Assembly: GCA_051530055.1 (NCBI GenBank)
Contig: CM121342.1
Coordinates: 15,701,480 to 15,765,479 of the forward strand
Length of the DNA: 64,000 bases
Reading direction: 5' to 3'
Origin: Neoechinorhynchus agilis
Lineage: Eukaryota > Animalia > Acanthocephala
Part shown: positions 1 through 64,000 of the stretch, piece after piece
How the letters are laid out: every line of letters begins with the position of its first letter
How positions within the stretch are numbered: position 1 is the first letter of the stretch
The notes under the pieces: generated by a model
Told to the model about the DNA's origin: nothing
The model's input: only the letters and a program-made list of their open reading frames with translations
The model's database searches: none
Translations under genes and position numbers: made by a program

Positions 1-2804
1 ATCTCAAAAGCACGTTCAACTTCTTCAAGCGCTTACTTGGTCATCGATTCAACGACATTGAGCAGTCAGAACTTCCTCATCTTGAATACGAAGCCATCAA
101 AGGCGAAGGAGGCGCAATTTGCGTCAAAGCCGAGTTCGGTAACGAGCGGCGAACATTCTCCATTCCACAAATCCATGCAATGATGCTCGCTAAGCTCACT
201 TCATCTGCCGTTCATGCTTGTGGTCTTAGTGCAAACATCGAAATGACCGATTGCGTCCTCAGTGTCCCCGTCTTTGCTACCGATATCGAAAGAAGAGCTC
301 TTCTCGAATGTACTCGAATCGCCAACATAAACTGTCTACGTGTGCTGCCCGACACCACTGCTGCTGCTCTTTGCTACGGTCTATATCACCAAGATCTTCC
401 TCAACCGAACGAAGAATCAAGACTCGTCGCTTTTGTCGATATCGGATACACGAGTGTGCAGTGCGCTGTAGTGGCGTTCAATCAGGGACGCCTAAAAGTT
501 CTAGGAGTGTCTTATGATGCTAACCTTGGAGGAAGAGATTTCGACCGAGCGCTATCGCAACCTGTCTCATGTATAGGCGATTCGGTAATTATCCCTTATT
601 CATCAATACAATCCGCATCTTCTTTAGTTACTGTTGTTCATACGAACATCTAAGATTTCATATCGACGGATGGCCGCCGATTCTACGCATTTTCGACTTT
701 TCTTTTTTCGCTTTTTGACCGGGAAATGTAATCTAGACCGCATATTCTTTAGTTACTTTTCAAGAGAACATCTAAGATTTCATATCGACGGATGGCCACC
801 GATTCTACGCATTCTGAACTTCTGGCCGAATTCCTTTACTTTTTCGCTATGGGGCGGGTTGCCATAATGTTTCATTTTAAAGACGAAATTCAAAAGGTCA
901 GAGGAGTGGACATTAGCAAAGGCAAGCGGGGCTGGTTGCGCTTAGGACAGCAATGTGAACGAATTAAAAAGATGATGTCCACAATTTCGGCGATTGTTCC
1001 AATTGATGTTGAGTGTCTCGTTGAGGGCGAAGACTACCATTCCCAAATGTGCCGTAGTGACTTTGAAGACCTTTGTGCTAATCTATTTGATCGGATTAAG
1101 AAGACAATGTCCGACGTTCTGACAAATGCTCAAGTCGAGAAAGTCCACTCAGTTGAGATTGTTGGTGGTAGCACTAGACTGCCTCGAGTAAAAACATTGA
1201 TTCGTGAAGTGTTCGGACACGAGGCCAGCACTACTTTGAACGCCGACGAGGCCGTCGCCCGTGGATGCACTCTGATGTGTGCAATCCTTAGTCCGAATTT
1301 CAAGGTACGAGAGTATAAAATCGAAGATTGCCAACCTTATCCAATAACAATCTCATGGAAAGGATCCTGCGAAGATGAGGACACTGAAGTTGAAGTTTTT
1401 AACCATCGAAGCTCAGTACCGATGAGCAAAATGCTTTCCTTCTATAAAAGCGAACCTCTAGTCCTCGATGCTAGATACTCTTATCCAAATGACGTCCCTA
1501 TCGGTGAGAGTAGAATCGGTCTTTTCAGAATCCACGATATCGTTCCAGATTCTAGAGCCTGCTTGCTCTCTCAAATATGAATTTCATTTTATAGCTAAAG
1601 AATTGAGTTGCCACATTTTAATGGGCGATTCGGTCACAGTGGCGATACCACTGACGTCACTGTCGGTTCTTTCGCGCGTTCTCCTCGTTCTTCGATAAGA
1701 TTTCGCTTTCCTCTTCTCTTTTTTCCTTTTCCATTTGAAGACCAAGCATGCTAAAAAGGAAACCCTTCAAAGGTGAAAGTAAAAGTACGAATCAATCGAA
1801 ACGGTATTCTCGAAATAAATCAGGCATTTCTGGTTGAGACAGTAGAGGAGGAAGTTCCAACTTCATCTGAACCGGCCGAGCCTGCTGTTTCGGCTGATGA
1901 TGCGGCTGCTGCTGGTGCACAAAGTGAAGATCAGAATTCTGGTTTACCTCAAACCATTACTGAAGAGGATAAGAAAGTGAAGCAGAAAGTAAAAAATCAT
2001 CCTTTGACTGTAGTGGCTAAACCGACCTTTGAAACTAATCCGGATAATCTTCTTCGATTGATTGAACAAGAGGCGGAGATGCAAGCGATGGATAAACAGC
2101 AAAAGGAGCGAGCTGATGCAAAGAACGCCCTTGAAGAGTACATATACGAAATGCGGGATAAGCTCGGGTCTTCATTGAGTTCGTTTGTCGGTGCCGACGA
2201 CAAGACTCGGTTCAGTCGGCTACTTAACGAATCGGAGAAGTGGCTACTTGACGACGATGAATCCGAAGTGTGTGAAAAGAATGTGTTTGTGAGCAAATTG
2301 AATGTACTTAAATCCATGGGGGATCCAATCAAAAAACGTGCTTATGAGTTCACTCATAAGACGCCGGCGTTTGAGAAACTAGCTAAACAAATTCAGTTGT
2401 TCGAGAAGGCTTATCATTTGTGGTCTACTAAAAAGTCCTACCAGCATATTAGCGAGGATGAGATGAGCAAGGTTATGAAAGCCATTGAGGACAAACGGCG
2501 ATGGCTGTTTGAAAAACAAGCACAGTCCGCCGCGGTTAGTCCAGAAAAAGATTGTACGGTTTTCAACGTGGCAGCGATCAAGCAGCAACAGGCTGATCTT
2601 GAACGAGTATGTAACGGAGTTTTGAACAAACCAGTTCCACCGCCGCCGCCACCACCAAAGAAAAAAGCTGATCCGTCTGAAAAGACAATAAACGATTCTG
2701 CTGGAACAGCCGACAATGGAAAAGGAAATGCGAGTGATGAAGGATTCGCTCAACAGCAGCAGCAGCAACAACAATCAATGGACGATGCAATGGACGTTGA
2801 CTGA
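1..2804 (+). CDS. HSPA4: HSP110/HSPA4-family Hsp70 chaperone (5' partial), interrupted by two non-canonical insertions (555-866, 1555-1755)
   Basis: Motifs FKRLLG, LRVLPDTTAAALCYG, LGGRDFD, VEIVGGSTRLP, TTLNADEAVARGC, KVKVKVRIN, ERADAKNALEEYIYEMRDKL; C-terminal poly-P/poly-Q tail ending MDVD; no other stops or frameshifts in the exons. Confidence 0.93.
555..866 (+). other. Non-canonical intervening sequence 1 (312 nt) in HSP110: TA direct repeat plus terminal inverted repeat
   Basis: TA at 553-554 and 865-866; ends tcgcaacctgtctcat / atggggcgggttgcca pair at 15 of 16 positions (3 G-U); removal gives FDRALMFHFKDE. Confidence 0.85.
1555..1755 (+). other. Non-canonical intervening sequence 2 (about 201 nt) in HSP110 with terminal inverted repeat
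   Basis: Follows TA 1553-1554; agcctgcttgctct pairs with agaccaagcatgct; removal gives IVPDSKGNPSKVKVKVR; exact junction uncertain by a few nt. Confidence 0.75.
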
Positions 2805-3675
2805 ACCGATCGCGTCATTTTTCTCGAAGAGGTTCCTAATAAATCTGACTGCGACTTGAAGAAATCATCAAAGTGACTTACGCGTAATGATGTTAAATCG
2901 GTGTCAATTCCTTTGTATGAAATCTTATACGATTATTACCTCTAAGACTGAACGCGTATGTCCCATGAGCGTATTCAAAGGTAATGATGAAATAACGGAA
3001 GAGCCGTTTGAATGTACTTACGCATTCTGATGATTTTCCTCCTTCTGAACCAACTGACGTTAACATTGAGGTAGGTTTTGGAAGCGAAATCAACATTATT
3101 GGAAAGGGACTGATTTTTTCAGTCCGTCTCCATTGAAATCTATAGAAAAGTTTCCGTTAGCTCGCTTTCTTCGTTTTTCAAGGGATACGAATTTTTGCTA
3201 CAGCTTACTCGATGCCCATGATAGCCATTTTCATTTTCGAAGTTAATATGTTTTCGCAACCGGTGATTATGGGGTGCATAGTGGCGAACGGCCATATAAC
3301 ATCTTAAGGATCCAATATCTTCATCAAAACTAAATACAACCCAGAACAACTGGGGAGTCGGCTTTACACACAAAACGAAATACAATACCTACTTGTAAAT
3401 ACCAACGAAGAAATGGCCGTATTCCATCGCTTTGAAGGCGACTCCATTACAATATCGAGATGTTATGCAAAATGTTTCTAATTACTTGTCTCAAATCCTT
3501 GAAAAATGAGCTCCGCAGAATACGTTCAATCTTCTATTTCGGTGGAACGTTCAAAATACAATTTATCTGCAGTGACGTCTTGCGACAATTTGAAAATTTC
3601 ATTGTCAAACATTAATTAGGAGGATCCTAAAAAGTTATAGAAGAGATTTTGATGCGCAATCTTTGTTTGCGTAGT

Positions 3676-3730
3676 CCGAAGACATCCATTCTCTCGAAGT
3701 CCATTCCCTCGAAATCCATTCCCTCGAAAC
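3676..3730. repeat. Short tandem repeat, about 15-bp unit x3
   Basis: tccattc(t/c)ctcgaa repeated three times. Confidence 0.7.
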
Positions 3731-5280
3731 CTTCCACAAGAGAGCAGCGAGAATATGCGGGACTTCACTCCCTCCCCTCGACGCCCACCTGCACTCCATT
3801 TTCTCCAAAAACGCCCTCCGTCTTCTTCAACCCCCTCCACAATTTTCTTCGTTCATCTCTAAATACTCGTCCCTAGTAAACACCCGCAACCCCAACCTTT
3901 TTCATCCCCCCCTTGCTCGTACCACCCTCTACCAAAAATCTTTCCTAACCCAAGCCCAATCTTTCCTTAACAACCGGAAAACAAGGAAAGACTCCCAATC
4001 GGTCATCTCCTGTACAAAGCCTCCGATCGCACATTAAAACTCCTTCAAAGACAAGTCCCACCTCCCTTGCCTTCAACATCCGTCATCCAGGCACCTTCAG
4101 CAAAGGTAGATGCTGGCTAGTGTATGGATCGTTCTTTTCTTAAATTAATAAAACGTGTTTATATTATATAATGCTCTTATTACCAACAAGCTCGCGTCGG
4201 ACGATACTCCATTTGGCGCAGGCAGCGGACTCCCAAGCAAAATCAGTCGGTTCGATCACTCCTAGACCTAAAAAACGTTAACTGACATGTCGCTTAATGC
4301 CGCATTTTCTTCTCCTATAATTCGACGACTTACTTGGATCTGTGCTACTGGCGGAGAGCGTTTGGCTCGAGCATTCGGCATGAACTCAAATTAGTGCATT
4401 ATCTTGGCACGCTACATGATCTGAAATTGCGGAATGTCGAGAGTAACCAACTTTGATGTAAAAATTTAAGATCATCTCGTTAAACGTTCATCTTTTTAAT
4501 CTAGCCATCAGGTTTTTCTGTTCACAGAATGCCAACGCTTGTCTATGGTGGACACGTTTCTGGCTACCTTTAGTAACAAATTTCTCACGACAATGACGCG
4601 TGTGGGATAGTCTAATCTCTGGCTCAAACTTTTGTCACTACAAGGAAGGCAAATGATGAGGGCCATAAAAATTGAGGGGGCACTGTTTTATCCACTTAGA
4701 TGAGAAACGGATAACTTCCATCGCCTCGTATTCCACATAAAAGGTGGTATACGGTTTCCCCAAAACGTTTTCGACCTTGGCAACATGCAGCCGTCTGTGA
4801 CAAACGCGCTGAGCGCTGAACATGCTGGAGGTTGTTAAAAAAAGCCCAATTTTCCATTTTACCACCTAAACCTTTTAATGCAAGATCGTGCGATATCGTT
4901 CTATATTGCAAATCTAATGATAAAGCATCTACCAACGGGCCTCCACCTGTCTAAAAGCAACAAATGTAGTTGAATTCACAACTATGGTTTTCACCGCACA
5001 GGTCGTGATTGCAGCTTCTGTTGAAGAATGGTCTGATATCGACATAGCTTATGACATCTTAGTTAAACAAAAAAGTAAAAAGGTGCGCTTAGCCATTCTC
5101 GATTTATGAAAGGGCGCTCACGAAATTCACAAATGCATCGATCACAGATGCCATGAGTTTTTAGCTAGGAAGTCAGTCCTTACGGCTACCAGAGAAATTA
5201 TCTCTTTATTTCAGAGTGATACCAAATTTATGAATATAGTGATAGCTTTGAACATATTCCTGACGGTAGATTTTCCATCT

Positions 5281-5420
5281 ACGGACATCTCACTACAGGA
5301 TATTCCCACCCGAACGGACATCCCCAGACCGGGTGTTTCCACGCGAACGGACATCCCCTGACTGGATATTTCCAACCGAACGGACATAACCAGATCGGAT
5401 ATTCCCAACCGAACGAACTT
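5281..5420. repeat. Minisatellite, about 33-bp unit x4
   Basis: Repeated ggatattccca(a/c)ccgaacggacat units. Confidence 0.8.
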
Positions 5421-6955
5421 CCTTCGACCTCACCAAAATCGCAATCCATAGTTTCAATCCAACATTGTTTATCGGTCAAATAACGATTACCCTATCTTCA
5501 TAAAAACAATGCCACAATGAGGACCCAAAATTAAGTGGTTCCAATTTTTTTTAACAAATCAATGAACGTGTTGTTATTACAGTAGAGTACCCAAGGATCT
5601 TCTCATTCACCTATACTGTTTTGTTTGACCACAAGAAATCACATTAAACGCCAACGGTAAGAACTAGTTTATCATCGTTGCATTTTTTTAGTTAATAACT
5701 GGGCTAGACCTTGATCTCAGAAAGACTGAGTTCATTTTAAACTCTCGTTCCACCGTACGGAAACGTAAGATAAGATAATTTTACATGGGATATTACAAGG
5801 TGGATAAGGTAATCATAAAAATAGAAATTCCAAGGCAAATTCAAGCATTAAGAGCGTTATAAAAAATCTCAAGAAGCTTTTAAAAGTGGCACAGGTCACC
5901 TAAAATCAATCTGGAACTCATGCATCTTGTGGGCCTCGTTTTTTGCTCCAGAGACTGTTAACCTGAACACCTCATAGCACTTACCAGGATCATGACACGG
6001 ATTAATTGATAATTTCCGATTGACAGTTGCTGTTTTCCGAAACTAGATATATATTTTTCTTCCAAGTTGTTGCTTTTGCGTGTTAATCCGTTCGCCCGGC
6101 ACTGTGTGCTGATAAGCGGTAGTGACAGGTGCGTGGATTCTAGAGGAAATATAATTGCATGTACGAACAATGATGAAATCAATGGAAAATGTCGTATGGA
6201 ATGCCACACACACATAGCGCTTCTCTTGGTGTTTCTATTGGTGGAAAACTATTTTTGTAAATATAAGCGTCAAATCGCGATGTCGGTATTGCGATTTTCG
6301 TATGCCATCGCATTTTGCTACCGGATAATGTTTGATACTACTAGCGTTTAAAGCTGAAATGGAGATTAACTCTCAAAATCACCAACTTTTGGTTCGCTCT
6401 CTTTTTTTGTAAAGTTTTTACGATATTGCCCTGAATTTAAAACGCAAATACAATCGAGAATCAATCGAAATTTATAATTAGATTTCATAGCTAATCACTG
6501 TTGTCCTTTTTGTTGGATAGTGGTATTGATATCCATTTTCCCTTAAGGGACGCATCTTCACCCATATACACCCCTAAGATTGAGTTACAATTTTTTAAAG
6601 GATGGAAATAGTAGAGCACAATATCATGCTTTAACTAGTCATTATCGGTAAGATTTATGTTGCATGATGATTACCGAATCCGCTTTTTGTGAACGCTACG
6701 TCGGAGGAGAATGATGAAAAGTGCTGAAAATGATGATGTTACAATGGTCGAATTTCGTCAATGATGACCTGGCTCAAGATTCGAGCTGAGGACAGAACGT
6801 TTATGTCGATATCGAATTCGTTAACTATGTCTTTTACAATACTCTTGATAAAACAGTCAGATCTTTTTTGAAATCGAAATAACTTTTGAGTTTTTGATCA
6901 CTGCGATTTAATATTCAAGCGTTAATCGACAAGAATTCCTAAAATTACTTTCCAG

Positions 6956-7780
6956 TTGGCCGTGATGACCTCTGAAACTCGGGGTTACGGTTCCCATGGC
7001 AACGTTAACAAATTAGAAAGATGGAAGGTGTTTTATTGGTTACTCGCAGGAATGAAACGGACTCTCGGCAGTTCGGTTGAGTTTTATTCAGTTAGCGAAA
7101 ACGATTGTGAGGAGCCCGTTAAATCGCTATGTCAAATATTCAAGGCATATTTCCAGACTAAATCCGTACAGCGCTTGTCCATGAGCATGGTAACTTGTGC
7201 ATTTACTTTCATTAACAAGCAAATATTCATTTTAGCTTTTGATATCTTTAACCGGAGTTCTCGTCCACTACATTCCGGATCAGTGGCTCGTTATAACCGA
7301 TGAATTGTCTCGGCGTCCCGCCAACGCAAGTTGTGTATCTACAAATAAGTATCCATTGATTAATTTGATCTTTGCAAAAGACCTAATCCAAGCAATTTGT
7401 TCAACAGTTTCTGTTATTTGCCTGTTAATGATAATGATTTATTTAACCCCTGTCTACAATCGATTCATTTACGTATGCTATCAACAAATGGTCGGTTTTA
7501 GAATACTTTCGCGTAAACAAAACAATTTGAGTTCTAGGTCATTGGCTTGTCGGTTATCGGAATAATAAGTTCATTACTGATTTTTGTAACTCTTCTGGCT
7601 ATCTTGGACAAGATGCGACATCAATTGGGTGAGGATTTCTGTGCATACAACGGAGAGTTATTGTGCCCGCTGCTTATTAAACAAGTCTACAGTCAAAAAT
7701 GCTCTATTTCAGTTTTGGCCACAGTGAGTTTTAAAATCTATATGAGAAACGTCGACGCAGTCCTTAGATTTAATTTTTAA
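6956..7780 (+). CDS. Hypothetical multi-exon membrane protein, possibly claudin/PMP22-like 4TM
   Basis: Three adjacent ORFs joined by plausible GT-AG introns (atg|gtaact..tttag, tac|gtatgc..ctag); several hydrophobic segments; start and end uncertain. Confidence 0.4.
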
Positions 7781-8250
7781 TTGCAAAATTTCCAGTTCAC
7801 ATAAGCCACTAAGAAAATGACATTCTTTTAAGTCTGGCGCTATTTTGTATAATCTGTGATGTATAGTTTCGCTGTGTAAACAATCGCCCTGAATTTGAAA
7901 CGACATCAATGATTTTAATGCATATTTCTTAAAAATTAGTATTGGGATTATGTAACGCTTATCTAAATCCGAATTATCCGTTTAGTTATTATGTTTAGTA
8001 ACAACGATTGCATTTTTCGCCAGTGTTCTGACGCGTTTAGAAACACCCGAATCAACTTCTTGACTCTAAATAAAGTTTCTATCAGTAAATGAGTGTCTTG
8101 CTATATTCCAACAATGACATTTCTTCAATCGCGGCGTCAAACAGAGAAAACAAACGCACTTCATTTACCAAACAAAAGAGCTTGTAGCTGCTATGAAAAC
8201 CGATGATCACGGCTCAGTGATTTTGCTCAGTTTTTGTTTGTCTGCGCGGC

Positions 8251-8505
8251 TCATTGAGCTTTATTAACCTCAATACACGCATCGATCCACTCGTTGAACA
8301 CGTCAACAGGCTGACTGAGATTTGTTATTCTGGTTCGATAGCTCACTTTGCATGACCTACAAGCAATCTCTGCCAACAAACATTCTCGATACATCCTTAC
8401 TGCGCAACTGCCAGCTCTATGACAAAAAGGACAATTGAACGAAGTGTCCAAAATTCGCTTCCTTCTTTGAACTGGCGCTTTACGCCGCGATTTCCTTTTC
8501 CCCAT
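8251..8505 (-). CDS. ELOF1: Transcription elongation factor 1 homolog (Elf1 zinc ribbon)
   Basis: MGKRKSRRK...LDTSFNCPFC...CRSC...ITNLSQPVDVFNEWIDAC. Confidence 0.95.
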   Translation of the reverse strand: MGKRKSRRKAPVQRRKRILDTSFNCPFCHRAGSCAVRMYRECLLAEIACRSCKVSYRTRITNLSQPVDVFNEWIDACIEVNKAQ

Positions 8506-8629
8506 CAACCAATCTGAAACGAAACGTATACACAAAAAAATAACAAAAGACTGTTCGCACATGATTTTGCTTCCAAAAATCACACAGATCTAGTATATAA
8601 AGCGAAAACCGTACGTGTACCATCGAGAC

Positions 8630-8910
8630 GAGGAGAGAAAATTTAACCTAAAATTTCACAGTTGGTTTTCCCCAACAAGATTTTCAACTAAGAATCAAAA
8701 CTCCTCTCAACCCTACCATCACAATTTTTACTCCATTTTATTCCCCTTTTCATACGAGCACAACACTCGCAATCCCAATTCCATTCACCATCCCTCTACC
8801 TCCGATCTTTTTACCATGCTGCCCAACCTTCTCGGATACCATGACCCGAAATGAGCTGGGGAGAGACAAACCTTACAAGCGCTCCTAAAAACAGTAACAA
8901 GCAGCTTTCG
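8630..8910. repeat. Dispersed repeat (decayed element fragment), also at about 35100-35330
   Basis: Shared strings accctaccatcacaattt and gacaaaccttacaagcgctc. Confidence 0.65.
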
Positions 8911-9908
8911 TACCCGACCTGAACTGTAATCCACACTCCAAAATCAACAGCCACCTTCATTTATCCAATCAGAACTCGAGTGTTCATGAGGACCCAATGG
9001 TGCGTGGTTCCGCTTCCTTTTGAATTAATATATAAACGTATTATTATTCAGATAATTAAACATTATGGGATAAATATTGGGAAAGAATGAGTGAAGACTC
9101 ACCAAAAAACCGCACGTTTTGTCATTTGAAGATAGGAGCCATCAAAACGGTTGTCAAACGTGACCTTTTTCAATGAAAAGAACCACAATGTGGAGGAACT
9201 ATCAACAAATAGCATATGACACCATTGCGGATTAAATAACAATGGAACAAGACTCTTCTTTTCCTAGGCGCTCTTCGGGGTACTATGAAAATGTTTGTGT
9301 TTAATTTGATTCTCGCAGAAGTAAGATCAAGTAATGATGTAGATTGTGGAGAATACGATGACACAAACAAACCAAATTCAGGCGCTAGATACGACATTGA
9401 AAGACCTGCTTAGAAATGGATGCGAGGATCTTTGGTGCTCAGTCAAACGCAGGTCAACAACGGCTGACGAAATTAGTTTGACGACACGTTCAGTTCACTA
9501 ATCGTTGGTGAACCGTTCTACAACCGTTCACTTCTTTTTTTCCGAGTGCGTATTAAAAGTGCAGTACTAACAGAGTACAAAACAGCGAACCCCCAACAGA
9601 CTCTGGAGACCACTGTAATAATCAATCTTCATCATCGTCTCGAATTCTAGTATTCGGCCAACGTCAAATCATCGGGATCACGCGACAGGGGGCTCAACAT
9701 TAACACACACAGACGAATTCTCGAATTCGAGGCCCTTCCTGGTAACGCCGGATAAAATGGTTACTTGCTTAGGAATTTTATGAATGGTGCATTAAATCTG
9801 GAAGAACATAGTACTTCTTTTTGCGAAATCAGTGAATTCGGATTTTGAGTGTACAAATAAAAATTCACTCAAAGGTTGTTCAACCTGCTGGTTCATTGAT
9901 TTTATGAC

Positions 9909-9981
9909 GCATTCGTAGTGTAGTGGTTATCACGCCTGTTTCACACGCAGGAGGTCCTCGGTTCGATCCCGAGCGAGTGCA
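9909..9981 (+). tRNA. tRNA-Val(CAC)
   Basis: Acceptor stem GCATTCG/CGAGTGC, D arm gtagtgtagtggttatcac, anticodon loop ttCACac, T loop ggttcgatcc. Confidence 0.93.
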
Positions 9982-10293
9982 GGCCAGAGCGAAACTCCTT
10001 TTAAATACAAAATATTCGAGTTTGCGACTAGTAAAAGTCAATTTTTTTAGAACGCACTATCGTAAGAACGTTCGAATGAAAAAGTTTATGGGCAATTTAA
10101 AACACTATTTTTCGAACCCGACACAACATCGGGTTTGCGATCTTTCAGCATTGCGCTCAGATACTATTTTTAAAGCTCATTTTTACACTGCAGCTTTTTT
10201 ACTCAAAGAAGTTTACGCTTGTGCTAAAAAGCCAAAAGAGCTGTGAATTTTACAAGCTCTCCTTTTTTGCAATTTTGTCTAATAGATCTCAAA

Positions 10294-12840
10294 ATGAACG
10301 AATTGCATGTTCATCGGTCACCTAGTCGGCTTTACGTCTCACGGTCATCAGATGAAAATACAAGAGCGTCTTTGTCTGTCCATTGTTCAACTGGGACTGT
10401 CAGTATAAAGTCCCTTCCAAACTCCGACAAGGTGCTGGTTTCATCCGATGTCGAAGGCGTTCTCGGTCTCGCTAAGTTGGTCGTGGATTCGTATTTGGTT
10501 CTGCTAAAACGCAGTGAATTTGTGTGTTTTTTGGCTGAACATTCGATTCGACGGGTCGTCGAGGTCGACTTTGTTCCTCTCACTCAACTGGACCGAAAAG
10601 ATGCGGACGAACCGTACATGGAAATGCTACGAAATAGATTATCATCGAAAAATATGTACTTCTCATGGACTCATGATCTTACCCGGAACTTTCAGTCGAT
10701 CACAAAGCATCCCGATGTGCACCCTTGCAAGTCTCAGTTCCTATGGAACTCATTTATCCTTCGAGAGTTTCAATCGGAAGAGATGAGACCTTTTGTTGTT
10801 CATCTCATCAGTGGACTCGTGGCCCATGATGATATCCAATTATGCCAGCCGTTCGCAACTAGTGAATTCTTTTTCGAATAATAACGAATAATTAGTTCTT
10901 TTAAGCGAAGAAGTTAAAAAGTATTTTCTTTTTCTCTTAGTTTTGCCACTCCACCGGATTCAAAAATTCACTAATTTATTTTCCCGATATTTCACCTCTC
11001 GGATAATTCGGACTTTTCATCTCAATGTTTGCCATTGTTAAACTATTTTATGTGCGAATAAAAGACTTTAACAGCGACAAACCTTAAGAGGAAATGTCAG
11101 AATTATCCGAAAGGTGAAATATCGGGGGAACAAATTAGTGAATTTTTGAATCCGGCCGGGTTGCAAAATCAAGAAAAAGAAAGTATCTTTTCCCCTGACG
11201 ATAATAATCCAATACATAAAAAGTATTTCTCAGCTTGTTTTTTACTAAAATGCTACTTCTAAGAACAGTGTTTCTATTCATTTTCAATTATTATTGAGTA
11301 AGTTCTAGCAATCGAAAACGATAATCTTTTTTAATTGAAAGTGGTGAACTGCTGGATTAGATGGACAAATTGTCAATTATGTCCTGATATCAAGACGATC
11401 ACACCGAAGAACTGGAGCTCGGTACATGTGCCGAGGAATAGACACAAGTGGTCATTGTGCCAACTTTGTCGAAACGGAGCAACTGATCATGTACTCGTCC
11501 ACAGACAAATCCATGCTGTTTTCTCATGTACAGGTCCGAGGATCGATTCCGTTGTTCTGGCGGCAAACTCCGAATCTCATGTATAAACCCATCCCAATCT
11601 TACTGCCTCGAAACCACACTGCTGCATGCCGACTTCATTTCAAAGAATTGGAGAAGCAGTATGGAGATGTGGTAGTTGTGAACCTTATAGACCATAAAGG
11701 ACCCGAGAAAATGTTAGAAAATGGTTACCATTCTATGGCACAGGAATTGTCCATCCCATAAACCAGCATGTCCTTGTTCAGTCTTGAAACGGTACATCTC
11801 TTTATTATAAAAGGTTCAGATCAGTTCACGTCAACACTTGTCTTATTTTCTTTGAACAAACGCCCGAATACAAATCAATTTTTTAGCCTTTTTTCGCAAA
11901 CATTCGGCTTAAATTGAAACCGAAGTTTTCATCACCTAATATTACGGTGCCTAGTTTAAAATTCGAAATTGTCGCATTTCGTTCTAGGAGGTCTACTTTT
12001 GTAGCTCGTAGCGTGTCCACCAGCCCTTTGCTTACGATGTCTAAGAGAGCCAAGTACATGCTGGCTTACATCAGCTTCGATTTTCACGGCCGCACTGGTC
12101 TAAAAGGTGTTGAGCAGTTTGAAGTTCTAATGGCTGAACTTAAATCTTATTTGGAGAGCAACGCGTACTTCCAAATGGACTACGGGGATAAACAAGTTCT
12201 AAAGGAACAAAATGGAGTGGTTCGCACAAATTGCATTGATTCTCTAGACAGGACAAATGTAATTCAATCGAAAATCGCCATGCGTATCCTTGAGCATCAA
12301 TTATCTGATTTGTCGCTAATTGAAAGAAACTTTCCACTTGAAAAACTCCCACAGGTTCATGGAACTTTAGTAAATATATGGGCAGACAATGCGGACACTC
12401 TTAGCGTGGAATATTCGGGCACTCCAGCATTAAAAACGGATTTTACTCGAACTGGAAAGAGAACGCTTCAAGGATTGATGAATGACGCTCGATTCTCGTT
12501 GCAGCGCTACGTCTTGGGGAACTTCTATGACGGATTCAATCAAGACTCGTTTGACCTCTTGCACGGTACTAATGAAATTGCACTGGCCGACTCCTCTTTT
12601 GATTCACTCTTAGAAAGGTTAATCAACAGTAAGCTGATAATTTTTCCGGGAATATCCTTTATATGTTCTCTGATGGTTCTTTTTAACCTCTTGATAGGTG
12701 ACTCGCCGTCACAAAATGAACAAGTTAACATGTTATTTTGGTTCGCTGGTTTCGGAGCAAGCATTTGTGCGACACTCATGTATGGAGATGATATAGTCGA
12801 TCATCCAAGGCTTACTTATAGAAATCCTCCAGATTTCTGA
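10294..12840 (+). CDS. SACM1L: Phosphatidylinositide phosphatase SAC1, interrupted by two non-canonical insertions
   Basis: YFSWTHDLT, LISRRS, RGIDTSGHCANFVETEQ, QVRGSIPLFW, catalytic RTNCIDSLDRTNVIQ, YSGTPALKTDFTRTGKRT, two C-terminal TM helices. Confidence 0.95.
10843..11359 (+). other. Non-canonical intervening sequence 3 (517 nt) in SAC1: TTA direct repeat plus terminal inverted repeat
   Basis: TTA at 10840-42 and 11357-59; ccagccgttcgcaact pairs with agtggtgaactgctgg; removal gives GLVAHDDIQLDGQIVNYVLISRR. Confidence 0.85.
10921..11190. mobile_element. Palindromic MITE (family A), nested in SAC1 intervening sequence 3
   Basis: Long inverted repeat ccggattcaaaaattcactaattt / aaattagtgaatttttgaatccgg; second copy at about 51035-51280. 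Confidence 0.8.
11761..12068 (+). other. Non-canonical intervening sequence 4 (308 nt) in SAC1: TA direct repeat plus terminal inverted repeat
   Basis: TA at 11759-60 and 12067-68; aaccagcatgtccttg / caagtacatgctggct pair at 14 of 16 positions; removal gives ELSIPYISFDFH. Confidence 0.88.
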
Positions 12841-13324
12841 TTCTGTGTGGTGATGAGAAAACGGAAATGTGTAACCGAGTCTATTAAAATGCTGCCGGGC
12901 TATAGATGTGATCGGAATGTTTGAGGGGATAAATTACAACTCATTCACTGAAATGATATTTTATAAACGATGACAAACGAGTTTATAGATTATTCATTGT
13001 GCAAATAATGATCACTGATTGCTGCATAACGTAAGTTCGTTTCCTAGTCGAAAAAACGTTTAAAGGTGGTTTCGCTTAAATCAAAAGTGTAATACTCTCC
13101 ATAGTAAATGAAAATTATTCGCTCGGTAATGGGATATTAGATCAGTTTATTGTCGTGTAAGTAAACGTATAACATTTATTCTTTTATCATTTCTAAATTG
13201 CTATGGCTTTAAATTCGAAAAGCAAGCACAACGTTTTGAAAACAGAAACAAAAAGACAATCTGCACGCTTGAATAACATCTTCGCTTTTAAATGCCGAAC
13301 CGAAGCTTTCGGTCCCAAGACTAT

Positions 13325-13741
13325 TTATTGATATTCTCCACGAAAACAGGCATTGATTTTCTCGCTTTCTTGAACACGAACTTCAAACAGAATATCTTTT
13401 GGAATTCCACTTCTGAGAAGTTGTTCCCAAAAATATACGGATAGGTGTTCGACCGTTGCTGTAATTCCAGGCCCGATTGCCTCTGTGATATCTTGATGAT
13501 CAAGTTTCCCAGCGACTTCTCGTAAATGTTCGTCAAGTTTTTCAATCGAGAAAAGGTATCCTGTCATCGGATCTATTGTGCCTCTTAAGGTCACTATGAT
13601 ACGATAATTATGACCATGCGTTCTAATGCATGAACCAAACAAACGTTCATTCGCTCTTTCGCTAAGTGAAGGCGAATAGAGACGATGCGCCGCTGAAAAG
13701 CCCACTGAACTCTGAAGTCTGACTATGGGTGTATCTGACAT
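13325..13741 (-). CDS. PTS: 6-pyruvoyl tetrahydropterin synthase
   Basis: FSAAHRL, HGHNY, LDHQ, TVEHL..YFW, V.VQESEK; intronless. Confidence 0.9.
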   Translation of the reverse strand: MSDTPIVRLQSSVGFSAAHRLYSPSLSERANERLFGSCIRTHGHNYRIIVTLRGTIDPMTGYLFSIEKLDEHLREVAGKLDHQDITEAIGPGITATVEHLSVYFWEQLLRSGIPKDILFEVRVQESEKINACFRGEYQ

Positions 13742-13959
13742 CGGGACTTGCTGTGGAAAAGTAGTAGAGATTTAAAGATAGCGGTGCCACATTGTAAAAT
13801 CGATTGTGTTTGCAAAAATGACAGTGCTTAAGTGTGTCGGAGGCGTCTAAACCAAGCTTTTAATGTACTATGCTCGCAAGTTTAGAGCATTCAGACAAGC
13901 ATTCGGTTTCATTTTATGATGGTTCACTATCAGAAACATCATAGAGTTTAAATAATTTC

Positions 13960-14270
13960 GACGGTGCTGTTAAACGAGTTGAAAATAGACATAATCTGTG
14001 CAAAAAAAGGATTCAAATTACATGATGCCAAAAGTAAAATTATTGCTTTATCGTTTTATTTTAAATCTATTAAAAAAATTCATCCAATAAAGTTTTTATC
14101 ATCTCGTTTACCCCGGTCCTCCATGTCGAGGTGCAATCTTAGAATTTTCTTTGAATGTGCAAATTGAACATTAACGGTGCTGATGCAGTTAAACAAGTTG
14201 AAAATAGGCATAATCTATGCAATATAAGTATTCAAATTATATGATGCCCAATGTAAAATTATTGCCTAAA
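13960..14270. repeat. Two diverged direct repeats of about 90-100 bp
   Basis: cggtgctg..gttgaaaatag(a/g)cataatct..ttcaaatta(c/t)atgatgcc at about 13961 and 14174. Confidence 0.7.
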
Positions 14271-14915
14271 AGGAAGAGAATTTATTGAAAGGAAAACTCG
14301 TCATCAGATTCTTTGGATCAGTTCATTATTTTCACTGCTTACTTCCAAAACGCTCAATTGACGTACAGCAATCGCAACCACATTCTTCATCTCTTATAGG
14401 CTCTCTGCGAAACCCAGATTTAGAATTCATCTCCATCAACTTCTCAGCTCTTCTAGGAAATCGTCTTAGGGAATTCACAATCGGTGACGTCTATCGCCCT
14501 CCTGCCTCTCGTCCTTTTTAAGTCAACTGGAGTCCATGGTGGACCTCATAAATTCCGCAAATTCACACCAGACCAGGGGATACAGAGAATGAACTGATTA
14601 ATGTATGATTCCTGCCAGTACGTTGAACAAACAATTTTCGGTTTTAATGCGACTCTTTAGGTAGTTTAATTCGGTAAAATCCTAGGGTTTTCTCTATAGG
14701 TAACAACTACTTACAATTACTCACATCGCGAGTTCAAAAATAGTTTCTGAACTTTTAAATCGGTGACCATCTATTTTGGCTGATACTGCAAACTTCTTAA
14801 TTTGAGTCGATTCTGAGCATTCATTTTTGATACACTTGCAAAATGAAATGTTAGACTATCTTATAATTACCATTCCGACTTCACTTTTACTCGATCCACA
14901 ATCATTCTTTACAAA

Positions 14916-17597
14916 TTATACAAGTTTATCATGTGCCATAAACTTTTAGTTGGTTAATTTTAATCTCTTCTGTTTCTGGACCCTTTCCATTTTTACCCAT
15001 CAATGATACCTCGAGAACCCAAATGCCTTCGGGGTTTTCGCCCCAACACCTATTTGTCCCAAATGGATGTTCATGTATTCCTTAGATTAAAAGTTTAGTC
15101 TAAAGGAAAAAATAATTTCGCTGACCTTTATCGCTGTGATCTTCCGGTCTATAATCTAGTAAGACAGATAAGGTTCCTGCTGGAGAGGTGACTGATATTC
15201 GAGTCCCTCCTCTACTATTGGTATTTAGAGTTAAGGTAACAATGAAATGTTCAAGTCTTTCAACTTCACATTCGGCTATTTTAAGAAGCCAGCGGACAAC
15301 TACGACATCTTCATCTGTCCTTTTCAGCCCAAAGTTTGCGAAAAGATTAACGAAATACACAAACCTTCGTTTTTCAGCGGATACAGTTTCAAATTTATTG
15401 CACTCTTTCCTATCGGATACATGGGTCCACTTGGCTCCAAGCTCGATCATTGCATCTGCATCTAATGTGCCGAATCCTATGTAGTCATGAACGTAGTACC
15501 CAGCGCCGTTCACCGTCCATAAATTGTCCGGAGTTAAAGGAACACGGGCAGTTTCCACCACAATATGCATTACGTCTCTATAGGTGAGCTCAGGATTGGA
15601 TTCCAGCAACAATGCAAATATCCCAGCGGCGATCGGAGCCGCTGCTGATGTCCCCTTGAAATCGAACACGCATGTATCAGCACCTCCGGTAGTGCAAACC
15701 CCATAGTGGCGCTTCTAAACATTGTTTCGGACCAACCGTCATTTTGAGCATGAAAATTATAATGGTTTTTTAAAGAAATTTTCGAAAATGAGCTGAGAAA
15801 CAAATCGAAAAAAAGAGTAATCATTCTTGATTCTCTTATAGTTTTTTGCAAAAATGTCAGGGTTCACGCTAAATGCAATTTATATGAGAGAGAGCGAAAC
15901 CGGTGAAAAAATGGGTTCATACTCAAAGCCATTTTACCTTCGTTTTGGAAATTCCCTGGCCCGCGTACGTAGCAGCCAGAATGGATGATCCAGCCTCGTC
16001 GTAACTCTCGTGCCAACCCAATTGATCAACGGATGTTATAGTGAATATATTTGGATTAGAAGTGTAGCCGTCCGCGCCACAATGGTCTCTCGCTCCTCCA
16101 TTACCAGTTGCCCAAACGAAAATGGTACCGCGACCATGCCTTCCCTGAACAAACAATTTGTTATTCAATTCTGAGATCAATACCAACCCTCTTCACGCCG
16201 AACTCAATAGCCTTGGAAGCCATTGCTGTTGGTTTTTCCATTGTTTTCCCGTTATCCACTGGACCCCACGATAAACTCTTTATATCTATCAAAGGATTTA
16301 AATAAGATAGGGCCCGCGATTCCAGGAGAGAATTGACTCTTCCATCGAGCAATCGAAATCCTTTTTGTTATACATTTTTGTTTTAGTTATGCCTGTTAAA
16401 GCAGTAGCAATGCATACCTGCAATTGATGCTCCAAAAGCTACGCCGACCCCACATACTCCATTGTTGGCTTCAGCAGCAGCCACTCCGGCGCACTTGGTA
16501 CCATGACTAATCATAAATGGTTCACATAAGAATAAGGTGAAATCAATGCACCTGTACTTTGCGTTTCTTGTGTCGGGGCTGGGATCATGATCTATATCAT
16601 CAAGGTCATTAAAGTCAAAACTTAGTTCCGGTCTCTATATAAGGACATTACTCCTTCTAAATATGAATCAGGTAGTCTTACATATCTTTCTCGAAGATCC
16701 GGATGTCTATGATCGAGACCATCATCAATAATGCATATAGTTACATTTTTGCCACTTAAACCACGACTCCAGGCCTTTTGAATGTTCATGTAGTCATATC
16801 CATCATGTCCCTTTAAGAAATTGCACATTAGTTGAATAAATTAGTTTCAATAAAAACACTCACCAGTGCCCACTGTTCTTCGTACATCCAGTCATTAAAT
16901 TCAATCCTTGGAAACCGTTCTAATTCATCCCCGAAATGAAATCCGGCAATCTGAACAAGGATAAAAATTAGTTTGTGAAATGTAGTTAAAAATCTGTGAC
17001 CGAATGAATAAAATTGTGTAAGCAAACAGGAAATCGTTTTCTTCTAAACGCCGCTCATCCCTTTACTTTTAAACTTAGTTCAAATCAGTTCAATACGCCA
17101 TGGATGAGCGAGGGTCTTAGTGCGTATAGACGAACATGCACTTAAAATCAATAAAAATGATCCTTTAATGAACTCCGAACTCAATACGCTGCATGTGTAT
17201 ACCAAAGGCCCTTTACGTACCCTTTTCTCGATGAGCGGCTCGTTTTGGATTAGCGATGTCAAAGCTGACCTGGCTAAATGCGTTTCATTGGAACCAAAGA
17301 ACTTCCGAAAATGCCATATATCCAATCCTGCAACCTAAAACGAAGTTTGCCAAACTTGGGTCTTTAAACCGAATCGATCACCCGCCCATAACATGTGAGA
17401 TTATGCCGCGTTCCAAATGTCCTAGCGAACAATTTAGTATCGTAAAGTCCTATGAATTCAACGCCAAAATCCACGTAGTTCGTGTTGTTATTATCGATCT
17501 GTTTATTGGTATAGATTTGTTCGTCTTTTAAAACTGCCTTGTCCAAACCAAGCAGGAGTGTACTGTACGCCATAAAAGATTTAAGTCGAGATTCCAT
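14916..17597 (-). CDS. Kexin/furin-like proprotein convertase (multi-exon)
   Basis: Catalytic D (IIDDG), H (HGTKCAG), oxyanion N (GNGG), S (GTSAAAP); P-domain ([20 protein letters not shown]); signal peptide and propeptide; mostly short GT-AG introns. Confidence 0.92.
17045..17117 (-). other. Non-canonical intervening sequence 5 (73 nt) at the convertase propeptide cleavage site
   Basis: TA at 17045-46 and 17118-19; perfect 9-bp stem cgctcatcc/ggatgagcg; removal gives SIRTRRKR (or RTKRKR with a 1-nt shift); upstream exon phase not fully resolved. Confidence 0.6.
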
Positions 17598-19143
17598 CTA
17601 TGGCACACCAAGATCAATTGCAGTTTAGTTCTTATAAATGATATCCCAACATTCAAAACGTCAAAGATGGTGGAATGCGAATCTAATATTCTCAACTTAA
17701 AAGCACAACCATAACAACTTTTATTTGAAAGATTCTCGTTTCGAAAAATGAATTTTTTTGTCTTACAACTTTAAAAAAGATTGAAAAATGATAAAATGAA
17801 AAGTTGCGTGAAGGATAATAGAACTTTTTGAAATTTATTCCACTGACGAACAGTTTGAAAAAATTCGCTTTCATAATATTAATTCATGCTGATTTCCTTT
17901 CTCAAAATTCCGTTCGTAGATTTTTATCGCTAAGCGCATTGCACACAATCAGCCATAGTCAAAATGTGAATCTTGATTGATGGCCTTAAAGAACAACCCA
18001 GATTTAAGAGCATGAAATGAATATCGCAATGACAGCGAAACAATTTTTCGTCGAAACCTATGATTGACGGAAAAATTGGTCAACATAATTTTTCAAAACT
18101 AAATTTAAGCATTGAGTTATTTTCAAATAAATATACATATTTGTTTTACTAAGACAATTAGTAATGATATTTTAAAACTGTGCTCGCAAATTTAGAACTA
18201 CAAAAATAATCGATTGCATGACTTTAAGTTGTTCCGCAAAGTTCCAGTAGAATTTTTAACATTAAAACATTCCAATGAAGATCAAAGGAAGTACTTCAAA
18301 GCACGACACGTCCATTTCAACCCAGCATGCGCTTAATCATTGCAAATTTCGCACACAAACCAAAATCGATGAGTTTTTAAACATTATGCGATAAATTTTA
18401 GTTAAAATTTTTATGTTTCCACTCTTTTCATATATAAGCCCCGAGCATTTATTTTTGAAATGATCATAACCATACGGTTGTTTTTTGTGCAAAATATTGA
18501 ACGTACTTTCAACGACGAGTTTTTCTAAACACAGAACTGGCATTTTAATGAACTTTGGAAATAAACCGTACAAATGACGACATCTCTTCAATGCTCGAAA
18601 ATGAGTTTGAACATTTTACTTACTTGCATTTAATTTTTTCGTGTTCTCGCTTATTAAGCTCAATATAAAAAATTATATTTTTAGATGTTATTTTGACTTA
18701 GTTACATGATTCAAGTAGACTTTGACATCATCTGTTTTAAAATCACACATTCAAAGATTCCTTTTCCACATATAGAAGATTAATCAATTAACAAGTGATT
18801 GTGACATTTACAAAAATATTTAAACATTATCTTCAACGACTAACGTCATTTTAGGCCAAAAGTATGAATTGTTGGGGCTTGAATAAGTACGGCATTTGAT
18901 TATCCGTTCCGATTGAAGAAATTCGCGGACGTATTTTCACTGCGAAAATTCAAGATTGCTTATTGGTTCGCAACATACTCCACCTTTTTAAAGCGAAGAA
19001 ATTCATTCGCGGAATATTGGAAATATTATGGTTGCAGAAATTCCAACAGCAAACATCGTATGGAACAATAGAGGGCAAAAAAAACGGTATAGCGTGTTGT
19101 TTGGAACGATTTTCTAACGAGCCATTGAATTATTTGCTGAACA

Positions 19144-19160
19144 CGCCCCCGGGTGGGCTC

Positions 19161-19215
<55 letters not shown>

Positions 19216-19217
19216 GC
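19144..19217 (-). tRNA. tRNA-Asn(GTT)
   Basis: Reverse complement gcctccgtggcgcaatcggttagcgcgttcggctGTTaaccgaaaggttggtggttcgagcccacccgggggcg. Confidence 0.96.
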
Positions 19218-21510
19218 TTATCCAGCGCCTCTAAGATACCATACAGATAATTTAGGGCAATATTAAGCGCTCGTTAATCTTTTAAACACTTCAAATTTAC
19301 GATCATGCCATATATTATGTACTATCGGTATTAACGTATTAACAACTCCGATAGAAGACACCAATAACATCGTGCAAAGTTAGGGATTTCTGTACAAGAC
19401 CAATTGAGTCGCCAGGTTCGAAGAATAACCGGGGCGGTGCGCATCAACGAAGACTTCAAAATGGTAGCGTTTTGCCTGATGCCTTTATTTAGTAGTATGT
19501 TTATAAATAACGCTCTTCCTCATCTTATGTAATCGCTCTAGACCGTTGCAAATTGGTAATAAAATCAAACGAAATGGTCCGTGTCCAAATAGTCCTTTTA
19601 GCTGATCTTTGCAGGTTGCTCTAAAACACACTTTGGACTTGCACCCGTACAAAAAAAGAGTTTGGCATCGCATGGACACCAAGTTCGAGTCTATCAGATG
19701 CAATTTACGATAAGTTTGGTTCGGTTTATGGACAAAAAGTCATTTCCCGGACTTTTGTAGCACTATAACCGATATTACACTTTTAGTATAAGATTAGGGA
19801 AGTTAGATGAACGCATTCCAAAACGTGTGACTGAAATTCAAATCGGAGAATTATTTAATGCGTTTTCATGAATAAGCTGTCCTGAATGTATACATTAAGA
19901 ATGTGAGCACACAAACATGTTTTCATTTAGTAAAAAATCGACATCCATACACTGCGTGAGAATATAAATCATGGGAAAAAACCGGAAATAGATTCTAAAG
20001 TCGTTACATTAAAGCTTCTAGAAAACGCTTATGAATTCATTAAGCCCAATCGCTACGCGGGGCATCGATAAGATAAAACAAAAGAAGGGTTATTGATTAG
20101 TCACCGTCAAGTTGTGATAAAAAATAGTTTATAGGCTACATGGTCAAATGTTACCTGCTTGATGAAAATACATCCTACAAGCTTAACCGAAATGGTTTGT
20201 TAAACACAATCGACTGAAAGCGAATGTGTGTGGGTATGTGTACAAAGGTTTTGGGCCAATCAGCGCCTAAGTGGACAGTGATAATTGCCATTCCTTCGCT
20301 TTATTTACTAAAATAAACACCCCTGAAGCCTTGTTTCAACCATGGCGAGAGGCGATGCGAATTTTAGGTGAATAATTTGACATTTTCCTTGTGCTTTTTT
20401 TGTTCTGATAAGAAGACAAATGCATCTTGTGTTTCTCTGGGCGATCTCGCCGCAGTACCGAGTGCAAATCCGTAGTAAAAGCTGATTATTCTTGGGCGAT
20501 AAACTCTGATATCCTGTTCGTCCGTAACCTCGACACGCACCCTTATTCTTCTCAAATTAATCATCTTCTTCTCGTTTTCTAATCTCGTGTGATCAATCGG
20601 CTATTACACTGGTTGGCATAATGACTGAGGATACACGGAGCAAAAGAAGTAAGCGAAGGGTTTGTTTCCCCTCGAGTTACCTAAAAATGCTGCAATGAAT
20701 TCCTGCGTTTTTGAAAAAGAAAAGATGCAAGTGCATGTAATGGAGCGGTCATTGTGCTTGAGAGATAGATGTTTTGACACCAGTCTCGAGGTTCCTTACA
20801 GACGACCAGTCAGCCCACTTAGACCAGTCCTTGATAATAAAGATTTCTAGCATCGGTTGCCCTCAAGAAGTGTTACTTCAGACAAGTCGACTGGGGCACC
20901 AGCACAGTAGTGTTAAATTCGAACCACGTGCACAAGAAGGGCGCTAGGACTTTTTCCTTTAAACCACTGAGATAAGACCTTCTTCTGTCTAGTTTAAGAT
21001 GATACACTGTCAGGTGTGCATTCCTCCTGTCCAAGAGACTGATTAAAACTCGATGCACTGACGCTTCCGCGATCACTTATCGATGACAGGTTCGCTAACA
21101 CAAAACAAGCACGTGTGGTCATCCTACTCAGACCAACACCGGTTTGATCTCGACAATCGTCCAAACATTAATCTCGTTATCCAGGAATTCCTCTTCGTAC
21201 CATCTCAACCATCACCAAAAGTCACGCCCTCTCTTTCACTTGCAGGTGCACATTTAAACCACCTACAATACAACGGAATGTCCACTGTCGCATCCCTAAT
21301 CTCCGCTTACTGCAACAGAAAAGCTCCTTAACTCTCTTGTCTCAATTGCCGATTTTATCTTCGACAGCCCATATTTTTGATATCATCTCCTCCGCCTCTC
21401 ATCTAACACAAACGCATATTTTCTAATTCGCCTTTTACACCTTTCGGTTGTTCGACCGTCAATAATGAAACATTGATTTAGAAAGGTCTCAAAATTTAGA
21501 AAACAACATC

Positions 21511-24500
21511 ATGGCTGCAATGATCGCAATCCTCGCAATCGTCTCAAAACAAACTAACGGATATACACTCAATCCAATCCCGTTTGCTGTTCTGAAACCG
21601 CCTATCGATCATCCAGGTCCTCCTATGTACTTTGGATATGCTCAAACACAAATAATAGATCGCGGAAGTTTAAGGTGCGTACTTTAAGGTAATACAAATC
21701 AGAATGTCGGACGTCTTTTTATAACCAACAAACTGATGATGAACCCGACGAGGTTCGCAGAACATCTTCAATAAAAAAATATTGACCGATATTTTGCTGG
21801 GGTTATTATCCTATAAGAAGCCTTATCACAAAAGAAGAGTTTACAAAGAATTATAGTATTTAAAAACATGCAAACAGCATTAGAAAATTAAAGCGTTTCA
21901 GCGTTCGTTGCTTATATCTTGCAATATTTCTGGCTTAATATATACATTTAAGTCTTTATAAACGATAAAATTCGAAATATGAGGTATATGTTTTTAACAT
22001 TTAATCCGCTATAAATCTTTGGGATCTTTGGTAAATCACTTAAAGGTTTTTCACTCTGATAATGAGATCTCAAAAACGATTAGTAAGAATTTGTCACGGC
22101 AAAGATTGGGAGTAATTGTGCGAGATTTAGGTCACCATTTTCTATCCATTTGGAGAGTGCTTTATCTTGACGAATGTATTAAATATTCGAAAGTGCAACT
22201 TAATTTATTTTGCATCCTTAATTTTTTATGAGTAAAATTTCTGATTTATTGTGCTTGCATTCTATAAAAACATTCGATTTTCGATATTGTGACCTTTGGT
22301 GAAGATAATTCCGGTTAAAAATCATTTTATTTTACTCAAATATTTCGAAAGAGGAAACCTCGCCTTATCAATCATTGTAAATAAATCAAATCGACTAGAT
22401 GTCAATTGGGTTTTTTGAAGATGCAGAATTCGTGCTTACAAGCGACTAAATCGAATAAGCAAAAACCTTTTGAGATATCAATAATTGCTTTATCTATAAG
22501 GGATTGTATTGGACTAATAGACGAAGACTGACCTCACGTAAAATAGCTCATTCGATCTTTTAGGATGCTCATAAGTGCTCCGATAACTCGAACTCTTTAC
22601 GAGTGTTCAGAAACACAATGTGAACCCTTTCGATACCCATTTGAGCACATTTCAGCATTCAGTCTTACTAAAGTTGACAGTAGTGACAGTTGGTTTGGTG
22701 CCAGTATGGAGAGTGTTCGAAATACGAGCGTTGTGGTGAGTAGAACTTTCGTTTTCAGATCTAATCGCTCTTAGGTCTGCGAACCTCGCTTAAAACACGT
22801 TTTCAATCTAAGCCTATCAAACGTTGCTTCAATACGGATCAATGAGGAAGATATGCCTGGGATTTGCCATCTTTTTAACCTCAAAGGTCCCAGCAATCAG
22901 TTGATAAAAACTCCCGGGTTATTCGATTGGAGTGAGTGATTTTTTATACATAGCGTTCGCCTTCATGTGCTTCTATAGATCTCCAGAATTTCAATAAGGA
23001 AGGGTTCGGTCTATTCGGATTCTCAATAGCGTTGTCCCACGTACGTATTCCAATGAACATTCATGATTGAAGATCCTCCTTTTTAGAATCAAAATAATTT
23101 AATTGTTGGTGTACCTGGTTCATACTATTTCCGAGGTATCACTATTTTCTCTCAAATTCGTATTTTATTTGCTTAAAAGGACAAATTTATTCGATTCCTC
23201 TGGGGAAGAGCGATGAAATAGTCTTGAGGAAGAAAAAGTGGGTCAGGGTGCCCGAACGAGAATCTGACGATTATCGAGACGATTGGTGCTATAGAGGATA
23301 TAAGGTGGTCAGTCTTGAACTAACGGATAAACGATTGGAAGGTGAAAATCAAACGAAGGCATTAAGTGGCCTTTAGAGTTCAAGTTCTTAATTTTTTTGT
23401 TAAGACCCCTCCAGAGACAAATGTAGCGGCAAATTTCGCGCCATTTTCTTCGGTTTGGTTTGTATCACTGCGTATCCAAGCGCAGGTTGTATTCGGGTGA
23501 GATATGAAAATGTCAGAAGATCTGCCAAACCGCGATAAAATCAATGATATTTTCTAAATTGCCCTCAGGTGAACTTGATGATAAAGGTGGTGCATTAGGT
23601 GGCTCTTAACTTAAGGATAAAGTAGAGATACTGGCAAAGAAATGTTAAGTAGAAAAGGGTACATGCGACGGTGCTAATTATGATGAATGTATAAAACGAA
23701 ATCCGTTTGGATCGATTTAAACTTACCATCAAATCGTTTACCCCATAAAGAAGTTAGAATCGAGTCTTGGAACCTCCTTAGGGGCTAGAGGGGCTATGCC
23801 AAGAAAATAGGAAATCACATTTCATTTTTGTAAGTAGGAACGGCGGCATCAGTCCCACGTCTTAGCAACTACACCGGCGCAGTTGAAATTTACAACACAT
23901 CCCTTTCATTAATCTCTTCAATCCGCGGTCATCAGGTACTCGCCTTATTTTAATAATGTTAGTTTTTATCGGATATATTCCCATTATATAGGTTGGATCT
24001 TATTTCGGCTATTCTTTACTCAGTGTAGATATCGACGGTGACAGGTAAATAAACACTCACACATAAACAGGTTCACTCACTCTCACTTAGTCTGAGTGAT
24101 TTGGTGATCGGATCCCCATTCTTCACCAATGGAGAAATCTACGATTGCGGTCGGATCGACGTGTACCGCCAGAACACGAACGGAAACTTTATGCATTCAA
24201 CTAAAGTAATCGGTAAGGTTAGCCGCGGGCGATTTGGTTCACATTTGGAATCAATTGGAGACGTTAATGAAGATGGATTTCAAGGTTTGGTAACGCTGTG
24301 AGTAATCAGTTGTCGAATGTGAACGTAGATCTGGCTGTTTCTCAACCATACGGTGAATCGCCATCGGTTCACATTTTCTTCGGATCTTCTGGTGGGCTCG
24401 TTAAGGATACTAAACAGGTTATCAAACGCTATAATCTTGTTTTATGGTTACCTTGGCATTGCAGATTATCAAATCCGACAAAGAATCGTTCGGATATTCG

Positions 24501-27500
24501 TTGAAATCTTTCCAAATGAACAATAATTCCATTCTTAGTGTATCTTCCATCAAATCAGACGTGGTTTATCTTTACCGGTGAGTAAAGTCGAAGTTGTATT
24601 GCTCATATATAAAATTACCAATTCTGAATGTATTTTCCCTTAATTTTTTAGTTGACTTTTGCGATTCATAATTTTTGGGCTAGTATTCAAATGTCTGAAA
24701 CAGAATTCATAATATCCAGGTACTGGTGCAGTTTCTCACAAAATCATTGCTTGTTCATCTAATACTGTTGTAGTACTTCTTTGTAGAACCTTTTTCAAAT
24801 AATAAACAGTATTGCATGCACGTTTTCTCTTTTGTAAAATAATATTTGACTTTTTTTACTTATTGAAACTTGATACACCGCGTTCTTTTTTCTCACTTTA
24901 CCAGAATCGTTATTAACATCTTTTCTTATATAAGAACAAAATCGATATTGAGCATTGAAAAAGGCGTTATATTTACGCCCAACCATATAACTCCTTGGAC
25001 CAAAATGTTCAATATAACCATATGCATGAGATATCGTGGTTCTCGCTTGCCTGAATCGGTTTTATTCCAATCATATGCTCTTCTCGATGCCAATTCAAAG
25101 CTGCCACCGCGTCTCGTCTTCGAATCGAATGAACGATTGGAGAACCTAACAATCTCTCTCCAACGTTCAAAACTCTCGTGCTTCACGTTGCATGCTAAAA
25201 TAAGTACCAGTGGACTCGTCGACAAACTCAGTCCGGTGAAATTCGTATTTAACTATAGTCTGTCGGTCGGTTACGATAAAAATGTCGTACTTAATCAATC
25301 ACAGTCAAATCATTTGGAATTGGAGGTTTGTTTGGTGGATGATGGTTTATGGAATGGAACTTTGATGCTTAGTATTTAGATTCCAATCGAGAAAAGCTGC
25401 GGTGCGGATGGAGTCTGTGTTCCAGATTTAAGTATTGTGATGAAAAGGTATGCCAGCCTCATATATTTAAAGCTTTGGCTTTGTTTTTAAATGAGCAAAG
25501 CATTACACTCATTATGAAGGTTTCGTAAATAGTAGACACCAAATTTTAGATTATCCAATCTGTGCCATTGGGTTCCATTGTATTTATAGTAAAAAAACCC
25601 ATAATATTAATCCTATCGTTCAAAAAGCTCAAACAAATTGCTAAATCATAATGTGATAAAATTATGAATCCAAAGACAAGAGCCATTAGCTATCATTACT
25701 TTGCTTCAATAATAGACCTTCCACGGGTGATGTTTTAATTAAAATAACACTCAATTGCGCTTGCTTATTGCACTACCCTAAACCGGTGAGTTTTTAAAGT
25801 GGTTAGATTAATAAAATGTAATCAGAGTCGCTCTAAAAAAGTAAATCCGATGAGACAGTGATTTCATCACAAATCCCAAAAACGGTGATTTATTTGTAAA
25901 AAGGTCCACAACTTCCACTTTTAATTTTGTACTGTCTATGCTCTTCAATGCGTCTTATTTAGCAATGTAACCCGCTATAAGTACTCTCCGCGGAATCCCT
26001 TGAATGTGTCTATTACAGTAAGAAACCAAGGAGAAGACGCATTTGAATCAAAATGTGTAATTCAAATGCCTCCTTTTATTCACTTGACTCGGATCACATT
26101 CGCAGTGAGTTACTCCTTGTTTTCGATTTGCAAAAACCTTCCTTTTCCTTTGATGTTTTAGGATGAGCTGGTCTGGTGCGAATTTAGCAATTTCGGCGAG
26201 AATAAGACATTGCTTTCCTGCGACTTAGGGAACCCGATGACATCCAATGAAAGCAGACTTCTCTGGATTCAGCTTCAGCCAACAGTACCCGTTGAAACAC
26301 TACATTTCATCGCCAACACATCGAGTAAAAACGCAGAGTTGACCGAAAACAGTATGAGTGATAACATTTTTAAACTCAGTGTTCCTGTTGATATCGATAT
26401 GAAATTGAATCTTAAAGGTCATACTGAGTACGACCAGATCTACAGTGGGCTTAACCGATCACATGAAATCCAAGTGATGGACGATATCGGGAGTGCGGTT
26501 GTGCATGTTTACAAAGCCACTAATGCTGGACCAGTGACCATAAAAAAGATGAAAATGGTCGTAAGATGGCCCAGTAGGACTGCTGACGGACTACATCACC
26601 TTCTTTACTTATCGGAGCCTCCAATTCTATCGAGGCCACAGACGAGAGCTACACGTGACTTTTGTGAAGTCAGTACGGTGTTTCCCACGGTTCCTGCCGT
26701 TAATCCACTCGGGATTATGAAGAAGCGGAGTCCAGAAGAAGAAGTGATAATAATCAAAAGAAGAAGATTTCATACTTTAATTGATTGCCAAATTTTCGAC
26801 TTGGAACCCAATGAAAACGTTCTATTGAATATCCGGTCGAGACTATGGGAACAAACAATTCCTTTGGTGAGTTTCGGAATACTAGGCGATGCTATATGCA
26901 AGATTTACTATTTATAAGAAGCACTAGAAGATTGTAACGGCCCAAAGCATCGACCTACTTTTTATTGACTTCGAATGATTTCTAATGCTGAAATTCTACC
27001 TGACGTCCACAAGTAATGGTCATTGAATTTGATTATCTCCCTGCGCTTTATGAACAATGTAAATCTAATTTAATTCAGTAGAACGATTACAATTACTCTA
27101 AAAAGATGATATTTCTCCGCTTAGAAAGCATCAAGAGATTTATGGTTTTTTGCTTACAAAATTCATATCTTGTTCATCGCATTTTTTGAAATCAAATATG
27201 GTAAGAAATTTGAATATTATTTTGAATTTTGTATTGGTGTCGTTGTTCCTAAAAATTCGCTGATTTGGTGCTTAAAAAGTCTTTATTTTGGCGTGCCAGA
27301 ATTTGCTTAACAACGTAAATTTTTCTTCACGTCTGCCTGAAGCACTATATCCCCTCACTTAAATGAATCGTACAAATAAAATTAGACGCTTTTCAATTCT
27401 CTCCATTTAAGCTATTGTCTCCTGTGGTAAGCATCATGTCGGAATGCGAGATTCGAATTCTGGCAGCCCACACTTTCAATTCAACAACGAATGAGCTTGT

Positions 27501-27881
27501 AAAGAAGGCACAAGTAGGTACTTATTTAAGCTCAAAACGGAATAAAAGCCTTGAATTGTGCAGGTAGAAACGGTCGTATATTCCGAAAGTAGAGCGATTT
27601 TAACAGCAATGCCGGATCTTTGGGTCATTATCATCGCAGTTTGCACTGGAGTTTTGTTTCTATCGCTACTCGTTCTGACGCTATGGTGCTGTGGATTTTT
27701 CCGGCGGATTCCTAGACACTATGGGCGGTATCATGTTATGGATGTAAAAGATGACGAAGATGACCGGATGAAGAGAATCATGACCAACGATGATAGCGGA
27801 TGCATTCTCAGGGCCTATGAAAGGCAAATGAGTGGTGGAAATGTTAGATGTCCACTAAGTGCTAACAGTACTATTCTCTGA
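21511..27881 (+). CDS. Integrin alpha chain (many short GT-AG introns)
   Basis: Signal peptide, FG-GAP repeats (YFGYA, YFGYSLLSVDIDGD, DLVIGSP, RFGSHLESIGDVNEDGFQDLAVSQPY), calf domains, TM helix followed by GFFRR. Confidence 0.92.
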
Positions 27882-28857
27882 ACGCCAAAGTCAATGCTGT
27901 AAAATACATTTTTGAACTGTAAAATAAAGAAATCTCAGTCACTTGAAGCTCATGTTGATAATAAGAATTTTCCTTATCATGATTCAAATTTTTGAGAAAG
28001 TAAGAAGGATGTTCTTGCACACACAAAATGCGTTTATCGAATAAAATGGCAGTTAGTCACCCAAAAGCGTTGCAAAACTTAACTTCAAAGGCAATATAGT
28101 AAAAAACTAAAAAGTTGCAAAACTTAAAAAAATTAATTGCTGCTGATTGCTTGATATTTCGTTGTTTGTCTTAACAAAGTTGGTCATTTTTCAAATCTAT
28201 AATTCATCATTTACCGACGAAAATTGCCTCCATCACCAATAATCTATCAGGTTACCACGACGAACGTCGAAAACTGCGAAAAGGCATAGCTGCGAAGGGT
28301 AAGGGACAAACTTGACTTCCTTACTGTTGAAGATGTTCGTTTATACGAGCAATATGACAGCACGGATGAATCAGAAAAACAGGAGGCTGATGATTGTGAA
28401 TGCTTCCACAACGAAACGGAAACTGATGTTAGACCCGTGATCGGTCTTTGAATCCTAGTGTAGTAGGAAAACTTTCAGCATTCAATTGGCGCCAAAGGTT
28501 TTCTACAATATAATTTAATGTCAAAAAACCAACGGATTCGTTCATGTGCGACAACTCTTTGTCGTTCTTTAACGTCCTAAATGCTTTAAGTTGTATAATT
28601 GGAGCACTTAACACCACGCCGGATATGCTACGCACTGGTGCAAATGAATCACACCACAAAGCAAATGGATCTTTTTCGTGCAGTCTAAAAATGTGCCACC
28701 TCCCGTTCGAAAGAGCCATCCACCTCTTAATATTAAAGACATCTCGTGTAACTTTATGTGCACAAAGATTGCGCTCATACGACGACACGAATCTTGTTCC
28801 CCAAAACCAACAAGTGTGCGGATCAATCGGATAAATGGGGATTTAGTCTTTCTTGCT

Positions 28858-30573
28858 TCATATATCGGCCACTTGACCATTGCCGTTCTCAGAACCTCCA
28901 TTAGTCTCCCTTTGCTGCTTACGCTTTTCGCGTATCATCCTTCTCAACTCTATCGATTTCGATGGAATCGCCGCCGCCGCAGCCGACGACGACGACGAGG
29001 AGGAGGAAATAGCAGGTTTCGCATTTACAACCTTGTCTCGCTGACAATGGCCAACTGTAGTCGAAGATAGCGACGACGTACCAGACGATGAAAGCGTTTC
29101 AATCTCATACGAATCGTTATGCTGTGCCTTTTCCTCCACCGGTTTATCGGCCATTACCTCTTCAATGCAATCAAATGATCGGTTACATGAGTCAATCTGA
29201 GTCTGCAATACGTCCCAGTAACCGGCCAAATCATTTCCCGTAGTAAGTGGCTTGTCTTTTGATGGACACATGTTGTCATAACACAATTTCCTAACACTGA
29301 AAATGCTAAGTCCAATAAATGAACTTAAATACATATGAAAAAGCAATGAAAATACCCCGTATCCCGACCGGTTTCACAGAAACTATAAAAATCAATATAC
29401 TTACCGTTTCACCAGTTATGGTTTGGACAAAAACCTACTTGGATTGACACTGGTGGAATTTTTTTGCCTAGTCTTTTGCGAAACTATACTGAAAAGACAT
29501 CTTAGCAAACGTGTTTTTTTTCAATTGGCAAAATGTGAGGACCCGACGAGGGTCTTTAATAAAAAATTATTCACCCTGGAAAAGAGACTTCTAAACAATA
29601 CCGGATAATTTCTTTAAACCCCGGACACAAGCAACCCCGAAAACTTAGCAATTTCAGCCCGCTAAACTGTTCCATTCTCTTAGCCATTAGAAGTCTCGAC
29701 TGACCAATGGCTGCCTGAATGCTTCCACAAAGTTCCTCCTTATCACCCGAATCGGCCTGGTCGAGTAATATTATCTCATAATTCCTGCATCGCCGGTCTA
29801 ATCTATCGTATGCGGTATCTAACTTCTGCAAATACTCTATTCCGGCGGAGCAATCTCCACCATTTTCGCTACTATTGATGTCCATGACTGTTTCGGGGAC
29901 CGTCGACTCCTGCTGTTTTTGATCGTCAGAAGAAGTCTAAACGAAGATTATGAACAAAAACACTCAAAACAACCACATTCACGCGTTCATTACTCACAAA
30001 GGATGCCTCAACTTGTGGCTGTGTAGATGCCGGCAGCTGCTGCTGTTGTTGTGGAGCTGATGGATACGCTTTTGAGGAGTACCCGTTGACGAGACAAGAA
30101 ATACGCAGGTTTGATTGCTGACGGGCGTTTATTTCCCTTTTTTCGCTATAGTACTTAGCTTTGATCAGTTCGTATTTGCGATCAATGTCTTCATTATTGG
30201 CCTTCAATTCTGGTTTTGATGAAGGCTCCATTGGTTGCAGCGGCGGCGGCGACAGTTGTGCTGTGACGACCGAGAGTTTACTTGGACGACGCCAAAAATG
30301 AGGCTTTTTTGCCGCTTTATCAGGTGAAGACGAACCACTGAGACTTTGTCCGCCGGTTCTACGGGCGATCTTCTGTTTCAACACGTCGAGGAGACTAGTA
30401 CTCTTTTGTAGCTTAATCGGAGGAACCGTAGCCGAGACTGTTGTTACTGGTGCACGTAGAGTCTGAGACCTCGATGAAGAAGAGTATTTATGGTCGACCG
30501 GATCCTGTTGAAGATTCGTCGTCGAAGACGAAGCCTTCTGACGATGAGAATTTCGTCGAAACAGAAAACTCAT
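28858..30573 (-). CDS. DLGAP/GKAP (GH1) domain protein, interrupted by a non-canonical insertion
   Basis: GSIQAAIGQSRLLMAKRMEQF...LCYDNM...TGNDLAGYWDVLQTQI...IRRMIREK-like segment match the GKAP homology domain. Confidence 0.82.
29293..29663 (-). other. Non-canonical intervening sequence 6 (371 nt) in the DLGAP gene: TTAG direct repeat plus terminal inverted repeat
   Basis: ctgaaattgctaagt / acttagcattttcag pair at 14 of 15 positions; removal gives EQFRKLCYDNM. Confidence 0.83.
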
Positions 30574-31689
30574 CTCTAAAACAAGCAATCTCGTATACGC
30601 TTTTTGGTCAAAAGCACGAAGCGAGATTTGTAAACGCGAAATTAGTAAATGAGAATGGCGCCTTCCCAGTGACGTTACCCGAACTTAATTGGAATTTTAA
30701 AGCGCGCTTGGTCAAAGAAAGACTTTAATAATAAAAATGCCGTCCTTCCCAAAGATCTCACTCATCAGTTTTCGTTCGTCGCATAAGCTCGTCTTTTCCA
30801 CAACAGAACGCGCACGAACTAATGATAACACTCTTTCGGACTAAATCTCATCTACGTGCGTCGCATTCCTCGAATTTCGTGTTCGCCGAACCGACAAAAA
30901 CTTCGGGGTTGAACAGTGCAAAAAACTTTTCTTTTTGAAGAAAAAAACCCACTGTGTAACTTCGTAAGTTCACTTAGATTAGAAATCAATGAGCCCATGT
31001 TTAAAAGTTTACGATACTCGTCCGGACCGAATTTCCTGACTGATTCCATTATATAGTGAAATATGAGCATAAGGGACGAATTGTGACGGTACGCATCGTT
31101 CCTGTGCAGCCATTTCTCCCGGTTTCCGAGAAGAAAACCATATTCAACCATTAGTTAACAAAAGAATGAACCCATTGTGCTCGCGTTCTGCAGGTATAGA
31201 AATGCCATTTAGAAATAAGGACGATAGTGAATAGAAAGGTGCGTGGTTGTGTGCTCTACCAGTTCAAATAGTTCGTTTGACCTTCAGCGACAGTCCCAAG
31301 ACACTTTTCGGTTTCTTGAGCTTATGTAATCCTTAGTGCTTTTACAACAATTAGTCTAGCTTCTTACGAGGAATTCGACCTTCAAAAAACAATTTTGAAA
31401 AATTAGTTTGAAATACGAATTTTTCCATCATCGATGTCTATAGATTTAACATTGATATTGCTAAACATTTTCATGCCGGATGAAAGCAATTCATGATTTT
31501 AGTTGTTCCTGCAAGGAAAATCGACAAAATAAATTTGAAATGTGAATTTTTGACCGTCGTTGGTTTTAGAATTTTGGCCGTATTTAGGGTAGTTGATCTA
31601 TTTTAGAGGCCGAATAAAAAACTTTCTGAAATGTCGATTTGTGAGGTACTGGTTTATGTAATTGGAATTATTGTTCAAATGTCTTTACC

Positions 31690-31850
31690 CGCGGTAAATG
31701 ATTATTTATTAAAGACGTTTCGAACCTCGTTAGATTCGTTATCAGTTTGTTTGTTAGTATCGAAAGCGTCTGTTACTAACTAACAGACTGATGATGAGCC
31801 CGACGAGGTTTGACGAACGTCTTTAATAAATAATCATTTACCGCGGGTGA
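31690..31850. mobile_element. Palindromic MITE (family C)
   Basis: aaagacgtttcgaacctcg / cgaggtttgacgaacgtcttt inverted arms; partial copy at about 21705-21790. Confidence 0.7.
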
Positions 31851-32006
31851 AGACTTTTGAACAATAATTCCACTTTTAAAAATGTATTGTGTTCATTAAA
31901 TACTGAAATGTCCCTGGTTCGATTGAATAGAGTTCAATTTTTCGTTACTAATTTTAAATTAGCCGGTGCGATAGCGGCGCTTCCTCTAAGCGATCATTTC
32001 CCATAG

Positions 32007-32663
32007 ATGAGTGGCACTATCCATCTTCGTCCGGCTTTGGAACGTTGCAAACAATGGCTCTTATTCACACGTCAGTTCTATCTTTTCGATGCTAAATGGC
32101 AAGATCCATTTGAGTCCGGAAAACGAATTGCGCATATAATTCAAGGAAAACATAAACCTTATTATGATCCTCAGAGTAAGCTCAAGATTCTCAGACTCTA
32201 AATGTTTTCTTCGTTAGATGATGTCGGAGATATAGTCGTGGCTTTTAACAGTCGTTTAATTGCAATGCCGGACGATATTTGGAAATTACAGAAAATTCAT
32301 TACCATAATCGATACGCTCGATCCCATAGAATGATTCCTGCTTTTGAATTCCACGAAGATAACCCTACCGAGATTCTTAGAAACTGTGTTCGGAAGTTCG
32401 TTCGTTGTAATAATCTTCAGCGGTTCCATTTGGGTCGATTGCTTGTGTATTCGGACGATAATGTTCCCGAACACATTTTGGAAAATATAAATTTTCAGTT
32501 ACCCGGTAACCGGCGTGTTCCAAAGACCATCGATGATTATACGGAAAAAGATAAGTCAGAATTTCCTGTCGTATGTGAAATGCCGGAGGAATTCACCTTG
32601 GATTTCATCGAAGAGGATCCAATGCTTCCGCTAGAACCAAAATATTACATTAAAGACTATTGA
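32007..32663 (+). CDS. MRPL13: Mitochondrial ribosomal protein L13 (one GT-AG intron)
   Basis: QWLLFTRQFYLFDAKWQ, LQGKHKP-like IIQGKHKPYYDP, DDVGDIVV, YHNRY, RLLVYSD, VPKTIDDYT. Confidence 0.88.
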
Positions 32664-33469
32664 TCAGTTCAGAGTATTTTCTAGTCTAACCAATTTCGGT
32701 GCATTTTTGAGTTTCCTTCATTTCTACCAAAAGCAAATCTGTCATTGCATCACGTTCATCAGCGCTGGAAAAACAAAATTAAGAATTCCACGTCGCATTT
32801 TTAAATGATCTATACAGCATTTTATCAACGTCCAACTAATTCATCTTATTTTTAAAGATATTAACTTCCTATATAACAGTTCAGTTGACTGAAATCTTTT
32901 AACCGGACAGAAAACACAATAAATCAAATTTTACAATGCTGCACAGATTTGCTATCGAGAATCAGCAGTGCGATTCAGAAGGGGAATGCTGGATCCTCGA
33001 GGCGATGAAGGATAAAGGCGTTTTACGGTTCCCAACAGAACTTTTATAAAATTTTAACGTATTGCTATGTTATCCTGTTCATTGCAGTGAGTGAATCCCC
33101 TGATTAAAGGCTAAATTCCACAAAAACTATCAATTCCCACAACTGACACTTCTCCAATACTCCCCTTAGTTTCGTCATGTAAAGTCCTACGGCGTCTCAA
33201 GAAATTACAACGAAATTCTTCCCCTCAATCCCAGGGGTGAAGTGGTTTGAATCCGTTACCACCAATGACGCACAGCCAAAGGGGAGGAAATACCGCTGAA
33301 GGGAGGAAACTCACTGATGAGTCCCGCCTCCTGGAGGTATCTGACGATCCGGAGGAATGTACAAACCCTTAACCGTGCATTAGAGACTATGTGGTTATAT
33401 CACTTCTCTGATGTAATTGGTTTGGCTTCATGCCTAAAAATAAGCCGAACAAGAAGGGATAAACTAAAA

Positions 33470-34260
33470 TTTAATGACGATAAAAACAATACCGGCTTGC
33501 CAGTAAAAAACTTAAAATTCTCTTGATCAGCGAATTTATCCCCGAAATCCATTGAACATCGACGAATGGCGTTTCAATGTACCTCTTCTTTTTCTCCTGA
33601 TTGATTGTTCTCACATACGGAGCATACTGAGCCCCTCTCCTACATTTCTCAATGTATTTCTTTGGGTATCCACTCACTTTGAGATTAGTTCACAATTAAG
33701 GCTTACTGTATCCGAACAATATCGACATGCCCTGATGAACATCGATCGGACTCTTGCCAATTTGTGTTTGATCGGCTGAGCAGATATCCACGGAACAACC
33801 ATGTGCGGAACCCCTTGCTTCCTGTAGACCGATGTCATAAAACCATTATTAGAACCTTTTGTTACTTGTACATCCAGAAATGGTAGACTCATTTTCCTCC
33901 TCTTCCATTGTCCATCTTATATTTTGGTGGCAGCTATTCAGTTCCTTGCTCAGTTGTACAGTTGAACTTCTGTTGGGATCCAGAATAATGAACGTATCGT
34001 TCACATATCATAGCCAGAGCTTCACACCATTTAATTTTGACAAGTGTTCATCTTCCCATTTTCTCATGTATATCTCAGCCAATACTGGGGATAACGGGCT
34101 TCGCATCGCTAGCCCATCCATCTGGTCATAATTCACACCCTCAAACTCAAAGATTGAATATTGTGTACAGAATTGAAGAAGCTGGCGCCAATTAATAGCT
34201 GAGAGCTTCCATTCTGTGCATTTTTCGACCAATAGGTTTGTGGCTAGCTCAATTTAGATT
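33470..34260 (-). mobile_element. Decayed Penelope-like element, reverse transcriptase fragment
   Basis: FEFEGVNYDQMDGLAMRSPLSPVLAEIYM, YVNDTF, TMEEENESLPFLDV, TSVYRK; contains stops. Confidence 0.85.
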
Positions 34261-34350
34261 TGGTCTCAGGTTTAAGGTACAGCTCGACTGCCAGCTCATC
34301 TGCTATTATTGAACACAAATAAATTGAAAAATCGAAGTCTGAGAATATTA

Positions 34351-34713
34351 TTACATAAACAATAGCAATTTGGCTTTTTTGATTAAATAGACAACAACTA
34401 TATATCAAAATATGCATTGCTGTAAATCGACCGAAAAGGTGAAGCAGTGATCATAAGGCGATTGGAGGCCATAATCCGTAATATTGTGATTTAGAAGCAT
34501 TGTTTGCAGCTTAACGCCTGGTAGCATCCTTAAGTTTCGAAAATTAACCTTTTGGTTCACTCATGAGAGCACGATGACTTTCAATGGTCTCATTGACATC
34601 AATGAACGCTTAAGTTTACTGTTTGTCGGCTTTAATGTTCAAAAGCAGAATTCTAAATTCTATCAGCAAAATAGCAGATCAATTCAATTCCAAGGAATGC
34701 AAACGAAGCGAGT
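34351..34713 (+). repeat. Direct repeat copy 1 (about 360 bp)
   Basis: Highly similar to 35415-35776. Confidence 0.9.
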
Positions 34714-35414
34714 CTCTAAATGCTTCGAAGCGATCCCTTCATTCTCCCGAAACCCTATATCCTTCCCGGAGCTTCTAGGTGATATCATACGAGTCGCCGC
34801 CCTAAGAATTACGGGTCTCCAATTTCAATCAAACTTGAAATGGGAATCGTACATCACTCTCTCTCAAGCCCAATACCTTTAAAATTTATCTCCTTAAATA
34901 CCTTCGACATTTAGGATTCCCTTCACCCGACCTCCATAAATTTTACTTCTGCTTTATTTTACCCTCCCTAACCTACGGTTATTCCGTATTTTGCAACCTA
35001 TCCAAATCCCAAATCCGCCGTCCTGAAATTCTTCATAAAAGGCATCTAAAATTTGTACAAGTGACTCTCCCCTTCTCACCGAATGCCTTGATACTATTTT
35101 CATAAAACAAACAAAACGCCTATCAACCCTACCATCACAATTTCTACCACATATCGCCCCCTTTTAACACGGGCACAACTTTCGTAATCCTAATTCGTTT
35201 CATCCTTCTATACCTCGCTCCTCCCTATATCTACGCTCCTTTTGCCATGTTGCCCAATCCTTTCGGATACCATAACCTGAAATGATTCTGAGGAAAGACA
35301 AACCTTACAAGCGCTCTTAAAAACAATATTCGCCAATTTCCACAAGAACGGACATAACAATACCTGATATTCCCACCCTAACAGACATCCTCGACCAGAG
35401 ATTTTAGATTATGA

Positions 35415-35776
35415 TTACAGAAACAATAGCGATTTGGCTTTTTTGATCAAATAGACAATCTTTATAATTAAAATATTCATTCCTATAAATCGACCGAAAA
35501 GGTGAAGCAGGGATCATAAAGCGATTGGAGGCCATAATCCGTAATATTGTGATTTAGAAGCATTGTTTGTAGCTTAACGCCTGGTAGCATCCTTACGCTT
35601 CGAAAATAAACCTTTTCGTTCACTCATGAGAGCACGATGACGTTCAATTATCTCAATGACACCAATGAACGCTTAAGTTTACTGTTTGTCGACTTTAATG
35701 TTCAAAAGCAAAATTCTAAATTCTATAAGCAAAATAGCAGATCAATTCAATTCCAAGGAATGCAAACGAAGTGAGT
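35415..35776 (+). repeat. Direct repeat copy 2 (about 360 bp)
   Basis: Highly similar to 34351-34713. Confidence 0.9.
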
Positions 35777-36199
35777 AGGGACGCTATTTTCGATGTTCTT
35801 GTAAATTCCACAAAAGGAAAGTGGTTATGAATGATTGTATGAAACATATTAGCCTCTTTCTTTCACGATGATCGGACTTGATGTTACTGATTTTTGTCGG
35901 TCACGTAAAAGAAGCAGCTCCGGTGGCCAGACAGCGAGCCCTTTGGCCCAGCTATTTCAGATAGAAGAGGACTACGAATCGGATCCTTGAATTGTAGGAG
36001 TCTGCGAGCACAATGGCGTAGGGGAACCCTGGCCAAATTGGCAAGGGAGGCCAGAATGGATCTTGTGTTTTTACAAGAATTGCGCATAAGAGGCCAGTCA
36101 GACACAGACGTAAATCAGGAGGATTTATGAGGAGGCTGGTCATTATCTTACCTATCTGCGGACAGTCGAGAAAACGGAGGTGTAGGCGTTTGTTTATCA

Positions 36200-38490
36200 C
36201 CCCGCCTCCGAAACTCAGCACTATGCTTTATTATAACTGACCGAATCCTTTGTGTCAGCATAAAGCTTCGGTCGAGAAATCTCTATGCTTTTGGCGTATA
36301 TTCACCGACCTCCTCGTCGGATGAAGAGGCGGTTGAAGGATTTTATGGAAACCTAGCCGAAGCATTAAATGATGTACCGAACAGCGACTCCCTCCTAATA
36401 GCCGGTGACTTCAGCGCAATTTTACCGCATTCCGAAAGATCGCTCGGCATGATCTCGTGTCTGCTAACACTTTATTCCGAAAGCGTCCGTGGCGTTTGGC
36501 AACGTTTATGGGTCAAAAGAATCCGCCCAAACATGCCATGGGAAAAAATCCCAAGAGACGCTTAGCTCAGCTTGACCATATATTGTTGAGACGTAGGGAA
36601 AAATGTCGGATCAAAAACGCTGACACATTCACAGTTGATGGGCTGCCAACCGACCACAAGTTGGTGATGTGTCAGTTGAGCATGAGTGACTCGTTGTTCC
36701 GTCATCCGTTCTATGGCGTCCTCGCTAATGAAAAGAAGAGGAAAGAGTTTGATATTGAACTAGAGAATCAACTGAGTTCGATGCCAGCTACTGAAACGGA
36801 TATTGATTTTTGTTACAAGTCGAACGCAGTGACCGAAGCGGCCGAGAAAACCCTGCCAAAAATTAGGACTATAAAGGCTGCAAAGGTTATATGGCAGGAG
36901 GACTGTGAATTTATGGCAATGGCTGAGCAGATCAAAACTCTAAGAAAAAGAGGAAAATGATCTGAGGCTCGCATTGTAAGTCTTAAACTTGCCAACCTCT
37001 ATAATGAAAAGCAAAAGGCTTCGATAGAGGATGCAGTTCGCGGGATCGCATATAAGGAAGGTTTTGTTCGTACCTCCTTAGCATGGAGAGCGATAAACAC
37101 TCTCACAGGAAGATCCCAAAGACAGCCAACTTTGATTGAAGGTCCCCCCCGGAAATCAGAAAAAAGAGAATCGCAAATTATTTTGCGGAAATTCCCAATT
37201 CGCCATTATCGTCTTTGGAAGTGAGTCCTGCACTTAAAAAAAAGCACAAGCGTCCCAAGCACTGAGGCATACTTCACTGGACCGATTTCCGTGAAGGAAG
37301 CGATCGCTGCGGCGAAAATGATGCATGCGGGACGTGCATCAGGCCCAGATGGGATAATGGCAGAGGTACTGAGGTTTGAATCTATTGCCAGATTAATCAT
37401 ACCGATAATGAATGGCATAATGAATGGTGACTCAGTACCTCAAATCTGGCAAACGGCGCATTTAACAATGATCCCGATGTGACGCTGGTATTTGTTGATT
37501 TCCGTCGAGCTTTCGATTCGGCAAATCGAACGATGATTGGCGGTATCTTAAAGGAGTATAGAGTGCCGCCGATCATTGTCACATCCGTTATGGCATTATA
37601 TAAAAATACAAGGTCCGCCGTAAAGACAGCTGACGGTTTGACATAATACTTTTCCACCACTTCAGGTGTTCTGCAGGGCGACACATTGGCTCCTTTCCTC
37701 TTCATCTTGGTGCTTGATTGGGTAATGCGATGGGCACTACCGAATGATGAAGATGGACTTCTTCTGTTGAGGAAAAGAGGTCGCAGGTATTCTGAGATAC
37801 GCGCCTCCTACATGGCATATGCCGACGACATCGTATTGATGTCCTCAACAGTTGAAGGAGCTCGACGCATGCTAAATAGACTGTGCGAGAGGGCGAGTAT
37901 GATTGGTCTGACCATCAACTCGAAAAAGACGGAATTCTTGACGACTCCGCATGTCGCGCATACAGTCTCTGGCGAAGGGCCGAATGGCGTTGGGCAATTA
38001 AAACAGATAGAGCGGTATGTCTATCTGGGAGATGTCGTTCCTGAGGTGAGTGCGGATGTCAGCCGACGGCGAGCTATAGCTTGGAGAGCAATGGGGCAAC
38101 TTAAACCACTGTTTGACAGTGAGTCTTTGCCAGATGAACTCCGTTCGCAGCTGTTCAGGGCTCTAATTGAGAGCATTCTCTATTACAATGCAGAGATCTG
38201 GACACTGTCACCAGCGGCGACGAGGCAGTTGGATAAAAATCATTCATCTCTCTTACGTGCGGCGTTCTAGGTCAGATGGTCAGATAAAGTGACCAACAAA
38301 GCACTGTATAAGAGAGCCGGAGTCCAACCGCCCAGTGAATATTTGCGCCGCAGACGACTGCAGTTCACGGGCAATATAATTCGGTCCGAGGCATCTTCCC
38401 ACAGGTCGTGCAACAGTTCCTTTTCTGGAAGCCAACGACATTGTATCGTAAAGGCAAAGGGAACTGTCGTACATACGATGACCTGATTTT
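36200..38490 (+). mobile_element. Decayed APE-type non-LTR retrotransposon (RTE-like)
   Basis: APE remnants (LIAGDF, LDHIL, TDHKLV); RT motifs ASGPDGI, VDFRRAFDS, GVLQGDTLAPFLF, YADD, YVYLG; frameshifts and stops. Confidence 0.88.
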
Positions 38491-38880
38491 AAGAGACGCG
38501 AATTGCCCGCATAACAGGGCTGCTGTCGTGTATTTTAGATCCCTTGCGGAGTCTAATTCTATTTGACGGGCTTATACCCACGGTGCAACGTAGAATAGTA
38601 CCGTTGCATACAATACAATACAGCCTTGCGAACTTTCTTATTATAATCGCTATTTTCTTGATTCAAGTATTCATTGATCTGCCGAAATTAACGCCACCAC
38701 AAGTCGGAATCTAAAACACATCACATCAACAACCTGTTAGAAGTTTTTAAGAAAACAATTTCGATATTATTTAAACCTGTTGACAAACAAAGTTGAGTTT
38801 CGCAAGAGTATTTTACTACGCGATACTGTATAGTTCGTCGACAAGTCTCATAGCGATTTCGGCGATAGAACTAAAACGCA

Positions 38881-44190
<5,310 letters not shown>

Positions 44191-44864
44191 ACACATTTTG
44201 TGTCTCTGCAGTGGGTAATACTGGAAGGAGCAAGCATAATTGAATTTTCTTGAATCAATTGTGCATATTTTTCGAGAAATTCTAACATTCGGCGTCGCTC
44301 AATAAAAATTTAGAACATCTTAAATTCCGAAGCAATTATTTCCTGTATAGCGAAATGAAGCGTGAAGTTCTAGCAGCACCTTTAACTGCCGATTTCCAAG
44401 TAGAGTTTGCGTCCGGGGTTGGGATACAGAATACCTCGATGGGTCCCAAAAATAGCTACTTTATTAGATGGTAAATAGCTTGAATATATTTTATTTAGGA
44501 CTATTTTTACTGTTAAATGTCGTTTATGTCAGTCCTACATCGATATCAACTTTAATATATACTCTTTAGGGCTAGTTTATGTTTTATTTTTGATAGCACG
44601 TATACCATTTTTTATAATTACTCTTGCATTGGCTTTATATAACCTTCTACTTCGGCGAAACAAATTGTATTAGTGGGATTTGTCTTTGTTTTAATTTTAA
44701 TTAACTTTTCCGGAATTTTTGAGTAGGACCTGTCAAGCTATGTATATGTGTCTTATATTATGTATTAGTACTATTTTCTTGGGTTTTCATTAGTAGTTCA
44801 ATTTTTTATAGTTGTTTTAGTAGTTTGATTAAGAACACAAGGTTTTTCATAAAAAAAAGTTTGC

Positions 44865-45185
44865 AAACTCAGCGCCACCACTCTGGATCACTCAGCTGCC
44901 GTGCTAATGTATTGTTCGAAAGGACCGAGCAGCGGTTGCTGCCTATGGCCGGTTTAACAATGGCCAATTTTTATGTTACGCGGAAGGCTGAGAAAGCGAT
45001 GGAAAGATTGTGTGGCTGAGGACCGACGTTTGAGAGAGAAACGGGGCGAAGGGGCATGTGAAGTCTTAGGACTGCAAGTATTTGTGCGACCCCGAGAAGG
45101 GAAAAGCATGAAGAAAGTTGTTGTTGCGTATTCCAAACGAAATTTCGTGAATGTGATTCTAGGAATCCGTTCGCATGCTGCGATG
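44865..45185 (-). mobile_element. 3' fragment of CRE-like non-LTR element (inverted relative to the 60150-60830 copy)
   Basis: ccaccactctggatcactcagctgccg is the reverse complement of 60796-60823. Confidence 0.7.
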
Positions 45186-45254
45186 TAATATTTTTGTTAC
45201 TAAAAGAATTGATATATTTTCTACTTTGTAAAGAAGTGTTATATTTTGTTTGGT

Positions 45255-45375
45255 GATATAGAGATTGATTTATTATTTGCCTTTTAAAATATTTCGTCCG
45301 TCGGATTTCTTCAGGTTGCTTGAAAGTGAGACGGACGAAATATTGTAAAGGGTAAATAATAGATCAATATCTAAA
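45255..45375. repeat. Palindromic hairpin repeat
   Basis: aatatttcgtccgtc / gacggacgaaatatt inverted arms. Confidence 0.7.
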
Positions 45376-45751
45376 GAAGAACAAAATATTTTCCATTTTG
45401 CCTCTGATTTTACGATGTGGTTAATAAAAAGCATTAAACCATTATCGGTCATTTTTATTTCTCTATCTGAAATGCTGACGTTTTAATCTTAACTATAGAA
45501 CAGTAAAGACCTCTGCCACTACTTCGAGAGCATCGATTAAACGGTGATATTTTTCGTGGAGCAGAAACAAACTTAGCGTTGTTCACTCGGGACAAAAATC
45601 TGAAGTGAAACCTCGGATAAAATCAAAAAACCAGTTAGCGTGTTAAACCTTGGCCTATTCGTTCAAAAAATCGATCACTTGCGTAAAGCAAAAGGAAATC
45701 AACGACGGTGTTAATTTTTTTAGAATATCTGCTATTTCGCATGGCCAAACA

Positions 45752-46543
45752 TCATTTCGATTCACTTTCTTCGCTTGTATTGCCGGTAATAATGGCTTGA
45801 CAATCGCTCAGTTCATCGCCGGTTTCTCGGCTCTGTTGTTGCTGTTGAGTGTAGATACCGTTTGGAGCCTTCGATTGGCCCGGTTTCCCTCTACAAGAAC
45901 TGAGAGCGGTCATGTGCGGTCTATACTCGATACTGAGAGTGCTGGGTATATTAAGAATGCGCATAAAACTGGACTTTATCTTATTTCTCATGGCTTCTTG
46001 TTCAGCGTCGTTGCCTTTTCCACCACGGCACCAAACACTGATGATGTCATCATGGGGTTTAGGACTGAACGCAACCCCACATATTTGAGTGCAACAGAGC
46101 GTGAGTTGTTCGCCCACTAAAGCGAGGAGCAAAAGTTCCCATAGTCGCCCACTGTTCCTTTTGGCCATGTGAACAGCCAATCGGCCACCGTCTCTATTAG
46201 CTTCATCTTCCCACATTGGACGAATTCCGTCCTTAAATACAAACAAATCACTAAGTTCACTAAGATGCTCGGTGTTCTTCATATGAACATACATCGCCCA
46301 AAACTGTTCGATTGTCTCAAATCGGCAGATCATTCGAATTTGTTCGGCGTACGAGAGGGCGCATTGAACTCGGCCGCCCTTTCGTCTGGGACAAATCCAG
46401 ACTGCATAACGGTGCTCAAGAGGCAGCTGAGGAGCTTCGTCCGTAACCCGTGATGTTAACTTGATTAATGGTACCGGTTCTTGGGTACTAGAGTCCTGAT
46501 CGATGGAGTTTCCTATCAGTTCCGTCGATGACTGAGACGACAT
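45752..46543 (-). CDS. EIF4E2: Class II eIF4E (4EHP/eIF4E2), intronless
   Basis: LPLEHRYAVW, SYAEQI, ETIEQFWAMYVH, LFVFKDGIRPMWEDEANRDGG, LWELLLLALVGEQ; Tyr at the class II diagnostic positions. Confidence 0.88.
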   Translation of the reverse strand: MSSQSSTELIGNSIDQDSSTQEPVPLIKLTSRVTDEAPQLPLEHRYAVWICPRRKGGRVQCALSYAEQIRMICRFETIEQFWAMYVHMKNTEHLSELSDLFVFKDGIRPMWEDEANRDGGRLAVHMAKRNSGRLWELLLLALVGEQLTLCCTQICGVAFSPKPHDDIISVWCRGGKGNDAEQEAMRNKIKSSFMRILNIPSTLSIEYRPHMTALSSCRGKPGQSKAPNGIYTQQQQQSRETGDELSDCQAIITGNTSEESESK

Positions 46544-46897
46544 AGGCGTATATCTGAATCGATCGAAAAAAAGAGGAAAAGGCGCGGCGAATAAAGACTG
46601 ATTCTTTCAGAAGAACGGTGCCAGTTGCGTCTACAGGTTCAGCGAGGAAGTGGAAGCTTTTGGAAGACAATCGGAGCGGAAATTCTTTAGGAATATTTAC
46701 TAGCTTGGTGTAGTACCGTTGCAAAACGATCCACTCAATGATGAGCGATAAATCGGTGCGACGAGACGCAAATGGTGTGAGCTAGAAAAGCACCTTAATT
46801 ATAAAAAGGATTTGAACATTCGCTATTAAAGCGTTGAGAACTAGAAAAAACACAAGCAACCTGATGATTTAATCTCAATTTCCATCCATAGCGAAAA

Positions 46898-47389
46898 ATG
46901 AACAGTTCAATCTTCGAACAGTTAAATGATTCTTTTAGATCGATGACGTCGTGTTTCGTCGAAAATACTTCGGGGTGGTTTAAATGTTCGAGAGAGGAAA
47001 CTGGTAAAAACTTCAACGAAAAATATCTAAATAGTAAGATCCCAAGTCGGATGGATTCGTGTTTTTCGCAAATCGATTTGACATATCATTCTCTTTTTGT
47101 CTGTCTTGGAAGCACGCACTCGATGTTCAACTTGTGCCGATTTCCGGCATCGCCGTGTAGGTCAAAGGTCATAAGAAAAAATGGCTTCTCCGAAAGCGGG
47201 GATAATTACCTAAGCAACGGAAGGATACTAACTGCGTCCAAGTGGTTCAACGTCACTTTTAAATCCACCAAATCGTCGTCTTTCTACAATATCGCAAGCT
47301 GCAATCTTAACGAATCAATCACAGATTTGACGTCACGCTTATCAACAGACTTTGGAAAATGGAAAACTTCTCACGGTCGCGTCTACTGA
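46898..47389 (+). CDS. Hypothetical orphan ORF (163 aa)
   Basis: ATG-initiated ORF with no recognisable motif. Confidence 0.25.
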   Translation: MNSSIFEQLNDSFRSMTSCFVENTSGWFKCSREETGKNFNEKYLNSKIPSRMDSCFSQIDLTYHSLFVCLGSTHSMFNLCRFPASPCRSKVIRKNGFSESGDNYLSNGRILTASKWFNVTFKSTKSSSFYNIASCNLNESITDLTSRLSTDFGKWKTSHGRVY

Positions 47390-47482
47390 ACGATCAAACG
47401 AACCACAGAGGGCCTAGAAGTACACAGCATGCGTGTAAAAATCGAGTTTGTAAAAGTCAACTAATTTTATTTGATGGGTTTT

Positions 47483-47700
47483 GAACATACTCCCGGTTCA
47501 AGATACCTTTATTATTAGATAATATTTCGAAAGAGGAAACCTAATCAGTCAACTAACGAACTCGCACTGCGAAATACAGCTTTATAACTTTCACTTTTAT
47601 CTCGAAACAATTCACAATAACCAGGACGAGGCGAATTTTCCTCTTTCGAAATATTCCACAATAATAAAGGAATCTTTAACCGGGATAATAATAGCACGTT
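47483..47700. mobile_element. Palindromic MITE (family D)
   Basis: cccggttcaagat..aatatttcgaaagaggaaa / tttcctctttcgaaatatt..taaccggg; copies at about 51298-51425 and partial at about 22335-22375. Confidence 0.75.
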
Positions 47701-48264
47701 TTATTTTGATAAAGAGGAGGAACCATGTATCTCTGGTAGTCGTGATCACCTGAATTTGGAGTGGACAACGGATCAGGAATTTGGATAACGGATCCGAAAT
47801 GTGGATGACGGTCGACGACGAGAGAGAGAAACGACAACGGATTATGTTTGAAAACCATGTAATATCTACCATCGTAAAGGATCTTCTTGATATGATTAAT
47901 TTTATTATTTGGGTTGTTTGTCAACAACCGAGGCAAATTGCTAAAGTCAAGTTGTTCATTTTCGACCAAAATAATAACCTATCTAAATACCCGAATGCAA
48001 TACTCAACATAATAAATTTATCTACTTTATGACACCTTTTTGAATATGGCGCGGCGGGAGGGTGCAGATGACCGAACGATTTAGAACCATTGTGCTTTAA
48101 GGCGATTCAATTCCAAACTGACCACTTTCTTTAAAGGTATTCCACATGTATCGGCGTTAGATAATCTAAAAGGATTTTTTTAAATAGGTCCGATCGACAA
48201 TCGCGATCCTCACTCTTGTTTAAAAGTTTGTTTACTAAACATCACAAAAAAGATTTTATAAACA

Positions 48265-48410
48265 TTCACACCACCGCTCTGGAACATTCAGCTGCCGTCT
48301 TGGTCGAAAGGGCGGATGTAGCGTTCTACCGTCGATCCGAGGGCAGGAGCATTTCTCCGTTTGAGTATCTTTGACAATTGTTGCACCAGGTCCCGCGCCG
48401 CGTGTCTCGT
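48265..48410 (-). mobile_element. Short fragment of CRE-like non-LTR element
   Basis: caccaccgctctgga..tcagctgccg matches the end of the 60150-60830 element in inverse orientation. Confidence 0.6.
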
Positions 48411-48786
48411 CCCCAAAGAGAACGTAATAATGATTTCGACCTTGGTCATTGTATTTTATTCTTTTGTTTTTAACAAAACATATATTTTTTTGAGATAAAC
48501 ATCGATCGGAGCATTTCCGTGCGATGCAATCGATAATGGTTTTTCCTTGGGAAACGTACTTATCCGTAATGACTTCGAAAGATTGACGTGTTTAGTGAAC
48601 GTATTCTAAACTCATGTGTAAAATCATATGAGCACCGCACACAAAGAACTGCGTTCAAAAGGCATTCTGTCTCATGATAACCGTTTGCTTTTGCGCGCCT
48701 TCAAACTCTGTTTTAGGAGAAAATCAACCGTTCAACACAAATCATTGATATATTTTAGTATGTGTGTGTGCGCGGTCGTGGCATAA

Positions 48787-50802
48787 TCAAGCCCTTCGAT
48801 AACGACTATCGTCTCTGTTTCCTCCATTCTTGTCTTGCTCACTTTTCTGTCGTCTCCTAGGGGACGATTCATGATTTTTATCATCAGTTCGACTGCGGGA
48901 CGATTCATAGTCCGATCGCTTCGAACGTCTTGGTCGTTTTTCGGCACTTCTATCTTGACTTGAAGAAGTGCGTCGACGGTGTTCATTTGATGACGACCTG
49001 GATCTACGGCGCTTACCGTGATTATCGTCACGCCGCGATCTTCGACCGGGAGATGAGTACCGTGGATATCTTGCTGGTGGAGATCTAAATCAATTATGGA
49101 CCAGAGGACGAAAATTACATACGCAAAGCAAATAAACCTTCTATGGTCACGCTGACGAGAAGCTCGTGATGAATTATGCAACCGTTTATCACTTATATCA
49201 TTCAAGGTCTTTCTAAGATCACTGACAATAGCACTCATTCGTTCGTCCTTATGCGGACTTTTTGCTATCAAACTAATTGCTTGATTGATAGTATCGATTG
49301 CGTTCTGATACTCTCTGCGTTCAACATGGCCGTCGGCGCGTTTCTTGGCACTCTTAGCCAAAGCCATATTTCGTTCATAGCTGGCATCGTCACGGTTAGA
49401 ATGCTGGGGCACTGAGTTTAAGCTTGGTTTATTCAAAGCTGGTCTGATCACACTGAGCGCATTTGTGAGAAGTTCATTTGCTTGTTGCGTCTGAGGTCGA
49501 AGAGCGGCAGCCAGGGCTGCGATTGATAATGGAGACGGATTCGGTATTGGTGGAGTGTGGCGGAATCGGTTGGAGCCTAACACAAAGTTGTAGTTCTGAA
49601 CTAGACAGGGTGAGCACTTACTGGTTGACGGTGAACTGAAAGAGGGAGGACTATAAACCGAAGATCGAGATTGAAAGGGCGGTCTTGTTTGGGATGATGA
49701 CGCGCCAATAGTCGGATCAAGTTGATTCAACGAATGTCGATTTGCTGGTGTCACATGAGGTTTTTGACCATTAAGTTCGATTGAAGGAAGTGAGCTGAGA
49801 AGTTTTCGGTACGATTCATCGGTTTCGACGGTCACACTTGCAATGCTGCAAAGGGGGGGAGGTTAAAAAGTGCGGATGTGATCTATATTTTGGCATGTGT
49901 TCGAGCATATATTGATTCAGAACGATTTAAGAACTGATGCTTTATTGTTGTTTAAGTCGATTATCGACACCCGAGTTAGATAGCGTTAAAGAGACGAATA
50001 TATTCTGACTGATTGGATCAGAGTCATTTTATCAATTCAATTGCTTGAATGTTCTATTCGCAACGATTGAATTGATAAAATGATTTTGATTTAATCAATC
50101 GAAATATATACATTCGTCTTTAATGCGATCTCTTTCGGGTGTCGAAAAGCGACCAAAATAACAACATATCTGACCACACTTGAATGCAATCCTCAACAAA
50201 ATCGAAATGCACACTATAAATTCCAAACTTTTTTCGCCGAGCACACATTTACATACCCTTTTGACTGTCCGTTCGTCCTATTCTCGAAGAATTTGATATC
50301 AACCACGTCCTTGACTCCAATAGACTCACAAGCCTTCATGAGTTCAGTGTCCTTTGTCCACTACAAACGCGCTACTTCACTCATACAAGATATTCGCATA
50401 CACACAAAAGCCGCAACCACCCAGTCTTTTCTCATTAAAAACAATCATATTACATACCCAAGTAAGGTTTCCCACATAGACGGACACTGCATGTTGCTTG
50501 TTGTTGGCCAATTGGCTGGACGATAGTGGTGTTGTTTCTATTGGAGACAATTGGCTTAATCGTCCCGATGGTGATTGATATGACGGAGACAATTTGGTCG
50601 TCTGAACGACGGCAACTGTCCGTTGTTGATTTTGAACAGGTAAACTTTCATTGTCAATTGGAGCCACTTGATTGGACGACTGCTCATCGACTTGGTCCGG
50701 CTAAATGTAAACATGAGCGTTACACGTATTAGCAGCATAAAATATAACCTGAGTAAATGTGTCCACAATATCAGCGTAAATGTCTATCTCAGGATTCGAC
50801 AT
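48787..50802 (-). CDS. CPSF6: Cleavage and polyadenylation factor CFIm 68-kDa subunit (RRM, Pro-rich region, RS domain)
   Basis: IDIYAD N-terminus, VYVGNLTW|WTKD, KFFENRTNGQSKG, ELNGQKPHVTP, SYERNMA..AIDTINQAISLI, RS-rich tail after a GT-AG intron. Confidence 0.88.
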
Positions 50803-51034
50803 CTATAACGAACAAATGATTTTTATAGAAGTGCGCTTGCAATCACCAGAATCTACAAATAGTTAAGAAAGTTCGATAAAATCTTCGAGTTTTAAATATT
50901 ACGAAAGTCTCGCTTGGGAATGAATCGACTGAACAAACTACTAAAATTTCCTTCAAGGATATAAAAAAGACGAATCGAACTAAAGTTTGTTGATGTGCAA
51001 ATATTGTCCAATCAAATTTGTTGTTGTCCTAGAT

Positions 51035-51280
51035 TATTATCTTCGGGGGAAAAGATACTTTCCTTAGTTTTACCACCCCTCCGGATTCAAAAATTTACCA
51101 ATTTATTTCCCCTTGCTTGTAAGTTTTGAAATATGTAAGCTTGTGTATTTCAAAACTTACAAGCAATGCCAAACCTTGATAGGAAATGATGGAATTATCA
51201 GAAACGTGAAATATCGGGGAAATAAATTGGTGAATTGAAATCCCCGGGGTGGCAAAACTACCCAAAGAAAGGAAATTTAT
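51035..51280. mobile_element. Palindromic MITE (family A, second copy)
   Basis: Homologous to 10921-11190. Confidence 0.78.
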
Positions 51281-52740
51281 TGTATTGAATGGTTTTTGAA
51301 CATAATCCCGGTTCAAGATTCGTTTATTGTAATGAAATATTTCGAAAGAGGAAACCTTGCGCAATGACTGATGAGGTGAGGTTTCCTCTTTCAAAATATT
51401 TCATAACAACGAAGGAATCTTTTTTCGGTTTATTTTTCATAAATAATAAAGTATAAAACGTGCAATCAACACCGTCAGCAAAATCTTAGATTCTCTCCTT
51501 CCTCGGCTGTCGCTATCACGCTAGCAGTATTGCGTCACTGTACGGCGAACCGGAATTATGTTCAAAAACCATTCAATATTTACCATCCCGAAGGATCTTC
51601 TCGATATAATTTTAAATAATTGAATTTTCACTCATTTCAATATAGTAGGGAAAAAACAATCAACAACAAGGATTCCGCGAAAATATCCACTACTGAAGGC
51701 GCACGCGAAAATGTGTCGTCATCACTAAGTAGCTTTCTTCCAGATAAAACTTTACACCCAATTCCTGTCATTCGAGATTTTCGATGTTTTAAAAATGCGC
51801 TGTTTTTGGCAAAAGTGTCAATGATGTCGCTTGTAAATGTTTTCACCACGTCTTTGGTTGCTTTCTCCACATTATCAATTGGAAAATATTGGGAAATGGT
51901 CCATTTAAATTTAAGGTCATAAAGCTGGATAGTGTTCAATTATCCCTTAAAGTATCTTTTTTGTTGTTGCGGAAATCCTATATGTCAGACTGTGGATTAA
52001 AGTAACTCGCCGCCACTGTTAGTATCTTAGCCAAAATGCGGCGGAAACGCGTTCCTGGGAAATGCTGAAAGAAAGCGGCTCATTATAATTAATCATCTTT
52101 CGCCTCCGAAATTAAACCGTCATTTCTTCGGTTGAGATTTATATTGGTGCAGTGTAGTATGAACATGCGTAGTTAATTCTAACCAATTTGCCATTCTTAG
52201 AAGCTTATGAAAATAAAGCCAAAATGGCATAAAAATTTTAGATTCTTAATAGTAAGATTTTATTGGCCATTTGATCTCTTTTAGATAAGAACTGATTTTT
52301 GCGAATTATTGCAACTCTGAAGCCTAGAATTGGGCAATAAAAGTATGGAATACTACCTTCTATACATATGGACCTTAAAATTCAACTTTTCCTTTCAACA
52401 ATTTCCACTTTTGAAACATTTTAACTTCCTTTTGTTTCGCCACAAAGCAGACAGCGGTGCCATAGGTTCGTTTATTTAAATTGCGGCACAACTTTTTGCT
52501 ATGAATGTCATGCATCAATGATTGCGTCTCTAGTTGCTGGAGTTAAATGATCTTTGAGTGAACTCGGTTAATACGAAGATTCGATATCTCACTTCGAGAA
52601 CTCATCTTTCATTGCACGCGATTGCATATCCTGTAATTTTTCCATTGAAAACCAAATCCGCTTTGTTTTCCTCGTCGATACACGCATTCCCGATTCGGTC
52701 ATTTTGATTTCTTTTGTTTCATACCCATTTCCGAACCAAA

Positions 52741-54415
52741 ATGATCGACAGTCCGAGCCGATTGAAGCGCAAATCGTTCACTGATTATGAAGGAAGTGAA
52801 TTCAATACGCGACCCAATTCGATATCAATAGCCATTCCGTCGTCGTCTCTCCAGAATGCATGTAGCCACATAATGAAGACAACTGTGGCCAGTCAGATAG
52901 CTCGAAGTGCGGCTATATTCTGCGTTGATGAAATACTGATCTATGGACGTGACGAAGATGCCGAGTTGATGAAGACACTTCTTGAGTACGCTGAATGTCC
53001 ACAATACCTACGCAAGTATTTGTTTGGATTGAACAATCACCTCCGCCATGCAGGTAGTTTATTCTTTTGTTCCACATCTTTTACTTTTTATCTTAAAAAG
53101 GAGTTATGACTCCTTTGGCAATCCCGCATCATATGGGTCGAGACGCTGAGTGGAAATATAGGGAAGGAGTTTGCGTTTCAAACGAACCAGATGGATCCTT
53201 GATTGACGTTGGACTTCAAAAACCGGTTAGCATCATCTACACTCATTCCATTTTATCCCATTTGTACATGACAAACAAACACTATAGTTTTTAAATACTC
53301 GAGAGTGAGCACCTTGTGTAAAACTTACCAACAATTGCCCAGTTGAAGCCGTAAAACGGTGAAAGCTAGGCAAATAAATAAACTCTAGGTCGTATTTGCC
53401 AAATTGAAATTAAAACTTTCCAATTTAAGCAGGCTTTACAATATTCTTGTTCTCGGTAAATTACTTTTGTGCATCTATAATTCGGTCATTTTGCTTTTTA
53501 GATGCATCTATCGATCCAGTTTAGCCTTCAAATCGTTTTTACTCTTCAGAAACCTCTAATCTTTCGAGAATCTACTTTTTTCCAAGTAATTAAATCATCG
53601 CAATTATGTTTTTGTTTGAAGATTGAACTATTCACTCTTGTTTATGGCGTAAAAATTAATAGAATTCATTGATTCCGATATTTCGGAGGCACAATATAGT
53701 ACGCGTTTATCAAGGTTGTTGCGTCTTTTAATAACAAAAACCTCGATAAACGCGTACACTAGATTGTGCCTCCGAAATATCGGAATCAATAAATTCTTTT
53801 AATTTTTACGCCATAAATAAGCAATTATGTTTTTAAAGATCAAAATGGTTGATAAACATGTCTTTTTCTATAGATTAAAGTTAAGCGGAAAATTAAAAAA
53901 AATCTTAGGGTAACCGTGAAAAAGAGCAGGAAGCCCTCAAATGGATATGGTATTTATCGAACATAGTTTGCGCTCATCACATTCGCCTATTTAGGAGGAA
54001 GACTTGTAAGCCCAAATGATCCTGGAGCGAAACGTGGTCTCTATTGGGGATATCATGTTCGCTCATTTGACAAGCTAGACGATATTTTGACGTCCTCAGT
54101 GCTCGACAGATTCGATTTTACTATAGGAACATCTCAAAACGGTGCTCCAGTGACGGATCTGGTTATCAGTGATGTCAAGAGGTAATTTCTAATGGTAGAT
54201 AACTCTTCGTTCAACTCGCTTTTCTTATATCTAAAAGCCGTATCCTTATTGTGTTCGGAGGACCTGATGGTCTAGAGAGATTAGGATTCGATGCTCGTTC
54301 GTTTAATCGGTACGTGAATGTCTTGCCAAACGGTCAAGGAACTCGCACAATCCGTACTGAAGAAGCGGTCTCTATTGTTCTCGCGTCAATCGTACCTATG
54401 TTGTTCATCCGTTAG
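52741..54415 (+). CDS. SPOUT1: SPOUT-domain methyltransferase (C9orf114)
   Basis: SISIAIPSSSL, SQIARSAAIFCVDEILIY, LEYAECPQYLRK, PLAIPHH, YREG, GLYWGY.VR, IGTSQNG, LIVFGGPDGL, QGTRTIRTEEAV. Confidence 0.93.
53636..53825. mobile_element. Near-perfect 190-bp hairpin MITE (family B) in a SPOUT1 intron
   Basis: tttatggcgtaaaaatta..ttgattccgatatttcggaggcacaat / attgtgcctccgaaatatcggaatcaa..taatttttacgccataaa; degenerate copy at about 58521-58670. Confidence 0.88.
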
Positions 54416-54435
54416 AGTGAAAAAGATGATTTTAT

Positions 54436-55599
54436 TTACGAACAACATCTACTTTTGATTCTTGAAAATAAATCTGTCACTGTTCCATTGCGTATTGAAA
54501 TGCGATTAATTCGAATACCTGAACTTTCCGTTCGCCTTCTTCTATTGTACGGATCGTTTGCGTAAGCACGAACTGGGAGACTGTTAATATCGACACACTG
54601 ATCCATCCGATGAAATACTAAATCAAGCAATATATCAATTGCCTCATCAACTCCTTCTCCAGTTGCTGCGGAACATTCAACATACGGCATTTGAAATTCT
54701 TCAGCAAGACCACGAGCTGAAGTCGTTTCCACTTTCCTATCGTTTATCAAATCAATCTTATTGCCCATCAAAACGATATCCGGCTGCTCTGTGTAAGCAT
54801 GAGTGCTCAATTGGAGTAACCAATCTCGAACGCTGTTGAAAGATTGATCATTTGTAACGTCAAATACCAACAAAAATCCAATAGCATCCCGAAAAAACGC
54901 TGTTGTTAATGACCGATAGCGTTCTTGACCAGCAGTATCCTGTTAGAGGACAATCGTGAATTGTTTGCCATTAAAGTAATCATTGGATAAATGCTTTGAC
55001 GTCTATTTTTGAACATGTCTATCGTTTTTTCAAAGTCTTTCAAGTAAAAAATGTGCTGGTGAATCGAAACATCCGCAATTGCGATCACTGCAATTTACTC
55101 GCTTTGCAGTGGTGATTATTCGTGCTATCCATTTTTGGGCTCATCTTGAAAAGGAATCTTATAGACCCATAGCTTTTGTTAATTTTCGAGCCTATGGTAA
55201 TAGAAATTCGCCTTTTAGAGAAGTTCCTATGCTAAAACTTAGTACAGGGAGACGCACTCCAAAATTCTGATTTTCTGCCTTCGACCTTTGATGTTTTCTC
55301 AAATTAGCTGAAAGACTGATTTTCAAAAGAAATTTGACATTTTTGCTTTCTCTTTCCCTAAATGACCATATACTGACCCATAACTGGAGATGAACTTTGC
55401 AAGGCCTGTAATCTTGTTCATCGTTCTTTGATCTGTACATGACCGTTTTTTCTTTAAAATCAATTCCAACGGTCGATATGAATCTCGGATTGAATTCGTT
55501 CTCGGTATATCGGTGGAGAAGAGTTGTTTTGCCCACTCCCGAATCTCCGAGAGCTAAAAATTTTATAAGATAGTCTCTCTGTTTCGTTTGTTGGTCCAT
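54436..55599 (-). CDS. RAB27: Ras-related protein Rab27
   Basis: YDYL-like [34 protein letters not shown]|[37 protein letters not shown]-terminal CCS. Confidence 0.93.
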
Positions 55600-57380
55600 T
55601 TAACAGTTTCCCGGGCGATCAAAAGCGGCAGTGCATTAGTAATAGTTCTTGCACTTCCTTTCTTCGTTTAAAACACCGTTCTCCACTTCGGGGAGTCTTG
55701 TGTCAAACCATTTTAGTCTGCGCATCTAATCGATTCTAGTCAAGACTCATTATGAGCCGGAGAATGAGAATCGAGTGAATGGAGAAGTTGACTGAGGTAC
55801 GTCTTTGTGTTGCTTAGAAAAAGACTTCGGCATGCAATATGCTGCAATAAAAGGTATGAAAATTCGAAGTGGAAACAATATAGCAATTTTTCGCTAGTTA
55901 CGTCTTTAGCTAATACGAATTGAGCTGCATTCTAAGAAGTCAATGCAGGAATATCACGCACAAAAGCTTGTACTTCCTAAAAACGCTGGTTCTTAGAAAA
56001 GGTAGCTTTGTTTGGATGGTTGTTTTAACTATTCTAGTTCATTCAAGACGTTCTTTGGTTTCTAAATAGTTGACCTTTAACATGATAAGCAAATGACCAA
56101 GTACTTTGGGCTCATGAAAGTACCCATCTACAAAGCATCAAATCTAAACACGTAACCAAAAATATTTTTAAGCTGCCTCAAATGCTTACTTAGCTCTTCA
56201 TCGTGCTCAGATTGGCATCGAAAGTTTTTTTCAGGAATCTATAACGAGCTTGTGCCACTGATCTAGTTCCAAAATGTTGCTTTTTTGAACGCGTCGTTCT
56301 GGTCGCAAAAAAACGAAGGTTGCTTAGAAAACCATTATGACTACTGGTGAAAACAAACAAGTCGAGGTTGCGCTTAAGCCCTTTTAAATAAGGAGCTTGC
56401 TTATTAATCAATAAAACCTACGGAGACTAATAGACTGAAAAGGAATTAGGATATCGACTTCCGCGAAACCCAGTAAATCATTCAAATAAATGAGTGAACT
56501 AAAATATATTTTGGTCTTCGTGTACAGTACTAAAACGAACGCACATGACTACACCACATTTCCTCATAAATAAACAAGATCTTACATAAATAGCAATGCA
56601 TTACGAGCGCGATTTGTTTAATGATATTCGCCCTTTTAAATCGGCATTTTAATTTGGAAAGGACATTGTGCACTGAGCGCAAAAGGGTGATCTTTAAACA
56701 TAGATACGAGCATGGTAGAAACCTAACGGTCATTAGCAATGTTAGTACCCGTGTTTTTGGGATGCTGAGCATTTACACTCACATGGGGATACATGCACAA
56801 ATAACAACAATAAGCCGGCATTGAACGTTCACCATAGCGAAGAAACCTTACGCCTGAGGGTTGTGTGTGTGTTTAATCCACGTTTTTTTGCGTTGTTTAT
56901 GTTAAACACGGATACTTACATTGCTTATGGCCGTTAAGTTTCTACAACGTTTGTATCTACGTTTATAGATCACCCTTTTGTGCTCAGTGCACAATGTCCT
57001 TTCCAAATTAAGATGCCGTAATCGTTGATTGAACACACACAGCCCTTAGATCTTTAGTCTAATGTTATTAAAGCTTAGCCATAGAACTACATTTAAAAGG
57101 GCGAATATCCTTAGACAAAAAATGCCAAATCGCGACAATCTTATTCAATGGTCTAGTATCTAATTCATTTCCTTAAAAATGGTAGCTGGCGAGACCATTT
57201 TGTGATGAATCGATCGACTGTTTTCGTACCGTCTCTATTGTACTTTCGATGAACACGTGCATTTGTCTGCATTCGTTCGCTCTGGATGCCGATTTAAAAA
57301 ATAGTGAAATAGAAAAAATTCGGCTCACTTAGGGTGTGTGTGCGTATTGATTAAAAATGTTCTGATCGATTCCAGATTCC

Positions 57381-57779
57381 ATGTATTTGGGGAATTGCCC
57401 ATATTCCCAATACTTTTGCGCCAATCCGGTGCAATGTGGAGGAAATATATATCGTCAGGTGTTCGTCATGCAGGAACCACCACCGGAACATATCATATGC
57501 CGTAAAAGGCTCCCTACACCACCGCCAAACATCATTGAACAAACAATTATCATAAAACCACGAAGGCAGGTGATCCATGAAATTGTAGAACAACCGAATT
57601 GTCCGCCACCAATCGTAAAAAGAAACTTTGTTCAAGGCAATCCAGAACCGCCACAATATTTGAACCATGTTGTATGCGTTCAACCACAATGCAATACATG
57701 GCCAGGATACGTTCTGTCCAATAACAACATAGGATGCTCGTATCCCATGGTAGGGATGCAACAGTTCAACTTTTGTTAA
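57381..57779 (+). CDS. Hypothetical Pro/Cys/Gln-rich protein (132 aa)
   Basis: Compositionally coherent single-exon ORF with EPPPEH, RLPTPPPNIIEQTIIIKP, VIHEIVEQPNCPPP repeats. Confidence 0.6.
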   Translation: MYLGNCPYSQYFCANPVQCGGNIYRQVFVMQEPPPEHIICRKRLPTPPPNIIEQTIIIKPRRQVIHEIVEQPNCPPPIVKRNFVQGNPEPPQYLNHVVCVQPQCNTWPGYVLSNNNIGCSYPMVGMQQFNFC

Positions 57780-58089
57780 ACTGATTAGAGTTATTGGGAA
57801 TAATGCAGTTCTCTGCAAATAGAGGTACTCGGGGGTGGTGGTGCCAAACACCATACGAATAACATTGACGTTTAAAATACAAGAAATGAGTCGTCAAGTG
57901 AAAGACTCAAACATATTTCAAATATGTGAAGCACCGGGGCCATCTAAATACAATTTGTTGTTTCGTTGGGTTCATCATCAGTTCTAAAAAACGAGAACTT
58001 TGTATTATGTTCCCGCTCACATGGTCGATTGATCGAATTTTACATAGGCTTATGTAATTTCTTTGATCGTCCATGTACGGTTTCCGTTC

Positions 58090-58240
58090 TTTATTTGAGA
58101 TGGCCTCCTAGACAAAGCAAATGCCTATCGCAGCCATCAACATAAAATTGGCTGCTGTTAAAACGGGCCCGAATGGGAGATTGCCGTTCCTAGATGTACT
58201 GATCCAAGAAAACCCGAGCACCGATGACTACATGGGTTTA
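58090..58240 (+). mobile_element. Small Penelope-like RT remnant
   Basis: Encodes GRLPFLDVLI. Confidence 0.5.
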
Positions 58241-59138
58241 CAGAACGCGTCGAATGTCGCGTTGAACGAGGTACGAAAAGGTTAAGTGGTAAATCATGAC
58301 CGAACTAGGAGATTATCTCACAGGTATTTCATGAATATATATTTTGATTTTAGGAATGTGTGTTTTACGCTAAAATAATAAAAAATAAAATAATTTAAAC
58401 AAGCATTGGGAATGATGAGTAGAGACTTTAAGAACTACTATTGAACATTTTGGGACAGAGTCCATGCAGTACTTATTAGTAAATAAAAACTATTGTTTAA
58501 ATTACTTTATTTTTATTATTGTTTGTTTATGGCGTAAAAATACAAAGAATTTATTGATTCTAATATTTCGGCATAATCTAGTAAGCGTTTATCAAGGTTG
58601 TTGCGTCTTTTAATAAAAAACAACCTAATATTGAAAATTCCATTCGGGTTAATTTTTACGCTAAATACAAACATGAACACTTCAATCTTCAAACATTTCT
58701 ATTATTTTAGCGTAAAATATATATTCCTGAAATCAAAATATTTATTCTTGAAATAAAAATATATATTCGTGAAATAACCTGTAAACAAAGAACAGAAACC
58801 GGACATGAATGACCAGCGAAGCTACTGCCTTCATAGCTAACAAAATGTCGCAATACAATGAACCATAAGTGCGTGTATGAGAGCCGAATAAGCATTTTAC
58901 GAGGTTCTAAGAGTCTTTATTAAAAAATCATTTACCATGTAAAGATAAAAACGGCAAATTTAATATCTCAAATATTATTATTGTCGCTCCGCGTTTTCGG
59001 TTCGTCTCAACGAATAAGATCGTAAGGTAAACAAAAAATTATTTGACTAACTCGTATGAATAAAAATAGAACCGGTAATGTTTTTACAAACATCTTCAAA
59101 AAGCGTCGAATTTTTGTTAAAATCTTTAACCAAACATT

Positions 59139-59835
59139 TTAAAAGTTCTTTATCTTGCGAATTGTCCTATCTTCGAAAAACTTAATGACTTCCTGTGGAA
59201 ACTCTTTAACGGCATCAGTGCAACTAATCATTGCAAGACCCTGTGAGTGGCTCAGTTTAGCTAAGAGAAAGATCTCGTCATGTTCCTCATAGTATTTGGC
59301 TCCAATAAAGCAATCTAGCTTTTCATTTGTCAAAACAGTGGTCGTCGTCAACTTTTTAATCCCTAACCCCCCCCGCAAATTAAGCACGACCACTGTTTTC
59401 ATTAAAACGATTTGAGGTAAAGATCCGATGACGCAGTCGGAGATCTTCGATGTTGATGGTACATTGATTACAGAACTTGGTTTGGAGCAGTTGACTTCGT
59501 CAATTAACACCTTTGGAACTCTTTGATTATGATCATCGATCAGAGACTTATCCGAATGAGCGATACGTGTTGTCGGTTTGAAAATAAAACCCGAATCAAC
59601 TAACAATACGCATTCGCTTGGTCATATAATCTCTCATGAAAGTACTATCGCCTTTCACCCAAGTTCTTTGAGAATTATCGTACTCTTTCCATTTGACAAA
59701 ATAATACGTTAGATTTAGCGAAGGAATCAGTCGCGATCCATCGATACGTTCCACAGTACGGTTAATCATATTCTTCATACGAGCATCGATGTCCCGGTCA
59801 ATCTCTTGACTGAACTCGATATACGGATCGGTCAT
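59139..59835 (-). CDS. HP1/CBX-like chromo plus chromoshadow domain protein
   Basis: Chromo VERI..YFVKWKEYDNSQRTW; chromoshadow FIGA..EIFLLAKL..AVKEFPQEVIKFFEDR; joined by a plausible 58-nt GT-AG intron. Confidence 0.8.
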
Positions 59836-60149
59836 CTGAAAATAGGTAGCTCGCTATTGATTTGCAATATTACTGAACGAAATGATCTCAGACGGAGTTT
59901 TGACTTAACGGGTCCTTTGCAAAAAATCAAATTTGATGACGAAAGCATAAGTCCAAGTTTCAAAAGTGATTTCGTGAAGGAAAATCAATTAATATCGAAA
60001 AAATACTTCTACGCATATATATCAACCCCTTTATAATAACATTTTATTAAGTATCATGCAAATAAAGCTCTGTCTATACTCTGCCCAATTAATCGACGAT
60101 AAGCAATGATTTTCTCTTCTTAAATTGAAACAAAAGGAACATAATTGAA

Positions 60150-60830
60150 ACAATCGTGACCTGGTGAACCGAATTCGATTGACGGCAGTCTCTACAAGAG
60201 AATCGGGTACTTGGCTCAACGCTCTCCCAATCGCTTCTGTGGTTACCCTTCTCTCCGTCGAGACAGTAAGGAGCGCAGTGTCCCTGCGACTTGGAGTACA
60301 GATGTGTACATCCCATCGCTGCCGTTGCGGAGCGACCGTGGAACCATCGGGACGCCATGATCTCGTCTGTCGGCAATCGGGCGGGAGGTACTCACGGCAC
60401 GCTGAAGTGAACACAATTCTTAGTCGTGCCCTGAATACTATGAATGCGTCCAACATCCCAGAGCCGAGCAATCTTTGCCGACTCGATGGCCGTAGACCGG
60501 ACGATGTCACAGTATTCCCGTAACGCCGATCGGAGCCAGCAACATAAAATTCGCCACCAATAAACCAGGAGGAGCAGCAACCGCCGCTGAGGAACGCATA
60601 AAGACCAAATACAGGGACTTGGGTCGAAATCATTATTTCATTCCCTTTGGCGTCGAGACATTCGGATCGTTTGGTACCGTGGCGCCGGACCTAGTCAAGC
60701 AATTGTCCAAGAAATTGAGACGAATCCCCAGCGATCCGGGATCAGAGCACTGCTCCTACAAAACATTCCGTCCTTTCGACCGTTACACCATAACGGCAGC
60801 TGAGTGATCCAGAGCGGTGGTGTGAATGAT
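60150..60830 (+). mobile_element. Decayed CRE-like (REL endonuclease) non-LTR retrotransposon, 3' part
   Basis: GTWLNALP, SLRLG, CRCG..H.LVC..GGRYSRH, RRPD, FIPFGVETFGSFG. Confidence 0.82.
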
Positions 60831-61587
60831 TTCTGCTCCGAGATTCGGAAGGTTATATTGATAAAGAATTGTTTCAAAGAAATTTTTGTATTACTTTAAA
60901 TTAAATGAATCAAGGTCCATATTCTTCTTCCGCTACAATCCCGTGTTTTCAAACTATTCCCCTTTTAAAAAATTTTAAGATTTAGTTTATCCCATTTCAT
61001 CAAGGTAGCACATGAGAAAGGTTATCGAAATAATTGACGAAGAGGAAATGAGTTTTAGTGTAATTTAGCGACAAAATCAAGTCATCGGTAAGACTGAATG
61101 TAATCTCATTAACTTAAACGGATGGAATATTTAACTAACATTTTTGCATTGTTCACTTAGTGACTTTGTTCAATGGATTTGCAGTGTGAAATCGAACTAC
61201 TATTTTTGTATCCGGAAGAAGTCAATGTGGTCATTTTGAAACCACTTTGAAGCTTTAATCGTTCAAACGTTCATTTGGATCATCGTTTTCGAAACACAAT
61301 TTTCTAGCCTCTTTGAAGATATGGAATGTGCAACAATGGATCGTTCAAGGTTATTTCAAAATATTGAGGATTGCATTCGGGTGGTTGGATATGTTTTATT
61401 TAGTTTGATTGTTGACACCCCGATTGAAAAAACTTACAAACATTTGAATCGACAAAATGACTCCGATTCAATAAGTCGGAATATATTCGTCTCTTTAGCG
61501 CTATCTAACTCGAGTGTCGATAATCGACCTAAATAACAAAGTTATTTCAAGACTCCTTTTTATTATGAATCCTTGTTAAGGGCGACC

Positions 61588-64000
61588 ATGTTTGACATGT
61601 TTATAATTGTGAAGAAATCACACAATGAAGCAACTCTGCTCTTCAAATATCCTGACGACATCCAAGCCGAATCTATGATCGAAGAAGTACCACGATTCGC
61701 CATTCCTATTGATTCTAATCACATGTAGGTTATAGTTTCGTGGATCCCCGAAACTATCTTTATTGAAACTCCCTGGGAATTTAGTCGATTTATCAATTTA
61801 AAAGTTGTCCAAATTTCGAACAACTTTGAATACCAAAAAGCTAAAATTTCCTTTATGTTGTTCGAAAGATTTACTCCGATGTGCACTATTTTTACAAACG
61901 CAGATTTGAAGAATCGCTTTGTTTTGCGCATTTTCGCTATTAATAACGTTAATCGTCTTTTTAATTTTTAATATTGAATTCAGCCAAAAGCAAACAAAAA
62001 TTTAAAAAGTTCATTGAGTGTATTAATTTTATTGTTACAAAATTCATCGATCATCCCGAAAAACTTTTATGGTCATGAATTCCTTATCTCGAAATTTTAA
62101 GTTGGTTTGAATTTTCCTACGGATAGTTTAAAACTTCATTTTGTATTCGATAAAGATGCGATTCCAGCTGAGTTCGTTTCCCCAAACTATTTAGTGAGTC
62201 TGACGAGCAATTCACGTTTGTACTCACGGATGAGATTGGCAAATATAAATACGGTCACTGTTCTCTTGTTCGCAATGAGGATAACGAATTATTGTCCTAT
62301 TGCTTCATAAGGTACGATTTTGAAAGAATTTGGTGTCATTTTCTTAAAGCAAGTGTTTATCAGCGATCATCCTCATTTTGACAAATTCGATCGCATACTC
62401 AGTCATTTTGCAAGAACAACAACAAAAGGTGACAGTAAGGACTTTGTGGATGAAGTATGCAAAACATTAAATAGTCAATGGTTCGACGACAATATAGTAG
62501 TCGATAGTTCCGATTCATTGTTCGGCAAACTCTCGGATCTTGGGATGGACGTCCTTGAGACGATTTTTCGAGTATTGATCAACGAAAGGAGCATATTGTT
62601 CGTCTGCTCAAGTTTAAGAAGATTAACCACCTACGCCCTATCGTGTCTTGAGCTTATAAAACCCTTCAAATGGTAACAATTCATCGTTAAACTGATTGAT
62701 TCGTTATATTAAACAGGCAATCGAGTCTAATATCTATTTTACCCGCACATTTGACTGCATTTGTTCATATGCCGTGTCCGTATATTGTCGGTCTTCATAC
62801 GAGCCAATACAACGTAAGTGAATGTGTCCTTTGGTGACCTCTTATTGTGTACTTAATCAAAAATTATTTTAATTTCTATGAAATAATCAAATTAGAAGAG
62901 TGATTTCACTTGGCAAAATTAGCTAGACCGGTTATTGAATATCGAGATGCCACCTATAAATTATTCTAGAAACAGCGGAGGGTCTTTTTTAGAATCTAAA
63001 TACCGCAAACAAAATGCTTCCAATTCGGTCTGCTAATCTGTTGAGCTTTATTGGTTAAACGTAACCGTATAATTTGTTAAAAAAAGTGTCCTGTGTTGTA
63101 TTCAAAGGAAAATTTAAGTTCTCAAATCCCGGAAACGACAATAATTGAGATTGACTCGAATGGCTCGAGAGTGCTGATTGGACAAAATGTTGACTTTCTG
63201 CCTGCTGCGATGATTGTGAGTAAAATTAGTTTCGTTTAAAAACTTAGACTACGCTATCAGTCTCAGCAACTATTGCGTAACTCGACTGCCGGCGATGGAA
63301 CAATGGGCGATAAATCGGATAGGCTAAGAGTGTCAAGTCTAGCACGTGGTCGCTTCATGCATGCCACGGGCTATCTGACTGGTATGCGCTCGAATTGACA
63401 TTTAAATTATTGAAGCCACACTGCATACTGCTTTTAGACCAAATTGACCCGTTTATTGTTGTTTCCAGCAGCAGCAACGATGGCGACTCCGTTGAGTTCG
63501 ACGAACATGCATATCTGAAGAAATTCCCGTCTGGGCAGGAAAGGAATACGATAAGAAGACTAATGAAAACATTGCTGTTCACTGAAGTAGGTGATTTACA
63601 CCAAAAACGCTCTAGAAAATGCTAAAGTTTATCGATCGAAAAAAACGTAAGGATTGCGGGATTAACGAAATTCTATCTTCTGTAAGAATGGTGCTAAAAC
63701 TATTATACAACAGTTGGCAATCTCGCCCTTTTTTAGGACGATTCCAAAAGACAACCACAAGGGAAAATCAGTCTTAAGGTATTCTAAATAAAAAGTTGAT
63801 CTAGTGACCACCAAAGTCGACGTGTTTAAGAAACTTTATTTTATCAAAAGTACTTTAAAATCTTAGAGTTTTACGCGTGAGTTTTATTCGAGAATCGTTG
63901 AAATGAAATCCGTAATTTGTCAAAGTTTACATTCCCAAAATGTTATTCAGTGAGGAACAGCCTAAGATATCGATGTTCCTTTTGAAATATAGACTTCAAT
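61588..64000 (+). CDS. DENN-domain Rab GEF (3' partial)
   Basis: uDENN EQFTFVLTDEIGKYKYGHC; cDENN VLINERSILFVCSSLRRLT, IKPFKW|QSSLISILPAHL, PCPYIVGLH. Confidence 0.85.

Follow-up and report, generated by a model that had tools for sequence, protein, structure and literature searches.

Inserts in conserved genes of Neoechinorhynchus agilis

On chromosome CM121342.1 of the acanthocephalan Neoechinorhynchus agilis, short elements bounded by inverted repeats split conserved coding sequence of two essential housekeeping genes, HSP110 and SAC1, which raises the question of how intact proteins could be made from them. The original prediction, concerning a 64,000-nucleotide stretch of this chromosome (the window), was that six such inserts split exons of HSP110, SAC1, DLGAP and a furin-like convertase. 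All six inserts are present at the coordinates given in Table 1. Homolog alignments and Pfam searches confirmed that five of them (ins1, ins2, ins3, ins4 and ins6) split conserved exons, in three genes (HSP110, SAC1 and DLGAP) within 30 kb, and each of the five brings in-frame stops or a frameshift. The furin-like example proved to be wrong, as ins5 lies inside a canonical intron with the borders GTACGT...GTTCAG, and a stop (cac tag) arises when ins5 is deleted with one TA.

Table 1. Host genes and inserted elements in the window
Feature	Position	Strand	Description
HSP110 (HSPA4/HSPH1-like) coding region	3..2804	+	interrupted by ins1 and ins2 only
ins1, 312-nt TIR element	555..866	+	HSP110, between FDRAL and MFHFKDE
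ins2, 201-nt TIR element	1555..1755	+	HSP110, between IVPDS and (K)GNPSKVKV
SAC1 phosphoinositide phosphatase coding region	10294..12840	+	573 aa without ins3 and ins4
ins3, 517-nt TIR element	10843..11359	+	SAC1, between DDIQL and DGQIV
nested foldback (palindromic) MITE in ins3	10917..11191		arms ~81% identical
ins4, 308-nt TIR element	11761..12068	+	SAC1, splits the Tyr codon of SIP-Y-ISFDFH
furin-like proprotein convertase gene	14929..17597	-	nine canonical GT-AG introns
ins5, 73-nt TA-flanked hairpin element	17045..17117	-	inside canonical intron 2 (17220-16951) of the furin-like gene
DLGAP/GKAP-family gene	28858..30573	-	one canonical 61-nt intron (29997-29937) and ins6
ins6, 371-nt TIR element	29293..29663	-	DLGAP GH1/GKAP domain, between MEQF and RKLC

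When the inserts are deleted, HSP110 (whose first 59 codons fall upstream of the window), SAC1 and DLGAP have intact open reading frames. As predicted, the surrounding exons are free of other lesions; apart from the five insertions, there is no stop or frameshift across ~5.8 kb of coding sequence, and the family-invariant residues are all kept in the homolog alignments. Pfam domains run as single unbroken stretches over the junctions. Aligned with homologs including PDB 4R0Y, the insert-free frames are gapless at four of the five junctions (at ins1, against seven homologs), and at ins4 a 3-residue gap lies two residues upstream of the junction, within a variable loop. A search for further N. 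agilis copies of HSP110 or SAC1 returned none. In the public annotation the genes are all mis-modelled, their annotated proteins being either truncated or aberrant, and the BRAKER models give an in-frame canonical solution for HSP110 and for ins3.

The furin-like gene shows locally what ordinary splicing looks like in the 46 Mb N. agilis genome. Seven of its introns are 43-57 nt long and the other two 223 and 270 nt. The SAC1 coding region has no canonical intron. As ordinary local introns are GT-AG and mostly 42-61 nt, the elements form a class apart from them. Conservation at the local 5' splice sites is weak, and nearly any GT might therefore serve as one.

Structure and origin of the elements

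The elements are 73-517 nt long and have imperfect terminal inverted repeats (TIRs), whose predicted length of 9-16 bp held up. End-to-end duplex energies range from -20.6 to -28.6 kcal/mol, and for every element pairing as strong was found in just 0.07-1% of random or TA-bounded intervals (ins1: -28.6 kcal/mol, 0.075%; ins3: -27.5 kcal/mol). In minimum free energy folds the termini are paired in all six. Pairing extends over 16 of 18 positions in ins4, counting the TA, 14 of 15 in ins6 and 10 of 12 in ins2 (GCCTGCTTGCTC and GCATGCTTGGTC). Over the window, inverted repeats are ~2-fold above the shuffled expectation. BLAST shows no relationship among the inserts, as had been claimed for their inverted repeats, save for an 11-mer common to ins1 and ins2.

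Target-site duplications of 2-4 nt, each containing TA, flank four of the five exon-splitting inserts: TA in ins1 (553-554 and 865-866) and ins4, ATTA in ins3, and TTAG, in the sense orientation, in ins6. A TA duplication also flanks ins5, a structurally similar element that sits in an ordinary intron rather than in an exon. The duplications had been predicted together with the rule that removing the element and one repeat restores the frame, and for ins1, ins3, ins4 and ins6 this is the case. It is not so for ins2, which has CTA at both flanks; deleting the element with one copy removes 199 nt and shifts the frame, and a gapless homolog alignment is obtained only if exactly 201 nt are deleted. 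The frame restoration itself is expected of any transposon insertion and by itself is no evidence of precise excision, nor does it tell how or whether the cell takes the element out.

These results show non-autonomous DNA transposons of MITE-like form, inserted at TA sites, five of them in coding exons. They look old, judging from their diverged TIRs, the lost duplication of ins2 and the divergence between the arms of the nested MITE in ins3. Among other internal features, ins1 holds in-frame stops and an 87-nt tandem duplication, ins4 starts with an in-frame TAA, and ins2 has a pyrimidine tract at ~1700-1735 on the sense strand. A transposase or domesticated transposase was not found in the window, nor did the elements share an end motif beyond TA; we can therefore name no recognisable splice signal.

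Possible routes of removal

Taking into account that the host genes are apparently sole-copy and otherwise intact, and that the assembly is a consensus from ~50 pooled whole worms (~100 haplotypes) that carries the inserts, it is very likely that they are removed in some way, and the earlier view that the animal must neutralise the inserts is reasonable. The explanation that we favour, at about even odds, is that the exon inserts are excised from pre-mRNA as transposon-derived introns. The MITE-like elements landed at TA sites inside the coding exons of HSP110, SAC1 and DLGAP. In the transcript, their two arms may form a terminal helix running through the palindromic TA, which would hold the two exon ends close to each other; cutting out the element along with a single copy of the duplication (in ins2, 201 nt) would bring back the ancestral reading frame. 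The predicted junctions are GAGCGCTA/ATGTTTCA, GATTCTA/AAGGAAAC, CCAATTA/GATGGACA, CCCATA/CATCAGCT and ACAGTTT/AGGAAATT. The machinery would most likely be the spliceosome acting on non-consensus ends, as in Fritillaria. In N. agilis, the share of complete BUSCOs is 54.9% in the transcriptome against 47.1% in the genome for the Metazoa set, and 71.0% against 58.4% for the Eukaryota set; in P. laevis the corresponding values, complete plus fragmented, are 75.5 and 61%. The excess of 8-13 points in N. agilis may count for removal at the RNA level, though it may have other causes. Against the proposal, ins2 breaks the rule that one duplication copy is lost.

An ordinary spliceosome might instead use GT/GC-AG pairs near or within the inserts, with no unusual intron class involved, yielding in-frame mRNAs and slightly changed proteins. 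The absence of GT-AG ends, part of the original prediction, is true at the duplication-defined boundaries. However, equal-offset canonical pairs appear when both boundaries are shifted by +1 in ins3 (GC-AG, intron 10844-11360), -4 in ins6 (GT-AG) or +16 in ins1 (GT-AG), and excision of these three could use such alternative boundaries. The shifted sites are in frame and keep the length, at a cost of 1, 2 and ~5 substitutions, respectively, and their acceptors include TTTTCAG (ins6, a good one) and TTTTAAAG (ins1). Three of five elements have an equal-offset pair within ±16 nt, against ~1 expected by chance according to our estimate. In addition, each element offers 43-165 in-frame, stop-free GT/GC-AG or AT-AC options; examples of shifted or cryptic junctions are ...CTGTCTCAT/ACGAAATT, ...CCAATTAT/ATGGACAA and ...GGAACA/TGTTAGGA. 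The weak 5' splice sites and the BRAKER models also speak for this explanation. The resulting proteins would carry D to Y and a loss of 3-6 residues in SAC1, QF to HV in DLGAP, and MFHFK to SQPVSH and a loss of 6-17 residues in HSP110. The QF of DLGAP is, however, conserved in DLGAP1 and DLGAP5, and for ins2 and ins4 no acceptable canonical option was found, none costing fewer than 3-6 conserved residues. The best ones delete invariant or nearly invariant residues (GNPS or ESRIG...P for ins2, IPY for ins4); option 1504-1758 for ins2, for instance, loses 17 residues, among them an invariant G, I and P. Non-GT-AG boundaries would be required for at least ins2 and ins4. That five such lesions should have become fixed in three conserved genes, all apparently sole-copy, over 30 kb is hard to credit, and we regard cryptic canonical splicing as unlikely.

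The remaining explanations appear less probable still. That the inserts are simply retained, as recent knock-out alleles or young pseudogenes with broken transcripts in a gene-shedding parasite, would agree with the ~40-45% of metazoan BUSCOs missing in N. agilis, read as gene loss by the authors of that figure, and with the aberrant annotated proteins. We find this very hard to reconcile with old-looking elements that represent the consensus of ~100 haplotypes, and with the otherwise lesion-free coding sequence; HSP110 and SAC1, in addition, are essential, and no second copies of them were found. Comparably improbable is a non-spliceosomal excision from RNA, in which an endonuclease reads the terminal helix and an RNA ligase joins the exons. 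The helix through the palindromic TA is the sole feature common to the elements, and the enzyme could be envisaged as RNase III-like, with a cut over the TA:TA pairs that is staggered by 2 nt, or as an endonuclease of the tRNA-intron type; cuts after each TA would free a hairpin with a 2-nt 3' overhang. On the other hand, the predicted folds have no bulge-helix-bulge motif, the junction does not keep a constant place with respect to the end of the helix (in ins2 it is displaced by 2 nt), and the U2 spliceosome handles comparable introns in Fritillaria. To our knowledge, no pathway of this kind acts mRNA-wide in animals. About as improbable is Paramecium-style programmed elimination, in which germline elements are cut precisely at TA from the DNA of somatic nuclei, and this part of the original prediction is weak. 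TA-bounded elements with short TIRs would suit it, one TA left behind restores four of the five exon-splitting elements, the somatic tissues of acanthocephalans are syncytia that contain giant nuclei, and whole worms were sequenced. TA-to-TA excision of ins2, however, would shift the HSP110 frame, and neither a TAYAG-like end consensus in the elements nor a transposase in the window was seen. Moreover, animal germ cells are transcriptionally active and would presumably need HSP110 and SAC1 themselves, and our literature search gave no report of DNA elimination in Acanthocephala.

Comparison with known intervening sequences

Excision as transposon-derived introns would have precedents, and the description of these elements as a candidate new gene-interruption system was overstated. 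The architecture is already described in Amoebophrya, a dinoflagellate parasite, whose RNA-seq-validated introner elements end in inverted repeats of 8-20 nt, carry direct repeats of 3-5 nt that span the exon/intron boundary, and have a predicted hairpin that joins the exon ends (Farhat et al. 2021, PMC7789003). Their termini are variable and non-GT-AG, and they are MITE-like and lack a transposase (PMC7789003). Both hosts are parasites and the combination of inverted repeat, direct repeat and hairpin is the same; Amoebophrya, however, is a protist in which recognisable repeated families make up a large share of introns, whereas in N. agilis short GT-AG introns dominate, every direct repeat is 2-4 nt long and includes TA, and the elements are candidate introns only.

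Among animals, the larvacean tunicate Fritillaria borealis has intron-poor genes with non-canonical introns attributed to MITE insertions (Henriet et al. 2019; Soo et al. 2026, PMC13326754). Fewer than 10% of its introns are GT-AG, AG/AC and AG/AT dominating, a YAY triplet stands upstream of the 5' end and again at the 3' end, and removal is by the U2 spliceosome (PMC13326754). The animal host, the MITE-attributed intervening sequences and the duplication-like border repeat are shared. None of the five N. agilis elements, however, can be written as AG/AC or AG/AT, and YAY fits only one end of one of them; here the repeated unit is TA, TTA or TTAG, and canonical introns are still the majority.

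The introners of Micromonas and Aureococcus have repeats of constant length and canonical GT-AG ends (summarised in PMC7789003 and PMC11282704). They too are DNA-transposon-like, with TIRs and duplications, and create an intron on insertion. The duplication supplies part of a splice site, as it could for an AG acceptor in ins3 (TTA/G) and ins6 (TTAG), but the N. agilis ends are heterogeneous and two elements lack a usable canonical pair. Euglenid nonconventional introns have variable non-GT-AG borders, and their splice sites are drawn together by base pairing near the intron ends (PMC12501133, PMC11170887). They differ in lacking both a target-site duplication and transposon-like TIRs at their very termini, and are those of a protist lineage that follows sequence rules of its own.

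The N. agilis elements also resemble Paramecium internal eliminated sequences (IESs) in being short, TA-bounded and within coding sequence. IESs derive from Tc1/mariner-like elements and leave one TA behind. They have a TAYAG end consensus, which is absent here, and with PiggyMac they are cut from the DNA of a somatic nucleus that is separate; ins2, furthermore, fails the TA rule.

As for MITEs, Stowaway-type elements belong to Tc1/mariner and duplicate TA, and Tourist-type elements belong to PIF/Harbinger and duplicate TTA/TAA. MITEs in coding exons are normally purged. The N. agilis elements are likewise small, with short TIRs, a TA/TTA duplication, hairpin potential and no transposase, but the TIRs of the six are unrelated, and it is by structure that the elements are MITE-like. 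The intronic position of ins5 and the foldback nested in ins3 are further points of likeness, and a relative of that foldback lies at 51032-51271 of the window.

Insertions in the coding regions of HSP110, SAC1 and DLGAP

We examined approximately 74 kb of DNA, comprising the window and 10 kb upstream of it (L002). All six inserts of the original prediction (ins1 to ins6, Table) were present, and for five of them the observation is real and statistically solid. ORFs and alignments supported the claim that ins1, ins2, ins3, ins4 and ins6 split conserved exons, whereas ins5 was found inside a canonical intron. Deletion of the two inserts in HSP110 resulted in one uninterrupted ORF, and deletion of the two in SAC1 in a 573-aa protein. 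In the case of DLGAP, deletion of ins6 and of an ordinary GT-AG intron of 61 nt led to a 427-aa protein. The HSP110 junctions at ins1 (GGRDFDRAL/MFHFKDE) and ins2 (IVPDSK/GNPSKVKVKV) were gap-free in an alignment with seven homologs, as was the SAC1 junction at ins3 (DDIQL/DGQIV) in its homolog alignment. The ins4 junction falls within the conserved Tyr of I-x-Y-x-S-FDFH; slightly upstream of it, a variable loop holds the sole nearby gap (3 residues). The DLGAP junction (MEQF/RKLC) was gap-free against YQFRELC in the DLGAP1 GH1 structure (4R0Y) and KQFEGL of DLGAP5. The Pfam families Syja_N, GKAP and Peptidase_S8 each gave one continuous match.

As had been predicted for the surrounding exons, no further lesion was found in about 5.8 kb of coding sequence, and every family-invariant residue was kept in the HSP110 and SAC1 alignments. 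Both of these genes contain zero canonical introns. Protein searches returned no second HSP110 or SAC1 from N. agilis; the next-best matches displayed 64% identity for HSP110 (in UniParc, origin unknown) and 38% for SAC1. The annotated HSP110 protein of the window lies at about 15.70 Mb on CM121342.1 (16.38 Mb, GCA_051530055.1), and that contig also carries the annotated SAC1 fragment, KAL7673545.1, listed as 'hypothetical protein ACOME3_008401 [Neoechinorhynchus agilis]'. Rotifer proteins were the top matches of the HSP110 search, which fits the position of N. agilis, an eoacanthocephalan (thorny-headed worm), within Rotifera/Syndermata.

Table. Elements and other features of the region, with junctions predicted in the mRNA (a slash marks the junction). 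Positions are those of the window unless L002 is indicated; energies are for duplexes of the 36-nt ends.
Feature	Position (strand)	Location	Direct repeat	Duplex energy (kcal/mol)	Random intervals reaching it	Predicted precise junction	Predicted cryptic-canonical junction
ins1	555-866 (+)	HSP110 coding region	TA	-28.6	0.07%	GATTTCGACCGAGCGCTA/ATGTTTCATTTTAAAGAC	TATCGCAACCTGTCTCAT/ACGAAATTCAAAAGGTCA and TCATGTATAGGCGATTCG/TTACTTTTCAAGAGAACA
ins2	1555-1755 (+)	HSP110 coding region	see text	-20.6	1.0%	ATATCGTTCCAGATTCTA/AAGGAAACCCTTCAAAGG	CAAATGACGTCCCTATCG/GAAACCCTTCAAAGGTGA
ins3	10843-11359 (+)	SAC1	ATTA	-27.5	0.07%	CATGATGATATCCAATTA/GATGGACAAATTGTCAAT	ATGATGATATCCAATTAT/ATGGACAAATTGTCAATT
ins4	11761-12068 (+)	SAC1	TA	-22.5	0.4%	GGAATTGTCCATCCCATA/CATCAGCTTCGATTTTCA	ATGGCACAGGAATTGTCC/ATCAGCTTCGATTTTCAC
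ins5	17045-17117 (-)	furin-like gene, intron 2	TA	-23.2	0.3%		
ins6	29293-29663 (-)	DLGAP	TTAG in sense	-27.6	0.07%	AAGAGAATGGAACAGTTT/AGGAAATTGTGTTATGAC	GGCTAAGAGAATGGAACA/TGTTAGGAAATTGTGTTA
SAC1 split models	10294-11761 and 12037-12840; L002 20469-21936 and 22212-22979						
Nested foldback MITE	10917-11191	ins3					
Foldback relative	51032-51271	non-coding, upstream of CPSF6-like gene					
Candidate TA-flanked elements	13971-14110, 23328-23740	non-coding/intronic					
Palindromes/foldbacks, arms 26-40+ nt	31663-31872, 45259-45373, 47491-47685, 51283-51578, 53637-53821, 58325-58776						
Palindrome/foldback, arms 26-40+ nt	56613-57119, nested 56642-57018 and 56715-56945						
45-nt intron	16507-16551 (-)	furin-like gene					
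T/A hairpin	41990-42110	ABCC transporter region					
Non-LTR retrotransposon remnants	33500-38500, 60030-60800						
tRNA-Val(CAC)	9909-9981 (+)	313 nt upstream of SAC1 start codon					
tRNA-Asn(GTT)	19144-19217 (-)	between furin-like and integrin-alpha genes					
Phosphomevalonate kinase model	L002 4630-6364						
Conserved PMVK exons	about L002 5588-6361						

Structure of the elements

The terminal inverted repeats (TIRs) displayed 10/12 to 14/15 matches, with ins5 harbouring a 9-nt exact core and about 11/16 matches overall. The duplex energies of the element ends were compared with those of 4000 random intervals matched in length (p = 0.0007-0.01 each), and TA-bounded intervals gave similar values. 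In full-length minimum free energy folds both termini paired together in all six elements, with 18-25 terminal pairs, and the terminal helix runs through the TA because TA is palindromic. A generic inverted-repeat scan of the window gave 413 pairs against about 200 in shuffles (at least 10 matches); chance TIR pairs are thus frequent, and a TIR alone would not convince. Since the junctions were set independently by protein homology, the end-pairing test was made at fixed positions. Approximately 0.1% of ORF-restoring TA pairs reached 11/14 with offsets allowed.

When the window was scanned for TA...TA pairs with a TIR of at least 11/14 that, once deleted, join two ORFs of at least 45 codons, ins1, ins3, ins4 and ins6 were recovered. 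The other 24 matches look like chance, and two of them, checked against homology, would both remove conserved sequence. In the integrin gene, no ORF was restored by the TIR pairs at 23328-23740 and 25130-25622. The ABCC and integrin-alpha genes were reconstructed only in part, and short-exon cases there could have gone unnoticed.

Direct repeats flank the elements as listed in the Table. At ins2, CTA is present on either side (1552-1554 and 1751-1753), offset from the reading frame by 2 nt. Deletion of ins2 with one CTA copy (199 nt) causes a frameshift, and only a 201-nt deletion aligns gap-free. Removal of the element plus one repeat, proposed to restore the frame throughout, did so for ins1, ins3, ins4 and ins6 but not for ins2. 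Nor could the furin-like frame be restored in this manner, as deletion of ins5 with one TA yields cac-tag, a stop.

BLAST comparison agreed with the notion that the six TIRs are mutually unrelated in sequence. An exact 11-mer, GGCGATTCGGT, is common to ins1 (577-586) and ins2 (1625-1634) on the sense strand, and a copy with one mismatch is present in furin-like intron 1 (17368-17377). This sharing is only marginally above chance, and no wider similarity between ins1 and ins2 was found. The elements (73-517 nt) are too small for a transposase, and no transposase domain was detected in any spare ORF of the window. ins1 contains an internal 87-nt tandem duplication. ins3 holds a nested 275-nt foldback MITE with arms 81% identical, the only case with a second copy in the window; the family spans about 230-280 nt, with ends like GGGGAAAAGATACTTTC. 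Judging from their TIRs, TA/TTA duplication, small size and lack of coding capacity, the assignment of the elements to MITE-type DNA transposons is well supported, and is further supported by the nested foldback, the tandem duplication in ins1, the presence of ins5, a hairpin of similar structure, in an ordinary intron, and the many long palindromic elements in non-coding DNA of the window. The elements look old, with diverged TIRs, a nested insertion and an ins2 duplication lost or out of register.

The two candidate TA-flanked elements of the Table have common TAAACGA...TCGTTTA termini, each followed by CCCC, and may represent a small MITE family. A similar sequence (...GGCGTTTA) forms one end of ins5. 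Long near-perfect palindromes or foldbacks with 35-38/40 matches are present in intergenic and intronic DNA. The Rfam search of the whole window at the gathering threshold gave two tRNAs only, and a permissive scan of 400-12200, covering ins1 to ins4, revealed no group I or group II intron or other relevant family. A sub-threshold miRNA match on both strands of the nested foldback was regarded as a palindrome artefact, and a weak bacterial sRNA match over ins3 (E = 0.13) was at chance level. Structure prediction gave no bulge-helix-bulge (3-nt bulge, 4-bp helix, 3-nt bulge), the motif of tRNA/archaeal-type endonuclease introns, at the presumed cut sites; the predicted terminal helices are continuous or carry 1x1 mismatches.

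Canonical introns and the furin-like gene

A naive search for short GT-AG introns gave too much noise to derive a splice-site matrix, so introns were mapped by hand; this gave fourteen canonical introns, located in the furin-like, DLGAP, Rab27-like, SPOUT1 and MRPL13 genes. All are GT-AG, which indicates that the spliceosome of N. agilis looks ordinary. Eleven are 42-61 nt long and three are 223-438 nt. Their 5' sites are weakly conserved (GTGATC, GTACGT, GTGAGT, GTAAGA, GTTGGT and others), their 3' ends are A/T-rich before the AG, and no terminal pairing was apparent on reading them. With lengths of 201-517 nt and strong terminal helices, the exon-splitting elements are unlike these introns in size and composition, and form a distinct minority class beside them. 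Of the two genes called in L002, PMVK was inspected, and its three short introns also look canonical.

Nine canonical introns interrupt the furin-like gene, and the model obtained displays intact S8 and P domains. Its intron 2, on the minus strand (...EPLIEKR/GTACGT...(270 nt)...TTGTTCAG/), includes ins5. The 45-nt intron of this gene (GTGCAT...GATTAG) is in frame and stop-free; left unspliced, it adds 15 aa beside the catalytic His region and is easily mis-annotated.

Boundaries and probable removal of the elements

All in-frame, stop-free GT-AG, GC-AG and AT-AC options were enumerated around each element. At the duplication-defined boundaries, none of the five elements had GT/GC...AG or AT...AC. 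Length-preserving canonical pairs at equal offsets were present in three: a GC...AG at +1/+1 in ins3 (TTAT/GCCAGC...GGATTAG/AT), converting D to Y at a variable position, a GT...AG at -4/-4 in ins6 (ACA/GTTTAG...CATTTTCAG/T), converting the conserved QF to HV, and a GT...AG at +16/+16 in ins1, replacing MFHFK. As we estimate that about one equal-offset pair per five elements arises by chance, the three are suggestive, not significant. The BRAKER choice at ins2 (1504-1758) sacrifices invariant G, I and P residues. The inserts had been described as lacking GT-AG ends; this applies to the duplication-defined boundaries but not to ins3, ins6 and ins1 once shifted, and only in ins2 and ins4 can 'non-GT-AG' be considered secure. 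Given the freedom of placement that the duplications leave, each element can be made to start or to end with TA, and no other dinucleotide pair is common to them. A U12-type reading of ins4 (ATCCCA...TTAC) fits poorly at the 5' end and in branch-site distance, and deletes the conserved IPY. Ribosomal bypassing was rejected given the lengths of 201-517 nt.

The absence of other lesions and the apparent age of the elements, together with the failure of protein searches to return second copies of HSP110 and SAC1, argue for removal of the elements. The DNA was obtained from about 50 pooled worms, male and female, and sequenced by ONT and Illumina with assembly by MaSuRCA (PMC12690905). The assembly is thus a consensus of about 100 haplotypes, so the inserts are not rare alleles. 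Complete BUSCOs are more frequent in the N. agilis transcriptome than in the genome (54.9 vs 47.1% for Metazoa and 71.0 vs 58.4% for Eukaryota, PMC12690905). In Pomphorhynchus laevis the values are 75.5 vs 61% (complete plus fragmented). Such a surplus would be expected if mRNAs are more intact than loci appear to gene finders, with other causes also possible. Deletion of a transposon plus one copy of its duplication always regenerates the pre-insertion sequence, so restored motifs are proof of insertion but not of precise excision.

Taking into account the boundary enumeration, we favour removal at the RNA level and consider it likely; the elements would then act as transposon-derived introns, some or all of them with non-canonical boundaries, and the terminal helix would draw the exon ends together, aiding removal. 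The main rival is cryptic canonical splicing through shifted GT/GC-AG pairs. The equal-offset pairs would allow this in ins3, ins6 and ins1 at a cost of 1, 2 and about 5 residues, but every canonical option in ins2 and ins4 costs at least 3-6 conserved residues. The junctions expected from precise and from cryptic canonical removal are given in the Table.

IES-like elimination from somatic DNA, as known for the internal eliminated sequences of Paramecium, is unlikely. TA-to-TA excision leaving one TA would restore the genes carrying ins1, ins3, ins4 and ins6, but cannot repair ins2, where removal of 199 nt causes a frameshift. Moreover, the end consensus TAYAGYNR is absent among the ten element ends (TATCGC, TATGGC, TAGAGC, TAGCAT, TATGCC, TAATCC, TAAACC, TAAGCC, TAGCGG and TAACAC), and animal germ cells, unlike the ciliate micronucleus, presumably depend on this same DNA for expression of HSP110 and SAC1. 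We also considered that acanthocephalans might excise such exon insertions by recognising the terminal hairpin instead of splice-site dinucleotides, through a helix-guided endonuclease and ligase acting on RNA or by precise somatic DNA excision. This seems rather improbable to us; if true, it would be the first such pathway on animal housekeeping genes, and a sizeable part of the 'massive gene loss' reported for acanthocephalans would be an annotation artefact.

Relation to known systems

RNA-level removal of such elements would not be a new gene-interruption system, as had been proposed, but a new occurrence of a known kind. Introners of Amoebophrya likewise have inverted repeats at their ends and a short direct repeat over the exon/intron borders, with an exon-joining hairpin possible (PMC7789003). 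Introns of Fritillaria borealis are mostly non-canonical with a triplet repeated at both borders, and are removed by the U2 spliceosome (PMC13326754). In contrast to Fritillaria, an AG/AC or AG/AT reading is impossible for all five N. agilis elements and the YAY signature is absent; the elements would also coexist with normal short canonical introns in a 46-Mb genome. Our literature searches revealed neither unusual introns nor DNA elimination reported for Acanthocephala, and nothing similar to these elements for other Syndermata; the word 'intron' does not occur in the genome papers of N. agilis and P. laevis. If RNA removal is confirmed, Neoechinorhynchus would be the second animal lineage, and a protostome, with hairpin-ended transposon relics as non-GT-AG introns. 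It would provide a clean system for studying structure-defined intron recognition, by the spliceosome or something else, and how transposon insertion creates introns.

Consequences for gene annotation

The N. agilis assembly spans 46.2 Mb in three chromosomes, and BRAKER with RNA-seq evidence gave 13,655 genes (PMC12690905; RNA-seq, 74 poly-A libraries, PRJNA1223661; Trinity assembly, Zenodo 10.5281/zenodo.17199078; genomic reads, JBMGUZ000000000). In the deposited HSP110 model, translation of parts of ins1 adds 48 residues, and 17 conserved residues are lost at ins2. The deposited SAC1 protein (322 aa) gains 6 residues at ins3 and ends at the TAA opening ins4, so that its catalytic half is missing; this C-terminal half is annotated as a separate gene whose start is an ATG inside ins4. 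By rough extrapolation from five elements per about 74 kb, such insertions could affect a few thousand genes across the 46-Mb genome. Metazoan BUSCO absence in acanthocephalans has been reported at 40-45%. With this density of elements and the mis-modelled genes, BUSCO-based claims of gene absence in acanthocephalans may be inflated and partly artefactual.

Other features of the region

In the ABCC transporter region, a long T-run is directly followed by an A-run, forming a perfect T/A hairpin (23 + 23 nt complementary) that may be an assembly-prone site. The non-LTR retrotransposon remnants are degenerate, and frameshifts disrupt their reverse-transcriptase frames. Their nearest relatives in the database were environmental sequences only about 50% identical, with none annotated in N. 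agilis, and a search with the LINE reverse transcriptase of the window returned no N. agilis protein. In L002, the annotated phosphomevalonate kinase model appears to begin in a retroelement-like segment (...RMLRWISSFTLKDHVRNEEIRNRYGV...), and three short introns lie between its conserved exons. Two tRNA genes, tRNA-Val(CAC) and tRNA-Asn(GTT), are also present in the window.

Follow-up and report, generated by a model that had tools for sequence, protein, structure and literature searches.

Five transposon-like inserts in coding exons of the acanthocephalan Neoechinorhynchus agilis as probable nonconventional introns

How can three conserved genes of an acanthocephalan yield continuous proteins when their coding exons are interrupted by segments lacking the usual GT..AG ends? 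This question is raised by a 64 kb window (the whole stretch of DNA analysed here) of chromosome CM121342.1 of Neoechinorhynchus agilis (Acanthocephala; assembly GCA_051530055.1), to which the locus maps and whose species also provides the best protein match of the SAC1 gene. A reading of the sequence alone had proposed six inserts sharing one stem register, in which intron base +n pairs with base -(n+2). Judged by protein conservation, on which their removal and exact junctions rest, five of the six are genuine non-GT/AG intervening sequences. We infer both removal at the RNA level and a transposon origin, and assign a probability of about 0.65 to the reading that these five are transposon-like insertions removed from RNA as nonconventional introns.

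The inserts, 200–520 bases long and all without the usual GT..AG ends, interrupt five coding exons, two in HSP110, two in SAC1 and one in a GKAP/DLGAP-like gene. Removing 555-866, 1555-1755, 10843-11359, 11761-12068 and 29291-29661, as the sequence-only reading had proposed, does restore the reading frames and conserved residues, and the products give gap-free alignments with rotifers and with two relatives, one 64% identical and the other at 58–65% identity. Junctions were compared by the profile-HMM scores of the restored proteins versus canonical alternatives. The proposed junctions beat every canonical alternative by 8.6–87 bits in HSP110 and by 13–17 bits in GKAP; in SAC1 the GC..AG alternatives lie only 1.4–1.7 bits below them. 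The deposited annotation mis-models all three host genes, which look single-copy and otherwise intact; protein searches returned no second N. agilis HSP110 or SAC1 N-terminal model, each being a one-member cluster. The great majority of introns resolved in the window are ordinary GT..AG introns: the genes resolved contain about 30 canonical junctions and five solid nonconventional cases (several window genes are left out of this count).

HSP110 insert a (555..866, plus strand, 312 nt) is read as a nonconventional intron with the direct repeat TA and the equivalent placements 555-866 (TC..TA), 554-865 (AT..AT) and 553-864 (TA..CA). Its terminal stem joins 557-562 (GCAACC) to 857-862 (GGTTGC), and it carries an internal tandem duplication (613-699 and 738-821, 86% identical). 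Removal gives DRAL|MFHF, which aligns gap-free with DRAI|MIRL of the 64%-identical relative and with rotifers. The restored protein scores 978.0, whereas GT..AG alternatives reach 969.4 and 959.6 and the deposited model, with 48 aa of the insert retained, reaches 891.4. HSP110 insert b (1555..1755, plus strand, 201 nt), likewise read as a nonconventional intron, has the direct repeat A and can be placed at 1555-1755 (GA..AA) or 1554-1754 (AG..AA). In its terminal stem, 9 of 10 positions pair between 1556-1565 (AGCCTGCTTG) and 1743-1752 (CAAGCATGCT); this stem closes the minimum-energy fold (z = -3.0), and a pyrimidine tract lies some 25 nt upstream of the 3' end. Once the insert is removed, the protein reads PDS|K|GNPSKV, which aligns with the relatives without gaps and retains the invariant G, whereas the deposited junction (GT 1504..AG 1758) loses 18 conserved residues (GESRIGLFRIHDIVPDSK). 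It had been claimed that the register alone selects the frame-restoring junction 1555-1755; by our own reading, other in-frame junction pairs with the same stem give an equally plausible D-S-R-G-N or D-S-K-G-N, and the claim was dropped.

SAC1 insert a (10843..11359, plus strand, 517 nt) is a probable nonconventional intron, with the direct repeat ATTA, five equivalent placements from 10839-11355 through 10843-11359, and a stem between 10845-10854 (CCAGCCGTTC) and 11346-11355 (GAACTGCTGG) that is paired at 9 of 10 positions. Its removal restores the reading frame and scores 495.2; GC..AG 10844-11360, which changes D to Y, scores 493.8, and the deposited GT..AG junction 10862-11360, which adds 6 aa, scores 487.7. 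Within it lies a nested foldback repeat (about 10917-11215, arms 80% complementary) with a related second copy at 51033-51270. SAC1 insert b (11761..12068, plus strand, 308 nt), read as a nonconventional intron, has the direct repeat TA, the placements 11761-12068 (AA..TA), 11760-12067 (AA..TT) and 11759-12066 (TA..CT), and a stem of 11763-11776 with 12051-12064 (13 of 14 paired). If it is left unspliced, read-through meets TAA at the junction; if it is removed, ELSIP|Y|ISFDFH results, matching the family motif Y-x-x-FDFH. At this point the deposited annotation breaks SAC1 in two, with products of 322 aa and 244 aa.

The insert of the GKAP/DLGAP-like gene (29291..29661, minus strand, 371 nt), also read as a nonconventional intron, has the direct repeat TTAG and five equivalent placements, from 29661-29291 (CG..AG) through 29665-29295 (TT..TG); 14 of 15 stem positions pair between 29657-29643 and 29311-29297. 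Its removal gives MEQF|R|KLC, where the closest relative has MEQFRQLC, and Q-F is nearly invariant among 13 homologues. The deposited model (GT..AG 29667-29297) reads MEHVRKLC and is the sole aligned sequence without QF; profile scores are 160.2 for the proposed junction versus 147.2 and 143.4.

The sixth candidate, a 73-nt foldback at 17044..17116 on the minus strand, was rejected as a separate intron. Its ends are complementary and follow the proposed register, but it lies inside the canonical 270-nt intron 2 (GTACGT..TTCAG) of a kexin/furin-like gene with nine GT..AG introns, as established by furin alignment and direct reading, and is not of this intron class. There is no direct repeat at its proposed boundaries.

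Complementary ends are common to all six segments, and each of the five inserts is closed by a terminal stem of 6–15 positions (stem score 6–12), which also closes the minimum-energy folds. Among random segments of the window, 1.7%, 0.5%, 0.5%, 0.03%, 0.025% and 0.5%, respectively, reach the scores of 6, 7, 7, 11, 12 and 7 found for HSP110 a, HSP110 b, SAC1 a, SAC1 b, GKAP and 17044-17116, whereas canonical GT..AG introns of the same window (n = 20) score only 1–4. In the proposed coordinates the outermost pairs have (5',3') offsets of (2,4) at 555, (1,3) at 1555, (2,4) at 10843, (2,4) at 11761, (4,6) at 29291 and (5,7) at 17044, and +n therefore pairs with -(n+2) in 6/6 as drawn. This register is real but not unique. 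Because the direct repeats at the ends (1–4 nt, with TA contained in four of five) allow 2–5 placements for the same mRNA, the junctions are ambiguous, and an offset of 2 or 0, the latter being the blunt register, is possible in all five. Canonical introns too have 0–6 nt of junction ambiguity, and the chance of a repeat of at least 2 nt is 0.17; the direct repeats are only modest evidence. CAG at +4..+6 with CTG at -8..-6 was confirmed in both SAC1 inserts, and CAA/TTG in HSP110 insert a; CAG/CTG is absent from HSP110 insert b and the GKAP insert. Confined to two of five inserts, the motif may reflect one inverted-repeat core, CCAGC/GCTGG, shared by the SAC1 pair. Blind scans of the window yielded no further inserts of this class, nor was the 2-nt register enriched.

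We propose that short elements with terminal inverted repeats, resembling miniature DNA transposons, would have inserted long ago into previously continuous N. agilis coding exons, most at a TA and with a short target duplication. In the pre-mRNA, pairing of the inverted-repeat ends would place the two exon ends next to each other, and removal of the element with one copy of the duplicated bases would give back the original reading frame. The +n/-(n+2) register would then trace the geometry of symmetric inverted repeats together with a 2-bp duplication assigned to the 3' side, and need not mark a particular nuclease. Hairpin geometry may define the junctions; a transposon-insertion origin explains the same facts. 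Lineage-specific gain is indicated since neither Owenia nor Adineta has an intron at either HSP110 position and SAC1 insert a sits 12 residues from the nearest Owenia intron. The inserts are old, judging by mismatches in their inverted repeats, the 80%-complementary nested foldback with its second copy and the 86%-identical internal duplication. The flanking reading frames of 762 aa and 573 aa contain no stop or frameshift, which beside old inserts argues for continued selection with the inserts in place. Mobility is evident solely for the nested foldback of SAC1 insert a, and no second copy of any of the five whole inserts occurs within the 64 kb. HSP110 insert b is flanked by TA and AA, without a clean duplication, and the symmetric reading of the GKAP insert leads to AG, not TA.

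The closest known cases are, in our best reading, the introners of Amoebophrya and the nonconventional introns of euglenids. In Amoebophrya, a parasitic dinoflagellate, introners with non-canonical ends are supported by RNA-seq (Farhat et al. 2021; PMC7789003); an inverted repeat of 8–20 nt links their 5' and 3' ends, and direct repeats of 3–5 nt span the borders (PMC7789003). Both systems have non-GT/AG ends with no common dinucleotide, inverted-repeat ends with short direct repeats that make the borders ambiguous, a hairpin predicted to juxtapose the exons, no transposase inside, and canonical introns in the same genome. In contrast, more than 60% of Amoebophrya introns are non-canonical, many in repeated families (PMC7789003), whereas the N. 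agilis cases are a minority in an animal host, without family copies in 64 kb and with direct repeats of 1–4 nt, mostly containing TA. The proposed match to euglenids stands in part. Shared are two intron classes per genome with GT..AG introns coexisting, non-GT/AG borders (PMC12501133, PMC11282704), paired ends, borders blurred by target-duplication-like repeats with a suspected MITE origin, and a spacing of 3 nt ahead of the 5' motif and of 5 nt behind the 3' motif, equivalent to +n with -(n+2); both SAC1 inserts have the exact CAG +4..6 / CTG -8..-6, and the first base of the 3' exon is a purine in four of five inserts. However, the CAG/CTG motif, experimentally critical and required in Euglena (PMC12501133), is missing from three of five N. 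agilis inserts, two of which have pyrimidine tracts. The taxa are unrelated, and the likeness would therefore be at most convergence or a similar transposon type. MITE-derived non-canonical introns are also known from an animal, Fritillaria borealis (Henriet et al. 2019; PMC13326754), with lineage-specific positions, inverted repeats with target-site duplications, a pre-insertion sequence restored on removal and impaired gene prediction, as here. Non-canonical introns make up about 95% of the total in that species, whose spliceosome is itself adapted, with a duplicated U2AF, whereas canonical introns dominate in N. agilis. Most Fritillaria introns have the ends AG..AC or AG..AT, and YAY triplets precede their 5' site and occur at their 3' end; none of the five inserts fits these dinucleotides or the YAY pattern in any equivalent placement.

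For the mechanism of removal, we give about the same weight to a hairpin-assisted spliceosome tolerant of unusual splice sites, the situation in Fritillaria, and to a separate machinery guided by RNA structure, of the type suspected in Euglena. The inserts could instead be ordinary U2-type introns with degenerate or rare sites (GC..AG, GA..AG, CG..AG), their hairpins being an incidental trace of transposons that inserted into existing introns or gave rise to them. MITE-derived non-canonical introns are removed by the U2 spliceosome in Fritillaria (PMC13326754, PMC11282704), three inserts have 3' AG alternatives (SAC1 a GC..AG 10844-11360, HSP110 b GA..AG 1555-1758, GKAP CG..AG), and pyrimidine-rich tracts lie near the 3' ends of both HSP110 inserts. 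We consider this unlikely: in HSP110 insert a the roughly 90 nt preceding the homology-required 3' junction contain no AG, the sole length-matched AG acceptor of SAC1 b (12045, with a weak GC donor at 11738) costs 1.7 bits, the HSP110 b variant forfeits the invariant glycine and 9.9 bits (968.1 versus 978.0), and the 5' ends are unlike the strong GTAAGT-type donors of 20 canonical introns. Equally unlikely is that the inserts, known here from genomic DNA alone, are never removed and mark disrupted alleles, pseudogenes or insertion polymorphisms, with function supplied by another haplotype or copy. The abundant foldback repeats of the window make insertions plausible, but despite five insertions into three conserved genes, more than 1,400 flanking codons hold no stop, frameshift or indel, the decay of the elements shows them to be old, neighbouring genes are intact, and the protein searches gave no second HSP110 or SAC1.

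Slightly less probable still is cleavage of both strands at the helix base by an RNase III-like or other non-spliceosomal endonuclease leaving a 2-nt 3' overhang, with a ligase joining the exons. With the rightmost placement all five inserts extend 2 nt further on the 3' side, terminal dinucleotides are not shared, three of five inserts have no polypyrimidine tract in our own reading of the 3' ends, and euglenid nonconventional introns reportedly leave as full-length circles without a lariat (PMC11282704). The link to RNase III product geometry drawn by the sequence-only reading was nevertheless not sustained. Moving the junction 1 nt left gives a blunt hairpin in all five with the mRNA unchanged, so the offset is no specific pointer to this geometry; it is explained without an enzyme by a symmetric inverted repeat and a 2-bp duplication whose 3' copy is counted as intron. 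RNase III enzymes cut inside a duplex at a measured distance, whereas these junctions lie 1–4 nt (5') and 3–6 nt (3') outside the helix in unpaired bases, and the varying 5' distance (1, 2, 2, 2 and 4 nt) makes a measuring nuclease ill-suited; no bulge-helix-bulge motif was seen in SAC1 insert b, the one insert checked by eye. Precise developmental or somatic excision from DNA, as for the TA-bounded internal eliminated sequences of ciliates, is the least probable of these alternatives. In Paramecium, exact loss of the element and one TA restores the gene, as it would here; three inserts have TA at both boundaries, and the somatic tissues of acanthocephalans are syncytia containing few, large nuclei. 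However, the inserts are present in the assembly, by our own comparison their ends depart from the TAYAGYNR consensus of Paramecium, clean TA boundaries are lacking in HSP110 b and GKAP, and we know of no precise intragenic DNA elimination in animals.

We found no earlier report of such introns for Acanthocephala in the literature; nonconventional introns had already been described in Euglena, in a parasitic dinoflagellate and in one tunicate. In N. agilis, the inserts have broken the deposited gene models of HSP110, SAC1 and the GKAP/DLGAP-like gene.

Five hairpin-ended inserts of 201–517 nt interrupt three genes of the window: HSP110 a (555-866) and HSP110 b (1555-1755) in the HSP110 gene (1-2804, +), SAC1 a (10843-11359) and SAC1 b (11761-12068) in the SAC1 gene (10290-12840, +), and a single insert (29291-29661, -) in the GKAP/DLGAP-like gene (28861-30684, -). 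Excision of both HSP110 inserts yields a protein whose alignment with a relative of 64% identity has no gap at either junction (DRAL|MFHF versus DRAI|MIRL at insert a, PDSKGNPS versus PDASGNPS at insert b), and the gap-free alignment across the junctions extends to the rotifer and annelid HSP110s. Excision from the GKAP gene gives MEQFRKLC where the closest relative has MEQFRQLC, the Q and F being near-invariant among 13 homologues. The SAC1 frame is recovered once both inserts are taken out; the top match of the spliced protein is a 98%-identical hypothetical protein of N. agilis, while the remaining matches are 32–39% identical. Two close relatives, P0122 and P0243, are recorded in UniParc. 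For N. agilis, no HSP110 or SAC1 entry derived from transcripts was found in the protein databases, and a word-indexed protein search with GKAP returned no match.

As canonical alternatives, every in-frame GT..AG, GC..AG and AT..AC pair up to 75 nt from a junction was listed, and family profiles were used to score the relevant ones. For HSP110, the junctions of the sequence-only reading reached 978 bits, compared with 969, 968 and 960 for the best canonical alternatives and 891 for the deposited model; for GKAP the values were 160.2 versus 147.2 and 143.4. Canonical junctions are thus rejected on conservation and profile scores for HSP110 a, HSP110 b and GKAP. For SAC1 the junctions of the sequence-only reading again scored highest (495.2), but two GC..AG alternatives of equal length came so near (493.8 and 493.5) that they survive the homology test; their donors, GCCAGC and GCACAG, are poor. 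No U12-type AT..AC ends of the right length were found among the pairs within 75 nt. The insert borders, TC..TA, GA..AA, TG..TA, AA..TA and CG..AG together with their equivalents, have no terminal dinucleotide in common.

Complementary ends were found in all six segments named by the sequence-only reading, with outermost pairs at 5′ and 3′ offsets of (2,4), (1,3), (2,4), (2,4), (4,6) and (5,7) and stem scores of 6, 7, 7, 11, 12 and 7 (matches minus twice the mismatches, 48 offset combinations being allowed). Among random segments of the same lengths from the window, scores of at least 6, 7 and 11 were reached in 1.7%, 0.5% and 0.03% of draws, and a control set taken from the window, 20 canonical GT..AG introns (nine from the kexin-like gene, ten from ABCC, one from Rab), scored 1–4. 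The sixth segment, 17044-17116 (-), does not belong here in spite of its pairing: it lies inside an ordinary GTACGT...TTCAG intron of 270 nt in the kexin/furin-like convertase gene (17597-14930, -), all nine introns of which are GT..AG. The stems of the five inserts cover 6, 10, 10, 14 and 15 positions with at most one mismatch. When three inserts were folded with 10-nt flanks, the terminal stem closed every minimum-energy structure, the overall fold stability being otherwise unremarkable (z = -0.6, -3.0 and -1.0). As regards the five inserts, the observation stands for the most part and is sound statistically.

The exact junctions are less sharply defined. Direct repeats flank them (TA, A, ATTA, TA and TTAG, i.e. 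2, 1, 4, 2 and 4 nt for HSP110 a and b, SAC1 a and b, and GKAP), so that 3, 2, 5, 3 and 5 equivalent placements, respectively, give the same mRNA. The sequence-only reading had proposed a shared register in which insert base +n pairs with base -(n+2). This holds for all six segments at its coordinates, which always correspond to the rightmost placement, where the 3′ offset exceeds the 5′ offset by 2 nt in each of the five inserts; yet it is not unique, since a placement one base leftward yields blunt hairpins and one two bases leftward lets four of the five introns start with TA. Nor does the register alone select the junction of 1555-1755, as had been suggested: other in-frame pairs around the same stems give plausible proteins (read by eye, D-S-R-G-N or D-S-K-G-N in HSP110 b and DRAIMFHF in HSP110 a). 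Given several placements and these further in-frame pairs, the register is a consistent possibility without being a unique solution. As evidence the direct repeats carry only modest weight; junction ambiguity amounts to 0–6 nt in canonical introns, and random junctions show at least 2 nt in 17% and at least 4 nt in 2% of cases. When the window was scanned blindly for hairpin-closed segments that, once removed, would join open reading frames, no further convincing members and no enrichment of the 2-nt register emerged; most hits were chance 6–8 bp stems and chance reading frames. One scan candidate, 25635-26193, was rejected because its removal would take out a real exon of the integrin alpha gene (~21.1–27.9 kb).

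Although the offset is 2 nt in five of five rightmost placements, the unpaired distance on the 5′ side varies (1, 2, 2, 2 and 4 nt). A constant offset with a varying distance fits symmetric inverted repeats bordered by a 2-bp duplication (TA, TA changed to AA, TA, TA and AG) and is not what is expected from a nuclease that measures from the helix; the proposed RNase III-type cut is therefore not supported. Miniature inverted-repeat transposons (MITEs) derived from Tc1/mariner or PIF/Harbinger elements are marked by terminal inverted repeats next to a duplicated TA (or TWA) target and by many scattered copies. Inverted repeats are present in all five inserts and a clean TA duplication in three (TA, ATTA, TA), with TA/AA at HSP110 b and TTAG at GKAP. 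The inverted-repeat sequences are unlike one another, save CCAGC/GCTGG, which is common to the two SAC1 inserts.

Neither HSP110 insert position carries an intron in the annelid Owenia or the rotifer Adineta, and the nearest Owenia intron to SAC1 a is 12 residues away. The SAC1 b junction (12066-12069) lies 1–3 nt from a phase-2 intron in the SAC1 orthologue of Owenia fusiformis (48629 / ~51140 of its locus, R|Y of ..IRYESFDFH), which can be explained by chance, the estimated probability of such closeness for at least one of four inserts being ~25%. Nested in SAC1 a is a foldback (10917-11215) with 80%-complementary arms and a second copy at 51033-51270, and HSP110 a contains an internal tandem duplication with 86% identity; this degree of divergence argues that the inserts are old. 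Copies of the foldback family, which also includes 51280-51456, are 67–87% identical, and the second copy lies in a non-coding stretch. Apart from this nested foldback, no whole insert recurs in the 64-kb window, and for this reason a transposon origin of the inserts can only be inferred. The window has many further long inverted repeats (56642-57018, 31653-31882, 53637-53821, 58325-58755 and 45234-45398), all lacking a clear target-site duplication. Seven other foldback elements of the window showed no clear target duplications, so the transposon type is not narrowed.

Canonical introns are the rule among the resolved genes, mostly 43–57 nt long with GTAAGT-like donors. Besides the nine in the kexin-like gene there are ~15 junctions in the ABCC transporter gene, one in Rab and more in the CPSF6-like, SPOUT1-like methyltransferase, mitochondrial ribosomal protein L13 (MRPL13) and phosphomevalonate kinase (PMVK) genes; the ratio of canonical to nonconventional introns is approximate, as it leaves out the integrin alpha gene and one ABCC junction. 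The window also holds Elf1, PTPS, eIF4E, an HP1-like gene, a DENN-domain gene, a non-LTR retrotransposon remnant with a reverse transcriptase domain (RVT_1; 36131-38267) and further transposon-like reading frames (60034-60804). In the ABCC gene, two exons at 39752-40482 run in overlapping frames with 139 nt open in both, and no canonical intron linking them was found; a frameshift, a tiny or otherwise unusual intron and decay of this divergent gene are all conceivable. A search of the ABCC membrane domain against solved structures gave no match. An intron of ~600 nt in the same gene contains a perfect palindrome (41959-42121) of ~46 T followed by ~46 A, with copies of GTTTATTTTC on its flanks. 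Immediately behind its P-loop exon (KDYVLCI|AGLLE), the PMVK gene, 10 kb upstream of the window, has a 56-nt insert (~5690-5745 of the neighbouring stretch). The ends of this insert read formally as GC..AG, a direct repeat of 4 nt (ATAG) is present, and its 11-bp hairpin is internal rather than terminal; the top GT..AG alternative would remove the P-loop, and the gene's two other introns are canonical. The insert is a candidate for a sixth non-GT intron, albeit an atypical one.

That the inserts are unspliced dead alleles is one of the lesser explanations: the elements are old and the flanking frames intact, which argues that the genes work with the inserts in place and that the inserts must be removed. 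One model each was found for N. agilis HSP110 and the SAC1 N-terminal part, each forming a single-member cluster. Elimination from the DNA, as for the TA-bounded internal eliminated sequences that ciliates remove precisely from somatic DNA, would equally restore the frames and is likewise a lesser alternative; by our own comparison, the insert ends deviate from the consensus of the Paramecium ends. The same rank is given to ordinary U2 introns with rare sites, a reading in keeping with the surviving GC..AG pairs in SAC1 and with a pyrimidine tract in two inserts; such a tract is absent from the other three, and the insert 5′ ends are unlike U1-binding sites.

From the sequence evidence, we consider it probable, at roughly 0.65, that the inserts are removed at the RNA level, guided by pairing of their ends. 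If so, a spliceosome assisted by the hairpin, as shown for Fritillaria, and a machinery of its own, such as is suspected for Euglena, are given about equal weight. A bulge-helix-bulge for a tRNA endonuclease was rejected for SAC1 b by eye, the 4-bp helix between intron start and 3′ exon being missing. An Rfam scan of the whole window at the gathering threshold detected two tRNA genes only, tRNA-Val(CAC) (9909-9981, +), ~300 nt upstream of the SAC1 start codon, and tRNA-Asn(GTT) (19144-19217, -), and no RNA family or self-splicing (group I/II) intron in the inserts.

Among known systems, the introners of Amoebophrya, with an inverted repeat of 8–20 nt, a direct repeat of 3–5 nt, variable non-canonical ends and RNA-seq support (PMC7789003), agree with the insert anatomy almost point for point. 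Their direct repeats overlap the exon/intron borders; those at the N. agilis junctions measure 2, 1, 4, 2 and 4 nt. Their members form genome-wide repeated families; whole N. agilis inserts are single-copy within 64 kb, with junctions read from DNA and protein conservation. In Euglena, pairing of CAG at +4..+6 with CTG at -8..-6 was shown to be critical (PMC12501133), and euglenid nonconventional introns are reported to be excised as full-length circular RNA (PMC11282704). They leave after the conventional introns, presumably by a machinery other than the standard spliceosome. The euglenid match drawn by the sequence-only reading stands for the non-GT/GC..AG borders, paired ends and junction repeats (PMC12501133, PMC11282704), for the 3/5 spacer arithmetic, with an absolute spacer length that varies here, and for the normal introns alongside. 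It fails for the triplets: both SAC1 inserts do carry CAG/CTG, and HSP110 a carries CAA/TTG, just as the sequence-only reading had it, but HSP110 b has CCT/ATG and GKAP GCT/AGT, so that three of five inserts lack the motif required in Euglena. As an analogy, the comparison with euglenids is fitting. Since an unrelated lineage shows the same 2-nt register, the 3-nt/5-nt spacer rule of euglenids may likewise be what inverted repeats with a 2-bp duplication leave behind. Fritillaria borealis introns begin and end in AG..AC or AG..AT, with one YAY triplet ahead of the 5′ site and another forming the final three bases of the intron (PMC13326754), whereas no equivalent placement of any N. agilis insert gives AG..AC/AT or paired YAY. 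Its MITE-derived introns sit at lineage-specific positions and the conserved ones are kept by GT..AG introns; in N. agilis, HSP110 a, HSP110 b and SAC1 a have no Owenia counterpart and SAC1 b is 1–3 nt off. In the literature searched, no report of such introns for Acanthocephala or Rotifera was found. Judged by their sequence features, the inserts would be best filed with the known nonconventional introns that bear inverted and direct repeats, in an animal phylum new to this group.

The deposited N. agilis models are mistaken at every nonconventional intron in all three genes. The HSP110 model (P0121) retains 48 aa of insert a and, through a GT..AG pair at insert b, drops 18 conserved residues. 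SAC1 (P0001 plus a 244-aa product) carries six extra residues at insert a and is cut in two at insert b. In GKAP (P0241) a nearby GT..AG was chosen, yielding MEHVRKLC, the sole aligned sequence without QF. The repeat unit of HSP110 a holds ACCGATTCTAC twice (677-690, 798-811), which is complementary to GTAGAATCGGT of the exon downstream (1507-1520), where the deposited model set its false donor; this 11-mer match is probably due to chance. From gene counts and estimates of missing conserved genes, acanthocephalans have been argued to show extreme gene loss (PMC12256650). If such mis-annotation is typical genome-wide, these counts and estimates, and apparent loss or fragmentation of genes in this genome, could in part be annotation artefacts.

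A more speculative extension, which we think unlikely, is that acanthocephalans possess a second intron-removal pathway beside the spliceosome, structure-guided and sequence-indifferent, that excises hairpin-closed transposon insertions from mRNAs. Such a pathway would be convergent with the euglenid system and would let short DNA transposons enter coding exons without harm. If the assignment of the inserts is correct, N. agilis would represent only the second animal lineage with transposon-like non-GT/AG introns, after the tunicate Fritillaria; unlike in Fritillaria, the large majority of its introns are normal, as in Euglena. With nonconventional inserts amid this normal majority, the worm would therefore be a useful system for asking how cells recognise such inserts and how new introns arise.
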